NCBI GenBank assembly: GCA_943354165.1
Contig: CALRBH010000001.1
Location: 16,828 to 80,827 of the forward strand
Source of the DNA: Candidatus Uhrbacteria bacterium RIFOXYB12_FULL_58_10
Lineage (GTDB): Bacteria; Patescibacteriota; Patescibacteriia; UBA9934; GWF2-40-263
Direction: 5' to 3'
DNA length: 64,000 nucleotides
Shown here piece by piece: positions 1 through 64,000 of the stretch (positions within the stretch are counted from its first letter, which is position 1; each line of letters opens with the position of its first letter). The position numbers were made by a program, and so were the translations under genes. The notes beneath the pieces were generated by a model that saw only the letters and a program-made list of their open reading frames with translations, was not told the origin of the DNA and searched no databases.

Positions 1-261
1 ATTGAGCGCGTACTAAAGTCTGGGGGGGAGGGTGTGAAAATTACGCTCGGCGGACGTCTCAACGGGGCAGAAATCGCCCGTGTTGAAACGCTCGGCAGCG
101 GAAAGATTCCTCTTCACAACTTGCGCGCGGATATCGATTTCGCTCGCGAGACGGCTTTCACCATCTACGGAACCATCGGTATTAAAGTGTGGATTAACCG
201 CGGCGAAAAGTTCGCTCGCGACGCCAAGGCCGCGGCTGACAAAGCCAAAGCAACGATTTAA
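1..261 (+). CDS. rpsC: 30S ribosomal protein S3, C-terminal part (gene starts before window)
   Basis: Frame-1 ORF open from base 1; C-terminal S3 motifs (…[10 protein letters not shown]…); directly precedes rplP as in the S10/spc operon. Confidence 0.8.
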
Positions 262-273
262 GCGAACCGACCT

Positions 274-693
274 ATGTTGATTCCGAAAAAGGTCAAACAT
301 CGAAAGTGGCACAAGGGGCGAGCTCGCGGAAAGCGAGTCGCCACCCAGAAAATTCGTCTTGCTTTCGGGTCCTATGGGCTCAAGGCAATGACGGAAGGAT
401 GGGTGAACTCGCGCCAGATTGAAGCCGCCCGCCGCGCGATGACTCGCGCGCTCAAGCGTGGGGGAAAAATCTGGATTCGTATCTTCCCTGACCACCCGAT
501 CACTTCCAAAGGCGCTGAAATGCCGATGGGTAAAGGTAAAGGTGCCGTGGACTACTACGTGAGCGCCGTCCGCCCGGGAACCATCATGTTCGAGATGGAC
601 GGAGTGGATGACGTCCTTGCGCGTGAAGCCATGAACCTGGCTGCCCATAAGCTCCCGGTGAGGACGAAAGTCGTCACTCGAGACTCTCTCTAA
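274..693 (+). CDS. rplP: 50S ribosomal protein L16
   Basis: 139 aa; [16 protein letters not shown]… is the conserved L16 N-terminus; operon position. Confidence 0.95.
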
Positions 694-703
694 TCAATCG
701 TGT

Positions 704-916
704 ATGGCCGACGAGATCAAAACAATGCAGAACATGACACCCTCGGCACGGGCGAAGGAAATTTCCCTCTCCCAGGCTCGTGTGCAGGAACTTCGTTTTT
801 CCTCACGCACTGGCCGCTTGAAAGGTGTGCGCGAGCTGCGCGAGGCGCGCCGCCATCTCGCCCGGCTCCTCACGGTTGAAAACGCCTCCGTCGCGCTGAG
901 CGCGGCCTCCAAGTAA
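704..916 (+). CDS. rpmC: 50S ribosomal protein L29
   Basis: 70 aa, L29-like helical protein at the expected position between L16 and S17. Confidence 0.85.
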   Translation: MADEIKTMQNMTPSARAKEISLSQARVQELRFSSRTGRLKGVRELREARRHLARLLTVENASVALSAASK

Positions 917-921
917 TCGCT

Positions 922-1185
922 ATGACCACTTCTACCACTCCAATTACGAACCACCGCACCCTTACCGGGGTTGTCGTCTCCGACAAGATGAATAAAACCA
1001 TCGTTGTCAAAGTCGACCGCACGATCGTGCACCCCAAGTACGGCAAGCGTTACGTCATGAGCCGCCGTTTCAAGGTTCATGATGAGACGAATGCCCACAA
1101 GGTCGGGGAGACCGTGCATTTCGTAGAGACACGTCCGATCTCGCGCGATAAGCGCTGGAAGGTTCTCGATACCAAAAACGCCTAA
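922..1185 (+). CDS. rpsQ: 30S ribosomal protein S17
   Basis: 87 aa, GVVVSDKMNKTIVVKVDR…HPKYGK S17 signature. Confidence 0.9.
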   Translation: MTTSTTPITNHRTLTGVVVSDKMNKTIVVKVDRTIVHPKYGKRYVMSRRFKVHDETNAHKVGETVHFVETRPISRDKRWKVLDTKNA

Positions 1186-1189
1186 CCCT

Positions 1190-1561
1190 ATGGTTCAACA
1201 TCGCACCATGCTGAAAGTAGCCGATAATACTGGGGCCCAACAGCTTCAGGTGATTCGGGTACGTGGCGGCTATAAAAAGGGAACGGCCGGTCTCGGGGAT
1301 CTCGTGAACGCTGTGGTAAAGAAGGCGATTCCTCACGGTGCCGTGAAGAAAAGCGACGTGGTGACCTGTGTCATCGTACGTGTACGTAAGGAGACCCGCC
1401 GCAAGGATGGAACTTACGTCCGGTTCGAAGAAAATGCCGGAGTGATCGTGGATCCAAAGACGAAGGATCCTAAGGGCACCCGCATCTTTGGACCAATTCC
1501 ACGCGAACTGCGCTCCATGGGATTCGGAAAAATTATTTCATTGGCTCCTGAGGTTCTCTAA
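1190..1561 (+). CDS. rplN: 50S ribosomal protein L14
   Basis: 123 aa, [16 protein letters not shown]… L14 N-terminus. Confidence 0.95.
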
Positions 1562-1570
1562 CCCACCCGT

Positions 1571-1888
1571 ATGAAGATCAAAACTGGCGACAATGTCCGT
1601 GTCAGCACGGGCAAATATACGGGGAAGGAAGGGAAAGTTCTTCAGGTATTTCCACAGATCAATCGCGTCGTCGTCGAAGGCGTGAACATGACAAAAAAGC
1701 ATTTGAAGTCGCGCGGCGGCAAGGGGCAGATCGTGGATTTCCCCTCACCGATCCACGCATCAAACGTCTCCGTCGTTTCCGGGTCCGGAAAAACGGGACG
1801 GGTCGGCTATAAATTCATCGAGAAAGGCGGCGCCAAGGAAAAGGTTCGCGTAGTGCGATCCAAGGGGCGTTCCGAAGATCTCGGGTAA
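1571..1888 (+). CDS. rplX: 50S ribosomal protein L24
   Basis: 105 aa, KIKTGDNVRV…GKEGKV KOW motif. Confidence 0.9.
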   Translation: MKIKTGDNVRVSTGKYTGKEGKVLQVFPQINRVVVEGVNMTKKHLKSRGGKGQIVDFPSPIHASNVSVVSGSGKTGRVGYKFIEKGGAKEKVRVVRSKGRSEDLG

Positions 1889-1897
1889 CCTCCAGGT

Positions 1898-2443
1898 ATG
1901 TCATTCAAAGAACATTACCGCACAAAGGTGATCCCGGAGCTCATGAAAGAGTTCGGGTATAAGAACCCGCACGCCGTGCCTGCGGTCAAAATGATCACAC
2001 TCAATATCGGTCTCGGGAAAGGGCTCAAGGACGCAAAATATCTTGAAACAACCGAAAGCACTCTGCGCCGCATTACGGGTGCTCAGCCAGTAAAGACACT
2101 TTCTCGTAAATCCATCTCCAACTTCAAAATTCGTGAGGGGATGGCTGTAGGGATGAAGGTGACACTGCGTGGAACACGCATGTGGGATTTCCTCGAGAAG
2201 CTCGTAAAGATCTCGATTCCGCGCATGCAGGACTTCCGCGGTCTCTCTCCAAAGAGCTTCGATGGTCAGGGTAACTACTCGCTCGGATTCACGGAGCACA
2301 TGGCCTTCCCAGAAATCCGTACAGATGAAATCGAAGTCGTTCACGGCATGCAGCTCACGATCGTCACAAGTGCAAAGTCAACTCCGGAAGCTAGGGCTCT
2401 CCTTAAAGGCCTGGGTTTCCCCTTTACGGACGAAACTAAGTAA
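1898..2443 (+). CDS. rplE: 50S ribosomal protein L5
   Basis: 181 aa, L5 motifs ([13 protein letters not shown]). Confidence 0.95.
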
Positions 2444-2445
2444 GT

Positions 2446-2631
2446 ATGGCAACCGCAAACCAAGTTGCAAAATCCGCCCGCAAGCCAAAGTTCTCGACTC
2501 GCATCGTGAATCGTTGCTGGCGCTGTGGCCGTAAGCGCGCGTTTATGCGCCGCTTCCAGCTCTGCCGCATCTGCTTCCGCGAGCTCGCGAACCGTGGAGA
2601 AATTCCGGGCGTTACTAAGGCCAGCTGGTAA
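2446..2631 (+). CDS. rpsZ: 30S ribosomal protein S14 type Z (zinc-binding)
   Basis: 61 aa with CxxC…CxxC zinc ribbon (CWRCGRK…CRICFRE). Confidence 0.95.
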
Positions 2632-2642
2632 ACGAGATCTGT

Positions 2643-3035
2643 ATGATTAACGACCCAATTGCCGACATGCTCACCCGGATCCGGAACGCTATTGCCGCGC
2701 GCAAGAGCGAGGTTGACGTACCCGCATCCATGGTGAAAGAGGCGATCGCACAGATTCTCGTGCGTGAAGGTTTCCTTGCCCGCGTCGAACGGGTGGGCGA
2801 AATGCCGCACGCTATGCTTCATCTTACCTTTGCGTTTGATGCAAGCCAGCCAAAGATCCGCGATTTGAAGCGTATCTCCAAGTCCGGTCAACGCGTGTAC
2901 GCGAAGGCTACTGAGCTCCCACGTGTCATGTCCGGTCTCGGAATTGCTATTATTTCCACACCGAACGGGCTCATGACTAATAAGGAAGCTCGCTCGCGTC
3001 GCCTCGGGGGAGAAGTTATTTGCGAAGTGTTCTAA
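2643..3035 (+). CDS. rpsH: 30S ribosomal protein S8
   Basis: 130 aa, DPIADMLTRIRNA S8 N-terminus. Confidence 0.95.
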   Translation: MINDPIADMLTRIRNAIAARKSEVDVPASMVKEAIAQILVREGFLARVERVGEMPHAMLHLTFAFDASQPKIRDLKRISKSGQRVYAKATELPRVMSGLGIAIISTPNGLMTNKEARSRRLGGEVICEVF

Positions 3036-3045
3036 TCGACCCCAT

Positions 3046-3603
3046 ATGTCCCGCATTGGTAAACAACCTGTTATCCTTCCCGAGAAGGTAGAGGCATCCG
3101 TACAAGGCCACACTGTTACAGTGAAAGGCCCAAAAGGTTCGCTTTCCCAAGCCTTCAACGAATCGGTGACGGTCACTGTTGGTGATTTTGAGGGGAAGCC
3201 AGCGCTCAACGTAGACGTCGTGAATCACGAACTCGTTTCCGATCGAGCTCACTGGGGAACTGCTCGCGCAATCCTCGCCAATATGGTGGAAGGGGTTGTG
3301 ACAGGGTTTTCAAAAAAACTTGAGGTGAACGGGGTCGGGTATCGTGTAGCTCTCTCCGGGAATAAGCTCGTGCTCACTCTGGGATTCAGTCATGATATCG
3401 ACATGATTATTCCAGAAGGAGTAACAGCAACGGTAGAGAAAAACATCATTACCATCACAGGGATAGACAAGCAGATGGTGGGTGAACTTGCCGCCAGCAT
3501 CCGAAAAATGAAGAAGCCGGAACCCTATAAGGGCAAAGGCATCAAGTACATCGACGAGGTCGTACGCCGCAAGGCAGGTAAGGCCGCGAAGACCGGCGAA
3601 TAA
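3046..3603 (+). CDS. rplF: 50S ribosomal protein L6
   Basis: 185 aa, MSRIGKQPV… L6 N-terminus. Confidence 0.95.
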
Positions 3604-3611
3604 TCCCTCCT

Positions 3612-3965
3612 ATGGATTCCATCAAACACAAGCGAACACTCGCGGCCCGTCGCGCCAAGCGCACCCGCGCCACTATTCACGGTACCTCCGAGGTTCCTCG
3701 GCTTTCCGTTAAGCGCAGCTTGAAGCACATCTACGCCCAGCTCATCGATGACACCGTTGGAAAGACGCTTGCCGCCGCATCGAACAAGGATGTGAAGGTA
3801 GATGGAAAGAAAACGGACGTCGCGAAGGAAGTGGGAAAGATCGTTGCGGAGCGCGCAAAGGCGAAGGGGATTGAACGCGTAGTGTTTGACCGCGGATCCG
3901 CTCGCTATCACGGACGCGTCGCTGCACTTGCTGACGGCGCCCGCGAAGGGGGCCTGAAGTTCTAA
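3612..3965 (+). CDS. rplR: 50S ribosomal protein L18
   Basis: 117 aa, L18 motifs ([18 protein letters not shown]). Confidence 0.9.
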
Positions 3966-3987
3966 GGGACCAGACATTACCTATATT

Positions 3988-4614
3988 ATGGAACCCAAGA
4001 AAACAACTTCAACCGGTGGTCGCCCAGGAATGGGTGCCGGAGGTCGTCCAGGTGGCCAAGGTGGTCGCCCAGGCGGTCGTCCAGGTGGCGGTGGAGGTGG
4101 CCGTGGTGGTCGCCGCGATGACCGCGAGCCAAAAGAGTTCGAGCAGAAGATTCTCGAGCTTAACCGCGTGACCCGTGTGACCGCTGGAGGAAAGCGCATG
4201 TCCTTCCGTGCCGCGCTTGTTATTGGGGATAAGAAAGGCCGCGTAGGATTCGGTGTTGCAAAGGGTGCGGACGTCGCTCTCTCTGTGGACAAGGCTTACC
4301 GTCAGGCCAAGAAAAAGCTCGTGAAGGTTCCCATGGTGAACGGCACGATCCCTCACATGGTTTTGTATAAATTCGGTTCCGCTCAAGTCCTCATGAAGCC
4401 GGCTCCTAAGGGAACTGGGTTGAAGTGTGGTGGAGCGTTGCGTGTGGTATTTGAACTTGCCGGCGTTCCAAACGCCGTTTCCAAGGTTCTCAATTCAAAA
4501 AACAAGATTAACATTGCTCGCGCAACCATCCTTGCGATTGGCAAGCTGCGCACTCCGGCTCCACGAAAAATCGTAGAATCGAAGCCAGTCGCAGAAGCTA
4601 AAGTGGCTGAATAA
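3988..4614 (+). CDS. rpsE: 30S ribosomal protein S5 with N-terminal Gly/Arg/Pro-rich low-complexity extension
   Basis: 208 aa; S5 core (ELNRVTRVTAGGKRMSFRALVVIGD…) preceded by ~45 aa of GRPGG repeats. Confidence 0.9.
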   Translation: MEPKKTTSTGGRPGMGAGGRPGGQGGRPGGRPGGGGGGRGGRRDDREPKEFEQKILELNRVTRVTAGGKRMSFRAALVIGDKKGRVGFGVAKGADVALSVDKAYRQAKKKLVKVPMVNGTIPHMVLYKFGSAQVLMKPAPKGTGLKCGGALRVVFELAGVPNAVSKVLNSKNKINIARATILAIGKLRTPAPRKIVESKPVAEAKVAE

Positions 4615-4622
4615 CCCCACGT

Positions 4623-5060
4623 ATGTCTTTGTCTCTCCATACCATCGGCCCGGCTAAGGGCTCAAAGAAAGCTTCCAAGCGCGTTGGACGCGGTCTCGCC
4701 AAGGGCGGAACCTACTCCGGTCGTGGAAGCAAAGGTCAGCGCGCCCGCTCCGGCGGAAAGGCTGGCTTGAAGCTCCGCGGGTTGCGCAACATCATGCTTT
4801 CCATGCCAAAGTCGCGTGGGTTTAAGAGCATTGCAAACCCAATGGCTGTTGTGAATGTTGGCGATCTCGCTCTGGCATTTCCAGACGGATCTACCATCAC
4901 CCCAAAGATGATCGTGAAGCGCGGTCTCATTCGTTCCGCAGAACACGGCGTGAAGGTTCTCGGTGCTGGAGAAATCGGCATCAAACTTACTCTCAAAGAG
5001 CTTGCGGTGTCCGCATCAGCTAAGGAGAAGATTGAGAAAGCTGGCGGTACCGTTGCCTAA
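4623..5060 (+). CDS. rplO: 50S ribosomal protein L15
   Basis: 145 aa, KRVGRG…GGTYSGRGSKGQ L15 motif; follows S5 directly with no L30 gene between. Confidence 0.9.
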   Translation: MSLSLHTIGPAKGSKKASKRVGRGLAKGGTYSGRGSKGQRARSGGKAGLKLRGLRNIMLSMPKSRGFKSIANPMAVVNVGDLALAFPDGSTITPKMIVKRGLIRSAEHGVKVLGAGEIGIKLTLKELAVSASAKEKIEKAGGTVA

Positions 5061-5068
5061 CGCCCACT

Positions 5069-6337
5069 ATGTTTCCCATCCGTCGCATTTGGAAGACTCC
5101 CGAGGTTCGCAACAGCTTGCTGTTCGTCTTCGCCATGCTTGTCATCTTCCGCCTGGCGGCGCACGTAGTCGTTCCGGGCATTGATTCGACCGCGATCGCT
5201 TCGTTCTTCCAGAACAACCAGTTGTTCGGGCTCTTGAACGTGTTTTCCGGAGGCACCCTTAGTAATTTTTCTGTCGTGGCGCTTGGGGTTGCCCCGTACA
5301 TTACTGCTTCCATTATCTTCCAGCTTCTCGGCATGATCGTGCCTAAGTTTGAGGAGATGCAGAAGGAAGAGCAGGGCCGTGCCCGCATCAATCGCTGGAC
5401 GCGCTTCCTCACTGTGCCACTCGCTATTTTGCAGGCATACAGCCTTATTCTTCTGTTCCGCCAGCAAGCTACCGGCGCCCTGTTTACGGATACCAGCACC
5501 TTCACCACGATTCTTGCGATCGCAAGTCTTACGGCTGGTACTGTCTTCCTGATGTGGCTCGGTGAGCTCATCTCGGAAAAGAAAGTTGGTAACGGCGTGT
5601 CCATCATCATCTTCGCTGGGATTATCGCAGGGCTTCCGAACCTTGCTCAGCAAGCGTTCGCTCTCTACGATCCGAGCCAGCTCATCACCGCGATCCTCTT
5701 TGTCGCCGCCATCATTGCGACGATTGTCGGGATCGTGATCATGAACGAAGCACAGCGGAAGATTCCGGTGCAGTATGCTCGTCAGACGCAGGGCTCCAAG
5801 CTCGCCTCCTCGGTGGCTTCCTTCCTGCCGCTTAAGCTCAACCTTGGCGGCGTGATCCCGATCATCTTTGCGATCTCGGTGATCCTGTTCCCAACCGTGT
5901 TCGCGCAGTTCTTCGTGAACGCGCGCACGCCGTTGGTCCGCGACATCGCCACTTGGACCCTCGCCACGTTCCAGAACCAGACGGTGTACAGCATCGTCTT
6001 CTTCTCCCTCGTGTTCCTCTTCACCTACTTCTACGCGTCTGTCATTTTCCAGCCTGACCGTGTGGCAGAGAACCTCCAGAAGCAGGGCGGGTTCATCCCA
6101 GGCATTCGCCCAGGAGCCCCAACCGCGGCGTACCTCGGATGGGTCACCAACCGACTCCTCCTCGCCGGCGCGCTCTTCCTCGGGATCATCGCCATTCTCC
6201 CTTCGCTTGTTCAGCAGGCTACGGGGAACGCGAACCTCCTGGTGGGAGGTACCTCGATCCTCATTGTGGTATCGGTCGTGATCGACTCGGTAAAACAAAT
6301 CGAAGCGCAGCTGACGATGCGCGAGTACGACGCATAA
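5069..6337 (+). CDS. secY: preprotein translocase subunit SecY
   Basis: 422 aa polytopic membrane protein with SecY N-terminal signature; operon position. Confidence 0.95.
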   Translation: MFPIRRIWKTPEVRNSLLFVFAMLVIFRLAAHVVVPGIDSTAIASFFQNNQLFGLLNVFSGGTLSNFSVVALGVAPYITASIIFQLLGMIVPKFEEMQKEEQGRARINRWTRFLTVPLAILQAYSLILLFRQQATGALFTDTSTFTTILAIASLTAGTVFLMWLGELISEKKVGNGVSIIIFAGIIAGLPNLAQQAFALYDPSQLITAILFVAAIIATIVGIVIMNEAQRKIPVQYARQTQGSKLASSVASFLPLKLNLGGVIPIIFAISVILFPTVFAQFFVNARTPLVRDIATWTLATFQNQTVYSIVFFSLVFLFTYFYASVIFQPDRVAENLQKQGGFIPGIRPGAPTAAYLGWVTNRLLLAGALFLGIIAILPSLVQQATGNANLLVGGTSILIVVSVVIDSVKQIEAQLTMREYDA

Positions 6338-6344
6338 GTTTAGG

Positions 6345-6371
6345 AAAGGCCCGGCAACTCGTCGGGCCTTT
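6345..6371 (+). terminator. stem-loop downstream of secY (9-bp stem aaaggcccg/cgggccttt), weak T tail
   Basis: Inverted repeat read directly from the sequence; possible attenuator or terminator. Confidence 0.35.
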
Positions 6372-6405
6372 CGCTTTGAGTGACCCCTGCTATAATCATT
6401 CCGCT

Positions 6406-7038
6406 ATGAACAAACCGCTCAAGATCCTTTTGCTCGGCCCCCAGGGAAGTGGGAAGGGAACACAGTCTAAACTGCTTGAGGAGGAACTGCACATTCCCGC
6501 GTTCAGCATGGGTCAGCTGCTTCGCGATGAGGTGACGACGGGGAGTGATCTTGGAAAAGAAATTGATGCAGTACAGAAGGCTGGTACTCTCACGACCGAT
6601 ATCACCGCGGCCAAGGTACTGAAAGCTCGTCTGGAGAAATCAGATGCACAAAACGGATATGTCCTCGACGGGTATCCTCGCAGCTTTGATCAAGCGAAGG
6701 CATTCACGTTTGATAAGCCAACACATGTCGTCGTGATCGAAATTCCAAAAGATGAATCCATGCGTCGTCTTTCGGGCCGGCTTACCTGCTTTAAGTGCGG
6801 GAGAGTTTACAGTACCAACGATGGCCACAAGGCGGATGATGCTTGCGAATGCGGCGGAAAGATGGAAGTGCGCAAGGATGATACGAAAGAGGCGATTGAA
6901 CGTCGGCTTCAGATCTATCTAGACGAGACAGAACCGCTCATCGCCCATTATGGGTCTCAGGGATTGGTTCGTCGCATCGATGGAGTTGGTGCCGTTGAGG
7001 ACATTCACCTGCGCATCGTAAAGGCGCTTGAAGCCTAA
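6406..7038 (+). CDS. adk: adenylate kinase (Zn-binding lid type)
   Basis: Starts MNKPLKILLLGPQGSGKGTQ (P-loop); lid CFKCGRVY…CECGG; upstream part of ORF 6139..7038 is antisense overlap with the secY end. Confidence 0.9.
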   Translation: MNKPLKILLLGPQGSGKGTQSKLLEEELHIPAFSMGQLLRDEVTTGSDLGKEIDAVQKAGTLTTDITAAKVLKARLEKSDAQNGYVLDGYPRSFDQAKAFTFDKPTHVVVIEIPKDESMRRLSGRLTCFKCGRVYSTNDGHKADDACECGGKMEVRKDDTKEAIERRLQIYLDETEPLIAHYGSQGLVRRIDGVGAVEDIHLRIVKALEA

Positions 7039-7074
7039 GACCATCGACAAATACCCGGAAACGGGTATTTTGTT

Positions 7075-7323
7075 TTGGCAGCGAATGTCAGGAAACTTCA
7101 ACACAGGGTGGTTATCATGCCCATGTCAAAAGAAGATCTCGAAGCCTGGACGAAAAAAGTTCGGCAGCGTTTCGCGAGAGGAGGGATGGGTACAGCCAGC
7201 GCATCGAGGCGGATCCACGAGGTAAACGAGGAGGACAAGTGGTCATTCGATAGCGCCCTCGAGCACCTTGACCAGGAAGAGGCAGAAGCACAGACGGTGG
7301 AGGACAAAAAGAACATCAACTGA
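7075..7323 (+). CDS. small hypothetical protein (acidic C-terminus)
   Basis: 82-aa ORF between adk and a terminator; no recognisable family; the position where infA usually lies. Confidence 0.3.
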   Translation: MAANVRKLQHRVVIMPMSKEDLEAWTKKVRQRFARGGMGTASASRRIHEVNEEDKWSFDSALEHLDQEEAEAQTVEDKKNIN

Positions 7324-7354
7324 CCCCTCGCCCACGTCGGCGACGGTCCTGCGA

Positions 7355-7379
7355 AAGCCCCCACACGGAGGGCTTTTTC
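7355..7379 (+). terminator. rho-independent terminator (GC hairpin + TTTTT)
   Basis: aaagcccccacacggagggcttttt. Confidence 0.6.
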
Positions 7380-7562
7380 ATTTTGCCAACATACATGAAG
7401 ACTGGTATGTCCGTTTACTCAACGGACATATAGGAGGAAATTTGGACAACAACACCTAACCGTCGGTGACGGAAATTCGCAATGAAGTGCTCGATACTCA
7501 TTCGAGAAAGGAGAAACTCATGGACGACGGTACCTGATCTCAGGTCGTTGTAGACGATCAAC

Positions 7563-7593
7563 CAGCCCTGCTCACGGGGGCTTTTTGTTTTTG
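7563..7593 (+). terminator. rho-independent terminator (agccc…gggct + TTTTTGTTTTT)
   Basis: Hairpin followed by T-run, about 200 bp after the previous terminator. Confidence 0.55.
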
Positions 7594-7619
7594 ACTCCTT
7601 ACTGCATTACATTTATAAT
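7591..7619 (+). promoter_or_regulatory. sigma70-type promoter TTGACT-17bp-TATAAT with an inverted repeat (gcatta…taatgc) overlapping -10: probable autoregulated TA operator
   Basis: TTGACT at 7591-7596, TATAAT at 7614-7619; palindrome gcattacatttataatgc spans the -10. Confidence 0.6.
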
Positions 7620-7627
7620 GCACGCAT

Positions 7628-7867
7628 ATGCAAACACGCACATCGATCTCCTTTAACCTTCCAGCCAGGGAAGCTACAAGGACGAAGAAGCTTGCCAGGA
7701 AGCGTGGATTTCCTTCCACCGCGGAATACATCCGATATCTTATTTCGCAGGACGACGAAGTCCTTATTAGCGAGGATGAATTGTACAAGCGTCAGGAAGA
7801 GGCTGAGCAACTCTATAAGGCGGGGAAGTTCATTAAGGCAAAGTCGGTGGCCGACCTCCTAAAGTAG
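7628..7867 (+). CDS. type II antitoxin (RHH/ParD-like, acidic C-terminus)
   Basis: 79 aa, ends 1 nt before the toxin gene; small DNA-binding-like N-terminus. Confidence 0.6.
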   Translation: MQTRTSISFNLPAREATRTKKLARKRGFPSTAEYIRYLISQDDEVLISEDELYKRQEEAEQLYKAGKFIKAKSVADLLK

Positions 7868-7868
7868 T

Positions 7869-8135
7869 ATGGTGGTTCGTACCATCATCTATCACGAATC
7901 TTTCAAAAAGGAATTGAGGGATTTGCCGGCAGACATCCAGCAACGTGTCGTTAAGACCGACAGGATGTTCAGGGATAATCCACTCCACCCCTCTTTGCGG
8001 TTGCATCAACTGAGTGGCCGAATGAAACCATCTTGGTCCCTCTCGGTGACACTGAAGATCCGTATGATTTTCGTTCGCTTAGCCAATGGAACGATCATGT
8101 TTACATCGGTTGGCAACCACGACATTTACCGGTAG
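7869..8135 (+). CDS. type II toxin, RelE/ParE superfamily
   Basis: 88 aa; LHPSLRLHQLSG…W.L…R(I)IF.…FTSVGNHDIY pattern typical of RelE/StbE toxins. Confidence 0.65.
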   Translation: MVVRTIIYHESFKKELRDLPADIQQRVVKTDRMFRDNPLHPSLRLHQLSGRMKPSWSLSVTLKIRMIFVRLANGTIMFTSVGNHDIYR

Positions 8136-8147
8136 GGTACACGCATT

Positions 8148-8924
8148 ATGGCCATGACTAAAACTCCTCAAGAAATCGAAAAGATGCGCGCCGGTGGCGC
8201 GCTGCTTTCGCGTGCGCTCAAAGCGGCGGTCGATGAGGTTCGTCCGGGTGTTATGATCGCCGACATCGACGCGGCGGCGGAGAAAGTCATTCGCGATGGT
8301 GGCGGCGAACCGTCGTTCAAAGGATACAAAACAGACCCATCGGACCCACCGTTTCCATCGACGGTTTGTATTTCGATCAACCACGAAGTTGTACATGGAA
8401 CGGCCGATCGTCCAATTGCTCTCAAGGAAGGGGACATCGTCGGTCTCGACATTGGGTGTTGGTACGAAGGGCTGTGTACGGATATGGCCGTTTCAGTTCC
8501 TGTCGGGAAGGTTTCGCATAAGGCGATGGAACTCATGAAGGTGACGCGTGCTTCGCTTGAGGCGGGGATCGCGGCGGTGAAGATCGATGGGTATGTCGAA
8601 GATATTTCTCGTGCCGTCGAAAGTTACATCAAGCCTCATCACTATGGGATCGTTCGTGCGCTTGTAGGCCATGGCGTCGGGCACAAGGTCCACGAATCGC
8701 CGCATGTGCCGAACTTTGTTGATCCTCGCTATCCGCGCGTGAAGCTCAAGGAAGGGATGTGTCTTGCGATTGAGCCGATGGTCACACTTGGGGATTGGCA
8801 CGTGGAAACTGCCGATGACGGGTGGACGGTGGTGACGAAGGACGGGTCGCTCGCGGCGCATTTTGAGATGACGATTGCTCTCACGAAAAACGGCGTAGAA
8901 ATTCTTACACCATTGCCGGTTTAA
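8148..8924 (+). CDS. map: methionine aminopeptidase type I
   Basis: 258 aa; metal-ligand motifs (D…D…H…E…E) in MetAP pita-bread fold. Confidence 0.9.
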   Translation: MAMTKTPQEIEKMRAGGALLSRALKAAVDEVRPGVMIADIDAAAEKVIRDGGGEPSFKGYKTDPSDPPFPSTVCISINHEVVHGTADRPIALKEGDIVGLDIGCWYEGLCTDMAVSVPVGKVSHKAMELMKVTRASLEAGIAAVKIDGYVEDISRAVESYIKPHHYGIVRALVGHGVGHKVHESPHVPNFVDPRYPRVKLKEGMCLAIEPMVTLGDWHVETADDGWTVVTKDGSLAAHFEMTIALTKNGVEILTPLPV

Positions 8925-8926
8925 CT

Positions 8927-9337
8927 ATGCGCATCCTTGGAATTGATTACGGCGACAAGAAGATCGGTCTTGCGTTTGCGGAATCCGAATCGGGAATCGC
9001 GGTGCCACTCGAAGTCGTCCCAAACATGGGGGAGCAGACCATCGCGACGTTTGCGAAGAATGCCAGTAAGGAAGACATCGACGTGATCGTTGTCGGAGTT
9101 CCTCTCGCTCAAGGCGGACGACACGGATCTGCGCAGCTCGAAAAGACGCGCGTGTTTATTCGGGCCCTCGAAGCGGCGACATCGATTCCTGTCGTCGAAG
9201 AGGATGAAAGCTATACGACAGCCGAGAGCCTTCGCCTGCAGCAAGAAGAGGGGGCAGGAGCTGAAGAGGACGCGCTCGCCGCTATGCTCATCCTTCGCGG
9301 ATATTTGGAACGATTGGGAAGCGAAGATCAGCTCTAG
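8927..9337 (+). CDS. ruvX: Holliday junction resolvase-like protein RuvX/YqgF
   Basis: 136 aa, MRILGIDYGDKKIGLA N-terminus. Confidence 0.85.
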   Translation: MRILGIDYGDKKIGLAFAESESGIAVPLEVVPNMGEQTIATFAKNASKEDIDVIVVGVPLAQGGRHGSAQLEKTRVFIRALEAATSIPVVEEDESYTTAESLRLQQEEGAGAEEDALAAMLILRGYLERLGSEDQL

Positions 9338-9339
9338 TC

Positions 9340-10110
9340 ATGGCCACATTATTTTCCACCACCGGCATCGTCCTTTCGCAGAGAAACCACCGCGAAGCGG
9401 ACCGGTGGTATTCGGCGTTTACGCCGGAGCACGGGAAGATCGAGTTTCTTGCGCGTGGTGGGCACAAGCCTTTAGCGAAGCTCACTCCTCACCTTGAAAT
9501 GCCGGCGGAGGTCGAATTTCTGCTTGTCGACGGTCGCGCGTATCTTACGGTAGCTGGGACTGATCGACGTAGAGCCTTTTCGAACATCTACACCGACTAC
9601 TCACGTCTCTCGCTTGCGCAGAGCGCACTTTCTCTTACTGATCTCGCAACGCGTCCACAGGAAGCTGACCCTGCGCTTTATGATACGCTCGTGCGCTTTC
9701 TTTCTTTTATCGACGCTGCTCCTGATTTTTCTACGGAGCGCGCCGCATTTCTTCTCTCGTCGTTCACGCTCAAGCTTCTTGCACTTACTGGGTATCGTCC
9801 AGAGCTTGAACGATGTTTGCACTGTAAGAATTCCATCGCGCAGGGGCAGTACCGATGGCACGCCGTGAAAGGGGGAGTGGTGTGTATGCCGTGCGCGACC
9901 GGTTCGTCGGAAGAATGGTTTGCCGCGCGTTCGATTCCGGACGAAGCGCTGAAGCTTTTGCGCTTTGCGTTATTCGAACCATTCGAATCGCAGATTAAGC
10001 CGTTTCTTTCTGCCGAAGCGATCTTGCCGTATCACGATCTTGTCGAATCACTCGTTATTTCGCACTTCCCAGCGATCCCGGCGTGTTCGCTTCGTAGTGC
10101 GTGTTCGTAG
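9340..10110 (+). CDS. recO: DNA repair protein RecO
   Basis: 256 aa; N-terminal OB fold and C-terminal Cys4 (CLHC…CMPC) zinc motif. Confidence 0.8.
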   Translation: MATLFSTTGIVLSQRNHREADRWYSAFTPEHGKIEFLARGGHKPLAKLTPHLEMPAEVEFLLVDGRAYLTVAGTDRRRAFSNIYTDYSRLSLAQSALSLTDLATRPQEADPALYDTLVRFLSFIDAAPDFSTERAAFLLSSFTLKLLALTGYRPELERCLHCKNSIAQGQYRWHAVKGGVVCMPCATGSSEEWFAARSIPDEALKLLRFALFEPFESQIKPFLSAEAILPYHDLVESLVISHFPAIPACSLRSACS

Positions 10111-10216
10111 TGCGTTGAGTTCCTTCGTCGTTGAGACTCCTCAGGATGGCAATGAAATTGAGATTTCATTGCCATTTCCTGCCGGTTTGCTACAATCTTG
10201 GGGTTATTTTCGCATT

Positions 10217-11512
10217 ATGATCAGCACGTTCGTTAAGGATATTGGGGCTAACGTTGGCCAAGAAATTGAACTCAAAGGTTGGGCCTATAACTTCCGTTCA
10301 AGCGGGAAGATTTTTTTTCTCCAATTCCGCGATGGGACCGGGGTAACGCAGATTGTGTACTCCAAGGCCGCCCTCACTGAAGAGCAGTGGAACGCTCTGC
10401 AATCTTTGCGCATCGAATCGTCCGTGATCGTAACGGGGAAGGCGAAGCCTGATCGCGCAGGGACGGGTTTCGAACTCGATGGTACTGGCGTCACGATCGT
10501 GAGTCTTGCGGCGGAAGATTATCCAATCGGCAAAAAGGAACACGGTCCAGATTTCCTTCACGACATGCGTCACCTCTGGCTCCGGTCACCAACACAGTGG
10601 GCGATCCAGCGCGTGCGCGATACGGTGATCCATGCGACGTACGATTATTTCCGCGAAAAGGGTTTTACGAAAATCGATTCTCCGATTCTGACGCCGAACG
10701 CCTGTGAAGGGACGACGGAACTTTTTGAGATGGATTACTTCGACATGGGGAAGGCATACCTTTCGCAGTCGGGCCAACTTTACCTCGAAGCGGCTGTCAT
10801 GAGTTTCGGTAACGTGTTTGACTTCGGGCCGGTGTTTCGTGCCGAGAAGTCCAAGACACGCCGTCACCTTACGGAGTTCTGGATGATGGATGCGGAAATG
10901 GCGTTTTGCGATCACGAGGGGAACTTGAAAGTTCAAGAAGAACTCATCTGCCGCATTGTTGCGGACGTTTTGAAACACAATCGTTCCGATCTTGCGATTC
11001 TTGAACGCGATGTGACGAAGCTTGAAAAGATCCAAGCGCCATTCGTCCGCATGACGCACGCGGAAGCTGTGGCGAAACTGAAAGAGCTCGGAAGCGACAT
11101 TGGGCCAATGGATGACTTGGGTGCGGATGATGAGACGAAGCTTACCGAACTTTACGAGCGGCCGATTTTCGTCGAGAAATATCCAACCGTCGTGAAAGCG
11201 TTTTACATGAAGCGCGATCCGAATGATCCGACGCATGTGATGAACGCTGATATGCTCGCGCCGGAAGGGTACGGCGAAATCATCGGTGGCTCGCAGCGCG
11301 AAGACGATTACGAAACGCTTCTGCAGCGCATCAAGGAACACAATCTCCCTGTCGAGCAATTCAATTGGTACCTCGACCTGCGCAAGTACGGCAGCGTCCC
11401 ACACAGCGGCTTCGGCTACGGCCTTGAGCGCATCGTCCGCTGGATGTGCGGCATCCACCACATTCGCGAGACGATTCCGTTCCCACGCCTCATTAACCGC
11501 CTGACGCCGTAA
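10217..11512 (+). CDS. asnS: asparagine--tRNA ligase
   Basis: Class IIb aaRS; motif FRAEKSKTRRHLTEFWMMDAEMAF matches the AsnRS motif 2 region; start taken at MISTFVKD (the longer ORF 9965.. overlaps recO). Confidence 0.85.
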   Translation: MISTFVKDIGANVGQEIELKGWAYNFRSSGKIFFLQFRDGTGVTQIVYSKAALTEEQWNALQSLRIESSVIVTGKAKPDRAGTGFELDGTGVTIVSLAAEDYPIGKKEHGPDFLHDMRHLWLRSPTQWAIQRVRDTVIHATYDYFREKGFTKIDSPILTPNACEGTTELFEMDYFDMGKAYLSQSGQLYLEAAVMSFGNVFDFGPVFRAEKSKTRRHLTEFWMMDAEMAFCDHEGNLKVQEELICRIVADVLKHNRSDLAILERDVTKLEKIQAPFVRMTHAEAVAKLKELGSDIGPMDDLGADDETKLTELYERPIFVEKYPTVVKAFYMKRDPNDPTHVMNADMLAPEGYGEIIGGSQREDDYETLLQRIKEHNLPVEQFNWYLDLRKYGSVPHSGFGYGLERIVRWMCGIHHIRETIPFPRLINRLTP

Positions 11513-11513
11513 T

Positions 11514-12911
11514 ATGCAAAGGACCTGGACTGTCGAAACTCCAAATAAGATTGGCGAGACCGTGAAAGTAAACGGCTGGGCGCACAATGTACGCGTCATG
11601 GGCGACAAGCTCGTGTTCGTCGACCTCCGCGACGGATCTGGCCTCTTGCAGGTCGTGTTCTACAAGCCTGACCTCTCTCCGGAAATGGCGGAGATCGTTT
11701 CGGGCGTGAAGCCGGAATTCGTTCTTGAGATCGAAGGGGAAGTGAAGGCTCGTGGGGCGAAGCAACTGAATCCTGATCTTCCAACCGGGACGGTTGAACT
11801 TGGAGCGAAGTCGATCAAGATTTTGAACACCTGCGAGACACCTCCGTTTGAAATCAACAAGGATACGAAAGACATCAATGAAGAGTTGCGTCTCAAGTAT
11901 CGCTATCTCGATTTGCGATCGGAGCGCATGCATCGCAACATTTGGCGCCGCAGTTCGATCGTTCGATTCATTCGTGAGCATCTTTACAGCCATCACTTTA
12001 CGGAAATTGAAACACCCGTGCTCACTAAGGGTACGCCAGAAGGCGCGCGTGAATTCCTTGTGCCTAGTCGTTTGCACAAAGGGAAGTTTTACGTGCTTCC
12101 GCAATCGCCGCAGCAGTTCAAACAGTTGCTCATGGTCGGCGGCATGGAGCGCTACTTCCAGGTGGCCAAGTGTTTCCGAGATGAAGACCAGCGCGGTGAC
12201 CGCCAGCCGGAGTTTACGCAGATCGACCTTGAAATGAGTTTCGTTGAGCGTGAAGATGTTATGGGGTTGATCGAAGGCATGCTGATCGAACTTGTGAAGA
12301 CGCACTCACCGGAGAAGCGTATTCAAGCCGTGCCATTCCCGCGCATGAGTTACACAGATGCGATGAAGAACTACGGGAACGATCGCCCTGACATTCGTGA
12401 AGACAAGAACGATCCGAATCTTCTCGCGTTTTGCTGGGTCGTCGACTTTCCGTTCTTCGAAAAGACGGAGGACGGTGGCTGGACATTCACACACAACCCA
12501 TTCTCGCGCGCCGTTCCGGAACATCACGAAGCACTGATGGACAAGAAAGACATCGGAAGCATTCTCACCTCGCAGTACGACATCGTCCTCAATGGATTTG
12601 AAATCGGCGGAGGATCGATCCGCAACCATGAACCAATGGCGCTTCAACGCGTGTTCGAGATCATGGGATTCTCGCTTGAGTCGATCAAGGCGCAGTTCGG
12701 TCACATGCTCGAAGCCTTCACATTCGGTGCACCACCGCACGGCGGCATCGCGCTCGGGTTCGACCGTCTTATCGCCATCCTTTGTAACGAACCGAATATC
12801 CGCGAGGTCATGGCGTTCCCAAAGACTGGCGACGCACGCGATCCAATGATGGATGCGCCAAGCGATATGCCGGAGAAGGCGCTCATGGATGTGCACATCA
12901 AGAAAGCGTAG
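11514..12911 (+). CDS. aspS: aspartate--tRNA ligase (short form, no GAD insertion domain)
   Basis: 465 aa; CFRDEDQRGDRQPEFTQIDLEMSF is the AspRS motif 2 region; shorter than typical bacterial AspRS. Confidence 0.85.
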   Translation: MQRTWTVETPNKIGETVKVNGWAHNVRVMGDKLVFVDLRDGSGLLQVVFYKPDLSPEMAEIVSGVKPEFVLEIEGEVKARGAKQLNPDLPTGTVELGAKSIKILNTCETPPFEINKDTKDINEELRLKYRYLDLRSERMHRNIWRRSSIVRFIREHLYSHHFTEIETPVLTKGTPEGAREFLVPSRLHKGKFYVLPQSPQQFKQLLMVGGMERYFQVAKCFRDEDQRGDRQPEFTQIDLEMSFVEREDVMGLIEGMLIELVKTHSPEKRIQAVPFPRMSYTDAMKNYGNDRPDIREDKNDPNLLAFCWVVDFPFFEKTEDGGWTFTHNPFSRAVPEHHEALMDKKDIGSILTSQYDIVLNGFEIGGGSIRNHEPMALQRVFEIMGFSLESIKAQFGHMLEAFTFGAPPHGGIALGFDRLIAILCNEPNIREVMAFPKTGDARDPMMDAPSDMPEKALMDVHIKKA

Positions 12912-12920
12912 AATACGGCC

Positions 12921-13619
12921 ATGTCGTTTCAGGTAACGCAGGAAAAGTTTTCCGGACCGCTGCACCTCCTTCTTGAACTGGTCGAGAAGGAGGAGCTTCC
13001 TATCACGGAGCTTTCCTTGGCTAAGGTTACGGAAGAATACCTTGCTCATGTGAACGCCCAGGAAGTTCCGCCGGAGGAGCTCGCAGATTTTCTTGTGATT
13101 GCCACGCGGCTTTTGCTCATCAAGTCCCGCGCGATCCTTCCGGCTCTCGGGGTCGAAGAAGAGGAAGATGCGGGCAAACTCGCACTTCAGCTGCGCATGT
13201 ACCGCGAGTTTGCGGAGGCGACCAAGGGTGTCGAGGCGCTTTGGAACGGCGGACATGTCATGTTTGCTCGCGAGAAAACCAGCGTGCCGAAGGTCGTCGG
13301 GTTTTTGCCGCCGGCTGGTGTGGATACCTCGGCGATGGAAAAGGCGTTCCGAATGCTTCTCAAAAAACTCGAACCGTTTTTCGCCCTGCAGGAACATGCG
13401 CTCGAACGTGTCGTGTCCGTGCAGGAGCGCATCAAGCAGATCCGATCGGTCATCTTGGAACGCGCGCGTCTTACCTTCGGCGACATGGTGAAGGGGAGCG
13501 CGTCAAAGGTGGAAGTCGTGGTAAGCTTCCTTGCACTCTTGGAGCTCATGAAGCAGCGGGTGGTCGGCGTAGTCCAGGGTGGCGCCTTCGACGAAATTCA
13601 TATCACGCGCGTCGATTAA
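12921..13619 (+). CDS. scpA: segregation and condensation protein A
   Basis: 232 aa, ScpA/kleisin-like; followed immediately by scpB. Confidence 0.8.
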   Translation: MSFQVTQEKFSGPLHLLLELVEKEELPITELSLAKVTEEYLAHVNAQEVPPEELADFLVIATRLLLIKSRAILPALGVEEEEDAGKLALQLRMYREFAEATKGVEALWNGGHVMFAREKTSVPKVVGFLPPAGVDTSAMEKAFRMLLKKLEPFFALQEHALERVVSVQERIKQIRSVILERARLTFGDMVKGSASKVEVVVSFLALLELMKQRVVGVVQGGAFDEIHITRVD

Positions 13620-13620
13620 T

Positions 13621-14187
13621 ATGATTACGACTCAGCTTGAAGCCATTCTGTTCGCGTCCGGGAAACCCGTTACCCGGGCGGCCCTTAAGAAGTCGCTCGA
13701 CGTTTCCGACGAAATTCTTGCGGAGGGCTTGGCGGACGTAAAACTTCGTTTCAATTCCGAGTCGTCCGGGATCCACCTTGTCGAAACGGAAGCGGGCGAA
13801 CTGCAGCTTGCGAGCAATCCGTCGTGTGCGGAAGTCATCGCTTCGATGTTCAAGCAAGAGGCGGCTGGTGAGCTTACACGACCGTCGCTTGAAACACTCA
13901 CGATCATCGCGTACCGCGGGCCCATCACAAAACCGGAGATCGAACAGATCCGCGGCGTGAACTGTTCGCTCATCTTGCGTAACCTGCTTATGCGCGGACT
14001 TGTGGATGAACGCGACGACGTTTCGAAACTTCAGCCTGTCTATTCGGTCACGGCAGATTTCCTCCGCCATCTTGGAATTCACACGGCTTCGGAGATGCCT
14101 GGATTTGAGGAATTGCACGGGAACGAAAAGATCGGCAAGATGCTTGAAGAACTTGCTGCATCTACTCCAGTAGAGTCCCTGCCATAG
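13621..14187 (+). CDS. scpB: segregation and condensation protein B
   Basis: Starts MITTQLEAILFASGKPV (ScpB signature); tandem winged-helix organisation. Confidence 0.85.
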   Translation: MITTQLEAILFASGKPVTRAALKKSLDVSDEILAEGLADVKLRFNSESSGIHLVETEAGELQLASNPSCAEVIASMFKQEAAGELTRPSLETLTIIAYRGPITKPEIEQIRGVNCSLILRNLLMRGLVDERDDVSKLQPVYSVTADFLRHLGIHTASEMPGFEELHGNEKIGKMLEELAASTPVESLP

Positions 14188-14199
14188 GCAGGTAAGCGT

Positions 14200-15171
14200 A
14201 TGATCCTGAAGCTGGTCAGCCAACTTGTCCTTGCCGGCACCCTCATCCAGCTGTTCCCAGCGGATGCGGCCACTCTTGAGATTCGGGCGCGGTTTCCAGA
14301 AGCGGGAGCCCGCATGTTCGCCCCAGGATCACTGCGCGCGGCGTTTACGGACCGTGCTCCACTGCCCTCCTCCTCGGACCGCAAGCCAGTAAAGATCGTT
14401 CCGGAAAGCGTCGGAGTCGTTACAAGTGCCGTGAGTGCCCTTGTGATCGACCGTGCTTCCGGAGCCATCCTCTTTGAAAAGAATCCGGGCGAGCCTCGCT
14501 CCATCGGCAGCATTACGAAGATCATGACCGCTTACGTTTTTCTTGATGGGCAGCCTGACCTGAACGCGAAGGTGGAACTGTTGCCGGAAGACGTTCGTGC
14601 AGGCGGCATTCAGCATTTGAGCCTTGGGGAAACTTATTCGCTGCACGACGTGTTGCGTGCGTCACTTGTCGGATCCGACAATACGGCGACGGCCGCCCTC
14701 GTCCGTCTTTCAAAAATGCCACCAGGTGATTTCGTCGCGCGCATGAATGAGACCGCGGCGGACATGGGACTCGTCGCCACTCATTTCGTGGACGAGACCG
14801 GACTTTCTTCGGACAATCGGTCCGTGGTGTCCGACCTCGCGCTCCTGCTCGACAAGGCAATGCGTGTTGAGAACATCCGCGCCGCTACCGAGGAACCCAT
14901 CGCGCTCATCCGCGGAAGTTCCGGACGTGTTTACACCATCGAAAGTACAAATGAACTTCTTGGAACATTTTTAAACAAGCCACCGTACCGGATCATTGGT
15001 GGGAAGACAGGATATCTTCCGGAGGCCGGTTACTGTTTCGGAGCGGTTGTATCGATGAACAACGCGCACGAACTCATTATCGTCGTTCTCGGCTCGGATT
15101 CGAAGACGGGACGGTTTGACGACGCGAAGGCGCTTGCCGCCTGGGCCTATAAGGTCTTCAGTTGGGAATAG
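14200..15171 (+). CDS. D-alanyl-D-alanine carboxypeptidase (S11 family, PBP5-like)
   Basis: 323 aa; SxxK (SITK), SDN (SGN-equivalent) and KTG (GGKTGY) motifs. Confidence 0.8.
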   Translation: MILKLVSQLVLAGTLIQLFPADAATLEIRARFPEAGARMFAPGSLRAAFTDRAPLPSSSDRKPVKIVPESVGVVTSAVSALVIDRASGAILFEKNPGEPRSIGSITKIMTAYVFLDGQPDLNAKVELLPEDVRAGGIQHLSLGETYSLHDVLRASLVGSDNTATAALVRLSKMPPGDFVARMNETAADMGLVATHFVDETGLSSDNRSVVSDLALLLDKAMRVENIRAATEEPIALIRGSSGRVYTIESTNELLGTFLNKPPYRIIGGKTGYLPEAGYCFGAVVSMNNAHELIIVVLGSDSKTGRFDDAKALAAWAYKVFSWE

Positions 15172-15190
15172 AGGTCACGAGTAAAATTTT

Positions 15191-16348
15191 ATGCGCATTG
15201 CCATCGACGCCACATCGATCTGTACGCCGGATGGTGCGAGGGGCGCGGGGATCGGTCATTACACCTACGAGGCGGTACGCGCGCTGCTTGAAGCGAGCAG
15301 TCGCCACACGTACCTGGTGTTTGTGCCGTCTTCGTTTAGACGAGACGATGAAGCGGTGCTATTACGGGGAGTCCGGTGGGCAAAGGTAATTCGATTGCCC
15401 GTTTTGCGTGTTCCAGGCCTGGCCCGTCATGTGTGGCTGCCGCTGCTTGCCCGTCTGCGCCGCTGTGAGCTCCTGTGGGCCCCAGCTGGGGAACTTCCGC
15501 TTGCCTGGAAGGGAAGGAGCGTTATCACTGTCCACGACGTGGCCGTGTTCACGCACCCGGAATGGTTCCGGGACGAGGATCGGGGTAACCTTTCGCGTCG
15601 ATGGATATTCCCGCGCTCCGTCGAAAAGGCGACCACCATCGTGACTGTTTCCGCGTTTACACAGAGTGAACTTGAACGTGTCTTTCCCGCAGCCATCGGA
15701 AAAACTCTCGTGATTCACGAGGGGGTGGCGTTGTCGCAGGATGTGTCAACTCCCACACCGGAACAGCGTGAACGATGGGGGTTGTCCGAAGACACGGTTT
15801 TGATTTTAGGAACCATTGAGCCACGGAAAAATCTTGAACGCGCGCTCCTTGCCTTCGACAACTATTTACAGATGCACACAGACCGGGCGGCGGTCACGCG
15901 TTGCATTCTCGCGGGAGGGAAGGGATGGAAGAGCGATGGGGTGTTCGCTGAAATCGAACGCGTGAATGCGGCGTGGCGCACCGAGGTGCCGAACGGTGTT
16001 GTAAAATGGATCGGTTACGTTTCGGAAGAAGAAAAATGGGCGGTGCTTGCCCAGGCGTCCGTGCTGCTTTATCCCTCGCTTGAGGAAGGATTCGGGCTGC
16101 CGGCTTTGGAGGCGATGGCCTGCGGGACAACCGTGATTGCCTCCGATCGTGGGTCGTTGCCAGAGGTGACGGGGGATGCGGCCATGCAGGTGAACCCGGA
16201 AGACGTGGATGTGATTTCCCTTGCGCTTTCGCAGGCGCTTCTCATGTCCGATGCGCTCAAGGAATTGCGTCAGGCGGGATTGAAGCAGGCGGCGAAGTTT
16301 ACGTGGAGGAAGACAGCGGAGGGGTTGTTGCGAGTATTTGAGGGATAG
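15191..16348 (+). CDS. glycosyltransferase family 4 (GT-B)
   Basis: 385 aa; C-terminal [28 protein letters not shown] sugar-nucleotide binding motif. Confidence 0.85.
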
Positions 16349-16421
16349 GCTTTAGGCAGACAAGGCCACAGGCCATAGGAAACATCGATCTTCCTCCGGC
16401 CTAATGCCTAACGCCTTCGGC

Positions 16422-16913
16422 CTAGAGCTTCGTTTGCAAATACGCGATCAAAACAATTTGTGCGAGCAGCGCATAATACAACGGAACATCGCCGCGGCGT
16501 TTCAAAAAGAAATCGTGGAAGAAGAAATGGACCCAATTGAACCACTTGAGGAGCGGAGTCTTCGTGATGACGTACACGCCCACCATGAGGTCAGGGAGCA
16601 CGCCGCCGATGATGCCCCAGGTGAAGGTGCGGAGGCTCTCGATGTCGCGGGTGTTGGCAAGGAAGAGGACGAAGAGAATCGAGAAGATCGCATCTACCGC
16701 CACATAGGCCACGGCGCGGCCTTGCTTCTGCTTGTGGATGCGGAAATTGTCCGAGAGGCCGGAGTCCCCGTGAGGGATCATGTCGATAAGCAGGTGGGAG
16801 GCGAATCCGCCAAAAAAGGCCCAGAAAGGGCTGCCGGTGGCCTGTCCGATCACCGCTCCTAATACCGCGTGGGTCGTGAGAGTCATAGGGGCTAACGGGC
16901 AGGAGAATAGCAC
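16422..16913 (-). CDS. membrane-bound metal-dependent hydrolase-like protein (YdjM/DUF457-like)
   Basis: 163 aa, several hydrophobic helices, H..LID..PH motif; the overlapping + strand ORF 16404..16862 is E/D-rich antisense noise. Confidence 0.55.
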   Translation of the reverse strand: MLFSCPLAPMTLTTHAVLGAVIGQATGSPFWAFFGGFASHLLIDMIPHGDSGLSDNFRIHKQKQGRAVAYVAVDAIFSILFVLFLANTRDIESLRTFTWGIIGGVLPDLMVGVYVITKTPLLKWFNWVHFFFHDFFLKRRGDVPLYYALLAQIVLIAYLQTKL

Positions 16914-16980
16914 GGGAGGGGGCGTTTGGCGAGGGTGGACACAGGGCAGTCTCTCGGCTACGATAACGTCACCTACTAAT

Positions 16981-17066
16981 GCCGGGGTGGCGGAATGGTA
17001 TACGCGACGGACTCAAAATCCGTTATCCGAAAGGGTGTGAGGGTTCGAGTCCCTCCCTCGGCACCA
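16981..17066 (+). tRNA. tRNA-Leu (anticodon CAA), CCA encoded
   Basis: Cloverleaf: acceptor GCCGGGG/CCTCGGC, anticodon loop CTCAAAA, long variable arm, GGTTCGAGTCC T-arm, 3' CCA. Confidence 0.85.
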
Positions 17067-17096
17067 CTGCAGATTTCCTTGAACCTGCATTATCCT

Positions 17097-17128
17097 AACA
17101 ATGTCGACCATTTTCGGTCGACATTGTT
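17097..17128 (+). repeat. perfect 13-bp inverted repeat (aacaatgtcgacc…ggtcgacattgtt) 30 bp after tRNA-Leu
   Basis: Read directly; lies at the tRNA / GC-rich island junction. Confidence 0.6.
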
Positions 17129-17366
17129 GTTATTGGTTCGAGCGATTTTAGTTGACTCTGATCAACCTGTGGATAACCGTGCCGCATGCCACCACCGCCA
17201 GAGGAGCACACCAACGAAGCGCAGGAGTGGTCGCTGACGATGACGTTCCAGTGGCTCGAGCAGGCTGCGGAGTTTCTGTGGCGCATGGGCGCGCACAAAC
17301 CGAAGGAGGAGGACCAGATGTGCGCAGAAAAAAGAACCGACGCCACTTGGGCGTCGGAAACCGCGG

Positions 17367-17801
17367 CTATGCCACGGCAAGGTCTGCAAGGAACTGGCTC
17401 GGTGTCTTGACTGTGACCGGTAGCGTTGGCGCTGCCTGCTGGATGTGCACATCGCCGCTGACGATGACATCGGCATTCGCTGTCACGGCGCATTGCACGA
17501 CCCAGTCGTCGTCGGCGTCGCCCTGAATCCAAGTCGCCTGGGGCTCGACGGAAGGGACGAAGTCCATGAGGAGCTTGAGGTCTTCGAGGATTTCGTCGAG
17601 TACCTTCACGCCCGGCCCTCGTCTCGCGAGGAGTCGTTGGATGCTCGGCCGACCCATCACACCGATGAACTCTCCCCACAGATGGTCCGTGGTGCACGCG
17701 GTGAAGCGACGGAGCGCGAGCGCGTGCACGACGAGGCCGGGTGGCCCCGAAGGCTTGAGAAGGGCGCTGACGAGGACGTTCGAATCGAGCACCGCAATCA
17801 C
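17367..17801 (-). CDS. PIN-domain ribonuclease toxin (VapC-like)
   Basis: 144 aa; MIAVLDSNVL…D…D acidic residues of the PIN fold; preceded by a small antitoxin with 4-bp overlap. Confidence 0.7.
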   Translation of the reverse strand: MIAVLDSNVLVSALLKPSGPPGLVVHALALRRFTACTTDHLWGEFIGVMGRPSIQRLLARRGPGVKVLDEILEDLKLLMDFVPSVEPQATWIQGDADDDWVVQCAVTANADVIVSGDVHIQQAAPTLPVTVKTPSQFLADLAVA

Positions 17802-18025
17802 GCGTGACCCCGGACCTCAGCGATCGCTTCGGCGACGGTCTGCTCCACCTCCTCCTCTGAAAGCGAGGGGGCCGTGCGGGTCCACTCCTCCCAACGAGCC
17901 CGGAGTCTCTCTCGCGCCGCTTCTCGGTTGTGTGATGTTCGCAACGTATTCGCGAGCATTTCAAGGAACCTGATCTCTTCGGGGGTTAGCCCGTCAACGT
18001 TTAGTTGTTGCATCAATACCTCCAA
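17798..18025 (-). CDS. antitoxin of the VapBC-like module
   Basis: 75-aa helical protein overlapping the PIN gene start. Confidence 0.5.
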   Translation of the reverse strand: MEVLMQQLNVDGLTPEEIRFLEMLANTLRTSHNREAARERLRARWEEWTRTAPSLSEEEVEQTVAEAIAEVRGHA

Positions 18026-18158
18026 CTATTTCGTACTCCATAAATGGGGTTCTGTCAACGCCAAATGATGTCTGTTGATGTGCCATTTGTTGGCCATAGC
18101 AGTCATTGTCCTTCGCTCCACGTCCACTTCCGGGACAACTGCATCTTGCCTCGATGAG

Positions 18159-18593
18159 TCATGGCGTGCCCTCTGGCTCGGCGTCTGCGTCGACCAAGGG
18201 ACCAACGTCATATCGCTCGACATCGACGTCTGCGCCGCAGAATGCGATGAGGCGCATGCGATCGTCCTCGGTCGCGCTCGATCCGTCCACGCGCGTGACG
18301 AAGCCAGCGAAGTCGTCCACGCGACCGCCGCCACCGAAGCACAGGCCGCCAGCTTCGACGACGTCGATGAGCCGATCAGTGAACGCGTCGACGTTGGTCC
18401 CATCGCCGAAGCGGACACGTACCTCGAAGCCATATTGGGCCGTGGGAGCCATCGCCGAAGGATACCAAGCGGAGGCCGGGCTGTCCTCGTCGTCGAGAGA
18501 AAATTCTTGACTTTTGAGACAAGATCGGAATCGGTTTGCCAGATCCGGTCCGCGAGCAGTAGTATGGGGCATCCCGATCGGAGCCGTATGCAA
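18159..18593 (-). CDS. hypothetical protein (uncertain)
   Basis: 144-aa ORF with non-repetitive composition, antisense to the 5' extension of the 18075 ORF. Confidence 0.2.
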   Translation of the reverse strand: MHTAPIGMPHTTARGPDLANRFRSCLKSQEFSLDDEDSPASAWYPSAMAPTAQYGFEVRVRFGDGTNVDAFTDRLIDVVEAGGLCFGGGGRVDDFAGFVTRVDGSSATEDDRMRLIAFCGADVDVERYDVGPLVDADAEPEGTP

Positions 18594-19466
18594 CGCCCAT
18601 CAATCAGCCGCCGGCCAATCGCTGTTCTCGGATCTATCGCCGCGCTCGTCGTGGTCGTTGTGGTTGGCAAAGGCTGCGGGCCTGAACAGCAGGTTGCCGT
18701 TGATCCTGTCATCCCGCCGATGTCGCCGGTACAGCTGCCGCCCAAAATTTCATTGCTTGGCGTCGATCAAGCCGGCGGCCGCTACGAGATGCAAGTCGTT
18801 GGAGAGGATCACGACGGGCTGGTCCCCAAACGCCTGACCTACACGACGAGCGGAGGTGAGCGGCAGCTCATTGCCGATGGCGTCCTCCTCGCAGACTTCT
18901 CGCCGTCCTCGGCACTCGTGGCGTATTGGACGGCGGACTATCGGCTGACCATCGTGCGCGATCAGGAAGTGGTCGCGACCATTGCAGATGCTGGCTGGCC
19001 TCGGGTGTCCCCCACCGGAGGCAAGGTGGTCTTCGTCCGCTACCAGCAGGACGTAAGTTCCAGGCCGGGGTTTGCTGCCGAACATGCGATCGGCCTTCAG
19101 CTCCTCGATGTGAGGGACGGCAGCACCATCGCCCTCACCGATAGCTCGCAGGACTTCGCTCCATTTTGGCTTGATGACCGCTGGGTCGCTTTCGGTTCAG
19201 GGCGCACGGAGAATCCAGCGAACACCGTTGCCTCGCTTTGGCTGGTGTCAGTTGATCACTCCGTTCCGGTTCGTCTCACAAACAAGAATATCGAATCGGC
19301 TTCCGACCCGGCTTTCATCCCGATCCCATCTGAATACCCGGCAGTTTCTGAGAGCGTGGACGGGGTCGTGATTGACTACCCGTCCGACGACACGCACGTC
19401 CATCTCGTCGTCGATCTCACCAAGGGCAGTGTCACGGCCGTAAATGTTACTCGGGGCGCACAATGA
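18588..19466 (+). CDS. membrane-anchored TolB-like beta-propeller (PD40 repeat) protein
   Basis: Start taken at MQRPSISRRPIAVLGSIAALVVVV (TM anchor); repeated …W(T/L)xD… propeller blades; the longer 18075 start is doubtful. Confidence 0.55.
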   Translation: MQRPSISRRPIAVLGSIAALVVVVVVGKGCGPEQQVAVDPVIPPMSPVQLPPKISLLGVDQAGGRYEMQVVGEDHDGLVPKRLTYTTSGGERQLIADGVLLADFSPSSALVAYWTADYRLTIVRDQEVVATIADAGWPRVSPTGGKVVFVRYQQDVSSRPGFAAEHAIGLQLLDVRDGSTIALTDSSQDFAPFWLDDRWVAFGSGRTENPANTVASLWLVSVDHSVPVRLTNKNIESASDPAFIPIPSEYPAVSESVDGVVIDYPSDDTHVHLVVDLTKGSVTAVNVTRGAQ

Positions 19467-20629
19467 ACTACCGCAGCGTTCTTTTCGTCCTCATCATCGC
19501 GACCGCTTTGCAAGGTAGTGTTGCCAATGCCGCGCCGAAATTCCGCCGACCTTTCGGGCAGAGTGTGACCGTCCTCAACTTCATGGATCACGATTCGAGT
19601 GCAAGCTGCAAAACGTATGACTGCAGAACAGGTTGTGCAACCGGTGTTGGAAAGAGCTATGGCGACCATGGTGGGACAGACTTCGACTTGGCTGTTGATT
19701 CAGCGCTCTACGCCGGAGCGAACGGTGTGTTCGAGAGCCGGTATGACGGCTGTTCGAACACCGGCACATTGATCAGCACGTGTGGCGGTGGATTCGGCAA
19801 TAATGTGCGCATGAAACATCCGGACATTTATTCGATCTATGGTCACATGAAAAACGGAACGCCAATCAATGTAGCGAATGGCACAATTATCAACTGCAGC
19901 CAGGAAATCGGTCGCAGCGCGAGTTCAGGAAGGTCGAACTGGCCGCATGTCCACTTCGAGCTCCGTACGGCCCCGACAAGCGCAACGACCTCGATCGACC
20001 CGTACTCGGGAACATGCAGCCAGTCGACCAGCTACTGGGTCTCGGTCACCGGTACGGCGCCGGCGACGACTTGTGCGAGTCCGCCCGCCGAGACCTGCAA
20101 TGGAGTCGACGACAATCAAAACACCATCATCGACGATCTCGAAAGCTGTTGGACGCCGGTCTACCGTTTTTGGGACACCTCGATGGCGTCGACGGCCCGC
20201 TCGCGCTGCTATGGAACGTCGTCAAGCCCTCCGTCGCTGTGCAGCGGATACGCACTTGAGTTCTCCGGGCCGGCCTTCTATGTGTACAGGAATTCTGGCA
20301 TACCCGGGACCGTCGAGTTGATTGCTTTCGATAAGAACCAGGACCATATCCTTACGCGTGGAGACGAGTCCGGCGATATCGCTGCGCTGACACAAGCTGG
20401 ATACACCCGCCGCGGGACGCTTGGCTACATCTGGAGCAGCACAAGTACTGCTCCAACAGGCACATTCTTCAAGCCGTCGGGTGCAAACACCTCCAGTGTG
20501 CGGAACCTGCGCCGCTTCTCGAAGAACCCACCAGGGATCCATCTCTTCCCGAACAACCCGGCTGAGACTGCACCGTCGGGCTGGTCCAACGAAGGCGTGC
20601 GCGGCTTTGTGTTTTCGTCCCGCTGGTGA
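19463..20629 (+). CDS. secreted M23-family (LytM-like) peptidoglycan metalloendopeptidase with C-terminal Cys-containing module
   Basis: Signal peptide; GDHGGTDFD (HxxxD) and HVHFE (HxH) zinc motifs; C-terminal CNGVDDNQNTIIDDLESCWTPVYRFWDTSMAS shared with the amidase. Confidence 0.8.
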   Translation: MNYRSVLFVLIIATALQGSVANAAPKFRRPFGQSVTVLNFMDHDSSASCKTYDCRTGCATGVGKSYGDHGGTDFDLAVDSALYAGANGVFESRYDGCSNTGTLISTCGGGFGNNVRMKHPDIYSIYGHMKNGTPINVANGTIINCSQEIGRSASSGRSNWPHVHFELRTAPTSATTSIDPYSGTCSQSTSYWVSVTGTAPATTCASPPAETCNGVDDNQNTIIDDLESCWTPVYRFWDTSMASTARSRCYGTSSSPPSLCSGYALEFSGPAFYVYRNSGIPGTVELIAFDKNQDHILTRGDESGDIAALTQAGYTRRGTLGYIWSSTSTAPTGTFFKPSGANTSSVRNLRRFSKNPPGIHLFPNNPAETAPSGWSNEGVRGFVFSSRW

Positions 20630-20642
20630 CCTGCGAAATTTG

Positions 20643-20661
20643 GGTGCCGCCAGGGTGCCGC
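20643..20661 (+). repeat. 19-bp direct repeat copy 1 (ggtgccgccagggtgccgc)
   Basis: Identical copy at 20872-20890; flanks the tRNA-like fragment and the integrase 3' end. Confidence 0.7.
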
Positions 20662-20778
20662 AAGCCCGCGGCGTTCGGCGGTTTCCAACGGAACAGGACG
20701 GGATGGAGCGGACCACGAGATCGTGAACATCGTCGAGGCTGTGCGGGCCAAAGTCGCTCCCCGTTCAGGGTTTTGTGC

Positions 20779-20805
20779 ACAACTCGCAACAGGTTCGATT
20801 CCCGC
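20779..20805 (+). other. tRNA 3'-end-like fragment (T-arm GGTTCGATTCC + acceptor strand + CCA), putative att-site remnant
   Basis: caggttcgattcccgccgcctccacca; no complete cloverleaf upstream. Confidence 0.45.
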
Positions 20806-20826
20806 CGCCTCCACCAGAAATGTGAC

Positions 20827-21918
20827 CTAGAAACGGGAGCTTACGGCTCCCGTTTCGCTTTTCTCGCCCTTGGTGCCGCCAGGGTGCCGCTCCGCCGATT
20901 TTCCAAACGGGCTCGGCTCGTCGAGCAGGACCACCGCCTCCCGTCGCGCGTCCGGCGAGAGGTGGGCGTAGCGCATGGTCATCTCGACGGTCGAGTGGCC
21001 CATGAGTTCCTGCACCGCACGGATCGGCACGCCACGCATCACGAGGTGGCTCGCGAACGTGTGCCGCAGAACGTGCCACCCGATGCGCCGGAGCCCTGCC
21101 CGTTTGCAGGTGCTCCACAGCGGGTGCTTGCAGTCCCCGTCGGTGAGCGGCTTGCCGTCCTCGCGGCAGAAGACCCGGTCCCCTCGCAGGTGCCGGTGCT
21201 TCTTGAGCGCCTCGACGACGGACTGGGCGAGAGGAACCTCTCGGCTCTTCCCGCTCTTGGGGGTTCCCTCGTGTCCCCGCCAGATGCTCCGGCGGACCAT
21301 GAGCCTCCCCGCAACCAGATCGACGTCGTCCCACTTGAGCCCGAGCAGCTCGCCTTGACGAAGGCCGGTCTTGAGCGCGACGACGATCATCGTCATCCAG
21401 ACATCCTTCGCCGCCGCGACGAGCCGGTCGGCTTCGGGGAAGTCGAGGAAGTCGAACTTGCAGGGAGGCGGCCGGAGCCAGTGGAACCTGGGCACCGTCG
21501 TGATCTCCCCGACGTCGCCGGCGGTGAGGCTCGGTTCGTCGCGACGCGGAGCACGGCTGAAGGCGACGTCGTGGGCAGGGTTCGACGGGAGGTGCTTCTT
21601 GGCGATGAGGAAGCCGAAGAAGCTGCGTAGGACCGTGAGCTTCCGGTTCCGCGTGGTGGGCGCGAGCGTTGAGTTCCCGTTGCCCAGGTATTCGACGAGC
21701 AGCTCACGCGTGACGGCTTCGGCGTCGACGATCTGGCGGGCCGCGGTAAACACGCCGAGCAGGCGAAGTTCGGCGCGATAGCTGACGACCGTGGCCGGCG
21801 AGAAACGCCGTTCCTCGTCGACGTGGGTCACAAAGAGGCGTGCTGCCTCGTCGATGCGCATGCGCTGTCTCCGGCGGCGGAGTGCCGCCGGCAGGGAGCC
21901 TGCCCAAGTTCGCCACAT
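20827..21918 (-). CDS. tyrosine-type site-specific integrase/recombinase
   Basis: 363 aa; catalytic region LRHTFASHLVMRGVPIRAVQELMGHSTVEMTMRYAHL; the C-terminal tail overlaps the direct repeat and a hairpin. Confidence 0.9.
   Translation of the reverse strand: MWRTWAGSLPAALRRRRQRMRIDEAARLFVTHVDEERRFSPATVVSYRAELRLLGVFTAARQIVDAEAVTRELLVEYLGNGNSTLAPTTRNRKLTVLRSFFGFLIAKKHLPSNPAHDVAFSRAPRRDEPSLTAGDVGEITTVPRFHWLRPPPCKFDFLDFPEADRLVAAAKDVWMTMIVVALKTGLRQGELLGLKWDDVDLVAGRLMVRRSIWRGHEGTPKSGKSREVPLAQSVVEALKKHRHLRGDRVFCREDGKPLTDGDCKHPLWSTCKRAGLRRIGWHVLRHTFASHLVMRGVPIRAVQELMGHSTVEMTMRYAHLSPDARREAVVLLDEPSPFGKSAERHPGGTKGEKSETGAVSSRF
20872..20890 (+). repeat. 19-bp direct repeat copy 2
   Basis: Identical to 20643-20661; lies within the integrase 3' coding end. 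Confidence 0.7.
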
Positions 21919-22107
21919 AGATGCAACTGCGCCGTCCGGATCTCCATCGACGTGGCTTGCGGGGCTCGACGGAGCGTCGCTTTTATTGTATGGTGATGCT
22001 AAACAGTCGCGGCACGTTCGGTTTCATGCCACCCACATGTCCCGCGGCCACGCGACGAACCGGCCGCGCTAACCTCGCCCGACGGATTTTCCCCGGGGCA
22101 ACAACCT

Positions 22108-22896
22108 ATGCCGACCCTAAACGACACAACACCAAGAATGGCCATTGGCGTAGCCGCCGCGTGCATCGCGCTGCTCGGTGCGGGGTGCCCGGTCAAACCC
22201 GAGCCGCCGCGGTCTGTTCCAGCGGCGAGCAGTAAAGTGCCCTCGATCATTGAAACAATCGTATTGCCGCAGCCAGCTTCAAGCGAGCCATCACCACCTT
22301 CTCTTATTGATCCCCGGTTTTCGGACGATGGAACCTCGGTGTTGTTTACAAATGCGCGGGGTCTAAGCACCATTCGAATCGCGCTACCGGAAGCGATCCA
22401 TGCCTTCCCAGTGACCACACAATCGACCGGACTTTTTCTCGAGCGGAATGGCTCGATACTTGCGCGTTTTCCAAACGAGAGCGATCGGGAGGTTGTTGTT
22501 GCCGTCGGAGAGCAATATTGGGGCTCGCAGTTTTCTCCGAATGGAGACTGGATCCTCTTTCAGGAAGACAGAGTAGATGGGGCCCACATCTGGGTCATCA
22601 ACAAAGACGGCGCTGAACGCCGCGATCTCGGTCTCGGGCAGCAGCCTACATGGCTTCACAATTCCCAGGGTGTTCTCTTCGTAATTGCCGAGATGGGCCA
22701 GGACATAGAAAACCAGCATAATATCGTGGCGAGCGACCTGTGGTTTGCCTCGGTCGACGGAACTCACCGAGTTTCCTTGACCACGACCGCGGACCAAGTC
22801 GAACTCAATCCGATCGTCGCCAACGATGGCAAACACGTCGTTTCAATCGACGGCTCGACTGGTCAGGTCTTGCTCTCAACTCTTGGCGAGAGGTAG
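22108..22896 (+). CDS. lipoprotein with TolB-like beta-propeller repeats
   Basis: Lipobox LLGAGC; PD40-like repeats (FSPNGDWILF, WFASVDGTH). Confidence 0.6.
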   Translation: MPTLNDTTPRMAIGVAAACIALLGAGCPVKPEPPRSVPAASSKVPSIIETIVLPQPASSEPSPPSLIDPRFSDDGTSVLFTNARGLSTIRIALPEAIHAFPVTTQSTGLFLERNGSILARFPNESDREVVVAVGEQYWGSQFSPNGDWILFQEDRVDGAHIWVINKDGAERRDLGLGQQPTWLHNSQGVLFVIAEMGQDIENQHNIVASDLWFASVDGTHRVSLTTTADQVELNPIVANDGKHVVSIDGSTGQVLLSTLGER

Positions 22897-22901
22897 CCCT
22901 G

Positions 22902-24845
22902 ATGCAGCAAGCTCGACGATTGAATCATGCGATGGTTGCCGCAGTTCTCCTGACCGCGACGACTGCATCTTACGCACAGACATCACCCTATAAGAAAATC
23001 TTCTTGAACCCAAGTGACCAGACATGGAACCTGGTTACGGGCGGAGGGACTGAAGCGGAATACGCTCGATTGATCGCAGCACGAGTGCAGACCCACCTTA
23101 TTTCGGCGGGACACAGCGTTAAGCTGCACTATTCGCGTCCTGATGCTCCGAAGCGTGCGAGAGAGTGGTCAGCAGATTATTTCGTCTCGATCCACTCAAA
23201 CGCAGGACGATCACACGGCATTGAAACCCTCTTTGGGGTCACGCCAACGAGCGAAGAATTTGCTCTGACCATCAAGACAGCGCTATTGGATGGTTATGGA
23301 AATCAGGAAGGATTTCCTGACCGAAGAGTCATAAATGGGGTTAACATCGCGGATGTCTTGGCATTTACAACCATGCCGGCGGTGCTCGCTGAAACAATGT
23401 TCCACGATTGCACAACGGTGCATACGTCAACAAGTGAGTCTGCGTTTTTGCGAAGTGAAGATGGGCAAAAGCGTGTTGCCCTAGCGTTGGCTCACGGCAT
23501 TTGTTCAGAGTTCGGCGAAGACTGCGGGTGCGCCATTTCAGCCGGTGAAGGATCGAGCGACGCTGAGGTTTTTGCTGACGCATTCGAGCGTTGGGGCGGA
23601 CGACTTGGCTGCCCAGCGGAGGCGGGCGGAGGACCGAACGTCCACGACGTATTCGGAGTATCCTTGCAGGATTTCTATCAACCTTCTGCGGAATGGCATT
23701 TTGATGGGAGTGACGGGAGAACAGCGCTCGCCTATGGAGGCTCGGGTGATAGCGCGTCCGCGTCACTCCTTCGCAGTGGATTCTGGGCCGCATACAAGTG
23801 TCTGGTCGCTCCAAGCGGTGGAGGTATGGGTGGGGCGCATTATTTAGGAGCTCCGCTTAGCGAGGAGTATCGACGCGGACAAGGTGGCGAACGCAGTGAC
23901 CCTCTGGATCATGGGAATCTGCTGTGTCCGAACGGGCATACATGTCAAGATTTCGAGCACGGTCACATGTGGTTCGGTAATGAGACCCCATCACCATCCG
24001 TCCATATTCATGTAACAGGTGTAACGGAGCAGGATGGTGACAGATCGACGTGCGTCCAGCCCCCTCCTGGGATCAGGCAGGATTGTCTCGACCCCGGCCT
24101 CAATCTACGGTTCTGCGACAACCCCCCTTTTGGGCCGGTCTGTGGTGATGAGAGTTGCGACGCTGACAGCGAGAGCTATTCGTCCTGCGCTGCCGACTGC
24201 TTCTACACCTCCGCGCTCCCATCACAGACACCCAACGGCGTCTCCCGGATGTGCCCTGGCGAGACCACGTTCTTCACGCTCGAATACGAGAACACAGGGA
24301 CGCTTCCGTGGATCGACACAGACGACGGCGTTTCTGGCCCTGCATACGTCGAGCTGCGGTCAGTGAACCCAAGCGGCAGCGACGAGGTCGACTCCCCCCT
24401 GTTCCCGGGTTCACCCTGGATCAACCCGCAGCGCGTCGGCCCGCCGCTCGATTCTAATGTCGAGCCCGGCGCCTTCGCGACGTTCAACGTACCGGTGCTC
24501 GTTCCGGCCGATGCTGTTCCAGGCGAAGAGATTGCCGCGTATTTCAGGCCGTACTCTGCCGAGATGGATCAGTCCGGCGACGGCTTCTTCGAAGACTGGG
24601 GCGAGGCCCACTTCACTGTTCAGGTACGCGATTGCACGCCGGCCGGGACGACCTGCGCCGCCCTGCCTGCTGAGACTTGCAACGGCATCGACGACAACCA
24701 GAACACCGTGATCGACGATCTTGAGAGTTGTTGGGTTCCCGTCTATCGGTTTTGGGACACGTCAATGGCCTCAAACATTACGGTGGGCATGTCGATGGAG
24801 GATTCCTTGAACGTTCTCGCCTGTATCGCATTGAGGAAGCCGTAA
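22902..24845 (+). CDS. N-acetylmuramoyl-L-alanine amidase (Amidase_3) with long C-terminal extension ending in the CNG..DDNQNT module
   Basis: Signal peptide; YFVSIHSNAG…(H/E) Zn ligands of Amidase_3; C-terminal AETCNGIDDNQNTVIDDLESCWVPVYRFWDTSMAS. Confidence 0.75.
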   Translation: MQQARRLNHAMVAAVLLTATTASYAQTSPYKKIFLNPSDQTWNLVTGGGTEAEYARLIAARVQTHLISAGHSVKLHYSRPDAPKRAREWSADYFVSIHSNAGRSHGIETLFGVTPTSEEFALTIKTALLDGYGNQEGFPDRRVINGVNIADVLAFTTMPAVLAETMFHDCTTVHTSTSESAFLRSEDGQKRVALALAHGICSEFGEDCGCAISAGEGSSDAEVFADAFERWGGRLGCPAEAGGGPNVHDVFGVSLQDFYQPSAEWHFDGSDGRTALAYGGSGDSASASLLRSGFWAAYKCLVAPSGGGMGGAHYLGAPLSEEYRRGQGGERSDPLDHGNLLCPNGHTCQDFEHGHMWFGNETPSPSVHIHVTGVTEQDGDRSTCVQPPPGIRQDCLDPGLNLRFCDNPPFGPVCGDESCDADSESYSSCAADCFYTSALPSQTPNGVSRMCPGETTFFTLEYENTGTLPWIDTDDGVSGPAYVELRSVNPSGSDEVDSPLFPGSPWINPQRVGPPLDSNVEPGAFATFNVPVLVPADAVPGEEIAAYFRPYSAEMDQSGDGFFEDWGEAHFTVQVRDCTPAGTTCAALPAETCNGIDDNQNTVIDDLESCWVPVYRFWDTSMASNITVGMSMEDSLNVLACIALRKP

Positions 24846-24997
24846 AGGTGTTGTCTATGGCGCTTAAGGGAAATTCGACGATGACCTTGCCTGAAGCAAA
24901 GAAGTTTCTTGTCGAAAGTATCTAAAATAGCGAGGTTTCCTTCCGATAACCGCCCTTGCCAATTTAGACATATTGGGCTAGGATTCCGGGGGTTCAT

Positions 24998-25074
24998 GGC
25001 TGGGTAGCTCAGTTGGTTAGAGCACGGGACTCATAAGCCTGAGGTCGCGAGTTCGAATCTCGCCCCAGCTACCA
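24998..25074 (+). tRNA. elongator tRNA-Met (anticodon CAU; Ile2/lysidine type not excluded), CCA encoded
   Basis: Near-identical architecture to E. coli elongator tRNA-Met (GGCT…TAGCTCAGTTGGTTAGAGCA…CTCATAA…GGTTCGAATC…ACCA); one A·G mismatch in the anticodon stem. Confidence 0.8.
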
Positions 25075-25180
25075 GAATCGTTTATCCTCTTCTCGAATCC
25101 TCGCAGAGAGGATGCCGGAGGAGGGCTAAGCGATTAGCCTCAGTATCGCGGGGTAGAGCAGCCAGGCAGCTCGCCAGGCT

Positions 25181-25870
25181 CGAGTGCTCCGATCATTTCT
25201 TTCCGAACATGGATACCAAACTCAAGGGAGATATTGCTGAACAGGCATCTGTTTTGCAGGCCCTCCGAAGAGGTTGGGGTGTTCTTCGCCCGTGTGGGGA
25301 CCGTCATCCGTATGACATGGTCTTCGAGATACGGGGTGTGTTCGTCCGAGTGCAAGTGAAGCACGCATGGCTTGATAAGAAGTCTAGCAACTACGTGATC
25401 GATAATCGTCGGACAAAGACGAATCGTCTGGTCATGAAGCGCCAGCCATATCAAGCAAGCGACTTTGACTTCGCGCTCGCGTACGTCCCAGAAGGAGAAA
25501 ACTTTTATGTGTTCCCACAGAATACATTCTCCAGTTTCGGAAGCGTGATCCACATGGTGGAACATGATAAGCGCCAACGTAAACCGCGATCTGCGGAATA
25601 CAGAAACGCTTGGGAATTGATCGAGCGATGGGCCGCGCATGGGGAAACTCATGCGGCAACCTCTGTCAAATTCGGGGAAGCCTAACGGTGGTAATCCCGA
25701 GCCAAGCCCTGAGACGCCGCAAGGCGGTCGAAGGGAAGGTGTAGAGACTTAACGGCAGACACCCTCGCGCCCCTCCTACGCTCCTCGGAGCTTCGGTGGG
25801 CGGTGCAGGGTGAAGAGAAAGTCCAGACTACGAATCCCGCAAGGGAGCGGCGAAAGCCGAAGTAGGTAAG
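25181..25870 (+). ncRNA. group I-like self-splicing intron in the tRNA-fMet anticodon loop
   Basis: 5' exon ends in U, intron ends in G (omega-G); 3' core contains GAAGGTGTAGAGACTTAACGGCAGACACC and GAGCCAAGC, resembling the P7 region of anticodon-loop tRNA introns as recalled from memory. Confidence 0.6.
25209..25685 (+). CDS. intron-encoded putative homing endonuclease (possible PD-(D/E)xK fold)
   Basis: 158-aa ORF wholly inside the intron; D…E.K-like acidic/lysine motif (PYDMVFE…VQVK); context analogous to cyanobacterial tRNA-fMet intron endonucleases. Confidence 0.5.
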   Translation: MDTKLKGDIAEQASVLQALRRGWGVLRPCGDRHPYDMVFEIRGVFVRVQVKHAWLDKKSSNYVIDNRRTKTNRLVMKRQPYQASDFDFALAYVPEGENFYVFPQNTFSSFGSVIHMVEHDKRQRKPRSAEYRNAWELIERWAAHGETHAATSVKFGEA

Positions 25871-26015
25871 CATAACCTGGAGGTCGTGGGTTCAAATCCC
25901 GCCCCCGCTACCAAAATATCCTCTGAGAAATCAGGGGATATTTTTGTTGAAAATGAGCCACGTTTTCCCGCTTCCGTTTTCCCCCCACCTCGATTATACT
26001 ATCCGCGTACTCACT

Positions 26016-26789
26016 ATGGGCATCGTGGTAACAGTAGCGAACCAAAAGGGCGGGGTTGGGAAGACCACCACGACCGTGAACCTCGCCGCATATCTTGCGG
26101 ACGCGGGGAAGTTTGTCTTGATCGTGGACTTGGACCCGCAGGCCAATGCCACATCCGCCCTCGGCATCGATCACCGGAGTCTCTCCGGCGGTTCCTATGA
26201 GGTGCTCATCGGCGGCGCAAAGGCGCGCGATTTCATTTTGCCGACTACCCACGCCGGTCTTCGCATTCTCCCATCCACGCAGGCACTTGCCGGCGCAGCG
26301 GTGGAACTCGTGACGGCAGATTCTCGCGAACATTTTTTGCGCGAGGCGCTTAAGGAAGTGAAGAACGATTACGACTACATCCTCATCGATCTTCCTCCTT
26401 CGCTCGGGCTCATCACCATCAACGGGTTCGTCGCATCGGATTCCGTGCTCATTCCTGTGCAGGCGGAATATTTTGCTCTCGAGGGTGTGGGTCAGTTGCT
26501 CAATACCATCAACCTCATCCGGGAGAACATCAAGCCGGAGCTTGAGATCATGGGCGCGGTCATCACCATGTACGACTCGCGCACCAAACTTTCTCAGGAA
26601 GTTCTCGAAGAGCTCTATCGATATTTCCCAGACAAGATTTTCCGCTCCGTGATTCCTCGAAGCGTCCGGCTTGCAGAAGCACCGTCGTTCGGCAAAACGA
26701 TTCTCGGCTACGACCCGTCGTCGAAGGCCGCGAAGTCGTACGAACGGTTGGCACGCGAGTTCATCATGCGGGAAGAGGGATTGGTATGA
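26016..26789 (+). CDS. parA: chromosome partitioning ATPase ParA/Soj
   Basis: Deviant Walker A KGGVGKTT; start taken at MGIVVTVANQ. Confidence 0.9.
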   Translation: MGIVVTVANQKGGVGKTTTTVNLAAYLADAGKFVLIVDLDPQANATSALGIDHRSLSGGSYEVLIGGAKARDFILPTTHAGLRILPSTQALAGAAVELVTADSREHFLREALKEVKNDYDYILIDLPPSLGLITINGFVASDSVLIPVQAEYFALEGVGQLLNTINLIRENIKPELEIMGAVITMYDSRTKLSQEVLEELYRYFPDKIFRSVIPRSVRLAEAPSFGKTILGYDPSSKAAKSYERLAREFIMREEGLV

Positions 26790-26920
26790 TAAACGACAAA
26801 AAACAAACGACAAACGACAAAGAAAAATTAAAAACTCCAAACGGGGGAAAAATTTACGGATTTGTCGTTTCCTGTCTTTCTTTGTCGTTTAGGATTTATC
26901 GTTTGTCGTTTTAGCCCCAT
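26790..26920. repeat. A-rich intergenic array of AAACGACAA units (x3) and inverted TTGTCGTTT units (x4) between parA and parB
   Basis: Read directly; forms a long imperfect palindrome; does not match canonical parS. Confidence 0.5.
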
Positions 26921-27778
26921 ATGCAAAAATCAGTTTTGGGTCGCGGCCTCGGGTCGCTCATCCCGCAAAAGCAAAGCATCACCGAACAGATCATCCCTTC
27001 CGCCCGGCGGGAGATCTTGGAAATTTCACCCGATAAGATCCGGGCCAATCCACGACAGCCACGTGCGCATTTTTCTCCGGCTGAGCTTGAGGATCTCATC
27101 GCGTCCGTAAAGGAGCATGGTATTCTTTCGCCACTCATCGTGACGCGTACGGCCGACGGGTACGAACTCGTCGCCGGTGAACGTCGTCTGCGCGCGGCCA
27201 AGGCCCTTGGGCTCAAGGAAGTTCCCGCCGTCGTTCGTGACGCCACGGAGCAGCAGAAGCTCGAGTGGGCCATCATCGAGAACACCCAGCGCCAGGATTT
27301 GAACGCGGTTGAAGAAGCGCTCGGCTATAAGGCGCTCATCGAAGAATTCAACCTTACGCAGGAGGAGGTTGCGAAGAAAGTGGGAAAGAGCCGATCGAAC
27401 GTGGCGAACATTGTCCGTTTGCTCGATCTTCCGGAAGACATCCTGATTGCGATCCGCGACAATCGCATTACAAAGAGTCACGCACGAACGCTTCTTTCCG
27501 AACCTGACGAAGCGAAGCAGCGCGCACTTTTCGAACGCATCCTCCAAGGCGGCGTCACGGTGCGCGAAGTCGAATCGAAAGTTTCGAACATGGGCGGCCG
27601 CAAGCGTATCGCGACGGCAGGAATGAAGGATCCAAACATCGCCGCGCACGAGAAGCGCCTGCGCGAAATCCTCAACACGAAAGTTTCCATTCAGGAACAG
27701 GCCGGGAAGGGAAAGATTACGATTGAGTTTTACTCCAAGGAAGAACTGCTTTCGTTGCTTGACACGCTGATGACATAA
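26921..27778 (+). CDS. parB: chromosome partitioning protein ParB/Spo0J
   Basis: 285 aa; ParB box GERRLRAAKALGL and HTH. Confidence 0.9.
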   Translation: MQKSVLGRGLGSLIPQKQSITEQIIPSARREILEISPDKIRANPRQPRAHFSPAELEDLIASVKEHGILSPLIVTRTADGYELVAGERRLRAAKALGLKEVPAVVRDATEQQKLEWAIIENTQRQDLNAVEEALGYKALIEEFNLTQEEVAKKVGKSRSNVANIVRLLDLPEDILIAIRDNRITKSHARTLLSEPDEAKQRALFERILQGGVTVREVESKVSNMGGRKRIATAGMKDPNIAAHEKRLREILNTKVSIQEQAGKGKITIEFYSKEELLSLLDTLMT

Positions 27779-27781
27779 TGC

Positions 27782-27823
27782 AAAACCGCCCTTCGATAAA
27801 AACTCAGGGCGGTTTTGCTTTTA
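27782..27823. terminator. bidirectional rho-independent terminator (aaaaccgccc…gggcggtttt) between convergent parB and relA
   Basis: Hairpin with flanking A/T runs on both strands. Confidence 0.6.
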
Positions 27824-29329
27824 GGCTTCCTTCGGTTTCTCTACCTTCTTGCCCGGCCGAATCACGCTTGCGAGCCAGCTCTTCATGGTGTGGCGCGTGG
27901 CGTCTTTGATCTTTTCTCGCGCATGACGGGTCTTTGCGAACTTGAGCCAGTCCGGGTTCGGGCCTTTGCGGTTTTTGTCCGTAAGAATTTCTATGATGTC
28001 GCCGGAGTTGAGATTGGTGTCTAAGTTTATGACGCGATCATTCACTTTGGCGCCGGTGCAGGTGTTGCCGATGTGGGTGTGGATGGCATAGGCGAAGTCG
28101 ATGGAAGTGGCGCCGTCCGGAAGATCTATCACGTCACCCTTTGGTGTGAAGACAAAGATCCGGTCCTTGAAGACGTCGATCTTCAGAGATTCGAGCTCAG
28201 AAAGAAAATCTTTTTTATCGGCAAGCGTTTTTTGAATGGTTGCAAGCTCTTCCATCCAGTGCAGGTTTTCCACAGGGCGCATCCCCGTTTCCTTGTACCG
28301 CCAATGGGCGGCCACACCGAACTCGGAGAGTTCGTGCATTTCACGGGTGCGGATTTGGAATTCCACGATGTCCCCATCGTCCGTAAACACGGAGGTGTGC
28401 AGGGATTGGTAGCCGTTTGGTTTCGGCTGGGCAATGTAATCCTTGATGCGGCCCGCGAGCGGGCGCCACTTCTGGTGGAGGATCCCGAGGGTGGCATAGC
28501 ATTCCTCAACATCGGCTACGATGATGCGCACGGCGATGACGTCGTAAATTTTCGTCAGGTCATCGTTATAGCGCTGGAGTTTTCGGTACAGAGAAAAGTA
28601 GCGCTTCACGCGGCCGTTCACTTCGAAATCTTTCAGCTTGGATCCGGAGAGTAGATTCTCCGTAGCGCTGATCACATGGGAAATGGAGGCGCCTTTTTCA
28701 CGGAGCTTGGCTTCCATGATGCGCTTGATGCGTTCATAGGACTTTGGATCGAGATAGGAAAATGCCATGTCTTCCAGTTCACCCTTAATCTCTCCCATGC
28801 CGAGGCGGCCGGCGATGGGGGCGTAGATTTCCATGACTTCGCGCGCGACGCGTTCCTGCTTGTGGGCAGGCTGTGCATAGAGCGTTTGGAGATTGTGGAG
28901 GCGGTCGGCGAACTTGATGAAGACCACACGCACGTCGGAGGCCATGGCGAGGAACATCTTGCGGAGGTTCTCGGCGTAGCGCTCTTCGCCGGTGTACTTG
29001 ATCTTCTTCAGCTTCGTGACGGCGTCCACGAGCCCGGCAACGTCCGCGCCAAACTCCTTCTGGATCTGTTCGATCTCGATGCCGCAGTCTTCCACCACAT
29101 CATGCAGCAGCCCTGCGATGACCACGTTGAGCGGCATGCGCATCTGGGCCAGGCGGTGGGCGGTGGCGAGCGGATGGGTGATGAACGGGTGACCGGTGGC
29201 GCGCACCTCTCCTTCATGGGCGTTGTTTGCAAGATCAAAAGCATGCCGGAGGGAAACAAGGTCCGGCGATTCGTAGTTTTCGCGCACAAGCGCTTCTACG
29301 TCTTCGAATGTATGGACGATTTCAGGCAT
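27821..29329 (-). CDS. bifunctional (p)ppGpp synthetase/hydrolase RelA/SpoT homolog
   Basis: HD domain (HDVVED), synthetase domain and TGS domain; start may be MPEIVHTFED (29329) rather than the upstream ATG at 29356. Confidence 0.85.
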   Translation of the reverse strand: MPEIVHTFEDVEALVRENYESPDLVSLRHAFDLANNAHEGEVRATGHPFITHPLATAHRLAQMRMPLNVVIAGLLHDVVEDCGIEIEQIQKEFGADVAGLVDAVTKLKKIKYTGEERYAENLRKMFLAMASDVRVVFIKFADRLHNLQTLYAQPAHKQERVAREVMEIYAPIAGRLGMGEIKGELEDMAFSYLDPKSYERIKRIMEAKLREKGASISHVISATENLLSGSKLKDFEVNGRVKRYFSLYRKLQRYNDDLTKIYDVIAVRIIVADVEECYATLGILHQKWRPLAGRIKDYIAQPKPNGYQSLHTSVFTDDGDIVEFQIRTREMHELSEFGVAAHWRYKETGMRPVENLHWMEELATIQKTLADKKDFLSELESLKIDVFKDRIFVFTPKGDVIDLPDGATSIDFAYAIHTHIGNTCTGAKVNDRVINLDTNLNSGDIIEILTDKNRKGPNPDWLKFAKTRHAREKIKDATRHTMKSWLASVIRPGKKVEKPKEA

Positions 29330-29407
29330 GAAGGCACGCCATGGGCGTGCCTTCAAGCGTAGCGCGGTTTGGGAGGTTTGGGAAGTTCGGGAAGTTTGGG
29401 AGGACGG

Positions 29408-31693
29408 TTATTCAAACGCGCCCGCGCGTTTGAACTTGGGGCGCTTTGGGGCGGCGCGCTTTTTGACGAGCATTTCTGCGGCCATCTCTGGGGTAACGGA
29501 CATTGGATCGATCTTTTTCGAGATCGTCGCGTTGGTGATGCCGTCGCTGACGTACGGGCCATAGCGACCGTCCTTTACGAGGATTTCATTCTTGGTGACA
29601 GGATCGATGCCGAGCTTCGCCATCGGTTCTTGCATGCGGCGTTTGCGCTCAGTGCCTTCGGAAATCGTGCGTCGAGCTTCTTCGAGCGTGACGGTGCGTG
29701 GATCGAGGGCAGGGGGGAGGGATGTGTAGGCGGGTCCGACCTTGAGGTATGGACCGAACCGCCCGACGTTTGCCACGATCTCTTCACCAGCTTCGGTCTT
29801 GCCGATGACGCGTGGAAGTTCGAGGAGCCGCAGGGCCTCCTCGAGCGTGAGATGTTCGGATGATGCTTCACGCGGGAGGGAAGCGCTGCGTGGCTTGTTG
29901 ATCTTTGCCTTCTTGTCCTCCTCACTCCACTCGCCGAGCTGGACGTAGGCGCCGTAGCGGCCACTCAACACATACACGGGCAAACCCGTCTCGGGATCGA
30001 CGCCAAGCTGGCGGTCGTGGACGACGTCCGCGCGGTTTATGGATTTGCCTTTCTCCACAATCGCCGCGTGGAACGGGCCATAAAATTCCTTGAGCATTGG
30101 CACCCATTCCTCCTTGCCGTCCGCCACGTCATCGAGTTTCTGCTCCATGCCCGAGGTGAACTCGTAGTCCACGATGTTCGGGAAATGCTCGGCCAACATG
30201 TCGATGACGGTGTAAGCGACGTCCGTCGGGAACAGTTTCTTGTTGTCGTCGCGATCGACGTAGCCGCGGTCGATGACCGTCGAAATCGTCGGCGCGTATG
30301 TGGAAGGACGGCCAATGCCGTGCTCTTCCATGACCTTCACGATCGTCGCATCGCTATAGCGTGGCGGTGGTTCTGTGAAGTGTTGGGTTGGAACAACGGA
30401 CACCGTATCTACTGCGTCGCCCTCCTTAAGGAGAGGCAACATGCGTTCCGTAGCACTCTTGTATACCTTCATGAACCCCTCAAACGCAATGGCGTTGCCA
30501 TTGGCACGGAACATCGCCTTGCCGCCCTCGAGGTCCACGGCGGTGCGTCGAAGGACAGCAGAAGGCATCTGGCTCGCCACCGCGCGGCGCCAAATGAGGT
30601 CGTAGAGTTTCTTCTCGCCCGCGTCCATCTTTTCTGGAAGGGTCTCTGGGGTCAGGGTGATCTCTGTTGGACGAATAGCTTCGTGAGCCTCCTGCGCGCC
30701 TTTCTTCTTCGTCACGTACGTATTGGCGCCGGTGGCGTATTCCGCACCGAACTGAGCTTTAAGAAATACTTGCGCTTCGTCGAGGAACTTCTGGGCGAGG
30801 TTCGTCGAATCAGTACGCATGTAGGTGATGCGTCCTGTTTCATACAGCTTCTGTGCGAGCGTCATGGTCTGCTTACCGCTCATTCCAAGACGCGAGTTGG
30901 CTTCGATTTGCAAACTCGACGTAGTGAACGGAGGTGATGGCGCCTTCTTCGCTTCCTTTGTCTCGACACGCGTGACGGCGAATGGGGAAGAGGCCAGACG
31001 ATCGACGATGGCCTTAGCACTCGCTTCATCCTTTATCTCCATCTTATCCACCTTCTTTCCATCGAGCTCGACGAGCTTGCCGGGGAAGGACTCATTGTTC
31101 TTCGAAAATTCTCCGTCGACCGTCCAATACTCTTCGATGTTAAAAGCGGTGCGCTCGCGCTCACGTTCTACGATCAAACGAACGGTTACGGACTGCACGC
31201 GTCCGGCCGAAAGCCCCCAGCGGATTTTCTTGCCGATGAGCGGAGAGAGTTCATATCCGACGAGGCGATCGAGGATGCGGCGGGCCTGTTGGGCGTGCAC
31301 GAGGCGCATGTCGAGCTTGCGCGGCGCGGACATGGCGTGCTCGATGGCCGACTTCGTAATTTCATGAAACGTGATGCGCTTGGCGTCCTCAACGGGCAGC
31401 TTCAAGATGGCAGCGATGTGCCAGGCGATCGCTTCTCCTTCGCGGTCTTCGTCGGTCGCCAGGTAGATTTCGTCTACGCCCTTGGCCGCTGCCTTAAGTT
31501 CCGCGACATGCTCCTTGGCGCGATCAGGAATTTCGTACGTGGGTTTGAAATCGTGTGCGGTGTCCACGCTGATGTTTTTCGCGGGCAGATCACGCACATG
31601 ACCGTACGACGAAAGAACCCGGTACCCCGAGCCGAGAAACTTGGCGATGGTCTTCGCCTTGGTGGGGGACTCTACGATAAGAAGTCGAGACAT
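29408..31693 (-). CDS. topA: DNA topoisomerase I
   Basis: 761 aa; TOPRIM N-terminus MSRLLIVESPTKAKTI; catalytic Tyr region; lysine-rich C-terminal zinc-ribbon-free tail. Confidence 0.95.
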   Translation of the reverse strand: MSRLLIVESPTKAKTIAKFLGSGYRVLSSYGHVRDLPAKNISVDTAHDFKPTYEIPDRAKEHVAELKAAAKGVDEIYLATDEDREGEAIAWHIAAILKLPVEDAKRITFHEITKSAIEHAMSAPRKLDMRLVHAQQARRILDRLVGYELSPLIGKKIRWGLSAGRVQSVTVRLIVERERERTAFNIEEYWTVDGEFSKNNESFPGKLVELDGKKVDKMEIKDEASAKAIVDRLASSPFAVTRVETKEAKKAPSPPFTTSSLQIEANSRLGMSGKQTMTLAQKLYETGRITYMRTDSTNLAQKFLDEAQVFLKAQFGAEYATGANTYVTKKKGAQEAHEAIRPTEITLTPETLPEKMDAGEKKLYDLIWRRAVASQMPSAVLRRTAVDLEGGKAMFRANGNAIAFEGFMKVYKSATERMLPLLKEGDAVDTVSVVPTQHFTEPPPRYSDATIVKVMEEHGIGRPSTYAPTISTVIDRGYVDRDDNKKLFPTDVAYTVIDMLAEHFPNIVDYEFTSGMEQKLDDVADGKEEWVPMLKEFYGPFHAAIVEKGKSINRADVVHDRQLGVDPETGLPVYVLSGRYGAYVQLGEWSEEDKKAKINKPRSASLPREASSEHLTLEEALRLLELPRVIGKTEAGEEIVANVGRFGPYLKVGPAYTSLPPALDPRTVTLEEARRTISEGTERKRRMQEPMAKLGIDPVTKNEILVKDGRYGPYVSDGITNATISKKIDPMSVTPEMAAEMLVKKRAAPKRPKFKRAGAFE

Positions 31694-31793
31694 GTGGGGA
31701 GGTCGTTACGAACCTACGAACGGCTACGAAACCACGAAAATGGATACAGTGCTGGCGATGATGCCTCGGTTTGAGGTGTGCGTCAAGAAATGA

Positions 31794-32063
31794 TTATTCG
31801 TAGACGTCCTTTCTGTGTCCGATGTGCAGGATGGAAAGAATGGAAATTTTGCCGTCGGTTTGCCGTTTAAAAATAGCACGATATGAGCCGATGCGGAAAC
31901 GAAAAAAGCCGCGGAGCGGTCCTGTAAGTGGTTTGGCAGATGACATTGGATTCTCGTGTTTTTCGTAATCAGTCAATGTTTCGACGATTCGTTCTGCGAT
32001 AGATGCGTCTAGGCTATCGAGGTCTTTCTGAGCACGTCTCGCTAATTCTATTACGAATCGCAT
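31794..32063 (-). CDS. type II toxin RelE/ParE family
   Basis: 89 aa; GxxxxRFRIGSYRAIF……ILHIGHRKDVY signature. Confidence 0.8.
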   Translation of the reverse strand: MRFVIELARRAQKDLDSLDASIAERIVETLTDYEKHENPMSSAKPLTGPLRGFFRFRIGSYRAIFKRQTDGKISILSILHIGHRKDVYE

Positions 32064-32065
32064 AG

Positions 32066-32317
32066 TTACTTCGTGCTGTATCGCTTGCGTGCTTGTGCAA
32101 GAGAAATAGTACGACCAGCTTTCGCATCGGCAGCACCCTCCTTAACGGCCGCAACAGTGCGAGCGAGAGCACTGACCTTCTTTGCGATATGACGGACTTC
32201 AAACACGGGCTGGTCGTTCTCAACTACGACAAGCCGTTGGTTCTTTTTATAGGCCTCGCGGGAAAGTGAGGTCATGTGCTGCTTAAATTGCGTGAGGCCG
32301 ACGGTGCGGATGGTCAT
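32066..32317 (-). CDS. Phd/YefM-family antitoxin
   Basis: Start taken at MTIRTVGLTQFKQH…VVVENDQPVFEV; 2-nt gap to the toxin. Confidence 0.65.
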   Translation of the reverse strand: MTIRTVGLTQFKQHMTSLSREAYKKNQRLVVVENDQPVFEVRHIAKKVSALARTVAAVKEGAADAKAGRTISLAQARKRYSTK

Positions 32318-32542
32318 AGAAAGGTTATTGATTGGATGATAGCGATGTTTCACCTTGAAGACAAATCGGCAAGGGGATTTTATGAGCCTCAATACAGCAT
32401 AATTTGTGTCGAGGATCATTGACAAAACGTCAAAATTGTGCTAATATTCGCCCACGAATAATCGTTCATGATTGTTCGAAACGGTGAGCCTGGGGTTCTG
32501 ACATTTTGTCAGGATGACGGGTGAACCAAGCAGGAGAAGAAC

Positions 32543-33343
32543 ATGGCCAAGAAAAACTTGTCCGAGATCGAGCGCGGCGCCGGATTCTTTGAAGGATTCG
32601 TCACCAACCTCATGGCCGTCGTCCGGGAACAAAACGTCCCGTTCGAGGCACTCTATCGCCTCGTGAAGCCCGAGGGGCGCGAGACGCTGAAGGAAATGGT
32701 GTATGTGGCTCAGAAGGCATTTCAGCCTCTGAGTGCTGTGCCTCAAGCACAGCAAGACTACTTCACCCAAGTCCTCGACGCCGACGTCCCCGAGTCGCAC
32801 AAGGCGACCGTGGCCAAGTACCGCAAGCTCGCCAGTGAGCACGGCGTGCCCACGACGACCGTAGTATGTTACCGCGTCCGTGCCGGCTTCACCCTGAAGT
32901 CGCACGCCGCCAAGGCCGGCCCTTGCATCCAAGGTTTCCAGTACTTGCAAAACTGGAACTTCCCGGACGAGCCGACCGTCGACTGCCTGGTCTTCTGGGT
33001 GCCCTGCATCCTGAAGGACAGCAAGAACAAAACCAAAGACGAGCAGACTGCGCTGCTCGCTGATACGCGCACCAAGCTGGAGTTGCCCGCTCATCACATG
33101 AGTAGCTTCGGCAAGGTCGCTCTCGTGGCCGGTCTTATCCTTGCCCATTACAAGGCAACGAAAGGTGAGCACATCCCACTCGGCAACGACTGGGTGCGCA
33201 CCGACACCTGCAGCGCGGACGGCGATCGCCTCCGCCTCGGCGACTTCGGTGGTGCTGGCCTCGACTGCGGCGACGACCGCTGGGGCGACGGTCGGCGCGC
33301 CCGCCTCGGCGCCTTCGCCTTGGGGGTGGAACTCGGATCCTAG
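32543..33343 (+). CDS. DGR target (variable) protein; C-terminal variable region
   Basis: 266 aa; last ~40 aa encoded by VR; no signal peptide seen. Confidence 0.7.
   Translation: MAKKNLSEIERGAGFFEGFVTNLMAVVREQNVPFEALYRLVKPEGRETLKEMVYVAQKAFQPLSAVPQAQQDYFTQVLDADVPESHKATVAKYRKLASEHGVPTTTVVCYRVRAGFTLKSHAAKAGPCIQGFQYLQNWNFPDEPTVDCLVFWVPCILKDSKNKTKDEQTALLADTRTKLELPAHHMSSFGKVALVAGLILAHYKATKGEHIPLGNDWVRTDTCSADGDRLRLGDFGGAGLDCGDDRWGDGRRARLGAFALGVELGS
33207..33322 (+). repeat. DGR variable repeat (VR)
   Basis: Aligns to TR over ~116 nt; 18 of 19 mismatches are at TR adenines. Confidence 0.8.
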
Positions 33344-33681
33344 GATCCTTGGCCCTCGTCAAATGGTCTTTGGACCCTTGAACCCTCGGTCACTCGGCCT
33401 CTTGACCCCCGGACAATTTATTGTCCGGGGGTCATCTAATTTCAACATGTTATACTTGCCGTTGGCTGCGTCGTTGTTGCTCGTGTCTACGGATCCGAGC
33501 CGGCAGTACAGGGTATCGTGCAATCAGAATAACGCCGGAGATTTTCTTGCGTTAGCGTATTCCACGATATTGGGATTTCCATTCCCCACCCCGTGTCAGA
33601 CACTCGTGCGTATATTGCGCAGCATAAAATTCAACCCGGAGTGTATACGACGGGTGGTGATTCGGATGGTGTCTGGCGCAT

Positions 33682-33797
33682 CCTGCAACGCGGACGGCAA
33701 TCGCCTCAACCTCGGCGACTTCGATGATGCTGGCCTCAACTGCGACGACGACAACTGGAACGACGATCGCAACGACCACATCGGCGCCTTCGCCTTG
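33682..33797 (+). repeat. DGR template repeat (TR), A-rich (many AAC codons)
   Basis: Non-coding copy of VR containing 26 adenines, of which 18 are substituted in VR. Confidence 0.8.
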
Positions 33798-33826
33798 ATG
33801 ATGGGGAAGGAAACGAGAAAGACATC

Positions 33827-34141
33827 TCAAACACTGAGGTGTCTTTCGTTTAGGCTCTGCAACCATCTGCCGAGCATACGTCCGATCGTCCCGAGCTTAT
33901 CTGTTACCTGTGCGTATTTTCCAGTGTCTAATCCCTTCGCTTCCCAGAGGAGTGTTGTAAAAAATTTGAGCTGGTCTAACTTTCGGCTAAGTGTTTCCAG
34001 AAAGATTCGCTTGTCCTCTCGCTTGGTATACTGCGCAGTAAGCGCAAGTTCCAAAATATCCGTGAAGATATTGTCGACCTTGGCTCCAATCGTATACCGC
34101 GTGAGTCTTGGGAGATGGATCAAGAAATTATGCCACAACAA
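33827..34141 (-). CDS. Avd-like four-helix-bundle accessory protein (opposite strand)
   Basis: 104 aa helical; C-terminal pattern L..LLWEAKGLD.GKY…LGTIGRMLGRWLQSL resembles the four-helix-bundle (Avd / 23S IVS protein) family. Confidence 0.5.
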   Translation of the reverse strand: MLWHNFLIHLPRLTRYTIGAKVDNIFTDILELALTAQYTKREDKRIFLETLSRKLDQLKFFTTLLWEAKGLDTGKYAQVTDKLGTIGRMLGRWLQSLNERHLSV

Positions 34142-34151
34142 ATAAGCCTGT

Positions 34152-35207
34152 TTGAGTTCGGAGACGATGGAAAGTTCAGAATTCCGTTGGGGGGGGGTCG
34201 CTTATAGGGCGGTTCGTAGCAAGTTGACTCATAAGTTTGAGGAGATTATTTCGATGGAAAATCTATGCCTGGCCTGGGAGGAATTTATTCGTGATAAAAG
34301 AGGCAAAAAAGATGTACAGGATTTCGCTCACAATCTTTCCGATGAGATTTTCAAGCTTCACGAAGATCTTTTGATGGGTGTTTATCTGCACGGGCCGTAC
34401 AAACATTTCCGGATCAATGATCCCAAGCCACGTGATATTCATAAGGCTCTGGTCCGTGATCGTTTGCTGCATCATGCCATCCATCGCCAATTATACCCGT
34501 TCTATGCACGCGTGTTTATCGCAGACTCGTTCTCCTGCCAGTCGGGAAAGGGTTTACATCGCGCGATTAACCGTTTTCGGAACATGGGGCAGAAAGAGAG
34601 TCTTAATCAGACAAGGACTTGTTGGGTTCTCAAATGCGACATTCGAAAGTATTTCGCAAGCGTAGACCACGCGACACTTCTCGCCATCCTGAAAGATCGT
34701 ATCGATGATACGCGTATAACTGGACTTCTTCAGTCGATCATCTCGAGTTTTGAATCGGCTCCAGGGAAGGGAATCCCGCTCGGCAATCTCACAAGCCAGC
34801 TCTTCGCAAACATCTACCTCCATGAGTTCGATGTATTCGTAAAGCATCGGTTGAAGGTGAAGTGGTTCGTAAGGTACGCCGATGATTTTCTCCTGCTGTC
34901 TCATGATCGCGACGCGTTGGTTCAGCTGCTTCCCCTGATGAGCCAGTTTCTTTTAGATCGACTGGCGCTGGTGATACATCCTCATAAAATCGTCCTACAG
35001 ACTCTTGCTTCCGGGGCGGACTTTCTCGGATGGATTCAATTTCCGCACCAGAGAGTTCTCCGAACAAAAACGAAACAACGGATGTTTAGTCGGGTTAAAA
35101 ATCATCCCACGCAAGAAACACTCAAGTCTTATTTAGGCCTGCTGAGCCATGGGAATGGATTTTGTTTACAGACACAGATCATTAATGAGCATTGGCTGCG
35201 TTCCTGA
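34152..35207 (+). CDS. DGR reverse transcriptase
   Basis: YADDFLL catalytic motif; IPLGNLTSQ (I/LGxxxSQ) motif typical of DGR RTs; ENLCLAWEEF N-terminal motif (start may be 34254). Confidence 0.85.
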   Translation: MSSETMESSEFRWGGVAYRAVRSKLTHKFEEIISMENLCLAWEEFIRDKRGKKDVQDFAHNLSDEIFKLHEDLLMGVYLHGPYKHFRINDPKPRDIHKALVRDRLLHHAIHRQLYPFYARVFIADSFSCQSGKGLHRAINRFRNMGQKESLNQTRTCWVLKCDIRKYFASVDHATLLAILKDRIDDTRITGLLQSIISSFESAPGKGIPLGNLTSQLFANIYLHEFDVFVKHRLKVKWFVRYADDFLLLSHDRDALVQLLPLMSQFLLDRLALVIHPHKIVLQTLASGADFLGWIQFPHQRVLRTKTKQRMFSRVKNHPTQETLKSYLGLLSHGNGFCLQTQIINEHWLRS

Positions 35208-35208
35208 T

Positions 35209-36288
35209 CTATCCTCGTGCGTACACGTTGCTGCCGAGGTGGCGTATGACGCCGTTCATTTCCATGAGCGTTAGACTGCTTCCGACCTCCGCCGTTGAAA
35301 AACCCGTCGATCGAATCAGCTCATCCATGTGCGTCGGCGCGGTGAGAAGTTCCCAGAGTTTTGCCTGCATCGGCTGGGTAGGCGCGGCGCGTTCTGGCTT
35401 TGGGACGGGGACGGTGCCGAGGGCCTGGCAGAGGTCGTCTGAGCTTCCAATGAGCGCTGCGCCCATCTTTATAAGGATGTGTGGCCCTTCAGACAGTTCG
35501 GATGTTACGGGACCGGGAATCGCGTACACGTCGCGGCCGGATTCCACGGCGGACTTGGCCGTGATGAGCGAGCCAGACTGCGCTTTCGCTTCGACGATGA
35601 GGACAGCTCGTGAAAGTCCGGCGATGACGCGGTTGCGCATCGGAAAGTTGGACTTGAACGGGGGAGTGCCGATGGGGAACTCGGAGACGAGCGCGCCGCC
35701 GCCCGCGATGATCTCTTCGGCCAAGCGTCGATTGCTCGACGGATACCAGTTTGGCTTATCGAGTCCTGATCCGAGTACCGCGATCGTCGGCGTTCGATTT
35801 TCCACAGCGGCGCGATGGGCGAGTGTGTCGACTCCTAGTGCCATGCCGCTCACCACGACGATTCCTGACGGCAATGCAGGGACGAGGATGCGTTCAATCG
35901 CCTCGCGCGAGTACGCGCTTGGTTCACGCGTGCCGACGACGGCGAGATGCGGACGATCGGCATTCGGGAGCGTGCCGACCACGAAGAAGATGGCGGGCGG
36001 ATCGTAAATCGTCGCGAGGGCTTTGGGATAGTCTGCGTCGCGTCGTGTGATCGCTTTCACGCCGTGTCGCTCCAGTGTTTCCAATTCTTTCATCGGATCG
36101 ATCTTTCCGCGGGCTTCGATGAATGCGTGTGCGAGGGTGCTATCGATCCCGGCACTCACGAGTTCATCCACAGATGCCAAAAACGCTTCCTTCATCGTGG
36201 GGAAGCGTTTCATTAATTTGCCCATCCGCACGGCGCCGAACTTGGGGAACCGCAGCAGGGCGAGCCAGTAGGGGAGATCGGATGGCAT
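35209..36288 (-). CDS. dprA: DNA processing protein DprA/Smf
   Basis: 359 aa; Rossmann-like DprA core (VVSGMALGVDTLAHRAA). Confidence 0.85.
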   Translation of the reverse strand: MPSDLPYWLALLRFPKFGAVRMGKLMKRFPTMKEAFLASVDELVSAGIDSTLAHAFIEARGKIDPMKELETLERHGVKAITRRDADYPKALATIYDPPAIFFVVGTLPNADRPHLAVVGTREPSAYSREAIERILVPALPSGIVVVSGMALGVDTLAHRAAVENRTPTIAVLGSGLDKPNWYPSSNRRLAEEIIAGGGALVSEFPIGTPPFKSNFPMRNRVIAGLSRAVLIVEAKAQSGSLITAKSAVESGRDVYAIPGPVTSELSEGPHILIKMGAALIGSSDDLCQALGTVPVPKPERAAPTQPMQAKLWELLTAPTHMDELIRSTGFSTAEVGSSLTLMEMNGVIRHLGSNVYARG

Positions 36289-36322
36289 GGGGTTGGAAGG
36301 GCTGTAAGGGTTGTAAGGGCGG

Positions 36323-36871
36323 TTAGGGCTGTAAGGGCGGTAAGGGGTTGTTGATGGAGATGCGATCTGCGGCGGCTTTGATCAGGGAAGGAAGCTTTGC
36401 TTCTTCCTCTGTGGACCACTTGCCGAGCACCCAGGTGTCGAGTTGGATTTGGACCTCGTGTGGGCGGCCGATACCGACGCGCAGGCGGGGGACGAGAGTT
36501 CCTTCGGGGAAGATCTGGAGAATCGATTTCATCCCGTTGTGGCCGCCGCTTCCGTTTCCTGTCTGGCGCATTTCGCCGAGCGGGAGATCCGCGTCATCGA
36601 AGACGACGAGAAGATCCTGCGGTTCGATGGAATACTTTTTCATGGCGAGCTTCACGGCTTCGCCGGAAAGGTTCATGAACGTGTTCGGCTTGAGGAGAAT
36701 TGCGCGCGCACTATTCAGGGTGATTTCTGCCACATCGCCCTTGAGATTCTCTGAAGGGCGGAACTTGGCCCGTGTCCGGTTCGCGAGCTCATCGAGCACA
36801 AGGAATCCGACGTTATGCCTCGTGCGAGCATACTCTTGTCCAGGATTGCCGAGGCCAATGATGAGGCGCAT
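36323..36871 (-). CDS. pth: peptidyl-tRNA hydrolase
   Basis: MRLIIGLGNPGQEYARTRHNVGF N-terminus. Confidence 0.9.
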   Translation of the reverse strand: MRLIIGLGNPGQEYARTRHNVGFLVLDELANRTRAKFRPSENLKGDVAEITLNSARAILLKPNTFMNLSGEAVKLAMKKYSIEPQDLLVVFDDADLPLGEMRQTGNGSGGHNGMKSILQIFPEGTLVPRLRVGIGRPHEVQIQLDTWVLGKWSTEEEAKLPSLIKAAADRISINNPLPPLQP

Positions 36872-36952
36872 AGAGTTAGTAGTAAGTAGTTAGTAGTAAG
36901 TAGTCGTAGTAAAAATTTACTAACTACTTACTACTAACTACTCTCTTACGTT
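36872..36952. repeat. TAGTAG-palindromic intergenic element, copy 1
   Basis: agttagtagtaagtagttagtag… hairpin with the complementary ctactaactact arm. Confidence 0.7.
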
Positions 36953-38337
36953 TTAACGTTTGCGACGGAGCGCGCGGTTTTTACCTTGATGCGAATAGGC
37001 GTTCCGGAAATGTCGATCTGTTCGCGGAGGCGGTTTTCGAGGAAGCGGAGATAGCTTGGGTGAAGCACGTCTTCCGTCTTTGCCTTAATCGTAAGGTGAT
37101 AGGAAGGAGGAGCCACGCCGGTCTGGGTGAAGCCGAGGGCGGTTGGATAGGCGGGGCCCTTGTGGCGGCTTGGGAGATGCTTCTTCACGGCGCTGCGGAG
37201 GAAGGTGTCGAGTTCCGCGTCCGTGGCCTGCGCGTACCGGTGCGACTGCACAAGGTCCACAAGTTCGAAAATCTTTTCGATGCGCTGGCTCGTGAGGGCA
37301 GAGACGAAGATCACGGGGGCCCAGGACATGTATGGAATGGAATTCACGAGCATGCGTTCAAACGCGTTTATGGTCTCTGGCGTCTTGTTTGGAATGAGAT
37401 CCCACTTGTTGACGACGATGATGACGCCCGCGCTACTTTCCTGAACGAGTCCGGCAAGCGTGCGTTCCTGGGAGGCGATCGGCGCGGTGGCATCGACGAC
37501 GAACAATACGACGTCTGCGCGGTGGACGACGTTCTGCGAACGTTCAACGCCGAGCGCTTCGAGTCCGCCTTCTTCGCGTACCTTGTACATCTTGCGGATG
37601 CCGGCGGTGTCGATGAGGACGTATTGGCGACCATCGATTTCAAGACGAGCATCGTTTGGTTCACGAGTCGTGTGAGCAATCGGAGAAGTGATGAATCGCT
37701 TCTCGCCGAGAATGGCGTTGAGAAGGGAAGACTTGCCGACGTTCGGACGTCCGATGACGGCGATGCGTGTCGCTTCAATACGTGAAAGTTCTGCGGGAGG
37801 CTTTCCGAGTTTCGCGAGCGTTTCCCAGACATGATCCAACATGTCGCCGACACCCATGCCGCGAAGGGCAGAGACCGCGTATGGAGTTGGGAGGCCGGCC
37901 AGGCGCCATTCCTTGGTGTTGATGCTGAGCGAGTCCGCGATGCGCTCGGCTTTGTTTGCGACAACGATGACAGGAACGCCCCCGTCACGAAGTCGTGCGG
38001 CGATCTCAAGATCCTGCGGGAGAGGTCCGGAGCGGACATCGGTCACAAAAATGATCAGGTCCGCCGTCTTCATGGCAATTTCAGACTGGGCGACAACGTT
38101 GTGTTCAATATCGCTTACGAGCTCGACGTCGAGTCCGCCCGTGTCTACGATCTTGATGGCCCGTCCACGCCAAAGACACTCACCCTCGGCGCGGTCGCGG
38201 GTGGTGCCGGCGACCGGGGAAACAAGCGCCCTGCGGCTTTCCGTAAGGCGGTTAAAAAGGGTGGATTTGCCGACGTTGGTTCGACCAATGAGGGCAATAA
38301 CCGGGACTTTATTGGAATTCATATCAACACAGCTCAA
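36946..38337 (-). CDS. der: ribosome-associated GTPase Der/EngA
   Basis: Two tandem GTPase domains (GRTNVGKS and GRPNVGKS) + KH-like C-terminus. Confidence 0.9.
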   Translation of the reverse strand: MSCVDMNSNKVPVIALIGRTNVGKSTLFNRLTESRRALVSPVAGTTRDRAEGECLWRGRAIKIVDTGGLDVELVSDIEHNVVAQSEIAMKTADLIIFVTDVRSGPLPQDLEIAARLRDGGVPVIVVANKAERIADSLSINTKEWRLAGLPTPYAVSALRGMGVGDMLDHVWETLAKLGKPPAELSRIEATRIAVIGRPNVGKSSLLNAILGEKRFITSPIAHTTREPNDARLEIDGRQYVLIDTAGIRKMYKVREEGGLEALGVERSQNVVHRADVVLFVVDATAPIASQERTLAGLVQESSAGVIIVVNKWDLIPNKTPETINAFERMLVNSIPYMSWAPVIFVSALTSQRIEKIFELVDLVQSHRYAQATDAELDTFLRSAVKKHLPSRHKGPAYPTALGFTQTGVAPPSYHLTIKAKTEDVLHPSYLRFLENRLREQIDISGTPIRIKVKTARSVANVKT

Positions 38338-38346
38338 TGTACGCTT

Positions 38347-39936
38347 TTATTTTCGTACCAGGTTCTCTGCGTTATCCCCCAAAATCACCAAAAAGTCAAT
38401 GTTCTCTCCGGTGGCCAGATGCTCAAAATCCTCGGGTGTCAGGGCCATGGATTTTGGGATGACGTCTCCGCTCGCGATCCATCCGGTCGCGGAAAGAGTG
38501 ACGTCCGCTTCAAGAAGTTCCTTGAGGGCCTTCAAATCCGCTGGGCGCTTTCCATCTGTGAGGTCGTAGATGACGGTGTGTTCAAATCCGCGGGACTTTG
38601 CGTTCCCGACCTTCACAACCTGGAATCCCTGCTTGTCGATGATTTGTGATGTGCGGAATCCGAGCCCGCTCACTGTGGTTCCGTTTTGAATTTCCACTTT
38701 TACGAACTTTGGCTTGATGGGAGCGGTCGCCGTAAGGGAAGGAGACGTTTCGAAAATGGCATCAGCCAGGCGCTGGAGCGATCCCCAGTCATCGTTCTTT
38801 GGCAACAGGACGTAGGCGCCGTTCATGGAGGTGGCGTAGAGCGGGGATTCCGGAGACGCATCGAGAACATGGTTCGCGATCTTGGACGCATCGAAATCTT
38901 TTAAGAGCGTTGCGAGACGGGCGAGTTCCCAGATCTCGAAGTTGGTGGCGATGTTGTCGCGCACCGTGTCGAGGATGCGGGCAATCTTTGCCGGGTTGAG
39001 AACGGTGGAGACGGAGAGTAATTTTTCGCGCATGGCGAGAATGATTTTCTGCTGGCGGCGCGAGCGTGCAAAATCCGACGCCTCGCCGTTGCTTCCGTGG
39101 CGCGAGCGAACGAACTTGAGAGCGGTGTCTCCGTCCATGTGCGTCCATCCCTCCTTAAACGAGAGTCGTTCAAAGCGGCAGGAGTAATCGACAGGTGCGG
39201 GAGGTATGACGGGAACCGTTTCTGCGGTGGTGGTTTCAGGAACAGCTTCAACAACCGGAGCGGGCGTTCCGCCGCAGTTGGCACTTTCCTTTCCGAGAAT
39301 CGGATACTCACTATCCACAAACGCTTTATCCACAAACACTTCCACACCGCCGATGTCATCGATCAGCTTGGCGAATCCACTGAAGTCTACGCGGACATAG
39401 TACTGAACAGACTCATCGAGGACGCTTCCGACCACTTCGCTTGCGAGGCCTGGGCCAGTTCCCGGTTCCGTATTTTCTCCGAACGCGTTTGCGTGGTTTA
39501 TTTTGCGCCAGCCGTAGCCTGGGATGGGGACGGACAGGTCACGGGGAATGGAAATCATCCCCACCTCTTTTGTGGAAGGTTTTACGCTTGCAAACAGCAT
39601 GGTATCAGAGAGCTGTGGACCATCGTGTCCGGCTCCGCCTACGCCCAACAGAAGAATGTTGATCCGATCTTCCGCTTCTCCGTTTAAACGTTTTTCTCCT
39701 GCCCCCACAAAAGACCGGATGAGCGCGAGCGGAGAGAAGGAAGGGAATGCCCCAGCGGCTTCCGTGTTGGAATGGATGTTCCAGGACAGGGCAATACCGA
39801 GGGCTGCCAGAAAAATTCCCACGGTAAGGAGGACTTTTTTTACACTCAATTTGCGCGGTTTTGGCGCGGGGAGCTCCTCTTCATTCATAGGCAAACAGAA
39901 TAGAAGCAGTATAGCGCGAATAACACATGTATTCAA
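38347..39936 (-). CDS. LytR-CpsA-Psr (LCP) family cell-envelope phosphotransferase with C-terminal extension
   Basis: N-terminal TM anchor; LCP core (INILLLGVGGAGHDGPQLSDT…ISIPRD); start may be at the downstream Met (MNEEEL). Confidence 0.75.
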   Translation of the reverse strand: MNTCVIRAILLLFCLPMNEEELPAPKPRKLSVKKVLLTVGIFLAALGIALSWNIHSNTEAAGAFPSFSPLALIRSFVGAGEKRLNGEAEDRINILLLGVGGAGHDGPQLSDTMLFASVKPSTKEVGMISIPRDLSVPIPGYGWRKINHANAFGENTEPGTGPGLASEVVGSVLDESVQYYVRVDFSGFAKLIDDIGGVEVFVDKAFVDSEYPILGKESANCGGTPAPVVEAVPETTTAETVPVIPPAPVDYSCRFERLSFKEGWTHMDGDTALKFVRSRHGSNGEASDFARSRRQQKIILAMREKLLSVSTVLNPAKIARILDTVRDNIATNFEIWELARLATLLKDFDASKIANHVLDASPESPLYATSMNGAYVLLPKNDDWGSLQRLADAIFETSPSLTATAPIKPKFVKVEIQNGTTVSGLGFRTSQIIDKQGFQVVKVGNAKSRGFEHTVIYDLTDGKRPADLKALKELLEADVTLSATGWIASGDVIPKSMALTPEDFEHLATGENIDFLVILGDNAENLVRK

Positions 39937-40129
39937 GAGGAGAATCTGCTATACTTTCATTCTCTGTCTCTCCATATCCATTCGTATTTCACCAACCGTA
40001 GAGCAAGGAATTTTATCAGCATTGCCGCAACCCACGAAGAAATCTTTTATTTCTGGTTTGGGAACGCCTGCGGGTACGGAGCCCCGTTTAAGGTCGTTCC
40101 AACGCGCTAGCTTCCCCATAATTCACCGC

Positions 40130-40159
40130 TTGCTTTTCCCTGTTTCCCGTGCTAATCTC
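40130..40159 (+). promoter_or_regulatory. candidate promoter for tRNA-Val (TTGCTT -18bp- TAATCT)
   Basis: Hexamers read directly; weak. Confidence 0.25.
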
Positions 40160-40179
40160 ACGCAGCATTCCGCCCCTGC

Positions 40180-40256
40180 GGACGTTTAGCTCAGCTGGTT
40201 AGAGCGCACCGTTCACATCGGTGAGGTCGGAGGTTCGAGTCCTCCAACGTCCACCA
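40180..40256 (+). tRNA. tRNA-Val (anticodon CAC), CCA encoded
   Basis: GGACGTT acceptor, GCTCAGCTGGTTAGAGC D-arm, anticodon loop TTCACAT, GGTTCGAGTCC T-arm. Confidence 0.85.
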
Positions 40257-40298
40257 GCCTTCGCTGAAGCTTCGGCTGGCGGAGCCATTATCATTTTC

Positions 40299-40913
40299 AT
40301 GTTAGAACATCCGCATCACGGTGGAGTGGATACCTTTTGGCATCGGAAGCTCGGGCCTGTTTTGGGTGCCGTTGCCGTCTTCCTCATTGAGGTCATCCAG
40401 ATCGTCATTATTTCCGCGGCGATCATTATTCCGGTCCGATATTTCCTGATCCAGCCGTTTTACGTGAAGGGCGCAAGCATGGAGCCGAATTTCTACGATA
40501 ATGAATACCTCATTATCGACGAACTCTCCTACCGTCTGCAGGATCCGGAACGCGGGGAAATCGTCGTGTTCCGCTATCCTCGTGATCCGAGTCAGTTTTT
40601 CATCAAACGTGTCATCGGTCTCCCTGGTGAAACTGTGGAAGTGAACGATGGGAAGGTCCTCATCTATACGACAGAGCATCCAAATGGAATCATTCTCGAG
40701 GAATCGTATTTAGAAGGAGCGCTGACAGAAGGAAAGAAAAAGACCACTCTTGCCGCTGGAGAGTATTTCCTCTTTGGGGACAATCGTGGAGAAAGCATGG
40801 ATTCCCGGTCCTTTGGTCCGGTAAAACGTTCCTTGATCATCGGCCGTGTCTGGCTTCGAGGATTGCCGCTTTCCCGCGTAAAACTGTTTGAAACGCCGAA
40901 GTATGGGCTGTAG
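40299..40913 (+). CDS. lepB: signal peptidase I
   Basis: Start at MLEHPHH; catalytic S (GASMEP) and K (RVIGLPGE) regions; GDNRGESMDSR box. Confidence 0.85.
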   Translation: MLEHPHHGGVDTFWHRKLGPVLGAVAVFLIEVIQIVIISAAIIIPVRYFLIQPFYVKGASMEPNFYDNEYLIIDELSYRLQDPERGEIVVFRYPRDPSQFFIKRVIGLPGETVEVNDGKVLIYTTEHPNGIILEESYLEGALTEGKKKTTLAAGEYFLFGDNRGESMDSRSFGPVKRSLIIGRVWLRGLPLSRVKLFETPKYGL

Positions 40914-41007
40914 TAAGTAAAAAGTAGTTAGTAGAAAGTAGTCAAAAACTATTTTCTACGCTGAAACTACTAACTACTAACTACTAACTACTATCTACTA
41001 ACTTACG
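40909..41007. repeat. TAGTAG-palindromic intergenic element, copy 2
   Basis: tagtaagtaaaaagtagttagtag… / …ctactaactactaactactaactactatctactaact. Confidence 0.7.
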
Positions 41008-41017
41008 ATCCCACGAT

Positions 41018-42469
41018 ATGTTCCCTAAGAAGCGTCCACAACCACCAAAGCCACCGGCTGAACCAAAGCCAGGGGATCCGCCTATAAAGAAGGGAAAGGC
41101 CCCTCCAGAACTTTTGCGTGGATTCCGCGATATTCTTGCGGAAGAGCAGCCTCGCTGGCAGTTGGTGCGCGATACCGTGCGTACCATGGCCGAGGCGTAC
41201 AGTTTTGACCGCATCGATCTTCCCATCCTTGAGCGTTCCGAGGTGTTTTTGCGCCCACTCGGGAAGAATACGGACGTCGTGGAAAAAGAAATGTATTCCT
41301 TTGAGGATCCGGGCGGAGACAAGGTATCCCTACGTCCTGAGGCTACGGCCCAGGTTGCCCGCGCCTACGTAAATCACGGCATGCTGAACCTGCCACAGCC
41401 GGTAAAGGTTTGGTATGAGGGGCCGATGTTCCGTCATGATCGTCCACAGGCCGGCCGATTCCGCCAGTTCAACCAGTTTGGATTTGAAGTGATCGGCGTT
41501 CCGGAAGCGATTGTGGATGCGCAGCTCATCGTGATTGCTACCCAGATCTTCAAGGATCTTGGGCTGGACGTGAGCGTACAGATCAATTCCATTGGGACAG
41601 TTGAATCCCGCCAGGCTTACCTTACGGAGCTCGTAAACTATTTCCGCCCACATCGCAGCAAGCTGTCTGAGGACGACAAGCGTCGCCTTCAGAAGAATCC
41701 ATTGCGCATCCTTGATAGCAAGGACCCGGTTGTTGTGGAGCTTCTTGTTGGAGCGCCACAGATCGTGGACTGGCTGGATGAAGATGCCAAAAATCACTTC
41801 ATGAAAGTGATCGAGTTCTTGGACGAGATGCACGTGCCGTACGTCCTGAACCCACACTTGGTGCGTGGGCTCGACTACTACACGCACACCGTGTTTGAAA
41901 TTTTCCTCGCGGGAGACGAGCCGGAGCGCGCGCAGTCCGCCCTCGGCGGCGGCGGACGTTATGACGGTCTCCTGGAGATGATTGGCGGTCGCCCAACGCC
42001 TGCTTGCGGATTCGCCGTGGGGATTGAACGCGTGGTCAAAGCGCTTGGAGAGAAGGGAATCCACCCACCTCCACGCCGCCGCCCACAGGTCTTCTTTGCC
42101 CAGCTCGGAGATGCGGCGCGGCGCGTCGGTCTCAAATTGTTTGAGGAGTTTCGCAAGGCGGACATTCCGGTGGCGGAAGCCTTCGGGAAAAACGCCCTCA
42201 AGGCGCAGCTCGAAGTTGCCAACAAGCTCGCGGTTCCGTTTACCCTTATTCTTGGGCAAAAGGAGGTGCTCGATGGCACCATTATCGTCCGGGACATGGA
42301 CTCCGGCGCCCAGGAAATCGTGGACGGCGCCAAGGTGGTTGCCCTCGTAAAGCGCAAGTTGGCGCATGCGAGCGACATACTGGTCACTCCTGCCTCTGCC
42401 GGAGCCCCCGCAGAAGCCGAGGTACCGGAAATCGATCCAGACCTTGACGCCCAGGACGCGTTTCGGTAA
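41018..42469 (+). CDS. hisS: histidine--tRNA ligase with Pro/Lys-rich N-terminal extension (start uncertain)
   Basis: Class II aaRS motifs; HisRS-specific regions; N-terminal ~30 aa PKP-rich before the conserved LRGFRDIL. Confidence 0.85.
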   Translation: MFPKKRPQPPKPPAEPKPGDPPIKKGKAPPELLRGFRDILAEEQPRWQLVRDTVRTMAEAYSFDRIDLPILERSEVFLRPLGKNTDVVEKEMYSFEDPGGDKVSLRPEATAQVARAYVNHGMLNLPQPVKVWYEGPMFRHDRPQAGRFRQFNQFGFEVIGVPEAIVDAQLIVIATQIFKDLGLDVSVQINSIGTVESRQAYLTELVNYFRPHRSKLSEDDKRRLQKNPLRILDSKDPVVVELLVGAPQIVDWLDEDAKNHFMKVIEFLDEMHVPYVLNPHLVRGLDYYTHTVFEIFLAGDEPERAQSALGGGGRYDGLLEMIGGRPTPACGFAVGIERVVKALGEKGIHPPPRRRPQVFFAQLGDAARRVGLKLFEEFRKADIPVAEAFGKNALKAQLEVANKLAVPFTLILGQKEVLDGTIIVRDMDSGAQEIVDGAKVVALVKRKLAHASDILVTPASAGAPAEAEVPEIDPDLDAQDAFR

Positions 42470-42512
42470 TCTCTCGCAAGTAACGGATAATATTCATTGA
42501 GTTGAAATCCCT

Positions 42513-42767
42513 GTGGTAGACGTAAAACGCCGCAAAAGTGAAAGTTTCGAAGCTCTGTTCCGCCGGTTTTCCCGGCGCGTGCAGCAGAGTGGCCGGCTCA
42601 TCCAAGCTCGGAAGATTCGGTTTTTTGAACCGCTTCCAAGCAAGAACCGCGTACGCGAAGGCGCCCTGCGCCGTCTCGATATCCGGGATGAACGCGAGTA
42701 CCGCATCAAGACCGGTCAGCTCGTAGAGGAAGAGCGTGGCGCCCGCCGCGGTCCAAAGAAATCATAA
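42513..42767 (+). CDS. rpsU: 30S ribosomal protein S21
   Basis: 84 aa; ESFEALFRRFSRRVQQSG…RK S21 pattern. Confidence 0.8.
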   Translation: MVDVKRRKSESFEALFRRFSRRVQQSGRLIQARKIRFFEPLPSKNRVREGALRRLDIRDEREYRIKTGQLVEEERGARRGPKKS

Positions 42768-42792
42768 GCGAAGGTTTGGGAGGTTTGGGAAG

Positions 42793-42827
42793 TCCGGAAG
42801 GTTTGGTCCTTCCGGATTTTGCTTTTT
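42793..42827 (+). terminator. rho-independent terminator (tccggaagg…ccttccgga + TTTTGCTTTTT)
   Basis: 9-bp perfect stem followed by T-run, just downstream of rpsU. Confidence 0.7.
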
Positions 42828-42887
42828 CGCGTATACTTTTCCCATTAACCTCCCCAACCTTACGAACGTCCCAAACATCCCCAACCT

Positions 42888-43616
42888 ATGAATCTGCAAG
42901 AACAAGTCAAAGCCGACGTTGTCCTCGCGATGAAAGCGAAGGAAGCTGCAAAGCTTTCCACACTCCGATTGCTGAAATCCGCTCTCACCAACAAAGAGAT
43001 CGAATCCGGCGCGCCGCTCACGGATGAGGTGGCACTTGTGGTGGTGAAGGCACAGGTGAAACAGCTCAAGGATTCGCAAGCCTCGTATGAAGCCGCGAAT
43101 CGCGCGGACGACGTCGCTTCCGTGAAGGCGGAAGTCGCCGTGCTCGAAGCATACTTGCCGGCACAGATGTCTGATGACGCATTGCGCGCGGCCGTTTCGG
43201 GCGCATTATCTGCGGCAGGTATTTCTGCAAAAGCGGATATGGGGAAGGCGATGGGGATCGGGATGAAGGCCGCGGCAGGACAGGCTGACGGCGCCCGCGT
43301 GAAGGCGATGGTCGAATCGATCCTCGTCGTATTCGTGTTGCTTCTGATTCTTGCGCCGACCGCGGCACTGGCAGCGACGAATACGGGCATCTCTCCGCTC
43401 ATTCCGCTTGGCATCAAGATTTTCCGCGCGTTTCTTCTCATGCTCGGCATCGTCTGCGTGAACATGATTCTTATGGGCGGATTTGAGGTGATGGTGGCGG
43501 GCGGGCGGGACGATGGGCACCATCACGGGATGGAAAAGATGACTACGGGATTCATCGGCAGCATGGTCATTGCCGCGCTTTTCTCCGCCGCTACCGTGGC
43601 TATCGATCAGCTTTAA
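42888..43616 (+). CDS. GatB/YqeY-domain protein fused in frame to a C-terminal two-TM pilin-like hairpin (or internal start MVESIL giving a separate small secreted membrane protein)
   Basis: N-terminal ~150 aa YqeY-like; C-terminal …LAPTAALAATNTG…FLLMLGIVCVNMILMGGFEVMVAGG-RDDGHHHGMEKM-TTGFIGSMVIAALFSAATVAI matches the N-terminal module of the two giant proteins downstream. Confidence 0.65.
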   Translation: MNLQEQVKADVVLAMKAKEAAKLSTLRLLKSALTNKEIESGAPLTDEVALVVVKAQVKQLKDSQASYEAANRADDVASVKAEVAVLEAYLPAQMSDDALRAAVSGALSAAGISAKADMGKAMGIGMKAAAGQADGARVKAMVESILVVFVLLLILAPTAALAATNTGISPLIPLGIKIFRAFLLMLGIVCVNMILMGGFEVMVAGGRDDGHHHGMEKMTTGFIGSMVIAALFSAATVAIDQL

Positions 43617-43689
43617 AAGTAGATAGTAGTAAGTAGTTAGTAGTTAGTAGAACAAAAACTACTAACTACTTACTACTATCTACTAACTG
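43617..43689. repeat. TAGTAG-palindromic intergenic element, copy 3
   Basis: aagtagatagtagtaagtagttagtagttagtag-aacaaaa-actactaactacttactactatctactaact. Confidence 0.75.
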
Positions 43690-43750
43690 CGTTCAGAATA
43701 GTGTAGAATATATCCACAACGGAGGACGCTTTGTCCTTACGTCGCTTTCC

Positions 43751-45604
43751 ATGCTCATGCGACGCAACCCCACCACATTCCTGCGCGTTGTCGCGCGCAA
43801 CAGGCCAGCTAAGCTGGCCATGGCTACGGTTGTTTTCACGATCGGGCTTTTTGCGTTCCTCCTGCATCCGGACTCGGCGTTTGCCCAGACGGCGTTTGAG
43901 CAGTTCGGTTCCACCACGCGGTTGGGCCAGGAGAGTCTTCCTATTATCATCGCACGTATTATCCGGGTGGTGCTTGGCACGCTCGGGATCATCACGGTGG
44001 TACTTCTCCTGTACTCAGGCTTCCTCTGGATGACGAGCGCGGGGGATCCGAAGAAGATTGAACGCGCCAAGTCCATCATCAAGAACGCCGTCATCGGGCT
44101 CCTGATTATTTTTTCCTCCTTCGCGATTACCCAGTTCGTCTTGAACGCCTTGTTGCGTGCAACAGGGCTGGGAGGCATTTCCGGAAGAGATGCGGGCGCC
44201 TTCATCGAACCAAACTCCGGTTCCCTTGGGGCTGGGGTGGTGCAGGACCACTATCCGCCGCGCAACGCCGTGGATATTCCGCGCAACGCCAAGATTTTCG
44301 TGACGTTCAAGGAACCTGTGGATCCATCTACGGTGATTGCTGGGTTTGTTGAAGGCGCAACACCGCAGAGCAACGCTCTTGATCCGGACGCGGTCGCCAT
44401 TGTCGCGTCTGAACCTCCAAACAGCCTGCCGCTTCCTGGGAATTTGGTGGCCGTGTCTGTGAGTGAAGATCGCAAGACATTCGTGTTTGATCCTACCGAG
44501 CTGCTCGGTTCGGCGACACGGGATACGAACTACACCGTTTCGCTTACCGGCAACATCAAGCTCGCCAACGGACGCGATGCGTTTACGGGTGTATTTTCAA
44601 GCGGGTATTCCTGGACCTTCCAAGTCTCCACGGTCGTGGACCTCACGCCGCCGCAAGTGGTTTCCACAACGCCTACTTCCGGGGCCGAGCATTTCCCGAA
44701 TTCACTTGTCCAGATCACGTTTAACGAACCGATGGACCCGGTGGCCTCAACGGGAACGCAGAATCCTCCTACGAAAAATTTTACCAACATTTCCGTATTT
44801 AACGGCCCTGTTGCTACTGGAACGCGCGTGACAGGAACGTTCTCCATCGGCAATGGCTATCGCACGCTCGTATTCGTTCCAGACGTGCTATGCGCCAAGG
44901 ACCAGTGCGGCAGTGACGTGTTCTGCCTGCCAGTGAGCAGTCCGATCAATGTCGTCGCACGGGCCGCTACGCTTTCTACAGATCCTCCACAGGCCGTGCT
45001 GATCGGCGTTTCCTATGACGGCATCGTGGATGCGGCAGGGAACAGTCTCGACGGGGACGAAGACGGAATTGCCGAGGGTCCTGGTGCGGATTCCTATGGG
45101 GATCTGCAATTCACGACTGGAGACAAGGTGGACGCCCGCCAGCCGACGATCATCGCCGTGGATCCAAACTTGAATGAAGGGGAGATTGCAACGGATCGTC
45201 CCGTGACGGCCACATTCTCCATGCCGCTTATGGCCACGAGCGTGAACGGTTCGAGCGCCCAGATGTGGCCGGACCCTGACCATGAAATGTTCTTCGTGCC
45301 GCGCGTAGATGCCGTTACCGGAACTCCTCCGGCCAGATGTGAGGCGGATGGATGCTCGCGAGTTCAAATCCTCCATGGAGCCTTCCTGCCTCTTGATGTC
45401 GAAGGCGGGCCGTATTCCTACTATCCGATGCTCACCAAGGACATTAAGGGCAGCAACCAGTTCTGCATGTATCCGGCGAGCGGGCCTGCAGAAACGGGTT
45501 CTTGCGTCGCAACGCTTGCACGGCCGTTCTGCTGCAACGGCGTCGCGCAGAGAGACGCCTGTACAACCATCGGCACGAATCGTTCGCTTCCCCCTACGCC
45601 ATAA
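43751..45604 (+). CDS. secreted surface protein (617 aa) with N-terminal signal peptide + two-TM pilin-like hairpin, then bacterial Ig-like domains
   Basis: SP MATVVFTIGLFAFLLHPDSAFA; hairpin IIRVVLGTLGIITVVLLLYSGFLWMTSAGD-PKKIERAKSIIKN-AVIGLLIIFSSFAITQFVL; repeated V(T/F)F.EP(V/M)DP.T Ig-like starts. Confidence 0.8.
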   Translation: MLMRRNPTTFLRVVARNRPAKLAMATVVFTIGLFAFLLHPDSAFAQTAFEQFGSTTRLGQESLPIIIARIIRVVLGTLGIITVVLLLYSGFLWMTSAGDPKKIERAKSIIKNAVIGLLIIFSSFAITQFVLNALLRATGLGGISGRDAGAFIEPNSGSLGAGVVQDHYPPRNAVDIPRNAKIFVTFKEPVDPSTVIAGFVEGATPQSNALDPDAVAIVASEPPNSLPLPGNLVAVSVSEDRKTFVFDPTELLGSATRDTNYTVSLTGNIKLANGRDAFTGVFSSGYSWTFQVSTVVDLTPPQVVSTTPTSGAEHFPNSLVQITFNEPMDPVASTGTQNPPTKNFTNISVFNGPVATGTRVTGTFSIGNGYRTLVFVPDVLCAKDQCGSDVFCLPVSSPINVVARAATLSTDPPQAVLIGVSYDGIVDAAGNSLDGDEDGIAEGPGADSYGDLQFTTGDKVDARQPTIIAVDPNLNEGEIATDRPVTATFSMPLMATSVNGSSAQMWPDPDHEMFFVPRVDAVTGTPPARCEADGCSRVQILHGAFLPLDVEGGPYSYYPMLTKDIKGSNQFCMYPASGPAETGSCVATLARPFCCNGVAQRDACTTIGTNRSLPPTP

Positions 45605-45610
45605 AACGTT

Positions 45611-48600
45611 ATGCGCCGATTCCTCACATCAACTCTCCTTATCTCACTCCTCCTTGCGCTCGCAGGGATCGGGATGGTTCAGGTTGGAGCGGTGCATGCG
45701 CAGGACCTGGCTACGTTCGGGGAGCAGGCGGGATTTACCACAACTGGCGACCTCACCTCGATCATTGCTCGGTTGATCCGCACCGCCATTAGTTTCCTCG
45801 GCATCATCGTAGTAATCTTCATTTTGTACGGAGGTTTCCTGTACATGACGGCCGCAGGGGATGAGACCCGCATCACAAAAGCAAAAAATACATTGAAGAA
45901 TGCCGTGATCGGTTTAGTGATCGTTCTTTCCTCGTTCTCGATCGTCACGTTTATTCTTTCCAGGCTTTCGGACGCCACGGGAACGGGAAGCATTATTGGA
46001 TCCGATGGGGGCGGCGGCTTTACTCCGCCGGGCGGGGGAACGCGCGCGAAGATTTTTGCGCTTGAGGGCAGTAATGCCGCGGCGTGCGAAGGGATCATCC
46101 AGAACATTCGACCGCAACTCGTATTCACACAGCAGGTGGACCCTGCCACGCTTGTGGGAGGGATTGTGGTGACCAACGGTGCCGTGGCTGTGCCAGGAGC
46201 GTTTACTACGTCCGGACGCACGGTGACGTTCACGCCAACGGAGGTTTGCGCGGCAGCTCCGACTGAACGCTGTCTTCCTGCAAACTCCACCATTCAAATC
46301 ACCCTCAATCCTGCCGTCCTGAAGAGCGCAAGTAAACGGCCGCTCACCTGTACCGCGGATCCAGGCTGTTCCGTGAATTACACCACCGGAAGCGCCGTGG
46401 ACACGCGTGCACCTTCGGTTTCGATGAAGGCTCCGGAGAGCGGATCATCCTTCCGACTCGGGGATATCGTTTCTTTGCAGGCGGCGGCGATTGATGATGT
46501 CGCGCCGGCGATCGTCTCCTTCACGGCGGCTGGGGATAACATCTTTGATTCATCGGATCGCACGCCGGGGACACTTCCTGGCGAGTTCTTGTTCGCGACA
46601 GATGCGTCCCAGTGGGATACGGCTGGGTTCGAGGCAGGACGTTCCGTTGCGGTCGCAGCTTCCGTGAACGATTGCGCCGGACATACCGCAAATGCTTCGT
46701 CGGTCTCCGTTTTCCTCCGTGCGGATTCCTGTTTCAACGGTCAGCTTGATACTTCACTCGGTGAAACGGATGTTGATTGTGGTGGCACAGGCGCGTTCTC
46801 CTGCGGAGCCTGCGAAGGGCAGTCGTGTACCACGAACGCGGATTGTTCCGCGACCGGCGCCTGTGAGAATGGCCGATGCGTCGCCGTTGTCCGCATCGAT
46901 TCCATTTCGCTTAACGATGGCGCACCTGGGAACTTTGTCTCTATCAACGGCGTCGGGTTCGGAACGACGCCAGGTCCGGTGGCATTTCTTGGAGCCGCGG
47001 CGGGCGATGCAACAAACGCTCAGGTCGTTTCATGCGACACGGTGGTTCAGTGGGCACCTACCCAGATCATCGTGCAGGTTCCCGCTGGCGCAAAAGACGG
47101 ACCGATCCGCATTACGAATGCGGCGGGCCAAATCGACAGTTCAAACGACGATCGCGGAGCTACGTTCCAGCCATTCGACGTGAATGGCGTTGAGCGTCCA
47201 GGATTATGTGCACCATCTGTGGTGCTTCCGGGTCTCGGCGCTCCAGGCGACACGGTTCGAATTTCTGCTTCGAAACTTGGATCGGATCGCGGTAGCTCGA
47301 TGCTGTTTTTCTCGGACGTTCAGGCGAGTGCATATCTCTCCTGGGGTGACACTTTGGTGTCCGCAATTATCCCTAACGTGAACGCACGCGCCCATTCCGT
47401 CCAAGCGTTTGTTGGGGATAACCGGTGTACGATTACGACGACGCTTGCCTGTGAACGCGACGCCGATTGCGGTCCGGCCGGCGGCGTTTGTGCGTTCAAC
47501 CGCCAGGGTTCGAACATCGTGAAGCTCAACGTGGTTTCCTCGAGCACTACAAGCGCACCGCTCCTCTCGACGGTTTCACCAGCAACGGGACCGATCGGGC
47601 AAACCATTACGCTCGCTGGGAACGGATTCGGCACCACGCGCGGTACTGTGCGGCTTGTAAGTGCGGCGGACGATTCCAAGGTTGCTCTCGCAAGCATTGA
47701 TTTTCCTGCGGCTTGCGGCGACGGACTCTGGCGCGATGATCTCGTGACCGTGATTGTTCCGGCCGCCTATCAGGGTGCGGGCGGAGCGGTGCAGCCAGGC
47801 GTTCATAAGATGCGCGTCGTGCGCACGCCGGACGGTACGGGATCAAATGAAATCGACTTTACGATCACTGCAGGCGTTCCAGGGCCAAGCATCTGTAAGA
47901 TCGATCCAGTTTCCGGTCCAATCGGAACTCCTCTCACTATTTCCGGCGCCAAGCTCGGAACCCAGAAGGGAACCGCGACGTTCTTCGGCGTAGCGGCTCC
48001 GGTCGCGGCCCCGGCGGAATCAAGCTGGTCTGCGGATGCCATCACGAATTTCCCGGTTCCTGTTGGCGCACAAACGGGTCCGATGAGCGTACAGACCGCA
48101 GGGGCAGCGGGGGTTTCGTCAAACACGCTGCCGTTCCAGGTTTCTGATTGTCGTCAGGCCAACAACGTCTGCCCAGTTGGATCCGAATGCTGTGGCAATG
48201 GAACGTGTGCCACTTCTTGTGCCCCATCCATCGAGGAAGCGTATTACATGTGGCGCACCTCCACCGGCCCGATTCCAAAGGTCCCGCGGGTGATCGTTCA
48301 GTGTAACGATGAGCTGCTTTCGCAGTCCCCGTGGGAAGGATTCAGCACACCTTCGCATGTCTGTCTGGAAGCGGATGTTGTTGCGACCTTCTCCGTCGGC
48401 GCAGACATTGCGGCGCCGATCATGGACATCACGACGCTCACCGCGGCAAACATTCAAGTCGAGAAGTGCGCAGCCTCTGGATCGGATCCGTGCGGAGACG
48501 GAAAACGCACGCAAGGACCGGTCGGGGTAATTGTTCCTACCGATTCGAGTTTCAAGTTTACGCATGCAGCGCCGTTTGAGCCGAGCACGCGCTATCGCGT

Positions 48601-51600
48601 GACGCTCAAGGGCGGTTCCGCAGCAGGAGTCATTCGTTCGGCGGCACCAGCATTTGTTCCCATGGAATCGGATTACAGCTGGGAATTCGTCACCGCCGCC
48701 GCGGGGACAGCCTGTACTATGGGTTCCGTTTCTGTTTCGCCGCGTGCCTCGCTTATTCTGAATGTGAACGGAAAGACCTCGTTCCTCAGCGCTCCTCGTG
48801 ATGCGCAGGACAGCTGCATCCAGCTTCCTTGTAAGGTAAGTCAGGGTTGGGTGTGGACTCCTGTTGGTAACCCAATCGCCACGCTTGTTTCCCCCGTTGC
48901 TAGCATTCCGCCAAATCCAGACGGTGATGCTTGCCGTGCCGAAGCGACGGCCTTGAAGGAAACCCCCATCGGCGCTCCGCTCAAAATCCGCGCCACTGCG
49001 ACCGATGCACCAGGCGATCCATTCGGGGAAGCGGACCTTACTATTACGTTCCTGGAACCGAAGGTCATCTCCTTTATTCCTGCCTGCGATACCGCCTGCA
49101 TCAACGCGCTTCTTGAAGCGGAGTTCAACGTCGCCATGAATCCCGCGACCATTTCGACGGGGACGGTTCGTGTCTTCTCCTGTATCAATGCCCTTTGTCT
49201 CGATGGTCTTACGCCGGTTTCGATTCTTGCACCAACATACAACGGCTTTTCTGGGAAAAACCTGCTTTCTATCACCACACAAACCGACCTTGCCCCGAAC
49301 ACCTATCACCGCGTGATCCTTTCCGGGAACATTGAATCGGCGAATAGTATCAAGCTCTCGCGCTCCGGAGGGAACTTCAAAAAGCGCGGGGAAGACGGAC
49401 CGACCAATGAGGACTACTCGTGGATTTTCCGGACAAAGAGCGACGATTCCGCCACGACCATCAACGAAGCGCTTTGCCGCATCGTTCGCGTTGAGGTGAA
49501 GCCGGAATCCGCCACCGTACAGGTGATTGGCGAGCGCGCGGAGTTCGTGGCTTCGCCGTTCAGTGCGCCGGACGAATGTTCCGCGGAAGGGCAGAAGATT
49601 AAGGGGACGGGGATTGTCTGGCAGCCGTGGACGAGCGCGGACGTGGCCGACAATGTTCCGGATCCAGTTCGGGCGGCCGCGATGTTGAACTCGCCAGGCA
49701 TTTCCGGTGGCGTACAGACCATCGCCACCCTTCCTGCCGCGTGTACGTCTTCTTGCGTGCTTGCGGGAAACACCCTGACCGGACTTTCCGCCTGCGGAGA
49801 CAGCACCACCGATCTGCTCGCAGGCGAAGAATGCGACGACGGAAACCAAACGAACAATGACGGCTGCTCATCGGTTTGTCTGCACGAAGGAAGCCAAGCG
49901 ACAACCTGCGGTGACCGTTTCTCGAATCCTGGCGAAGAATGTGACGACGGAGGCCGAGTAAACGGTGACGGTTGCTCTTCCGTATGTTTGCGTGAGGGAT
50001 CCATCGTGGCCAACCAATGCGGAAACGGCTTCCTTGATGGCGATGTAATCATCGGCGGGGAAGAGTGCGATACTCTCCTTTCGCCTACCGGCTGTTCTTC
50101 CGAATGTCTCTTCACTGGCAATAGTGTTTCAAACGCGACGGGCCGCTGCGGGAACGGCACGATCGAAGCGTCCGCGGGCGAGCAGTGTGACGGCGGAGCA
50201 AAGTGTTCCTCGCGCTGTCTCCTTGTGGGAAATTTGAATAACGATTGCGGTGACGGAAACATCGATGCAGGCGAAGCTTGTGATGATGCGAACCGTTTGA
50301 ACGAAGATGGTTGTTCATCGATCTGTCTGCGCGAAGGTTCGTCTGCGTTCTATCCGACCGCTTCATTCTGCGGGGATACGCGCGTGGGCATCGGGGAGGA
50401 TCCGGCTTGTGAATCGCCATCAGGAACGGCGGTCGCGGCGGGTCCTTACAGCGCCATGCAGTCATTGCCGGCCGCCGAACAAGAGATCGAAACAGACACG
50501 AAGATCGCCGTCACGCGCCTCACCGCGAGCGTGGGCGGACAGTCGGATACCGCCACGTTCAACATGGAGTGTTCCTGCCAGAGCGATAACGCCTGTGGAA
50601 ATACGAACGTGAACGGTTGTGGATTGTCTGGTTGCTGTTCCGTACGCCCGACAATTGTTTCCACCGTTCCGACAAATGGTCAGTCAAGCGTGTGTCGCAA
50701 CACGGAAGTAAAGGTGCATTTCGACAAGCCGATGGATCAGGCTTCGTTTAACGACCACGCCTACCTTGAACTGGTTGGTGCGGGCGCCAACTGTCCATCG
50801 ACACATACCCGAGTCGCCTCGGCCAACGGCGGATGGTTCGCTGGATTTGTTCAAAGCGTGCGTGATGCCATTACTTGGCTCGTGGGGAGCGAAGCGAATG
50901 CGGCACCCGTCCCAGGATCCTGCATTGTTCCAATCACGTTCCGCACCGCGCCGAATGCGGGCGGATCTGACGTATTCCTGCAGCTTAGCCAAGCGCTGAT
51001 TCCAAACGCTACCTATCGCATCGTGGTTGAACGTGATGGAAATGCTTCTGATGCGATTCGCGACGGCGTATTGAGTACAGCCGGGGTTGGGCTCGTAAAG
51101 GGTCCGGCGGACACGCAGATCAACTTCACCTCATCGTTCACTACCGGCGGAACCGTTTGCGGCCTCGATGCGGTTGAGGTGACCGATCTCGGACGCACGG
51201 ACGCGAGCGACCTCATCAAGAAGAGCCCTGGATTCTTCTCGAAGCAAAATGAAACGCACACGCTGCACGCCACGGACCTTTCCAAACAGAACGGTCAGCT
51301 TGAGCCTATTCAGCCGATCGTCGGATCTTACTCGTGGACTCACGCTTGGGTTTCGACGCCGATTGATACGACGCCTGAAAACGTGATTAGCCTCGCCTTG
51401 CCAGTGCCCGCACCTGCCGGTCCTGTCGTGCAGGAAATGATCGCAAGGTCCGTCGGGAAAAACGGTGAGGAAACCGTTACGGTAAATGCTGCGATCACGA
51501 CAGACGTTTTCAATACGCCAACCACTACTGGACGCATCGTGAAGGGGACCACCACCCTTATCGCGTTCGTGTGTGAAAACCCATGGCCGAAGTTTGACGA

Positions 51601-52768
51601 CGGCATTCCGTTCGTGGAGGACGGCGTGCCTGTCGGCGGCGGAAATCCGGTCAATCCGACCAACTTCAGCTTCTTCTTCTGCCGAGACGCCGGCGCTCCC
51701 GGGGAGGCTGGAGACTTGCCTGACATGACCGATGTCCGCGTGCTTACGTCTCCAACATCGAACATCCTTAAGGAAATGCTGTTCACGCTCCCATCTACCG
51801 GTGACGCGGTCGGGGTGAAAGTGATTGCGAACCCTGATTATCTCCCACCGGAAATCTGGTACCAGAAACAATTGTTCACCGGCAATCCAAGCGCGGCGAC
51901 TGTGGACGGATACGAGGCCGTGCGCGACGGCGACACGCTTTACACGCTTGCTGCGAACCAGATCGGCGACATCTTCCCGAACATTTACGTGGTTTCGATG
52001 AGCAACAACCCGAACCCGGAGTCGCGCAAAGTGTTCGACCAGGTGCTCGCCAACTTCCGGTTCAATGCGAATACGGATGCCGTCACGAACGTGAACGTGT
52101 GCGTGAAGGGGAATGGGTTCGTAAAGGTGAACGCCGCCGGTGTCGAGGATCCCGCGGGTCAATTAATCGGCTGTACCTCGGATCTCGATTGTTCCAAGGT
52201 GGCCGGTGCCACCTGTGATGCGGACAAGGCAAAATTGCGCCGCGATACGCGCCGTCTCTCGGATGTGATTCGCGTGAGGGAAGCGCTTGTGGCCTATGGC
52301 CGCACGCACGGTCACTGCGAGCTTACGAAGTCACAATTCTGTACGACCAGTTTCCAGTGTCCTGTCGCCGCCTCCGGAGCATTCGAACGCTGTCTTCCAG
52401 AGGTCCCGGCGCTCGCCGAAGGTTCGTTCATCCGCGCGATGTCCACCAGCGCCTGGCCGTCCTGGACGGATGCGCTCGCGAAGGATCTCGGAAAAGCATT
52501 GCCGATCGATCCGCTTAACAAGTTCGCCGGATGTACCGGTGCCGCCGCGGACAAGGAAACCTGTTTCGATTCCGCCGCAGGCACGTTCCAGTGCAGCGTC
52601 GGCAGCCACGTGTACGGCTACCAGAGCGTCGCCGGGGAAACCTATACGTTCACCTCCTCGCTCGAGCACAACGGCGCCAAGTGGTTCTTCCCGATTGACG
52701 CCAACCCGAGCGACAATGCGCTGCTTCGGGTAGAATATCCACCAGGCACCCCAGGTGTCTCCCCATAA
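45611..52768 (+). CDS. giant secreted surface protein (2385 aa): signal peptide + pilin-like hairpin, Ig-like and IPT/TIG repeats, tandem Cys-rich (Myxococcus-type) repeats
   Basis: N-terminus near-identical in architecture to the 43751 protein (LYGGFLYMTAAGD…KAKNTLKNAVIGLVIVLSSF); IPT/TIG-like repeats (…SP..GP.G..(I/L)T(I/L).G..(F/L)G…); repeats CGDG…GEECDDGN…NDGCSSVCL. Confidence 0.85.
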   Translation: MRRFLTSTLLISLLLALAGIGMVQVGAVHAQDLATFGEQAGFTTTGDLTSIIARLIRTAISFLGIIVVIFILYGGFLYMTAAGDETRITKAKNTLKNAVIGLVIVLSSFSIVTFILSRLSDATGTGSIIGSDGGGGFTPPGGGTRAKIFALEGSNAAACEGIIQNIRPQLVFTQQVDPATLVGGIVVTNGAVAVPGAFTTSGRTVTFTPTEVCAAAPTERCLPANSTIQITLNPAVLKSASKRPLTCTADPGCSVNYTTGSAVDTRAPSVSMKAPESGSSFRLGDIVSLQAAAIDDVAPAIVSFTAAGDNIFDSSDRTPGTLPGEFLFATDASQWDTAGFEAGRSVAVAASVNDCAGHTANASSVSVFLRADSCFNGQLDTSLGETDVDCGGTGAFSCGACEGQSCTTNADCSATGACENGRCVAVVRIDSISLNDGAPGNFVSINGVGFGTTPGPVAFLGAAAGDATNAQVVSCDTVVQWAPTQIIVQVPAGAKDGPIRITNAAGQIDSSNDDRGATFQPFDVNGVERPGLCAPSVVLPGLGAPGDTVRISASKLGSDRGSSMLFFSDVQASAYLSWGDTLVSAIIPNVNARAHSVQAFVGDNRCTITTTLACERDADCGPAGGVCAFNRQGSNIVKLNVVSSSTTSAPLLSTVSPATGPIGQTITLAGNGFGTTRGTVRLVSAADDSKVALASIDFPAACGDGLWRDDLVTVIVPAAYQGAGGAVQPGVHKMRVVRTPDGTGSNEIDFTITAGVPGPSICKIDPVSGPIGTPLTISGAKLGTQKGTATFFGVAAPVAAPAESSWSADAITNFPVPVGAQTGPMSVQTAGAAGVSSNTLPFQVSDCRQANNVCPVGSECCGNGTCATSCAPSIEEAYYMWRTSTGPIPKVPRVIVQCNDELLSQSPWEGFSTPSHVCLEADVVATFSVGADIAAPIMDITTLTAANIQVEKCAASGSDPCGDGKRTQGPVGVIVPTDSSFKFTHAAPFEPSTRYRVTLKGGSAAGVIRSAAPAFVPMESDYSWEFVTAAAGTACTMGSVSVSPRASLILNVNGKTSFLSAPRDAQDSCIQLPCKVSQGWVWTPVGNPIATLVSPVASIPPNPDGDACRAEATALKETPIGAPLKIRATATDAPGDPFGEADLTITFLEPKVISFIPACDTACINALLEAEFNVAMNPATISTGTVRVFSCINALCLDGLTPVSILAPTYNGFSGKNLLSITTQTDLAPNTYHRVILSGNIESANSIKLSRSGGNFKKRGEDGPTNEDYSWIFRTKSDDSATTINEALCRIVRVEVKPESATVQVIGERAEFVASPFSAPDECSAEGQKIKGTGIVWQPWTSADVADNVPDPVRAAAMLNSPGISGGVQTIATLPAACTSSCVLAGNTLTGLSACGDSTTDLLAGEECDDGNQTNNDGCSSVCLHEGSQATTCGDRFSNPGEECDDGGRVNGDGCSSVCLREGSIVANQCGNGFLDGDVIIGGEECDTLLSPTGCSSECLFTGNSVSNATGRCGNGTIEASAGEQCDGGAKCSSRCLLVGNLNNDCGDGNIDAGEACDDANRLNEDGCSSICLREGSSAFYPTASFCGDTRVGIGEDPACESPSGTAVAAGPYSAMQSLPAAEQEIETDTKIAVTRLTASVGGQSDTATFNMECSCQSDNACGNTNVNGCGLSGCCSVRPTIVSTVPTNGQSSVCRNTEVKVHFDKPMDQASFNDHAYLELVGAGANCPSTHTRVASANGGWFAGFVQSVRDAITWLVGSEANAAPVPGSCIVPITFRTAPNAGGSDVFLQLSQALIPNATYRIVVERDGNASDAIRDGVLSTAGVGLVKGPADTQINFTSSFTTGGTVCGLDAVEVTDLGRTDASDLIKKSPGFFSKQNETHTLHATDLSKQNGQLEPIQPIVGSYSWTHAWVSTPIDTTPENVISLALPVPAPAGPVVQEMIARSVGKNGEETVTVNAAITTDVFNTPTTTGRIVKGTTTLIAFVCENPWPKFDDGIPFVEDGVPVGGGNPVNPTNFSFFFCRDAGAPGEAGDLPDMTDVRVLTSPTSNILKEMLFTLPSTGDAVGVKVIANPDYLPPEIWYQKQLFTGNPSAATVDGYEAVRDGDTLYTLAANQIGDIFPNIYVVSMSNNPNPESRKVFDQVLANFRFNANTDAVTNVNVCVKGNGFVKVNAAGVEDPAGQLIGCTSDLDCSKVAGATCDADKAKLRRDTRRLSDVIRVREALVAYGRTHGHCELTKSQFCTTSFQCPVAASGAFERCLPEVPALAEGSFIRAMSTSAWPSWTDALAKDLGKALPIDPLNKFAGCTGAAADKETCFDSAAGTFQCSVGSHVYGYQSVAGETYTFTSSLEHNGAKWFFPIDANPSDNALLRVEYPPGTPGVSP

Positions 52769-52770
52769 GT

Positions 52771-55700
52771 ATGATTGCTCGCGCGCGATTCCAACCGTTC
52801 CGCGTTCTTGTCCTCGTCCTGTTCATCGTGTTCGGGACCGGGCTTATCGATCTTCAACCGGCACTTGCGGTCGCGCCGCGCGTTACAGGCTTCTTTGTTC
52901 CATTCCCTGCGGCGGACGGTACATTCACGGTTGGTACTACTGTGGTTATTGGCCTCACGTTCGACCAAGACGTGACTCTGACAGGCACTCCACAGCTGAT
53001 TTTGAATACCGGTTCTCCGGCGACGACGACCATAAATCTCACCAGGTTCAATTCACCCCGAACGTTCCTGTTTAACTACGCAATAACAGCAGGAAATTCT
53101 TCCCCCGACCTGAGTTATGTTAATTCGAGCTCGCTCGTATGTGTTTCCCCTTGTGTAATAAGGAACGCTGGGAACGAGCTCGCCAATCTCCAGCTTCCGG
53201 CGCCTGGCACCGCTGGCTCCCTCAGTGCTGTCAGAAACATCGTGATCGACGCGGTTGCTCCAAGTCAGCCTAGTATTGATTTTGACGCTGCGGACGATAC
53301 TGGTTCATCCACCACGGACAATATCACCAACAAAACATCCGGTTTGACGTTCTCCGGCCGCGCTGAAGCAAATTCCACGGTAAGACTTCTGGAAGGGAGT
53401 ACGGTCCTGGGCACAACCACCGCTCTCGCGAATAACACCTGGAGCATCGACCCCGTCTCACTAGCGGCGGGTGTTCACCCTGTGCGGGTAACTTCGACGG
53501 ATGCCGTTGGGAACGTGTCGGTGGCTTCAACTATTATTTCGTTAACGGTAGACACGACTCGCCCCACAGTTACGATCAACAAAACGGCCGCCCAGGCCGA
53601 TCCGACTGGTACACAGCCGATTGGATTTACGACGACGTTTACCGAAACCGTGACTGGATTCATCGGTACTGACGTGACTACATCAGCGAGTACGGCTCCT
53701 GGAACGAAGACGATAAATATTACCGGAGGTCAAGCGACCTATACTGCTTCTGTGTCCGGCGCGACCGGCACGGGAACCATCGTCGCGTCCATCGCTGCAG
53801 GCGTGGCAAGCGATACGGCAGGGAACCTGAACCTCGCCTCCACGAGCACGGACAATTCCGTGCAGTTCAACGCACCACCTCCACCACCTCCCCCAGCTCC
53901 TGCCCCTCCCACCGTCCTCTCCATCACACGGATCGACCCGTCACCCACCAGCGCCTCGACGGTTTCCTGGTCCGTGAGATTCAGCGAGCCCGTCCTGAAT
54001 GTAGATGCGACGGATTTTCACCTCTCCCCCATAAGCCTTACGGGATCAGGTAATATTCGGCTTTTGACGCAAGGATCCGGTCTTGCGGTATATACGGTTG
54101 CGGCGGATACGGGAACGGTCGCGGCCCCTGGCCCAGGAACGCTCAGGCTCGACCTTTTAGATAACGATTCCATTACGAGCGCAGCTAATTCGATATCACT
54201 CGGGGGTCCGGGTGCCGGCAACGCAAGCCTAAAGGGTGAGGAATACACGATCTCCGCCGCCGCTCCCGTACCTCCTGATCTTCTCAACACTATTATCTCA
54301 AGCGCGGTCGCCAATACCGAGCCGCCAACCAATGGGGTCTTCATTAACACTTCGGGGACTCCCACAAGCACGACGTTACGCAACGTTCGGGTTACGTTCG
54401 ATAGCAATAAGGCTGGAAGCGACACGTTTGCCTGTAAGATCGATGCGGAACAGTTCGCGCCATGCACTTCTCAATTCACTCGATCCGGTTTGAGTGTGGG
54501 CTCTCATACGTTTTCGGTTCAAGCCTCCCTTGGCGCAGAAACGGATGCGTCACCGGCGAGTTTTTCTTGGACGATCACGGCGGCGGCAACGGACTCGACT
54601 CCGGCCGTGCTTACATTTAACACTCCAGGCTCCGGCGCTGTCGTGAATGGGACTGTTTCTGTTTCCATTTCGGCAACAGACGCCTCGATGCCGGTCAGTG
54701 TGGCGTTGGCCGTGCCGTGTGGAAGCGTCTCAGGCGCGAACCCGCAATCCGTCGGCGCCGCGGGCGCAGCGACCTTTAGTTGGAATACATTGGGGGGTAC
54801 GGCATGCGTAAACGGCAACAGAATCCTTTCTGCCATTGGACGTGACTCTGCTTCGCCCGCGAACACCTCCGCGGCAGTTACGCGTACGGTGAACGTAAAC
54901 AATGTGGCACAGGTCGCACCTCCTCCGATCCCAAACACGACGGATACTGACGGCGACGGCGTTCTCGATGTGAACGATGGGGCGGCGAATGATCCCTGTG
55001 TTCCCAATGCAAGTTCTCCTGCATGTCCACCACCTCCAGCTGGAGGGACTATTACGCTTTTCTCAAATCCAGGAAGCGGGGCTGGTACCGCGTCAGTATG
55101 TGTACAGACCGGCGCCGGACCGTCTTCCGTCAACATCCCTTCAACCGGCTTCGTTTCCGCTCCGCTCTTCTGCCCGGCGACCGGCTCCAATCCGTTCGGA
55201 AGTTCTGCGACGTGCGGAGATGGCGTGAAGGGTCCGTTCGAGGTTTGCGAGATCGGGGAAGTGAAAACGGATACCGCGAGCTGTAACGCTCCCGTGTGTA
55301 CAAGGGGAGGCATCCGGAATTTCTTCTGCATAAAGGATCTGAACAACGGTGCGTGTCGATTCCAGACGGTGTCAGATTCCAACCTCGCTTCCTGCGTTCC
55401 ATTTAGCTGCGGAAACGGGGCGGTGGATCCTGGGGAAGCGTGCGATGACGGAATTTTAAACGGCACGCAAGGACATTGCGGCCCTGATTGCAGTTTCGCC
55501 AGTGCCTTCTTCTGCGGCGACGGATTCCTCGGTGGAGGCGAACAGTGTGACTGCGGAAACTCTGACGCAAACCGCACGAAACCGAATTCGTTTGCTCTCT
55601 TGAGGAGTTGTTCCAAGGTAAATGGCCAGTACACGACAGGGACGGGGATCAGCTGCGACTTTGACTGTACGGCCCCTGGTCCTTCCTGCGGGGACGCAAT

Positions 55701-58032
55701 TGTGAATGGTCCGGAAGCTTGTGATCCGGCCGTACCTGGCGGAGGGTTTGAAGAATACGGTGGAGCGTTCTGTCTCGGTGGAGCCAATAACGGCCAGAAG
55801 TGTTCCATTGCAGGGAACTGTCCAGGGGGAAGTTGTGGAGGTAATGCAGCGACCAACGCGTGCGTTCCCTCTAAAATTTGTACCGCTGGAGGGACAAACG
55901 AAATAGGGAATTCTTGTTCAACGAACACACAATGCGACGGTATCGTTTCGATATCGGTTTGTGATGAATCAAGCTGCGACGCCCAGCAAGGCATTATATC
56001 CGGCATCTGTTCTGTTCAGGCGTTCTCGACGACCAGGTCCCGTACCTGCAATGCAAGAGGATCGACGGATCAATGCACATTCATTAAAGCAAATACGTTC
56101 AATGGGTTCGGCGCCTGCAAGGGCGGATCACAACGCTGCGGAAACGGAGCGAAAGAAGGGACGGAGCAGTGTGACGACGGAAATACCAAAGAGGAAGATG
56201 CCTGTACGAACAGCTGTCTCACGAACGTCTGCGGAGATGGAAAAGTGAACCGCGATGCTAACTCAACCGAGTCCTGCGATGACGGGGCGAATAATGGTCG
56301 ACAGCCTGGGTCTGGGGAAATTCCTTACAATGGAACGGCGGTTTTCTGTACCGCGGACTGTAAGTTCCGGACCATCTCCGGCCCGTTCTGCGGGGACAAC
56401 GTGAAAAATCTACCGCAGGAATCGTGTGACGGGGCGCAGGTGAATAAGACCTATTGTTATAATGCAACGACACGAGAAGGGGGTAAGGTGGCTTGTACCC
56501 CACCTAATTCCGCTGCATTTATTGCCGCAGCTACGGCATCTGCACAAGCCGCAGTCACTGCTGCTGCAGCTTCGGCGAATCCAACCCAAGCAAATATTGC
56601 GGCAGCCGCTGCGGCTCAATCCGCCCTTACTGCAGCCTCTGTTGGAGTCTTCATGACCGGTTCGTCTCCAACTACATGTGGTTCACCAGCTACTTGTACG
56701 ACGGTTGGTGTCTGTGACGGAGGTGTTTCTTCAGGGCTGGTTTGTCGAATGGGAACAGCTGCAGATTGTACGGGTGGGACCTGCAAGCCTCCGCAATGTA
56801 CGGCAGATTGTAACGGCAGCTGTCCATTTGATTTCGATCAAATAAGTTTGAAAGTACAATCGGAGATTCCTGGTTCGCTTCGAAAAGATGACATTTCCCT
56901 CTTTAGTTTCCAGAACGCAAATGGGGACGTACCGGATAATGCCACGTTGTTTATCCCAGCATGTGCGGTAGGACGTTCTCTTCAGGTTGATATTGCGCGC
57001 CCCAATGTTGTTCTTCCGACCGTGGATGTCATGATCATGATCGATACCTCCGGAAGCATGGTGAGTAGTGTGGGTGGAGGGCTACGCCGAATTGACGTGG
57101 TCGTCGATGCCGTGAAGCCGATGATTGAGACGCTCATTTCTACCTATCAACAGCAAGGTGGGACCATGCGTATTGCTGTGGGGAGTTTCGAGCTGAGCAG
57201 TGAACACCGAGCTGCACATGGAGCCAATGCGAGTATTGACCAGGAGTTTACTTCTTCTATTCAGCCTTTGCAGGACATGATTGAAACCTATCGCGCGATC
57301 GATAACAACGGCGGAACGCCAACCGAAGCAGGCTTGCAGGTGAGTTTGGACGTATTCAAACCCGAGACGTCTACAGCTCAACGAAAGATTCTTGTGTTCA
57401 TGTCTGATGGAGCGCCGAGCGATGCCGCTGCAATCGCTGGATGTACTACGAACTTATCTGATCTCGCAAAAGTGGGAACGGTCGAACTGGCTCGTGTGAC
57501 AAACTACAATACTGGATGTGGAGGCTTCATCGTTCTATCAGATGTAGTAGGAATTAAAACCGCCGCTGCGCAAAATATCGAAATCTACACCGCAACCGTT
57601 GCGCCCGTTTCGGATGCTCCGTTGATAAATTTTATGCGGCACATTTCTGACGACGGTTGTCCTGCTTCGCATTATGCAAATCCGACCGCGAACTCTTCGC
57701 CAGCGTTTAGTGATGTCACCGGTTGTACGGTGAACCCGCAGAACAACATCCAGTATGCGTATAGCGGGATTACCGCCGTGGCTATCGAGGAGATGTTCCT
57801 GTCCATCAGTAACTCCATTCTCGGCGTCACGCCGTCGTTCGTCCAGTCCGGGACGGGTGGGGCTGTGGTCAGTTCATTCCCCGTGTTGATCGGTGACGGA
57901 ACGGTTCTGCCGATACCAGATTTCTTCGTGTGTGGTCCGACGGAACAGAGCATCCCGCTGTCCGTGTCATTCAGCGGAACCGGGAGCCTCGACTTTGAAG
58001 ACTTCTCCCTTGAATATTGTCCGATTCAGTAA
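52771..58032 (+). CDS. giant secreted surface protein (1753 aa): signal peptide, Ig-like repeats, Cys-rich repeats, C-terminal von Willebrand factor A domain
   Basis: SP; polyproline PPPPPPPAPAPP linker; CGNGAVDPGEACDDG and GTEQCDDGNTKEEDACTNSCL repeats; MIDAS motif DTSGSM at ~57043 with downstream vWA core. Confidence 0.85.
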   Translation: MIARARFQPFRVLVLVLFIVFGTGLIDLQPALAVAPRVTGFFVPFPAADGTFTVGTTVVIGLTFDQDVTLTGTPQLILNTGSPATTTINLTRFNSPRTFLFNYAITAGNSSPDLSYVNSSSLVCVSPCVIRNAGNELANLQLPAPGTAGSLSAVRNIVIDAVAPSQPSIDFDAADDTGSSTTDNITNKTSGLTFSGRAEANSTVRLLEGSTVLGTTTALANNTWSIDPVSLAAGVHPVRVTSTDAVGNVSVASTIISLTVDTTRPTVTINKTAAQADPTGTQPIGFTTTFTETVTGFIGTDVTTSASTAPGTKTINITGGQATYTASVSGATGTGTIVASIAAGVASDTAGNLNLASTSTDNSVQFNAPPPPPPPAPAPPTVLSITRIDPSPTSASTVSWSVRFSEPVLNVDATDFHLSPISLTGSGNIRLLTQGSGLAVYTVAADTGTVAAPGPGTLRLDLLDNDSITSAANSISLGGPGAGNASLKGEEYTISAAAPVPPDLLNTIISSAVANTEPPTNGVFINTSGTPTSTTLRNVRVTFDSNKAGSDTFACKIDAEQFAPCTSQFTRSGLSVGSHTFSVQASLGAETDASPASFSWTITAAATDSTPAVLTFNTPGSGAVVNGTVSVSISATDASMPVSVALAVPCGSVSGANPQSVGAAGAATFSWNTLGGTACVNGNRILSAIGRDSASPANTSAAVTRTVNVNNVAQVAPPPIPNTTDTDGDGVLDVNDGAANDPCVPNASSPACPPPPAGGTITLFSNPGSGAGTASVCVQTGAGPSSVNIPSTGFVSAPLFCPATGSNPFGSSATCGDGVKGPFEVCEIGEVKTDTASCNAPVCTRGGIRNFFCIKDLNNGACRFQTVSDSNLASCVPFSCGNGAVDPGEACDDGILNGTQGHCGPDCSFASAFFCGDGFLGGGEQCDCGNSDANRTKPNSFALLRSCSKVNGQYTTGTGISCDFDCTAPGPSCGDAIVNGPEACDPAVPGGGFEEYGGAFCLGGANNGQKCSIAGNCPGGSCGGNAATNACVPSKICTAGGTNEIGNSCSTNTQCDGIVSISVCDESSCDAQQGIISGICSVQAFSTTRSRTCNARGSTDQCTFIKANTFNGFGACKGGSQRCGNGAKEGTEQCDDGNTKEEDACTNSCLTNVCGDGKVNRDANSTESCDDGANNGRQPGSGEIPYNGTAVFCTADCKFRTISGPFCGDNVKNLPQESCDGAQVNKTYCYNATTREGGKVACTPPNSAAFIAAATASAQAAVTAAAASANPTQANIAAAAAAQSALTAASVGVFMTGSSPTTCGSPATCTTVGVCDGGVSSGLVCRMGTAADCTGGTCKPPQCTADCNGSCPFDFDQISLKVQSEIPGSLRKDDISLFSFQNANGDVPDNATLFIPACAVGRSLQVDIARPNVVLPTVDVMIMIDTSGSMVSSVGGGLRRIDVVVDAVKPMIETLISTYQQQGGTMRIAVGSFELSSEHRAAHGANASIDQEFTSSIQPLQDMIETYRAIDNNGGTPTEAGLQVSLDVFKPETSTAQRKILVFMSDGAPSDAAAIAGCTTNLSDLAKVGTVELARVTNYNTGCGGFIVLSDVVGIKTAAAQNIEIYTATVAPVSDAPLINFMRHISDDGCPASHYANPTANSSPAFSDVTGCTVNPQNNIQYAYSGITAVAIEEMFLSISNSILGVTPSFVQSGTGGAVVSSFPVLIGDGTVLPIPDFFVCGPTEQSIPLSVSFSGTGSLDFEDFSLEYCPIQ

Positions 58033-58035
58033 GCT

Positions 58036-58785
58036 ATGACTACTCGCCTGCGTATCGGTTTGATCATCGGCGCGCTCCTTCTCATCGGTGGGATCGGGCT
58101 TGTGTTCTGGCTTAGGAGTCGCGGGCTTGAGTCCGCGCGAAACTCGCTTGAACAGGCCCAACAGCAGGTTGAGGCGGTGAAGGAGACATGTAAGGAAGGC
58201 GATTCGGCTTGTCTGAACACGGTGGTTACGGATGCCGCAGAAGAATTTAAGAGTTCCGCTGCCTGTAAGGAGCTGGCAGGGGAAGCAGCCGATAATTGCG
58301 TATGGACCGTCGCGCGCTCATCGAACGATGAAGCGGTATGTGCGGAGATCGTGAACAGTGAATGGAGCGTCAGGTGTCATGACGGCATCCTGCTTTCAAA
58401 GGCCATGAGTTCAAAGGATCCGTCCGTGTGTTCTCGGATCACTTCCGTTCCGCAGAAGGACCAGTGTTTGGCGGCGATTGATCCCATTACCGCGCAGAAC
58501 TGTTCGTCTCGCGGGAAGAGCGTCGAGGAATGTGCTGAACTTCAGAGCTATGAAACGGCGATCGCGTCTGGAGACTATTCTGCGTGCGCGCAATTCAGCG
58601 GAGAACGGAAGGATTCGTGCATTGACGTTACTGCCGAGTCCGATCCTGACGCCGACGGTCTGTCCGGCGCTGATGAAGCTCGATACGGCACTTCAAACCA
58701 GAAACCCGACACAGATGGCGATGGGTTTACTGATGGTGATGAAGTCGCAGGTGGCTTTAATCCAAACGGCCCGGGCAAATTGTGA
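58036..58785 (+). CDS. single-pass membrane protein, Cys-rich ectodomain, C-terminal Asp-rich thrombospondin-type-3-like Ca-binding repeats
   Basis: TM IGLIIGALLLIGGIGLVFWL; DPDADGLSGADE…DTDGDGFTDGDE repeats. Confidence 0.75.
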   Translation: MTTRLRIGLIIGALLLIGGIGLVFWLRSRGLESARNSLEQAQQQVEAVKETCKEGDSACLNTVVTDAAEEFKSSAACKELAGEAADNCVWTVARSSNDEAVCAEIVNSEWSVRCHDGILLSKAMSSKDPSVCSRITSVPQKDQCLAAIDPITAQNCSSRGKSVEECAELQSYETAIASGDYSACAQFSGERKDSCIDVTAESDPDADGLSGADEARYGTSNQKPDTDGDGFTDGDEVAGGFNPNGPGKL

Positions 58786-58800
58786 TATGATTAGCGAAAG

Positions 58801-58878
58801 AAGTTAGTAGTAAGTAGTTAGTAGTAAGTAGTCGACAGGACTTTTTCTACTATCTACTAACTACTATCTACTAACTAC
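58801..58878. repeat. TAGTAG-palindromic intergenic element, copy 4
   Basis: aagttagtagtaagtagttagtagtaagtagtc…ctactatctactaactactatctactaactacg. Confidence 0.7.
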
Positions 58879-58882
58879 GCCT

Positions 58883-59563
58883 ATGTTCGACAATGCAAAA
58901 CCAACTGCAGAGCCTGAGGATATCTTTGAGTCGGCCGATACGGGGGCCTCGCCACCCATGTCTCCGCCGCGCGTCCCATCGATGACGACTCCGCCCATGG
59001 CGCGTCCGCAACCTGCAGCGCCCATGATGTCTGCTCCCGTCGCACAAGCTCCTGCTTATGTGCCCTCTGCAGAAGTGAGTGGGGGAGGAGGATTCCCATG
59101 GAAGGGGATTCTTGTCGTTATGGTGATTCTTGGTGTCGTTGGGGGTGCGGCGGCGCTTTCATACATGTTGCTTTCAGCGCGAACACCTTCGACCCCCGGG
59201 ATTCCGAACATTACGGATTCTGTTTTGGAAACTTCGGAACCAATTCCATCTCCCGTGCCTTCCTCCGCTCCTGCTCCGGTTTCGGCGCCAGCGTTTGAAC
59301 CTCCGCCACCCACTGTGACGGACGAACCTGACCAGGACTCCGACGGCCTGTCCGATTCGCAGGAGGCACAGCTTGGGACCAGTCCTATTTCCGCAGATAC
59401 GGACGCCGACGGGCTCTTCGATGCGGAAGAGGTGAACGTCTACCAAACCAACCCGCTCAATCCAGATACGGACGGTGACACGTTCATGGATGGTGCGGAA
59501 GTTCAGAATGGATACAACCCTGCCGGTCCTGGAAAACTTACGCAGACTCCAGGCGCCTCCTAA
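58883..59563 (+). CDS. membrane protein, Pro-rich N-terminus, single TM, C-terminal thrombospondin-type-3-like repeats (paralog of 58036 and 59570)
   Basis: TM ILVVMVILGVVGGAAALSYMLL; DQDSDGLSDSQE…DTDADGLFDAEE…DTDGDTFMDGAE. Confidence 0.75.
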   Translation: MFDNAKPTAEPEDIFESADTGASPPMSPPRVPSMTTPPMARPQPAAPMMSAPVAQAPAYVPSAEVSGGGGFPWKGILVVMVILGVVGGAAALSYMLLSARTPSTPGIPNITDSVLETSEPIPSPVPSSAPAPVSAPAFEPPPPTVTDEPDQDSDGLSDSQEAQLGTSPISADTDADGLFDAEEVNVYQTNPLNPDTDGDTFMDGAEVQNGYNPAGPGKLTQTPGAS

Positions 59564-59569
59564 TCGTTC

Positions 59570-60487
59570 ATGTTCGAGAAATCTCCCACATCTCCTCCAA
59601 CCCCCGTCGCTCCTCCACCCAAAACCGGGCCGGCCATCTTTGTGATGCCTGAGGGGTATCGCGGCGGGACGGGGAAGTTGGTGCAGCCTAAGGTTCCGGA
59701 GCCAGTAAAGCCGGCCGTCGTGGTTATTGCACCACCTCCACCTCCGCCTCCTGTTTCGGCCGGACTCACCAAGCCCGTCGTCAAAAAGAAGAGTCACGCC
59801 AAGTTGATCGTCATCATCGGGCTTCTGTTTATTGCGCTCTTGGGGATCGGAGGATATTTCCTTTTGAATTCAGCGACCCTTGCACCTGCCCCTGCTCCAG
59901 TACCGATTCCTGAACCCGTTCCAGAACCAATCCCGGCACCTATCCCTGAACCGATTCCAGAACCCGTGGGTCCGACTTCTGGCATTGATACGGATGGGGA
60001 TGGATTGACAGATGTAGAAGAGAATTCTATTTATCGAAGCGAACTTTCAATTGCGGATACGGATCAGGATGGATATTCGGACGGATTGGAAGTGGTGAAT
60101 CGTTACAATCCTGCGGCCGTGGCTCCTAAGACACTGCTGGAAGCTGGAATCGTACGGCCGCAAGTCTCGGGAGATATTTCTTTTCTTTATCCCGTAACTT
60201 GGATCGTCCAAGAAGCGGAGGACGGGTCTATGATCCTCACGACCGCGACCGGGGAAACGATTACGTTCCGGACCGTGCAGTCAGGTGAAGGACCAACCCC
60301 AGATGCCGTGGCGTTTACCACCAAGAACGGCTTGCAGGGTTACCGGCCAGCGCGCATCGGAGACCCATTCTATCTCGGGATCCCAGAAGGCGATTTGGCG
60401 GTATTCACCACGTCACTTGGTACACAGACCACCATCGAATATACCTCGACGATTGATCTGATCGTCAACAGCGTAATGTTTAACTAG
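59570..60487 (+). CDS. membrane protein, Pro-rich N-terminus, single TM, PEPxP linker, thrombospondin-type-3-like repeats, C-terminal beta-rich domain
   Basis: TM LIVIIGLLFIALLGIGGYFLL; PIPEPVPEPIPAPIPEPIPEP; DTDGDGLTDVEE…DTDQDGYSDGLE. Confidence 0.75.
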   Translation: MFEKSPTSPPTPVAPPPKTGPAIFVMPEGYRGGTGKLVQPKVPEPVKPAVVVIAPPPPPPPVSAGLTKPVVKKKSHAKLIVIIGLLFIALLGIGGYFLLNSATLAPAPAPVPIPEPVPEPIPAPIPEPIPEPVGPTSGIDTDGDGLTDVEENSIYRSELSIADTDQDGYSDGLEVVNRYNPAAVAPKTLLEAGIVRPQVSGDISFLYPVTWIVQEAEDGSMILTTATGETITFRTVQSGEGPTPDAVAFTTKNGLQGYRPARIGDPFYLGIPEGDLAVFTTSLGTQTTIEYTSTIDLIVNSVMFN

Positions 60488-60488
60488 T

Positions 60489-60920
60489 GTGGTCACCATC
60501 GACGTAAATTACGGCACGCTCGCGGGCGGGGCGCGGATGGGCGACGTCCGGATCAAAAAAGTTCTCAAGGCGTTTGAACGTGAGGCTCCATCGCCTATCA
60601 AGCGGGAAGTCTCCCTCGCCTTTATCGGTGATCGCGAGATGCGTCGGCTCAATAAGGTCTGGCGGCTCAAGGACAAGACGACGGACGTTCTGTCGTTCGG
60701 TGATGAGAAAGGGAATGGGGAAATTCTCATCTCGTATCCCCAGGCGGTTCGTCAGGCAAAGGCGATGAAACACGGCGTGCAGGATGAACTCGTCTTTCTT
60801 CTCGTCCACGGCCTCCTTCACTTGAATGGTCTCGACCACGAACGACCCATCGACGCCAAACACATGTTTCCGCTTCAGGAAAAAATCTTGCGCTCACTCG
60901 GTGTTGATCCACGCCTATGA
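60489..60920 (+). CDS. ybeY: rRNA maturation endoribonuclease YbeY
   Basis: HGLLHLNGLDHE zinc-binding motif. Confidence 0.85.
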   Translation: MVTIDVNYGTLAGGARMGDVRIKKVLKAFEREAPSPIKREVSLAFIGDREMRRLNKVWRLKDKTTDVLSFGDEKGNGEILISYPQAVRQAKAMKHGVQDELVFLLVHGLLHLNGLDHERPIDAKHMFPLQEKILRSLGVDPRL

Positions 60921-61300
60921 TCGACATACGCACTCTCCTCACCAGTTTCAAGCATGCGATCCGCGGCGTCGTTCATGTGTTCAAGACGGAACAGAGTTTC
61001 CGGCTTCAATCCATCGCGGCGATGTTTGCTATTGCCATGGCGCTCATCCTGGAAGTCGGGAAGTTGGAGTTTATCCTCATCCTCCTGCTCTCGGTCGCGG
61101 TATTGACCCTTGAACTCGTAAATTCGGTGTTCGAGCGCCTGGTGGACGCCTTCAAGCCTCGCATCCATCCCATTGTCCGGGACGTAAAAGACATTATGGC
61201 CGGGACGGTTTTCCTCGCCGCCCTGTGTGCGGCCGTCGTCGGAATGATAATATTCATTCCACGCATAAGCGTCCTGTTCTTTAGTGTTCAAGGGGTGTAA
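60917..61300 (+). CDS. dgkA: diacylglycerol kinase (prokaryotic DgkA family)
   Basis: 127 aa, 3 TM helices, EL.NS..E..VD motif. Confidence 0.75.
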   Translation: MIDIRTLLTSFKHAIRGVVHVFKTEQSFRLQSIAAMFAIAMALILEVGKLEFILILLLSVAVLTLELVNSVFERLVDAFKPRIHPIVRDVKDIMAGTVFLAALCAAVVGMIIFIPRISVLFFSVQGV

Positions 61301-61313
61301 ACTGCCTGTACGT

Positions 61314-62573
61314 ATGGCTGAGGAAATCTACGCGGGACTAGATATTGGTTCGCGTGCCATCCGCGTGGCGGTAGGGAAACCTGTCCCTGCGGCGGACGGC
61401 AAGCGGCAAATGCATATTATCGGCGCCATTGAGGTGTCGTCTTCTGGTATTTCAAAAGGCACGGTTACCAACCTTGAGGACGCCGTTTCCTCAATTTCCA
61501 AAGCCCTCGAACAAGCAGAACGCGTCACTGGAATCCCTGTGAACGCCGCATGGGTGGGGATAAGTGGCACGCACGTCATTGCCCAGGAAAGCCGGGGCGT
61601 CATCGGTGTCTCCCGCTCTGATGGAGAGATCAAAGAAGAGGATGTAGAGCGCGTGATTGAGGCCGCTCGTACCGTTGCAACTCCCACCAACTACGAAATC
61701 ATCCACGTCATCCCCAAAAGCTTTATTATCGATGGTCAGCGGGGCATAAAGGATCCTGTTGGCATGAATGGTATTCGTCTGGAGGTGGATGCCCTGATCA
61801 TCGAAGGGTTATCTTCTCAAATTAAGAATCTTACCAAATGCGTTTACCGTACGGGGTTGGACATTGAGGACTTGGTGTATTCAATCCTCGGCACGTCGGA
61901 GGCCGTCGTAACGGATCGTCAGCGTGAGCTTGGTGTTTGCGTGGTGAACATCGGTGCCTCCACCACTTCGCTTGCGGTGTTTGAGGAGGGGGACGTGAAG
62001 CATACCGCCGTGTTGCCGGTTGGCGGCGATCACGTCACTTCGGATATCGCCATCGGCCTGCGTACCTCCATCGATATTGCCGAGCAGGTGAAGCTGCGAT
62101 ACGCCACTTGCCGCACGGAAGAGGTTTCCAAAAAAGAAGTGTTTTCGCTTGCGGAGCTGGGTGCTCCGGAGATGGAAGAAGTCTCGCGCCGGTTCGTTGC
62201 TGAGATCACCGAGGCGCGCATTCAGGAAATTTTTGAGCTCATCGATCGTGAACTGAAGAAGGTGGATCGTTCCGGCATGCTGCCGTCCGGCGTCGTGCTC
62301 ACTGGCGGCGGTTCAAAGCTCGCCGGGATGCTTGAATCCGCGCGTGAGACATTGCGCCTGCCCGCTTCCATCGGAACCACCATCGGCGTCAGTTCGGTTA
62401 TTAGTCGCGCGGCGGATCCGTGCATGACGACGGCAGTCGGGCTCCTGCTGTGGGGCCAGCATATCCGTGGAAATCAGGAGCCAAGTGGATTTGGGAGGAT
62501 GATGTCTAAAATGAAGGGTGTGGATAAGTTAGGGAGCATGATTAAGAATGTGTTCCGATCTCTCAAACCCTAG
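61314..62573 (+). CDS. ftsA: cell division protein FtsA
   Basis: Actin-like ATPase; start taken at MAEEIYAGLDIGS; FtsA subdomain 1C; C-terminal amphipathic tail. Confidence 0.9.
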   Translation: MAEEIYAGLDIGSRAIRVAVGKPVPAADGKRQMHIIGAIEVSSSGISKGTVTNLEDAVSSISKALEQAERVTGIPVNAAWVGISGTHVIAQESRGVIGVSRSDGEIKEEDVERVIEAARTVATPTNYEIIHVIPKSFIIDGQRGIKDPVGMNGIRLEVDALIIEGLSSQIKNLTKCVYRTGLDIEDLVYSILGTSEAVVTDRQRELGVCVVNIGASTTSLAVFEEGDVKHTAVLPVGGDHVTSDIAIGLRTSIDIAEQVKLRYATCRTEEVSKKEVFSLAELGAPEMEEVSRRFVAEITEARIQEIFELIDRELKKVDRSGMLPSGVVLTGGGSKLAGMLESARETLRLPASIGTTIGVSSVISRAADPCMTTAVGLLLWGQHIRGNQEPSGFGRMMSKMKGVDKLGSMIKNVFRSLKP

Positions 62574-62622
62574 CCAAAATGTATCAACACCCTGAGGCTT
62601 CGGCCGAAGGGTCTTTTGTTAT

Positions 62623-62650
62623 TGACTTCCCCTCATGCCACGACTAAAGT
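62623..62650 (+). promoter_or_regulatory. candidate ftsZ promoter TTGACT-16bp-TAAAGT
   Basis: TTGACT 62623-62628, TAAAGT 62645-62650, about 75 bp upstream of the ftsZ start. Confidence 0.35.
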
Positions 62651-62727
62651 GACAAAGATTTCGCTCAAGGTAGCGTATTTTGAACACATAACGTGTTCAA
62701 CCATTCACTACTTGAATCTCTGATCCT

Positions 62728-64000
62728 ATGGCCGAGGTGAAACCTGATATCCAAACAGCAGCGTCCATTAAGGTAGTTGGTATTGGTGGAGGCGGAAGCG
62801 CTGCCATCAACCGCATGATTAACGATAAGATTAAGGGCGTGGATTTTGTTGTCATGAATACTGATGTGCAGGCTCTGAGCATGAACGCGGCTCCTAAGAA
62901 AATTGCCATTGGAAAAACACTCACGCGTGGGCTTGGTGCCGGAATGAATCCCGAGATCGGGGCGAAGGCTGCGGAAGAAAACATTGCTGACATCCGTGCC
63001 GAGCTTGAGGGGGCTGACATGGTATTCCTTACCTGTGGACTTGGAGGTGGTACGGGGACCGGCGCGATTCCTGAAGTGGCAAAAATCGCGAAGGAATTAG
63101 GAGCGCTCACGATCGCTGTGGTGACAAAACCTTTTTCGTTTGAAGGGGCGCAGCGTCGTCGTATTGCGGACGATGGGTTTGAAAAACTTATCCAGCACGT
63201 GGATGCGATTATTACGATTCCTAACGATCGCGTGCTCCAGATCATCGATAAAAAGACTTCATTGCTTGAGGCGTTTGCCGTGGTGGACGACGTGTTGCGT
63301 CAGGGTGTGAAGGGAATTGCCGAGCTCATCACGGTTCCTGGGCTCGTGAACCTGGACTTCGCGGACGTAAAAGCGATCATGGTTTCTTCCGGTTCCGCGC
63401 TCATGGGGATCGGGCGCGCCAGCGGAGAAAATCGCGCCATCGATGCCGCTAAACAGGCTATCGCCTCGCCGCTTCTTGAACTTTCCATCGATGGGGCAAA
63501 GGGTATTCTTTTTACCGTCACCGGCGGAAAGGACTTGTCCCTACATGAACTCTCCGAGGCCGCGAAGATCATCACGGGTTCCGCTGATGAAGACGCTCGC
63601 GTGATTTTCGGCGCCAACATCGACGAGTCCCTTAAGGACGAAATTCGCATCACGGTGGTTGCTACCGGTTTTGACAGTCGCGAGCGCCGCATGGTGACGC
63701 CTGGTTCCGTAGAGGTGCAGGCGCAGGGCACTTGGACTCCAGGGGGACTCCGCGTGCGTGACGACGAGTACGCTCGTACCATCAAGCCGCGCATTCCGTA
63801 TACTCCACCTTCGTCTCCGCCCACCTACACGCCAAAACCGGCAACTCCCGTCATGCAGCCCCAGGAGGAATCCTCTCCGATGCGGATAGAGCCGCGTCAG
63901 GCTCCGGCTCCCATCTATTCGCCAAAACCCCTTCCTCCAAAACCGCAGACCGAGGAAGAAGAAATCGAAATTCCTGCCTTCATACGCAAAAAGATGATGT
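62728..64000 (+). CDS. ftsZ: cell division protein FtsZ (3' end beyond window)
   Basis: MAEVKPDIQTAASIKVVGIGGGGSAAINRMI…GGGTGTG tubulin signature; absent from the ORF track because no stop occurs before the window end; Pro-rich C-terminal linker. Confidence 0.9.
   Translation, partial: MAEVKPDIQTAASIKVVGIGGGGSAAINRMINDKIKGVDFVVMNTDVQALSMNAAPKKIAIGKTLTRGLGAGMNPEIGAKAAEENIADIRAELEGADMVFLTCGLGGGTGTGAIPEVAKIAKELGALTIAVVTKPFSFEGAQRRRIADDGFEKLIQHVDAIITIPNDRVLQIIDKKTSLLEAFAVVDDVLRQGVKGIAELITVPGLVNLDFADVKAIMVSSGSALMGIGRASGENRAIDAAKQAIASPLLELSIDGAKGILFTVTGGKDLSLHELSEAAKIITGSADEDARVIFGANIDESLKDEIRITVVATGFDSRERRMVTPGSVEVQAQGTWTPGGLRVRDDEYARTIKPRIPYTPPSSPPTYTPKPATPVMQPQEESSPMRIEPRQAPAPIYSPKPLPPKPQTEEEEIEIPAFIRKKMM

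Follow-up and report, generated by a model that had tools for sequence, protein, structure and literature searches.

Within the 64-kb window, which is the whole stretch of Candidatus Uhrbacteria DNA that we analyzed, four hairpin elements with one common unit (E1 to E4) lie within 22 kb; a similarly built fifth hairpin (E5), which the earlier note on this DNA had overlooked, and other repeat-filled gaps occur in the same stretch. The features to which we refer are as follows.

26790 to 26920, plus strand: E5, a hairpin of the E1 to E4 build with the unit AAACGAC/GTCGTTT, occupying the parA to parB junction.
29357 to 29407, minus strand: topA to relA junction, with a C-rich direct repeat, (CCCAAACYT)n, on the sense strand.
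36289 to 36322, minus strand: pth to dprA junction, with a C-rich repeat, (CCCTTACAR)n, on the sense strand, ending CCCC ATG.
36872 to 36945, minus strand: E1, a hairpin occupying the entire der to pth junction; arms 36874 to 36904 and 36918 to 36942, with 20 to 22 nt at 100% complementarity; flanked, on the minus strand, by the der stop codon (36946 to 36948) and the pth ATG (36869 to 36871).
40909 to 41012, plus strand: E2, a hairpin occupying the lepB to hisS junction; arms about 40910 to 40942 and 40966 to 41003, 79 to 84% complementary.
42768 to 42887, plus strand: S21 to yqeY gap, consisting of the stop codon, (AGGTTTGGG)n, a terminator at 42789 to 42820, complementary C-rich (CCCAAAC-like) repeats, and the ATG.
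43617 to 43689, plus strand: E3, a perfect 28-bp hairpin between yqeY and a pilin-like gene; arms 43618 to 43645 and 43657 to 43684, 28 nt, 100% complementary.
43702 to 43709, plus strand: TGTAGAAT, a -10-like box preceding the pilin/giant-protein operon.
58794 to 58878, plus strand: E4, a hairpin between two TSP3-repeat protein genes; arms about 58801 to 58832 and 58846 to 58878, 87% complementary.

Each of E1 to E4 is 70 to 100 nt long, intergenic, and built as a (GTAGTWA)n arm joined through a loop to a (TWACTAC)n arm, the heptamers standing head to tail in arrays of at least three units (period 7, with 3.6 to 5.7 copies per arm by TRF); GTAG recurs inside every 7-nt unit, the 3'-arm units are TAACTAC, TTACTAC, or TATCTAC, and the GC content is 29 to 32%, against 56% for the window. 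A search of the 64-kb window for AGTAGTTAGTAG, allowing at most one mismatch, gave 26 matches, every one of them within the four loci, compared with 0.05 expected from shuffled sequence. The earlier note had described four elements of 70 to 100 bp at these loci, and they are indeed found there, although its end point for E1 (36952) overran the true end at 36945 into the der stop codon. Its proposal that each folds into a long hairpin was borne out by predicted RNA folds of -31 to -42 kcal/mol on either strand (z = -4.1 to -8.4); E3 reaches -41.9 kcal/mol (z = -8.4), and the E1 sense strand, with a minimum free energy of -38.4 kcal/mol, is predicted to place the der UAA opposite the pth AUG, paired at the stem base. 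GTAGTC stands at the loop edge of E1, E2, and E4 (three of the four arrays; in other genomes, 8 of 131 have it), and the loop asymmetry of these three is identical on the plus strand regardless of gene direction. Each E4 arm shows a distinct 14-nt period, (AGTAGTTAGTAGTA)2.5 on the left and (CTACTATCTACTAA)2.3 on the right, which indicates that the arms grew independently by slippage. None of the elements matched Rfam 15 at gathering score, and at an E value of up to 1 there were only subthreshold matches to generic microRNA-precursor hairpin models. The elements are real: an independent Logan assembly (L168) is identical across the E2 3' arm, beyond which its contig breaks within the array, and the same array-hairpin architecture is present in isolate and complete genomes, which disposes of the concern that low-complexity reads had been misassembled.

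All four elements separate codirectional genes, as had been claimed: der and pth on the minus strand, lepB and hisS, yqeY and the pilin-like gene, and the two TSP3-repeat protein genes. The first TAG of E2 is the lepB stop codon (40911 to 40913), and the hisS ATG lies at 41018; E4 follows a stop codon at 58783 to 58785 and precedes an ATG at 58883. The distance from the 3' arm to the ATG is 2 nt in E1, 14 nt in E2, and 4 nt in E4. E3, which closes the hisS-S21-yqeY block, begins 1 nt past the yqeY TAA, and the next ATG follows 62 nt later. What E3 and E4 flank is a whole 15-kb four-gene block (43751 to 58785) and not, as previously stated, the start of the giant-protein locus. E5 is spanned by an open 42-codon reading frame (26786 to 26914) that starts at an ATGA overlap with the parA stop and ends 6 nt before the parB ATG. 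The S21 to yqeY gap follows the logic of E1 to E4 with another unit, and the C-rich repeat at topA to relA exemplifies the native G-poor leader that precedes starts. GGAGG, taken as the Shine-Dalgarno motif, was found upstream of none of 38 genes, and the start context of the clade is depleted in G and rich in C, with T at -1 (CCCC occurred 9 times, against 1.5 expected).

Every copy of E1 to E4 carries stop codons in all six frames, as the earlier note had emphasized, yet translational insulation through such stops is not supported as the defining property: the sister hairpin E5 is crossed by an open frame, and the hairpins at the corresponding junctions of relatives have two or three sense frames free of stops. 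Because the hairpins of relatives lack stop richness and because permuted heptamers are about equally common elsewhere, it is taken as a by-product of the GTAGTWA unit rather than a selected property.

Comparison with relatives, in which synteny is conserved at the compared junctions and protein identity is approximately 78%, exposed both empty and filled states of the same sites. The der to pth junction is hairpin filled in the window and in relatives L164, L165, and L170 and empty in L166 and L167, where it is 1 nt long (TAA T ATG), and in L171, where the genes overlap by 4 nt; its state varies even inside a clade of approximately 81% identity. The lepB to hisS junction is likewise 1 nt (TGA T ATG) in L165 and effectively so in L166. 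By this comparison, E1 and E2 are shown to be lineage-specific fillings of ancestral 1-nt stop-N-ATG junctions, E4, whose junction none of the relatives covers, probably filled such a junction in the same way, and E3, by its position, is shown to fill a terminator slot at an operon end. The units of the der to pth hairpins of relatives (AAGGCCTCAGG, AGAGTCG, or GCCTAAM) are unrelated to that of E1, and all of these hairpins, E1 included, have a purine-rich arm past the stop and a pyrimidine-rich arm ahead of T ATG. This polarity holds in all 11 Uhrbacteria-clade hairpins (approximately seven unrelated unit families), with 5' arms that are 58 to 78% purine, and is broken in the more distant patescibacterial hairpins L122, L134, and L135. 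The empty 1-nt junctions, the common GTAGTC loop edge, and a repeat family in L164 with two copies of approximately 88% identity make a MITE-like mobile repeat the nearest of the options previously offered. A search for target-site duplications revealed no flanking direct repeat at any of the four copies, the relatives being too diverged for exact reconstruction of the preinsertion sequence, and among the proteins of the 64-kb window there is a XerC/D-type recombinase but no transposase or RAYT (Y1 transposase).

In related patescibacterial loci, a period of 7 is more frequent among tandem repeats than any other (42 arrays). AGTAGTW arrays also occur in cyanobacteria, Bacteroidota, and other phyla, where the array-loop-reverse-array palindrome was present in only 5 of 120 loci; in a neutral collection such arrays are no commoner than permuted control heptamers (67 versus 34 and 58). 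Across phyla, arrays following gene stops are in the TAG orientation in 50 cases and reversed in 22.

We suggest, with belief and doubt about evenly balanced, that E1 to E4 constitute a family, specific to this genome, of small palindromic repeats that occupy gene junctions, are cotranscribed, and preserve coupling between stop and start. Noncoding joints of this compact genome without Shine-Dalgarno sequences would have been filled by insertion or dispersal and then by local slippage, each arm being a short, slippage-prone array of GTAGTWA or its complement. The elements would be transcribed within polycistronic mRNAs and fold into hairpins of 20 to 28 bp whose base holds or abuts the upstream stop and lies 2 to 6 nt from the downstream AUG, so that the two codons would remain adjacent despite 70 to 130 inserted nucleotides. 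In minimum free energy folds of eight filled junctions, seven place the stop in or at the 5' base of the stem and the start 0 to 9 nt from the 3' base; as modeled, the junction hairpins span the stop and would mask the downstream start region. When a ribosome terminates at the base of the stem, it may melt the lower stem and free the AUG together with the G-free, pyrimidine-rich 3' arm, which resembles the native C-rich leaders of the clade; the coupling of the ancestral 1-nt junction would thus survive by RNA unfolding, reinitiation, or both. The reading frame that bridges E5 may represent a second coupling relay. This reading draws on the RNA-unfolding and reinitiation models of coupling and on the dependence of coupling on distance (reviewed in PMC12548453); against it, in a synthetic E. 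coli screen, as that review cites it, structure immediately after the stop correlated negatively with coupling. The juxtaposition of stop and start is in part trivial, since any gap filler touches both ends, and coupling cannot explain E3, which stands at an operon end far (62 nt) from the next ATG. The imperfect stems of E2 and E4 imply that perfect pairing is not strongly selected.

A palindrome could act as a bidirectional transcription terminator, as envisaged in the earlier note, but none of E1 to E4 passed a terminator scan: their stems are not GC rich (approximately 30% GC), and no T-tract follows them (the succeeding sequences are CTCTATG, TACGATCC, CTGCGTTC, and ACGCCTAT), whereas classical GC-stem/T-tract terminators are used elsewhere in the window (42789 to 42820, 27779 to 27820, two within 7039 to 7627, and one within 62574 to 62696). 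The junctions that E1 and E2 occupy measure 1 nt in relatives, which places these two elements inside operons; the genes that follow them are essential, and no promoter-like site was found after either. A role as ordinary terminators is not supported for E1, E2, and E4, given the missing T-tract and GC stem, the normal terminators nearby, and the intraoperonic position of E1 and E2 and, presumably, of E4. E3 is a different case. Six relatives have at its position a canonical terminator (GC stem and T-tract) followed by TGTAGAAT, and no other candidate terminator lies in the E3 slot; the -10-like box is conserved in position as TGTAGAAT, TGTACAAT, or TGTATAAT in L164, L165, L166, L169, L170, and L171, does not recur generally in the window, and marks E3 as standing at an operon boundary. 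These points and the excess of TAG-orientation arrays after stops speak for a terminator that dispenses with the T-tract, which is nevertheless a quite improbable account of the family. We attach still less credence, and very little in absolute terms, to sites that act in DNA, whether as binding arrays for a dimeric protein, as cruciforms, or as REP-like substrates of a RAYT/IS200-type enzyme. GTAG is the head motif of REP elements and is present in every unit, the copies are dispersed, and the plus-strand loop asymmetry ignores gene direction; nevertheless, a single sequence-specific protein cannot account for unrelated units that keep their position and polarity in relatives, REPs are not built as tandem arrays of heptamers, and the window encodes no Y1 transposase or RAYT.

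It is also conceivable, if rather doubtful, that the arrays are selfish or neutral, arising by heptamer slippage with inverted duplication or dispersal and persisting where they are not lethal, while downstream genes are translated independently. The prevalence of period 7 in related loci, the overrepresentation of heptameric repeats in bacterial intergenic DNA (Mrazek et al. 2007, as cited in later papers), the complete turnover of unit sequences between relatives, the unexceptional frequency of AGTAGTW arrays relative to permuted controls, and the imperfect stems of E2 and E4 all favor it. Hairpins of -32 to -42 kcal/mol that end 2 to 6 nt from the AUG of the essential genes pth, hisS, and parB should, however, block independent initiation; one 1-nt junction has been filled repeatedly; and a uniform purine-first polarity over approximately seven unrelated families requires that either the single strand be under selection or the hairpins arise by a biased mechanism. 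An improbable reading, and one that need not exclude coupling, is that the elements serve in RNA processing or stability in the manner of Correia/NEMIS, ERIC, and REP: RNase III would cut the A-U-rich duplex, or the duplex would protect 3' ends, splitting or stabilizing segments of polycistronic mRNA, and cleavage could unmask the downstream start. Cotranscribed palindromic repeats cut by RNase III provide a precedent. The perfect duplexes of E1 and E3 (20 to 28 bp), the symmetric internal loops of E2 and E4, the position inside operons, the endoribonuclease gene ybeY in the window, and the G-free leader, similar to native ones, that a cut would leave as the 3' arm speak for processing; against it, no RNase III gene lies in the 64-kb window.

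REP/BIME, ERIC, and Correia/NEMIS elements are short, dispersed intergenic palindromes that are cotranscribed and fold in mRNA, form genome-specific families with empty sites in relatives, have a defined nonrepetitive consensus, and often have target-site duplications or a partner transposase; REP itself is a single imperfect palindrome of 20 to 40 nt with a GTAG head and not a series of tandem units. E1 to E4 share with them multiple dispersed copies and empty sites in related genomes and differ in that their arms are tandem heptamers, with GTAG repeated in each unit and with unit order and number variable, and in that the window yielded neither a target-site duplication nor a transposase. 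With Rho-independent terminators they share a stable hairpin past the stop and, for E3, the slot, but not the GC-rich stem and T-tract or, for E1 and E2 and presumably E4, a location outside operons. In known cases of translational coupling, such as rpmI-rplT and f1 genes VII-IX, a structure that reaches from the end of the first gene into the start region of the second is opened by the ribosome on the first (PMC12548453); the geometry of E1, E2, E4, and E5 would fit this pattern, a likeness of working drawn from sequence and folds, although the structures in the window are inserted repeat elements of 70 to 130 nt in an organism without Shine-Dalgarno sequences.

The E1 to E4 family is related to the heptameric simple-sequence/STRR class and to the TAACTGA repeats. 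Heptameric long simple-sequence repeats (LSSRs) and cyanobacterial STRRs (Mrazek et al. 2007; Mazel et al. 1990; both as cited in PMC4692102 and PMC4679880) are, like E1 to E4, tandem 7-nt, intergenic, and slippage prone, and are scattered over cyanobacteria, Bacteroidota, and other phyla; in contrast to them, the present arrays form palindromes that fill stop-to-start junctions in a patescibacterial genome, and neither junction placement nor arm polarity figures in the descriptions of STRRs and LSSRs relayed by those papers. TAACTGA direct repeats of marine Beggiatoaceae, cyanobacteria, and Bacteroidetes (MacGregor 2015, PMC4679880) are stop-rich heptamers that mostly end 1 to a few nucleotides before starts without a Shine-Dalgarno sequence and sometimes overlap the end of the upstream gene. 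The (TAACTAC)n 3' arm agrees with them at 5 of 7 positions and in placement, and the 3' arms of E1, E2, and E4 are likewise forward direct repeats near such starts; our family differs in its unit, in its host, a CPR bacterium, and in that every array is paired with its complement, whereas the TAACTGA sets are direct repeats with a single inverted set among 170 (PMC4679880). The GGGAATC and GGGGAYT heptamers of Xanthomonas and Nostoc (Rehm et al. 2015, PMC4692102) also form intergenic arrays whose length and sequence differ from one close relative to the next at given gene pairs and which include some inverted pairs able to form stem-loops, but they are G rich and proposed to form G-quadruplexes, whereas the present elements are A/T rich and predicted to form plain duplex hairpins. 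E1 to E4 are a local family within a poorly studied class of intergenic repeats, and they may illustrate how translation of neighboring genes remains linked when a hairpin has been inserted between them.

The hairpins of the window are lineage-specific fillings of ancestrally near-gapless gene joints, and they are members of dispersed families, each specific to one genome, whose arms are prone to slippage. Four of them, E1 to E4, share one layout, read at all four places, in which (GTAGTWA)n is followed by a short loop and (TWACTAC)n; a fifth, E5, was found by the same scan and is identical in build. Their positions, with junctions written upstream gene>downstream gene in the sense direction and genes assigned from Pfam matches, are as follows.

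36872-36945, E1, minus strand, der>pth
40909-41012, E2, lepB>hisS
43617-43689, E3, after a yqeY-like gene and before a T4SS-pilin/Big_5 gene
58794-58878, E4, between two TSP3-repeat protein genes
26790-26920, E5, parA>parB, unit AAACGAC (AAACGAC/GTCGTTT)

The pilin gene downstream of E3 is followed by genes for proteins of 2385 and 1753 aa, and from the gene positions E3 and E4 flank a 15-kb block of four genes. The earlier note had described E1 to E4 as stop-rich palindromes, and this description was accurate. The 12-mer AGTAGTTAGTAG, with at most one mismatch, has 26 matches in the window, all inside the E1-E4 loci, against 0.05 expected. Arms of 20 to 35 nt were delimited by the repeat finder for these four elements, with complementarity of 100% across 20 to 28 nt in E1 and E3 and of 79 to 87% in E2 and E4; RNA folds of either strand reach -31 to -42 kcal/mol (z-scores of -4.1 to -8.4), GC content is 29 to 32% versus 55.9% for the window, and each element carries stops in all six frames. 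Unit orders differ between E1 and E3, each of which is perfectly mirrored, and E2 and E4 are not perfectly mirrored; the alignment register of the four copies is ambiguous because of the tandem units. In E4, the 14-nt period of one arm differs from that of the other, which indicates that arms also grow separately by slippage. Immediately left of E4 (58783-58807), the form 'TGA T ATG', known from relatives as the ancestral junction, persists and opens a 6-codon mini-ORF (MISERS) that ends where the 5' arm has its first TAGs.

The suspicion that the copies might be assembly artefacts was not borne out, since an independent Logan assembly with an identical hisS matches through the 3' arm of E2; isolate genomes also carry comparable hairpins. 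The contig of that assembly breaks within the E2 array (L168, from short-read set SRR7054680 of the same organism; break inside the 3' arm, positions 1-44), and heptamer hairpins like these cause breaks in assemblies of such genomes.

Co-directional genes in the window are mostly 1 to 12 nt apart, and E1 to E5 account for five of the seven mid-sized co-directional gaps; other gaps hold C-rich direct repeats directly ahead of ATG. No Shine-Dalgarno sites were found, GGAGG being absent from the 20 nt before the ATG starts of 38 genes of the window, all of those with an ATG start that were counted. The leaders of these genes (for example, 1561-1571, 4614-4623, and 5060-5069) are G-depleted and C-rich, with 9 occurrences of CCCC (1.5 expected) and 6 of CCTCC (0.8 expected), and T stands at -1 in 28 of 38. 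CCUCC is the sense of the usual anti-Shine-Dalgarno sequence. C-rich pre-start tracts also occur in two relatives (L122 and L066). Further short gaps contain tandem repeats of 8 to 9 nt (42768-42887, 29357-29407, 36289-36351, and 31707-31738), including (CCCAAACYT)n ahead of relA and (CCCTTACAR)n ahead of dprA; G-rich AGGTTTGGG follows a stop with its C-rich complement ahead of the next ATG, and the array at 36290-36351 extends into the 3' end of pth.

HisRS homologues mark the genome of the window as Candidatus Uhrbacteria-like (Patescibacteria). The junctions were compared across six syntenic Uhrbacteria loci obtained via HisRS homologues at 76 to 79% identity; the closest HisRS relative, P0002, is 85% identical. 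Gene order is kept, running parB, relA, topA, dprA, pth, der, and lytR and then lepB, hisS, S21, yqeY, pilin, and giant.

Gene junctions in the window and in Uhrbacteria relatives (L-numbers)
der>pth, L166/L167: 'TAA T ATG', 1 nt
der>pth, L171: 4-nt overlap
der>pth, window: 74 nt, E1
der>pth, L164: 81 nt, hairpin of AAGGCCTCAGG units
der>pth, L165: 87 nt, AGAGTCG units
der>pth, L170: 80 nt, AGGC-type units, then GCCTAAM units
lepB>hisS, L165: 'TGA T ATG'; L166 effectively the same
lepB>hisS, L164 and L169: 7 to 8 nt
lepB>hisS, window: 104 nt, E2
pilin>giant, all but L169: 1 to 7 nt
pilin>giant, L169 6659-6809: 151-nt hairpin, -68 kcal/mol, CAATGAC/GGTCATT heptamers
yqeY>pilin, all relatives: GC-stem/T-tract terminator, then a conserved TGTAGAAT-like box
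yqeY>pilin, window: E3 in place of the terminator; same box at 43702-43709
Positions of hairpins at gene junctions of relatives: L164 676-826, 6016-6096, and 7474-7542; L165 972-1058; L170 5269-5348

Each genome has its own dispersed hairpin family. L164 carries a second copy of its family at lytR>der, approximately 88% identical to the first (alignment score of 79 versus -9 ± 7 for shuffles), and this family is absent from the other genomes compared. In the window, GTAGTC ends three of four plus-strand arrays, versus 8 of 131 arrays elsewhere, and in E1 this signature is inverted relative to the element's genes. A tree of Der and LytR, ((window, L164), (L171, (L166, L165, L170))), agrees with a distance matrix from concatenated Der, LytR, and HisRS. 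Within the L166/L165/L170 clade (approximately 81% identity), an empty and two differently filled der>pth junctions coexist; thus, occupancy is recurrent and turnover is fast, although at der>pth the tree does not separate repeated insertions from a single ancient insertion with later replacement. The Uhrbacteria relatives each have their own hairpin families at gene junctions, and L164 additionally has a palindrome of approximately 150 nt of the AAACTTGAA type downstream of topA.

Unrelated as the fillings are, stop and start are set at the foot of one helix, and the polarity is fixed. Seven of eight filled junctions, folded in the sense strand, have the stop in or at the base of the 5' stem and the start 0 to 9 nt from the 3' base, E3 being the exception; in E1, the UAA of der pairs opposite the AUG of pth. 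A purine-rich 5' arm (58 to 78% purine) is joined to a pyrimidine-rich 3' arm in each of the 11 Uhrbacteria-clade hairpins, which represent about seven unrelated unit families, and because such a palindrome is identical on both strands, the purine-first polarity holds for either direction of transcription. The rule is not followed by hairpins of more distant Patescibacteria. A composition rule common to unrelated sequences points to a constraint on a single strand, most simply mRNA, and the polarity fits the G-poor, pyrimidine-rich leaders of the clade.

The unit itself is ordinary. The array AGTAGTWAGTAGTWAGTAG occurs at at least 120 loci in species-representative genomes; among the matches listed, hosts are mainly heterocystous cyanobacteria, Bacteroidota, and several Patescibacteria lineages, nearly all loci are single-strand tandem arrays, and a strict test accepts 5 of 120 as hairpins, with two looser cases. 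The TAG-rich arm comes first in every one of these hairpins, and arrays in the TAG-rich orientation come after gene stops in more cases than those in the reverse one (50 versus 22), again among the matches listed; in a Paceibacterota locus (L066) and a Falkowbacteria locus (L068), the hairpin likewise spans the distance from stop to ATG. We rejected the idea of AGTAGTW as a special, horizontally spread unit: it is found in many phyla, yet in viral contigs its 67 array matches compare with 34 and 58 for two permuted units of the same composition and at least 120 for TAACTGA, so that its wide distribution reflects the general abundance of heptamer arrays. An excess of such arrays between bacterial genes has been described (Mrazek 2007 and Mazel 1990, as cited in PMC4692102 and PMC4679880). 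A metagenome scan based on Der returned relatives of at most 54% identity, too distant for junction comparison, and served for repeat-period statistics; among the repeat periods of window-related Patescibacteria loci, 7 is the most frequent (42 arrays), and these loci also contain hairpins of other heptamers. To our knowledge, this excess, recognised since 2007, has been little studied, and heptamer repeats have neither an established function nor an established placement rule.

Known systems that come closest include small palindromic families (REP, ERIC, and Correia among them) as well as heptameric SSR/STRR repeats, which have unit length, intergenic location, and phyla in common with E1 to E4. 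The TAACTGA repeats of MacGregor are stop-rich heptamers adjoining Shine-Dalgarno-less starts, and the 3' arm of E1 to E4 matches this unit at five of seven positions; the G-rich heptamers of Xanthomonas and Nostoc vary between close relatives and at times form inverted pairs. E1 to E4 differ from these systems in their obligate palindromic pairing, junction placement, polarity rule, and CPR host and in having no defined nonrepetitive consensus and, within the window, no visible target-site duplication or transposase gene, and they lack the tested defining features of intrinsic terminators, REP elements, and the TAACTGA unit itself.

Elsewhere, the window contains several unrelated features.

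25147-25913: initiator-type tRNA-Met(CAT) gene (exons 25147-25181 and 25872-25913; spliced sequence called tRNA-Met by ARAGORN), its anticodon loop interrupted by a 690-nt group I intron (Rfam Intron_gpI, 25581-25849) with an ORF of approximately 158 aa (25209-25685)
32543-35207: diversity-generating retroelement, with reverse transcriptase ORF 34152-35207 (RVT_1), template repeat 33682-33804, and variable repeat 33207-33329 at the 3' end of ORF 32543-33343; the template has A at 20 of 22 mismatches
31794-32425: ParE-family toxin gene (31794-32063) and an upstream 119-aa partner, likely a toxin-antitoxin pair
20827-21918, minus strand: XerC/D-type tyrosine recombinase
2444-2642: 199-nt 'gap' in the ribosomal-protein operon, apparently coding for a short S14-type protein with a zinc ribbon, under the 80-aa minimum ORF length used

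Lacking both a T-tract and a GC stem, all elements fail a terminator scan and are not canonical terminators, and textbook terminators occur elsewhere in the window (42789-42820, 27779-27820, two in 7039-7627, and one in 62574-62696). The terminator interpretation offered in the earlier note suits solely the position of E3, and terminators that dispense with a T-tract, mainly invoked for E3, are in our view highly improbable. Insulation through stops is a by-product, and six-frame stops were rejected as a class-defining trait, as E5 has an open frame and the L164 hairpins have two or three sense frames without stops. The MITE-like repeat was the best fit among the early interpretations, given the genome-specific dispersed families and the 1-nt junctions of relatives. 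A reading as inert selfish repeats we consider rather unlikely. No transposase, RAYT, or RNase III is encoded within the 64-kb window. Elements for RNase III-type processing or stability, a role compatible with coupling, are unlikely. No Rfam family matches the elements; relaxing the thresholds brings up only generic models of microRNA-precursor hairpins, with scores far under their cut-offs. The elements contain no sigma-70-like promoters, and TGTANAAT, tried as a general promoter marker for operon mapping, is not enriched in the window (3 versus 2.5 expected). Sites acting at the level of DNA we regard as extremely improbable.

We suggest instead that the hairpins may preserve translational coupling, for which RNA-unfolding and re-initiation models have been reviewed (PMC12548453). 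The elements would be transcribed inside operons, and the helix would hold stop and start adjacent; the terminating ribosome, with a footprint and helicase that extend several nucleotides beyond the stop, would open the foot of the stem, freeing the G-free 3' arm and the AUG, so that coupling would be retained via RNA unfolding and/or re-initiation. A second route may be seen in E5, where a 42-codon ORF, MINDKKQTTNDKEKLKTPNGGKIYGFVVSCLSLSFRIYRLSF (26786-26914), spans the entire hairpin, beginning at an ATGA overlap with the parA stop and ending 6 nt ahead of the parB ATG, and may act as a relay ORF. The identity of the elements we hold with considerable confidence and the coupling mechanism only tentatively; the explanation combining the two is evenly balanced. 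A bolder version, improbable at present, would make the hairpins termination-reinitiation 'bridges' in a Shine-Dalgarno-less bacterium, the ribosome being passed from the 5' foot over the closed helix and on to the AUG at its 3' foot, a bacterial counterpart of the ribosomal shunt in plant pararetroviruses. If this were true, a 1-nt stop/start junction could take up any palindrome whose 5' arm is purine-rich and whose 3' arm is G-poor, with the genes staying coupled, and this would account for the recurrence of unrelated families at one junction, the single polarity, and the relay ORF through the parA>parB hairpin.

What is unexpected is that 1-nt stop/start junctions have been filled time and again, in a Shine-Dalgarno-less clade, by unrelated hairpins of the same polarity. 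The window and its syntenic relatives constitute a natural experiment in which junctions are 1 nt long in some Uhrbacteria and occupied by hairpins of 70 to 150 nt in others, the fillings being of unrelated sequence and single polarity and adjoining essential genes in a clade without Shine-Dalgarno sites. Should the hairpins preserve coupling, they offer a direct way into the choice between unfolding and ribosome hand-over, and into translation initiation in CPR bacteria. Should they be inert, they demonstrate that very compact genomes put up with structured insertions at gene joints and exchange them quickly, a point of importance to gene calling, operon prediction, and assembly, one independent assembly breaking inside E2.

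Follow-up and report, generated by a model that had tools for sequence, protein, structure and literature searches.

Archaea, whose cells have no outer membrane, make VirB2-like pili with their Ced and Ted systems, and other pilus types build tip adhesins, among them the two-domain pilus adhesins of the FimH type, in which a pilin is joined to a lectin, and the VWA-bearing tip pilins RrgA, SpaC and Mfa5. T4SS loci of Patescibacteria carry essential arrays of VirB2-like pilins (PMC10633639; PMC12102498), one of which lies in the T4SS cluster of Southlakia epibionticum (PMC10633639). The census of Quinonero-Coronel et al. 2025 counts 441 such arrays, defined as 2-11 pilin genes that encode divergent paralogues and stand in tandem or one non-pilin gene apart (PMC12102498).

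[quoted passage not shown] The initial annotation of this DNA held that the block corresponds to no well-characterised system. This was half right, as VirB2-like pilin arrays are already known in Patescibacteria (PMC10633639, PMC12102498); the fusions of the pilin to giant adhesins and to YqeY, however, appear to be undescribed.

Results

Translation of the block confirmed the coordinates of seven out of seven open reading frames, all on the forward strand. The genes are tightly packed, as had been noted, with gaps of 1-6 nt at 45604/45611, 52768/52771, 58032/58036, 59563/59570 and 60487/60489, but not throughout, since 134 nt lie upstream of 43751 and 97 nt upstream of 58883. By far the largest surface proteins of the window are products of this locus.

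Hydropathy analysis showed an N-terminal hydrophobic segment and two transmembrane helices in the modules of the proteins encoded at 42888, 43751 and 45611. That these three consecutive genes share one module was confirmed by pairwise matches between the 617-aa and 2385-aa proteins (53% identity, E 8e-28) and between the C-terminus of the YqeY ORF and the 2385-aa protein (29% identity, E 1e-6). The YqeY-ORF module had no Pfam report at E<0.01, and matched both an HMM built from 617-type modules only (E 3.7e-7) and a small-pilin HMM (E 1.9e-30). The core motif of the three copies reads LLYSGFLWMTSAGD, ILYGGFLYMTAAGD and ILMGGFEVMVAGGR, so that the consensus proposed earlier is slightly off for the third copy.

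The suggested resemblance of the module to TrbC/VirB2 pilins was borne out by curated profiles. T4SS_pilin (PF18895, a VirB2/TrbC-like family with a Pfam cutoff of 26.6 bits) matched the 617-aa protein with 32.4 bits and the 2385-aa protein with 37.8 bits, and some orthologues also matched PF04956 (TrbC). The NCBIfam model NF045849, ‘Mbov_0395 family pilin-like conjugal transfer protein’, gave E values of 8e-10 and 2e-9 at 37-38 bits (38.3 bits for the 617-aa protein), just under the family cutoff of 40 bits. All 26 matches obtained with the module alone were PF18895 proteins, some of them also PF04956 proteins and one named ‘pilin’; the 24 full-length family members measured 113-232 aa, and the two best matches (194 and 235 aa) are apparently giants that were truncated on short contigs. 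Further support came from an NF045849-type pilin-like gene on a Pontibacillus plasmid (E 6.9e-12), which lies 4 kb from a VirB4-like ATPase and an M23 hydrolase. When a representative library was searched with the module profile, the best 150 matches were dominated by tandem chains of up to 17 modules, which indicates that C-terminal extensions are tolerated within this family; since these chains dominate, the best 150 give no reading of how common fusions of a single module to an ectodomain are outside Uhrbacteria.

AF2 models of the module showed helical hairpins (H15-50/H55-92 and H63-94/H100-137), as expected from the initial annotation, but structural comparison cannot separate this hairpin from other helical hairpins. 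Foldseek against the PDB gave a best E of 2, with the Aeropyrum conjugation pilus (8dfu) in 28th place at a non-significant E of 5.6, and a sequence profile search of the PDB with the module found no pilin and nothing significant. Hydropathy and a basic loop (..AGDxxKxxKAK..) predict a topology with both ends outside. Each hairpin stands behind a predicted signal peptide with a conserved AxA site. The cleavage sites, predicted solely from the -3/-1 rule, are AFA↓Q in the 617-aa protein, VHA↓Q in the 2385-aa protein and ALA↓A in the YqeY fusion, and the alanine at -1 (Ala45) is invariant in 119 orthologues of the 617-aa protein. Mean pairwise identity was 56% for helix 1, 54% for helix 2, 49% for the ectodomain and 26.5% for the signal peptide. 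Conservation of the hairpin is therefore close to that of the folded ectodomain and double that of the signal peptide, which argues for a specific constraint on the hairpin. In the giant, the bin containing the hairpin is the best-conserved part.

The 617-aa pilin-Ig protein (43751..45604), which represents the p600 family, has a predicted signal peptide at residues 1-45, a VirB2-like hairpin at residues 63-137 (nt 43937-44161) and an ectodomain at residues 161-617, comprising an Ig-like (Big_5) rod and a Cys-containing C-terminal beta domain. With 480 residues after helix 2, it is not a small stand-alone pilin. The AF2 model (pLDDT 89.1) matched tandem Ig-like domains in Foldseek. There are 540 homologues, and the best 120 of the 540 are all 549-676 aa long. 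The family ends with a conserved L-P-x-(T/N) 2-10 residues from the C-terminus, without a hydrophobic tail; by hydropathy, all three large proteins lack a C-terminal transmembrane segment, and they thus differ from sortase-anchored (LPXTG) proteins.

The 2385-aa pilin-headed giant (45611..52768) carries a predicted signal peptide at residues 1-30, a hairpin at residues 48-126 (nt 45752-45988) and ∼2,260 residues after helix 2, which include Big_7, two TIG domains, Cys-rich acidic repeats, Big_5 and a conserved C-terminal region. It is collinear over its full length with 60 single-chain giants and represents the first ∼2400 residues of an ancestral single giant. The 1753-aa protein (52771..58032) has its own predicted signal peptide (residues 1-33, ALA↓VA), and no pilin module was found in it by Pfam or hydropathy. 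Its lineage-specific part, residues 1 to ∼780, comprises Big_13 and other Ig-like domains. Residues ∼780-1753 correspond to the last ∼950 residues of the ancestral giant, which have been split off, and contain Cys-rich repeats (DUF4215) and a VWA domain at residues 1419-1557 (nt 57025-57441) with an intact MIDAS motif (D1425xSxS, T1517, D1547). Collinearity thus identifies the two genes as a lineage-specific split of a single ancestral giant, and the nearest relative (L001/L002) has the same split.

The adhesin-type domains proposed earlier were all recovered, with Big_5, TIG, DUF4215, Big_13 and VWA_2 reported by Pfam in the large proteins and the Cys-rich repeat myxo_disulf_rpt (TIGR02232) by NCBIfam at E values of 3e-19, in the 2385-aa protein, and 1.3e-8. 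Sequence searches of the PDB with the last 655 residues of the 2385-aa protein and with the VWA end of the 1753-aa protein returned nothing significant. From their 89 and 71 cysteines, the intact MIDAS and the modelled Ig rod, the ectodomains look extracellular and adhesive. Targeting of the adhesins by the neighbouring DGR was rejected, as the variable region of the DGR lies in a different gene (33207-33329).

The YqeY-pilin fusion of 242 aa (42888..43616) consists of a YqeY domain (residues 5-146, nt 42900-43325, Pfam E 5.8e-39), an internal hydrophobic stretch that resembles a signal peptide and ends in ALA↓ATN (residues 145-162, nt 43320-43373), and a small hairpin of VirB2-like type (residues 176-242, nt 43413-43613). 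This copy stops after helix 2, but 162 residues (YqeY and the signal sequence) precede it. The fusion noticed in the initial annotation is real; it recurs in frame in 32 species-level related loci, where the internal AxA signal-peptidase site is kept, and in ∼54 database clusters of 235-272 aa from independent assemblies. An internal translation start for the small pilin was rejected as the main route, because the fused orthologues share no conserved Met at the junction.

The block ends with three single-pass proteins, and the thrombospondin-type-3 repeats ascribed to them were verified, as Pfam found TSP3_bac in each. The 249-aa protein (58036..58785) has an N-terminal transmembrane segment (residues 2-28), continues with a Cys-rich region and carries a bacterial TSP3 (Ca-binding) repeat at its C-terminus, and its homologue directly follows the giant in many of the related loci whose downstream DNA was covered (for example L003, L004, L010 and L051-L061). 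The 226-aa (58883..59563) and 305-aa (59570..60487) proteins have a Pro-rich N-terminus, a transmembrane segment identified by hydropathy (residues 68-99 and 73-105, respectively) and TSP3 repeats, followed in the latter by a C-terminal domain; both have homologues in related loci.

Two TAG-rich hairpins of repeat family D1 lie within the block, a long one between the YqeY-pilin and 617-aa genes (43618-43691; 28-bp stem, dG -41.9 kcal/mol, z -9.2) and a second at 58802-58876 (dG -33.5 kcal/mol, z -4.4), and TAGTAG was matched 26 times against an expectation of 4.2. These elements are therefore real and interrupt the block, but they do not bracket it as had been suggested; there is none at its 3' end, and others are found outside it at 36.9 kb and 40.9 kb. 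The motif is also absent from all related loci. A role as boundaries of a mobile block was rejected given these observations and the synteny of the locus. The TAGTAG elements are general intergenic hairpins of the source genome rather than markers of the locus, and the hairpin at 43618-43691 probably marks a transcript end or is REP-like, in either case as an element confined to that genome.

Failure of the module to recur in related genomes had been named as a result that would overturn the proposal, and the proposal withstood this check clearly. We compared 80 species-level loci, mostly from Candidatus Uhrbacteria, and in 77 of them a pilin-Ig protein of ∼600 aa was directly followed by a pilin-headed giant (median 3342 aa), the remaining three loci ending at a contig edge. 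The setting is constant (SPase I-HisRS-S21-YqeY ... TSP3 proteins), the neighbours are housekeeping and division genes, and the locus was present in every Uhrbacteria genome examined. A small pilin stands beside the pair or between its members in ∼47 loci, and ∼30 loci have none adjoining the pair. The hairpin paralogues are thus found in three forms, one small, one on an Ig rod of ∼600 aa and one on a chain of 2,300-3,600 aa that consists of Ig, TIG and Cys-rich repeats and ends in VWA, and the ectodomains are conserved over their whole length (31-44% identity). These comparisons indicate a core chromosomal locus conserved across Uhrbacteria, with two to three paralogous PF18895 hairpins side by side. 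Hairpins of the p600 protein and the giant were more alike within a genome (47.0% identity) than across genomes (42.4%, p 1e-7), but this excess disappeared against the nearest other genome (46.5%, p 0.57), and the likeness therefore reflects phylogeny and not interaction.

Discussion

We propose, with a probability of roughly 0.45, that this conserved locus builds large surface fibres rooted in the membrane on co-opted pilin-type hairpin bases. Sec would insert the chains and signal peptidase I would cut after AxA, leaving each hairpin with both ends outside the cell and the basic loop in the cytoplasm, so that everything C-terminal to helix 2 would be displayed outside. The paralogous hairpins may pack side by side, like VirB2 protomers, into a hetero-oligomeric base in the cytoplasmic membrane, while the distal VWA-MIDAS and the Cys-rich acidic repeats would recognise a ligand borne by a host cell or a substrate, and the downstream TSP3 proteins could serve as accessory parts. 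In the source genome, where the giant is split, the 1753-aa piece would leave the cell by means of a separate signal peptide and presumably join the 2385-aa piece again. In the YqeY fusion, the old signal peptide may act as an internal start-transfer sequence, cleavage after it releasing the pilin and leaving YqeY tail-anchored. Most likely the fibres remain anchored in the membrane, and a T4SS is not strictly required. A bolder version, which we put forward tentatively and regard as rather doubtful, is that Uhrbacteria have uncoupled the VirB2 fold from the T4SS and use it as a self-assembling, T4SS-independent base for giant adhesive fibres, the smallest member of this base being made as a polyprotein with YqeY and released by signal peptidase at an internal site.

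The strongest competitor of the membrane-rooted fibre is a true T4SS pilus, in which a VirB4-driven machine encoded elsewhere extracts and polymerises the hairpins, the small pilin forms the bulk subunit, and the 600-aa protein and the giant serve as minor or tip subunits that carry adhesins, their C-terminal chains standing out from the filament surface. The homology of the module to VirB2-type pilins and the essential arrays of Patescibacterial T4SS loci (PMC10633639; PMC12102498) are in its favour, as are the conjugation-type Ced/Ted systems of archaea, to which the T4SS literature refers, and a small pilin next to pilin-adhesin fusions would, by analogy, mirror the building of tip adhesins elsewhere. 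Display at a pilus tip or shaft, as first proposed, nevertheless found no support from the genes around the locus. Pfam identified no VirB4, VirB6, VirB3, VirD4 or type IV pilus genes among the substantial ORFs of the window, none of the 80 loci had a T4SS or type IV pilus gene within 10 kb, and a phmmer search with a single Firmicutes query, and hence of limited sensitivity, matched no VirB4-like ATPase in the window or in the 80 loci with their 10-kb flanks. In the census listing (Table S1), VirB4 is reported present in 18 of the 36 Uhrbacteria MAGs considered here and absent from those behind L001/L002 and L004, both carriers of the locus; probable Uhrbacteria orthologues are marked ‘VirB4 proximity: No’ (PMC12102498). 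MAG incompleteness could explain part of this apparent absence. The same listing gives VirB4 and TrsD with no other VirB2 for at least one Uhrbacteria genome, that of L015 (PMC12102498), and in such genomes the locus could supply the T4SS pilins. The ∼30 loci in which no small pilin adjoins the pair count against the T4SS pilus and against the membrane-rooted fibre alike. As a filament subunit with 3,400 extra residues is, moreover, unprecedented among VirB2 pilins, we consider a T4SS pilus possible but unlikely.

We regard as improbable, and more so than the T4SS pilus, that the universally conserved 600-aa Big_5 protein and the giant form an envelope layer rather than an adhesin, in the shape of a scaffold that resembles an S-layer or spans the cell wall and has the hairpins as its membrane anchor. 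Big_5 is by its Pfam name an SbsA-type Ig-like domain, the locus is universal in the lineage and lies among housekeeping and division genes, and conservation of the ectodomains over their whole length is as compatible with a structural role in the envelope as with host-specific adhesion. However, adhesins typically bind their ligands through modules such as VWA-MIDAS, TIG and Cys-rich acidic repeats, and a single chain of 3,400 aa is unlike known S-layer subunits. Finally, that the hairpin is a generic signal-anchor, similar to pilins by chance of hydrophobic composition, and the YqeY fusion a gene-calling or assembly artefact is largely refuted and very improbable: TM-rich segments can yield spurious profile matches, structure searches cannot tell the hairpin from thousands of others and Pfam passes over the YqeY copy, but it is a conserved motif in the polar loop that produces the matches, two curated models of independent origin agree with each other and with pairwise matches to annotated pilin-like genes, and the constraint on the hairpin and the recurrence of the in-frame fusion in independent assemblies speak against both parts of this explanation.

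Attachment of CPR bacteria to hosts or surfaces is almost unknown outside Saccharibacteria, and the locus is a candidate attachment structure, with giant surface proteins tied to a defined membrane module that offer specific targets in Uhrbacteria. The T4SS census counts the giants as ordinary ‘VirB2’ or misses them, which affects inferences on pilin arrays and T4SS: two adjacent VirB2 matches in one Uhrbacteria genome are probably orthologues of the p600-giant pair and receive no comment on their size there, and for another genome carrying the locus no VirB2 is listed (PMC12102498). If the internal signal-peptidase site is used, the YqeY fusion would represent a situation unusual in bacteria, in which a membrane pilin is freed from a cytosolic carrier protein. 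A T4SS-independent base, if true, would make this the first case of a covalent fusion between a VirB2-type pilin and an adhesin, and would reveal a new way in which monoderm CPR bacteria assemble surface fibres.

How the proteins relate to known systems can be stated for each system. Two-domain pilus adhesins likewise combine in one chain a module for polymerisation or anchoring and an adhesive domain, here with a distal VWA-MIDAS; their pilin folds and assembly routes are unrelated, the locus proteins are several-fold larger, and the only sequence trace of tip adhesins was an insignificant match to Mfa5 (E 0.41). VirB2, TrbC, TraA and archaeal CedA1-type pilins share with the module a signal peptide, two hydrophobic helices, a short basic loop and the predicted topology with both ends outside, although the module has no detectable sequence similarity to any solved pilin and the likeness in fold is non-specific. 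Unlike these pilins, the fused hairpins leave no possibility of C-terminal trimming or cyclisation and have no linked assembly machine. The Mbov_0395 / MMCAP2_0565 family (NF045849), found on ICEs and plasmids of monoderm bacteria, is the best curated match outside Pfam, but its proteins are ∼150 aa long, T4SS-linked and without a large ectodomain. The VirB2-like arrays of Patescibacteria share with the locus the PF18895/PF04956 families, a monoderm CPR host and a chromosomal location. The three consecutive module genes form such an array by definition, and their identities of 53% and 29% compare with census values of 25% on average and 54% at most (PMC12102498). Array pilins, however, are small, stand alone and often lie beside virB4, whereas the locus is never near T4SS genes, two of its three copies bear ectodomains of 480 to ∼3,300 residues, and one sits behind YqeY.

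Results

The seven open reading frames (ORFs) listed in the initial annotation were all present on the + strand, with unchanged coordinates. Pfam searches assigned YqeY (residues 5-146) to the YqeY-pilin ORF (42888-43616), T4SS_pilin (PF18895; residues 61-130, 32.4 bits against a cutoff of 26.6) and Big_5 to the 617-aa protein (43751-45604), T4SS_pilin (residues 56-115, 37.8 bits), Big_7, two TIG domains, DUF4215 and Big_5 to the 2385-aa protein (45611-52768), and Big_13, DUF4215 and VWA_2 to the 1753-aa protein (52771-58032). The three downstream proteins (58036-58785, 58883-59563 and 59570-60487) carry bacterial TSP3 repeats, and NCBIfam added a myxococcal Cys-rich acidic repeat to the domains of the cluster. 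By hydropathy analysis, the 1753-aa protein has a signal peptide and no further TM segment, and each TSP3 protein has one TM segment. The tight gene packing described earlier held for most junctions, with a spacing of 1-6 nt, but gaps are larger at two intergenic hairpins. Proteins of the 617-aa family share a conserved Leu-Pro-x-(Thr/Asn/Pro) motif close to the C-terminus, only 2-10 residues from the stop codon (45584-45601 for the 617-aa protein itself), with L613 and P614 kept in at least 90% of aligned sequences. A sortase signal was ruled out here, because no hydrophobic tail follows the motif.

Three of these proteins had been proposed to share a module, and hydropathy analysis bore this out, with a signal-like segment and two TM helices in each. 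Between the 617-aa and 2385-aa proteins, identity over the module is 53% (E 8e-28), and the last 70 residues of the YqeY-pilin ORF align to the module with 29% identity (E 1e-6). Both pilin-headed proteins matched the NCBIfam entry 'Mbov_0395 family pilin-like conjugal transfer protein' with E ~1e-9, just below the cutoff. When the module alone was used as the query, the database returned only PF18895 proteins, some of them also carrying PF04956 (TrbC) and one named 'pilin'. A search of annotated plasmids gave just two matches, one labelled 'pilin' and the other 'Mbov_0395 family pilin-like conjugal transfer protein'. The Mbov_0395-family gene comes from a Pontibacillus plasmid, where a VirB4-like ATPase and a large M23 hydrolase are encoded 4 kb further downstream; the product of this gene matched the 617-aa protein in a direct comparison (E 6.9e-12, small database). 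Judged by sequence, the module belongs to the pilin family, and its reading as a generic anchor is very unlikely.

The module family is very large, with 97,646 representatives of clusters passing E<=1e-3. The top scorers were single chains with 2-17 tandem modules, implying that extension of the polypeptide past helix 2 is tolerated. Tandem PF18895 modules of this kind were seen in many public proteins (P0267-P0415, P0003-P0005 and P0008 among the database entries retrieved); P0271, for example, has 17 matched stretches of the module in 1775 aa. These chains are pilin 'arrays' joined in one polypeptide, and no description of them was found in the literature searched.

The arrangement recurs beyond this genome. 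A scan of species-representative genomes gave 177 relatives, and in 77 of the 80 loci fetched the 617-aa homologue was directly followed by a pilin-headed giant ORF; the remaining three reached a contig edge. The giants that were complete in the fetched DNA (n=43) have a median length of 3342 aa. Signal peptidase I, HisRS, S21 and YqeY are constant upstream neighbours, and TSP3 single-pass proteins are constant downstream ones. A search with the full 617-aa protein gave 540 homologues; the best 120 were all 549-676 aa long and nearly all annotated with PF13205 and PF18895, and many were from Candidatus Uhrbacteria.

The YqeY-pilin fusion is genuine, and it recurs in related genomes. A small-pilin HMM detected YqeY and the hairpin as one continuous reading frame in the window and in 32 other loci, and a separate small pilin gene after YqeY in ~12 loci; in the nearest relative, the YqeY and small pilin genes overlap by 4 nt. 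No small pilin adjoins YqeY in ~30 more distant loci, and in three of these it lies between the 617-aa homologue and the giant (3 of the 77 loci with this pair). In all fused proteins, the end of YqeY leads straight into a hydrophobic stretch of 15-20 residues, an AxA|A-type site and then the mature pilin. Independent assemblies yielded ~54 clusters, 235-272 aa in length, that span the whole fusion; all are annotated as GatB/YqeY only. The S21 and YqeY-pilin genes are separated by a 13-bp GC-rich hairpin followed by a T-run (42789-42820), which, if a working terminator, would uncouple their transcription despite the conserved adjacency.

Along its entire length, the 2385-aa protein can be aligned to the N-terminal ~2400 residues of 60 single-chain giants (31-44% identity), and conservation is highest in the hairpin bin. 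Residues ~780-1753 of the 1753-aa protein are collinear with the last ~950 residues of these giants, and the VWA domain in this split-off part retains an intact MIDAS motif; nothing in the single-chain giants corresponds to residues 1-750, which include a separate signal peptide. The two genes thus represent one ancestral giant gene that was split. An assembly error was ruled out, because the same split is found in the nearest relative (L001/L002). The giant also occupies two ORFs in loci L048 and L060 from two other species (1715 + 1542 aa and 1586 + 1916 aa), with breaks at positions different from that in the window; these are either independent gene fissions or frameshift errors in the assemblies.

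We also noted several other elements in the window. Long TAG-rich intergenic hairpins (36877-36936, 40926-40999, 43618-43691 and 58802-58876) have stems of up to 28 bp and carry stop codons in every frame, because their arms are built of TAGTAGT, TAAGTAG and TTAGTAG heptads; TAGTAG was counted 26 times, where 4.2 would be expected. Their motif AGTAGTTAGTAG was found in none of the 82 related loci, which makes the element genome-specific; it may represent terminators or a REP-like repeat. A complete diversity-generating retroelement (DGR; 32543-35207) lies 9 kb upstream of the locus, with a variable region (33207-33329) at the 3' end of ORF 32543-33343, a template repeat (33682-33804) and a reverse transcriptase (RVT_1, 34152-35207). 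The variable region and the template repeat share 82% identity, with mismatches almost all at template adenines. The position of the variable region excludes the pilin-locus genes as its target. A putative group I intron (Rfam match 25581-25849, 56.7 bits) follows an intact tRNA-Met at a distance of ~500 nt (region 24998-25849) and overlaps the 3' end of a PD-(D/E)XK endonuclease ORF (25209-25685, E 3e-47). Neither an rRNA nor another obvious host gene for the intron was found. At 9965-12911, two paralogous class II aminoacyl-tRNA synthetases (Asp/Asn/Lys type; tRNA-synt_2 and OB anticodon-binding domain) are arranged head to tail, 1 nt apart.

Discussion

It is secure that the pilin-headed proteins are exported, Cys-rich and multi-domain, with an N-terminal VirB2-type hairpin predicted to set the long C-terminal chain outside the cell. 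Of the readings considered, we give most weight to a hetero-oligomeric fibre base rooted in the membrane (probability about 0.45), since the locus is universal, embedded among housekeeping genes and unlinked to T4SS genes.

A T4SS-extruded pilus with adhesin-bearing subunits is a plausible but less likely alternative. Uhrbacteria, placed in class ABY1 (PMC12102498), do include genomes with VirB4, recorded for 18 of 36 MAGs in the part of Table S1 examined (PMC12102498). The source genome of one related locus, L015, is listed with VirB4 and TrsD and without VirB2 (PMC12102498), though all three pilin-module genes are present there. No T4SS or type IV pilus components were found among the substantial ORFs of the 64-kb window, and a VirB4-like query had no match in the window or in 80 flanks. 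The same part of Table S1 (PMC12102498) gives no VirB4 for the source MAGs of L001/L002 and of the related locus L004, both of which carry the pilin locus. The incompleteness of MAGs weakens these negative results. Table S3 (PMC12102498) records, for one VirB4-negative Uhrbacteria genome, a side-by-side pair of 'VirB2' hits flagged as lacking VirB4 proximity; these are probably orthologues of the 617-aa protein and the giant.

The exported multi-domain chains could also form an S-layer-like envelope scaffold, which we consider improbable beside a fibre base. A generic anchor, or a chance similarity to pilins, is scarcely credible, because in the 617-aa family mean identity is 54-56% in the two helices against 26.5% in the signal peptide and 49% in the folded ectodomain, indicating a specific constraint on the hairpin, unlike an ordinary membrane anchor.

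Fusion of pilin modules to large ectodomains or to YqeY is not mentioned in PMC10633639, PMC12102498 or PMC12857230, full-text literature searches found no description of either fusion, and the phylum-wide survey detected no adhesins (PMC12102498). VirB2-like pilin arrays as such are already established in Patescibacteria, being essential in Southlakia (PMC10633639), surveyed across the phylum (PMC12102498) and reviewed (PMC12857230).
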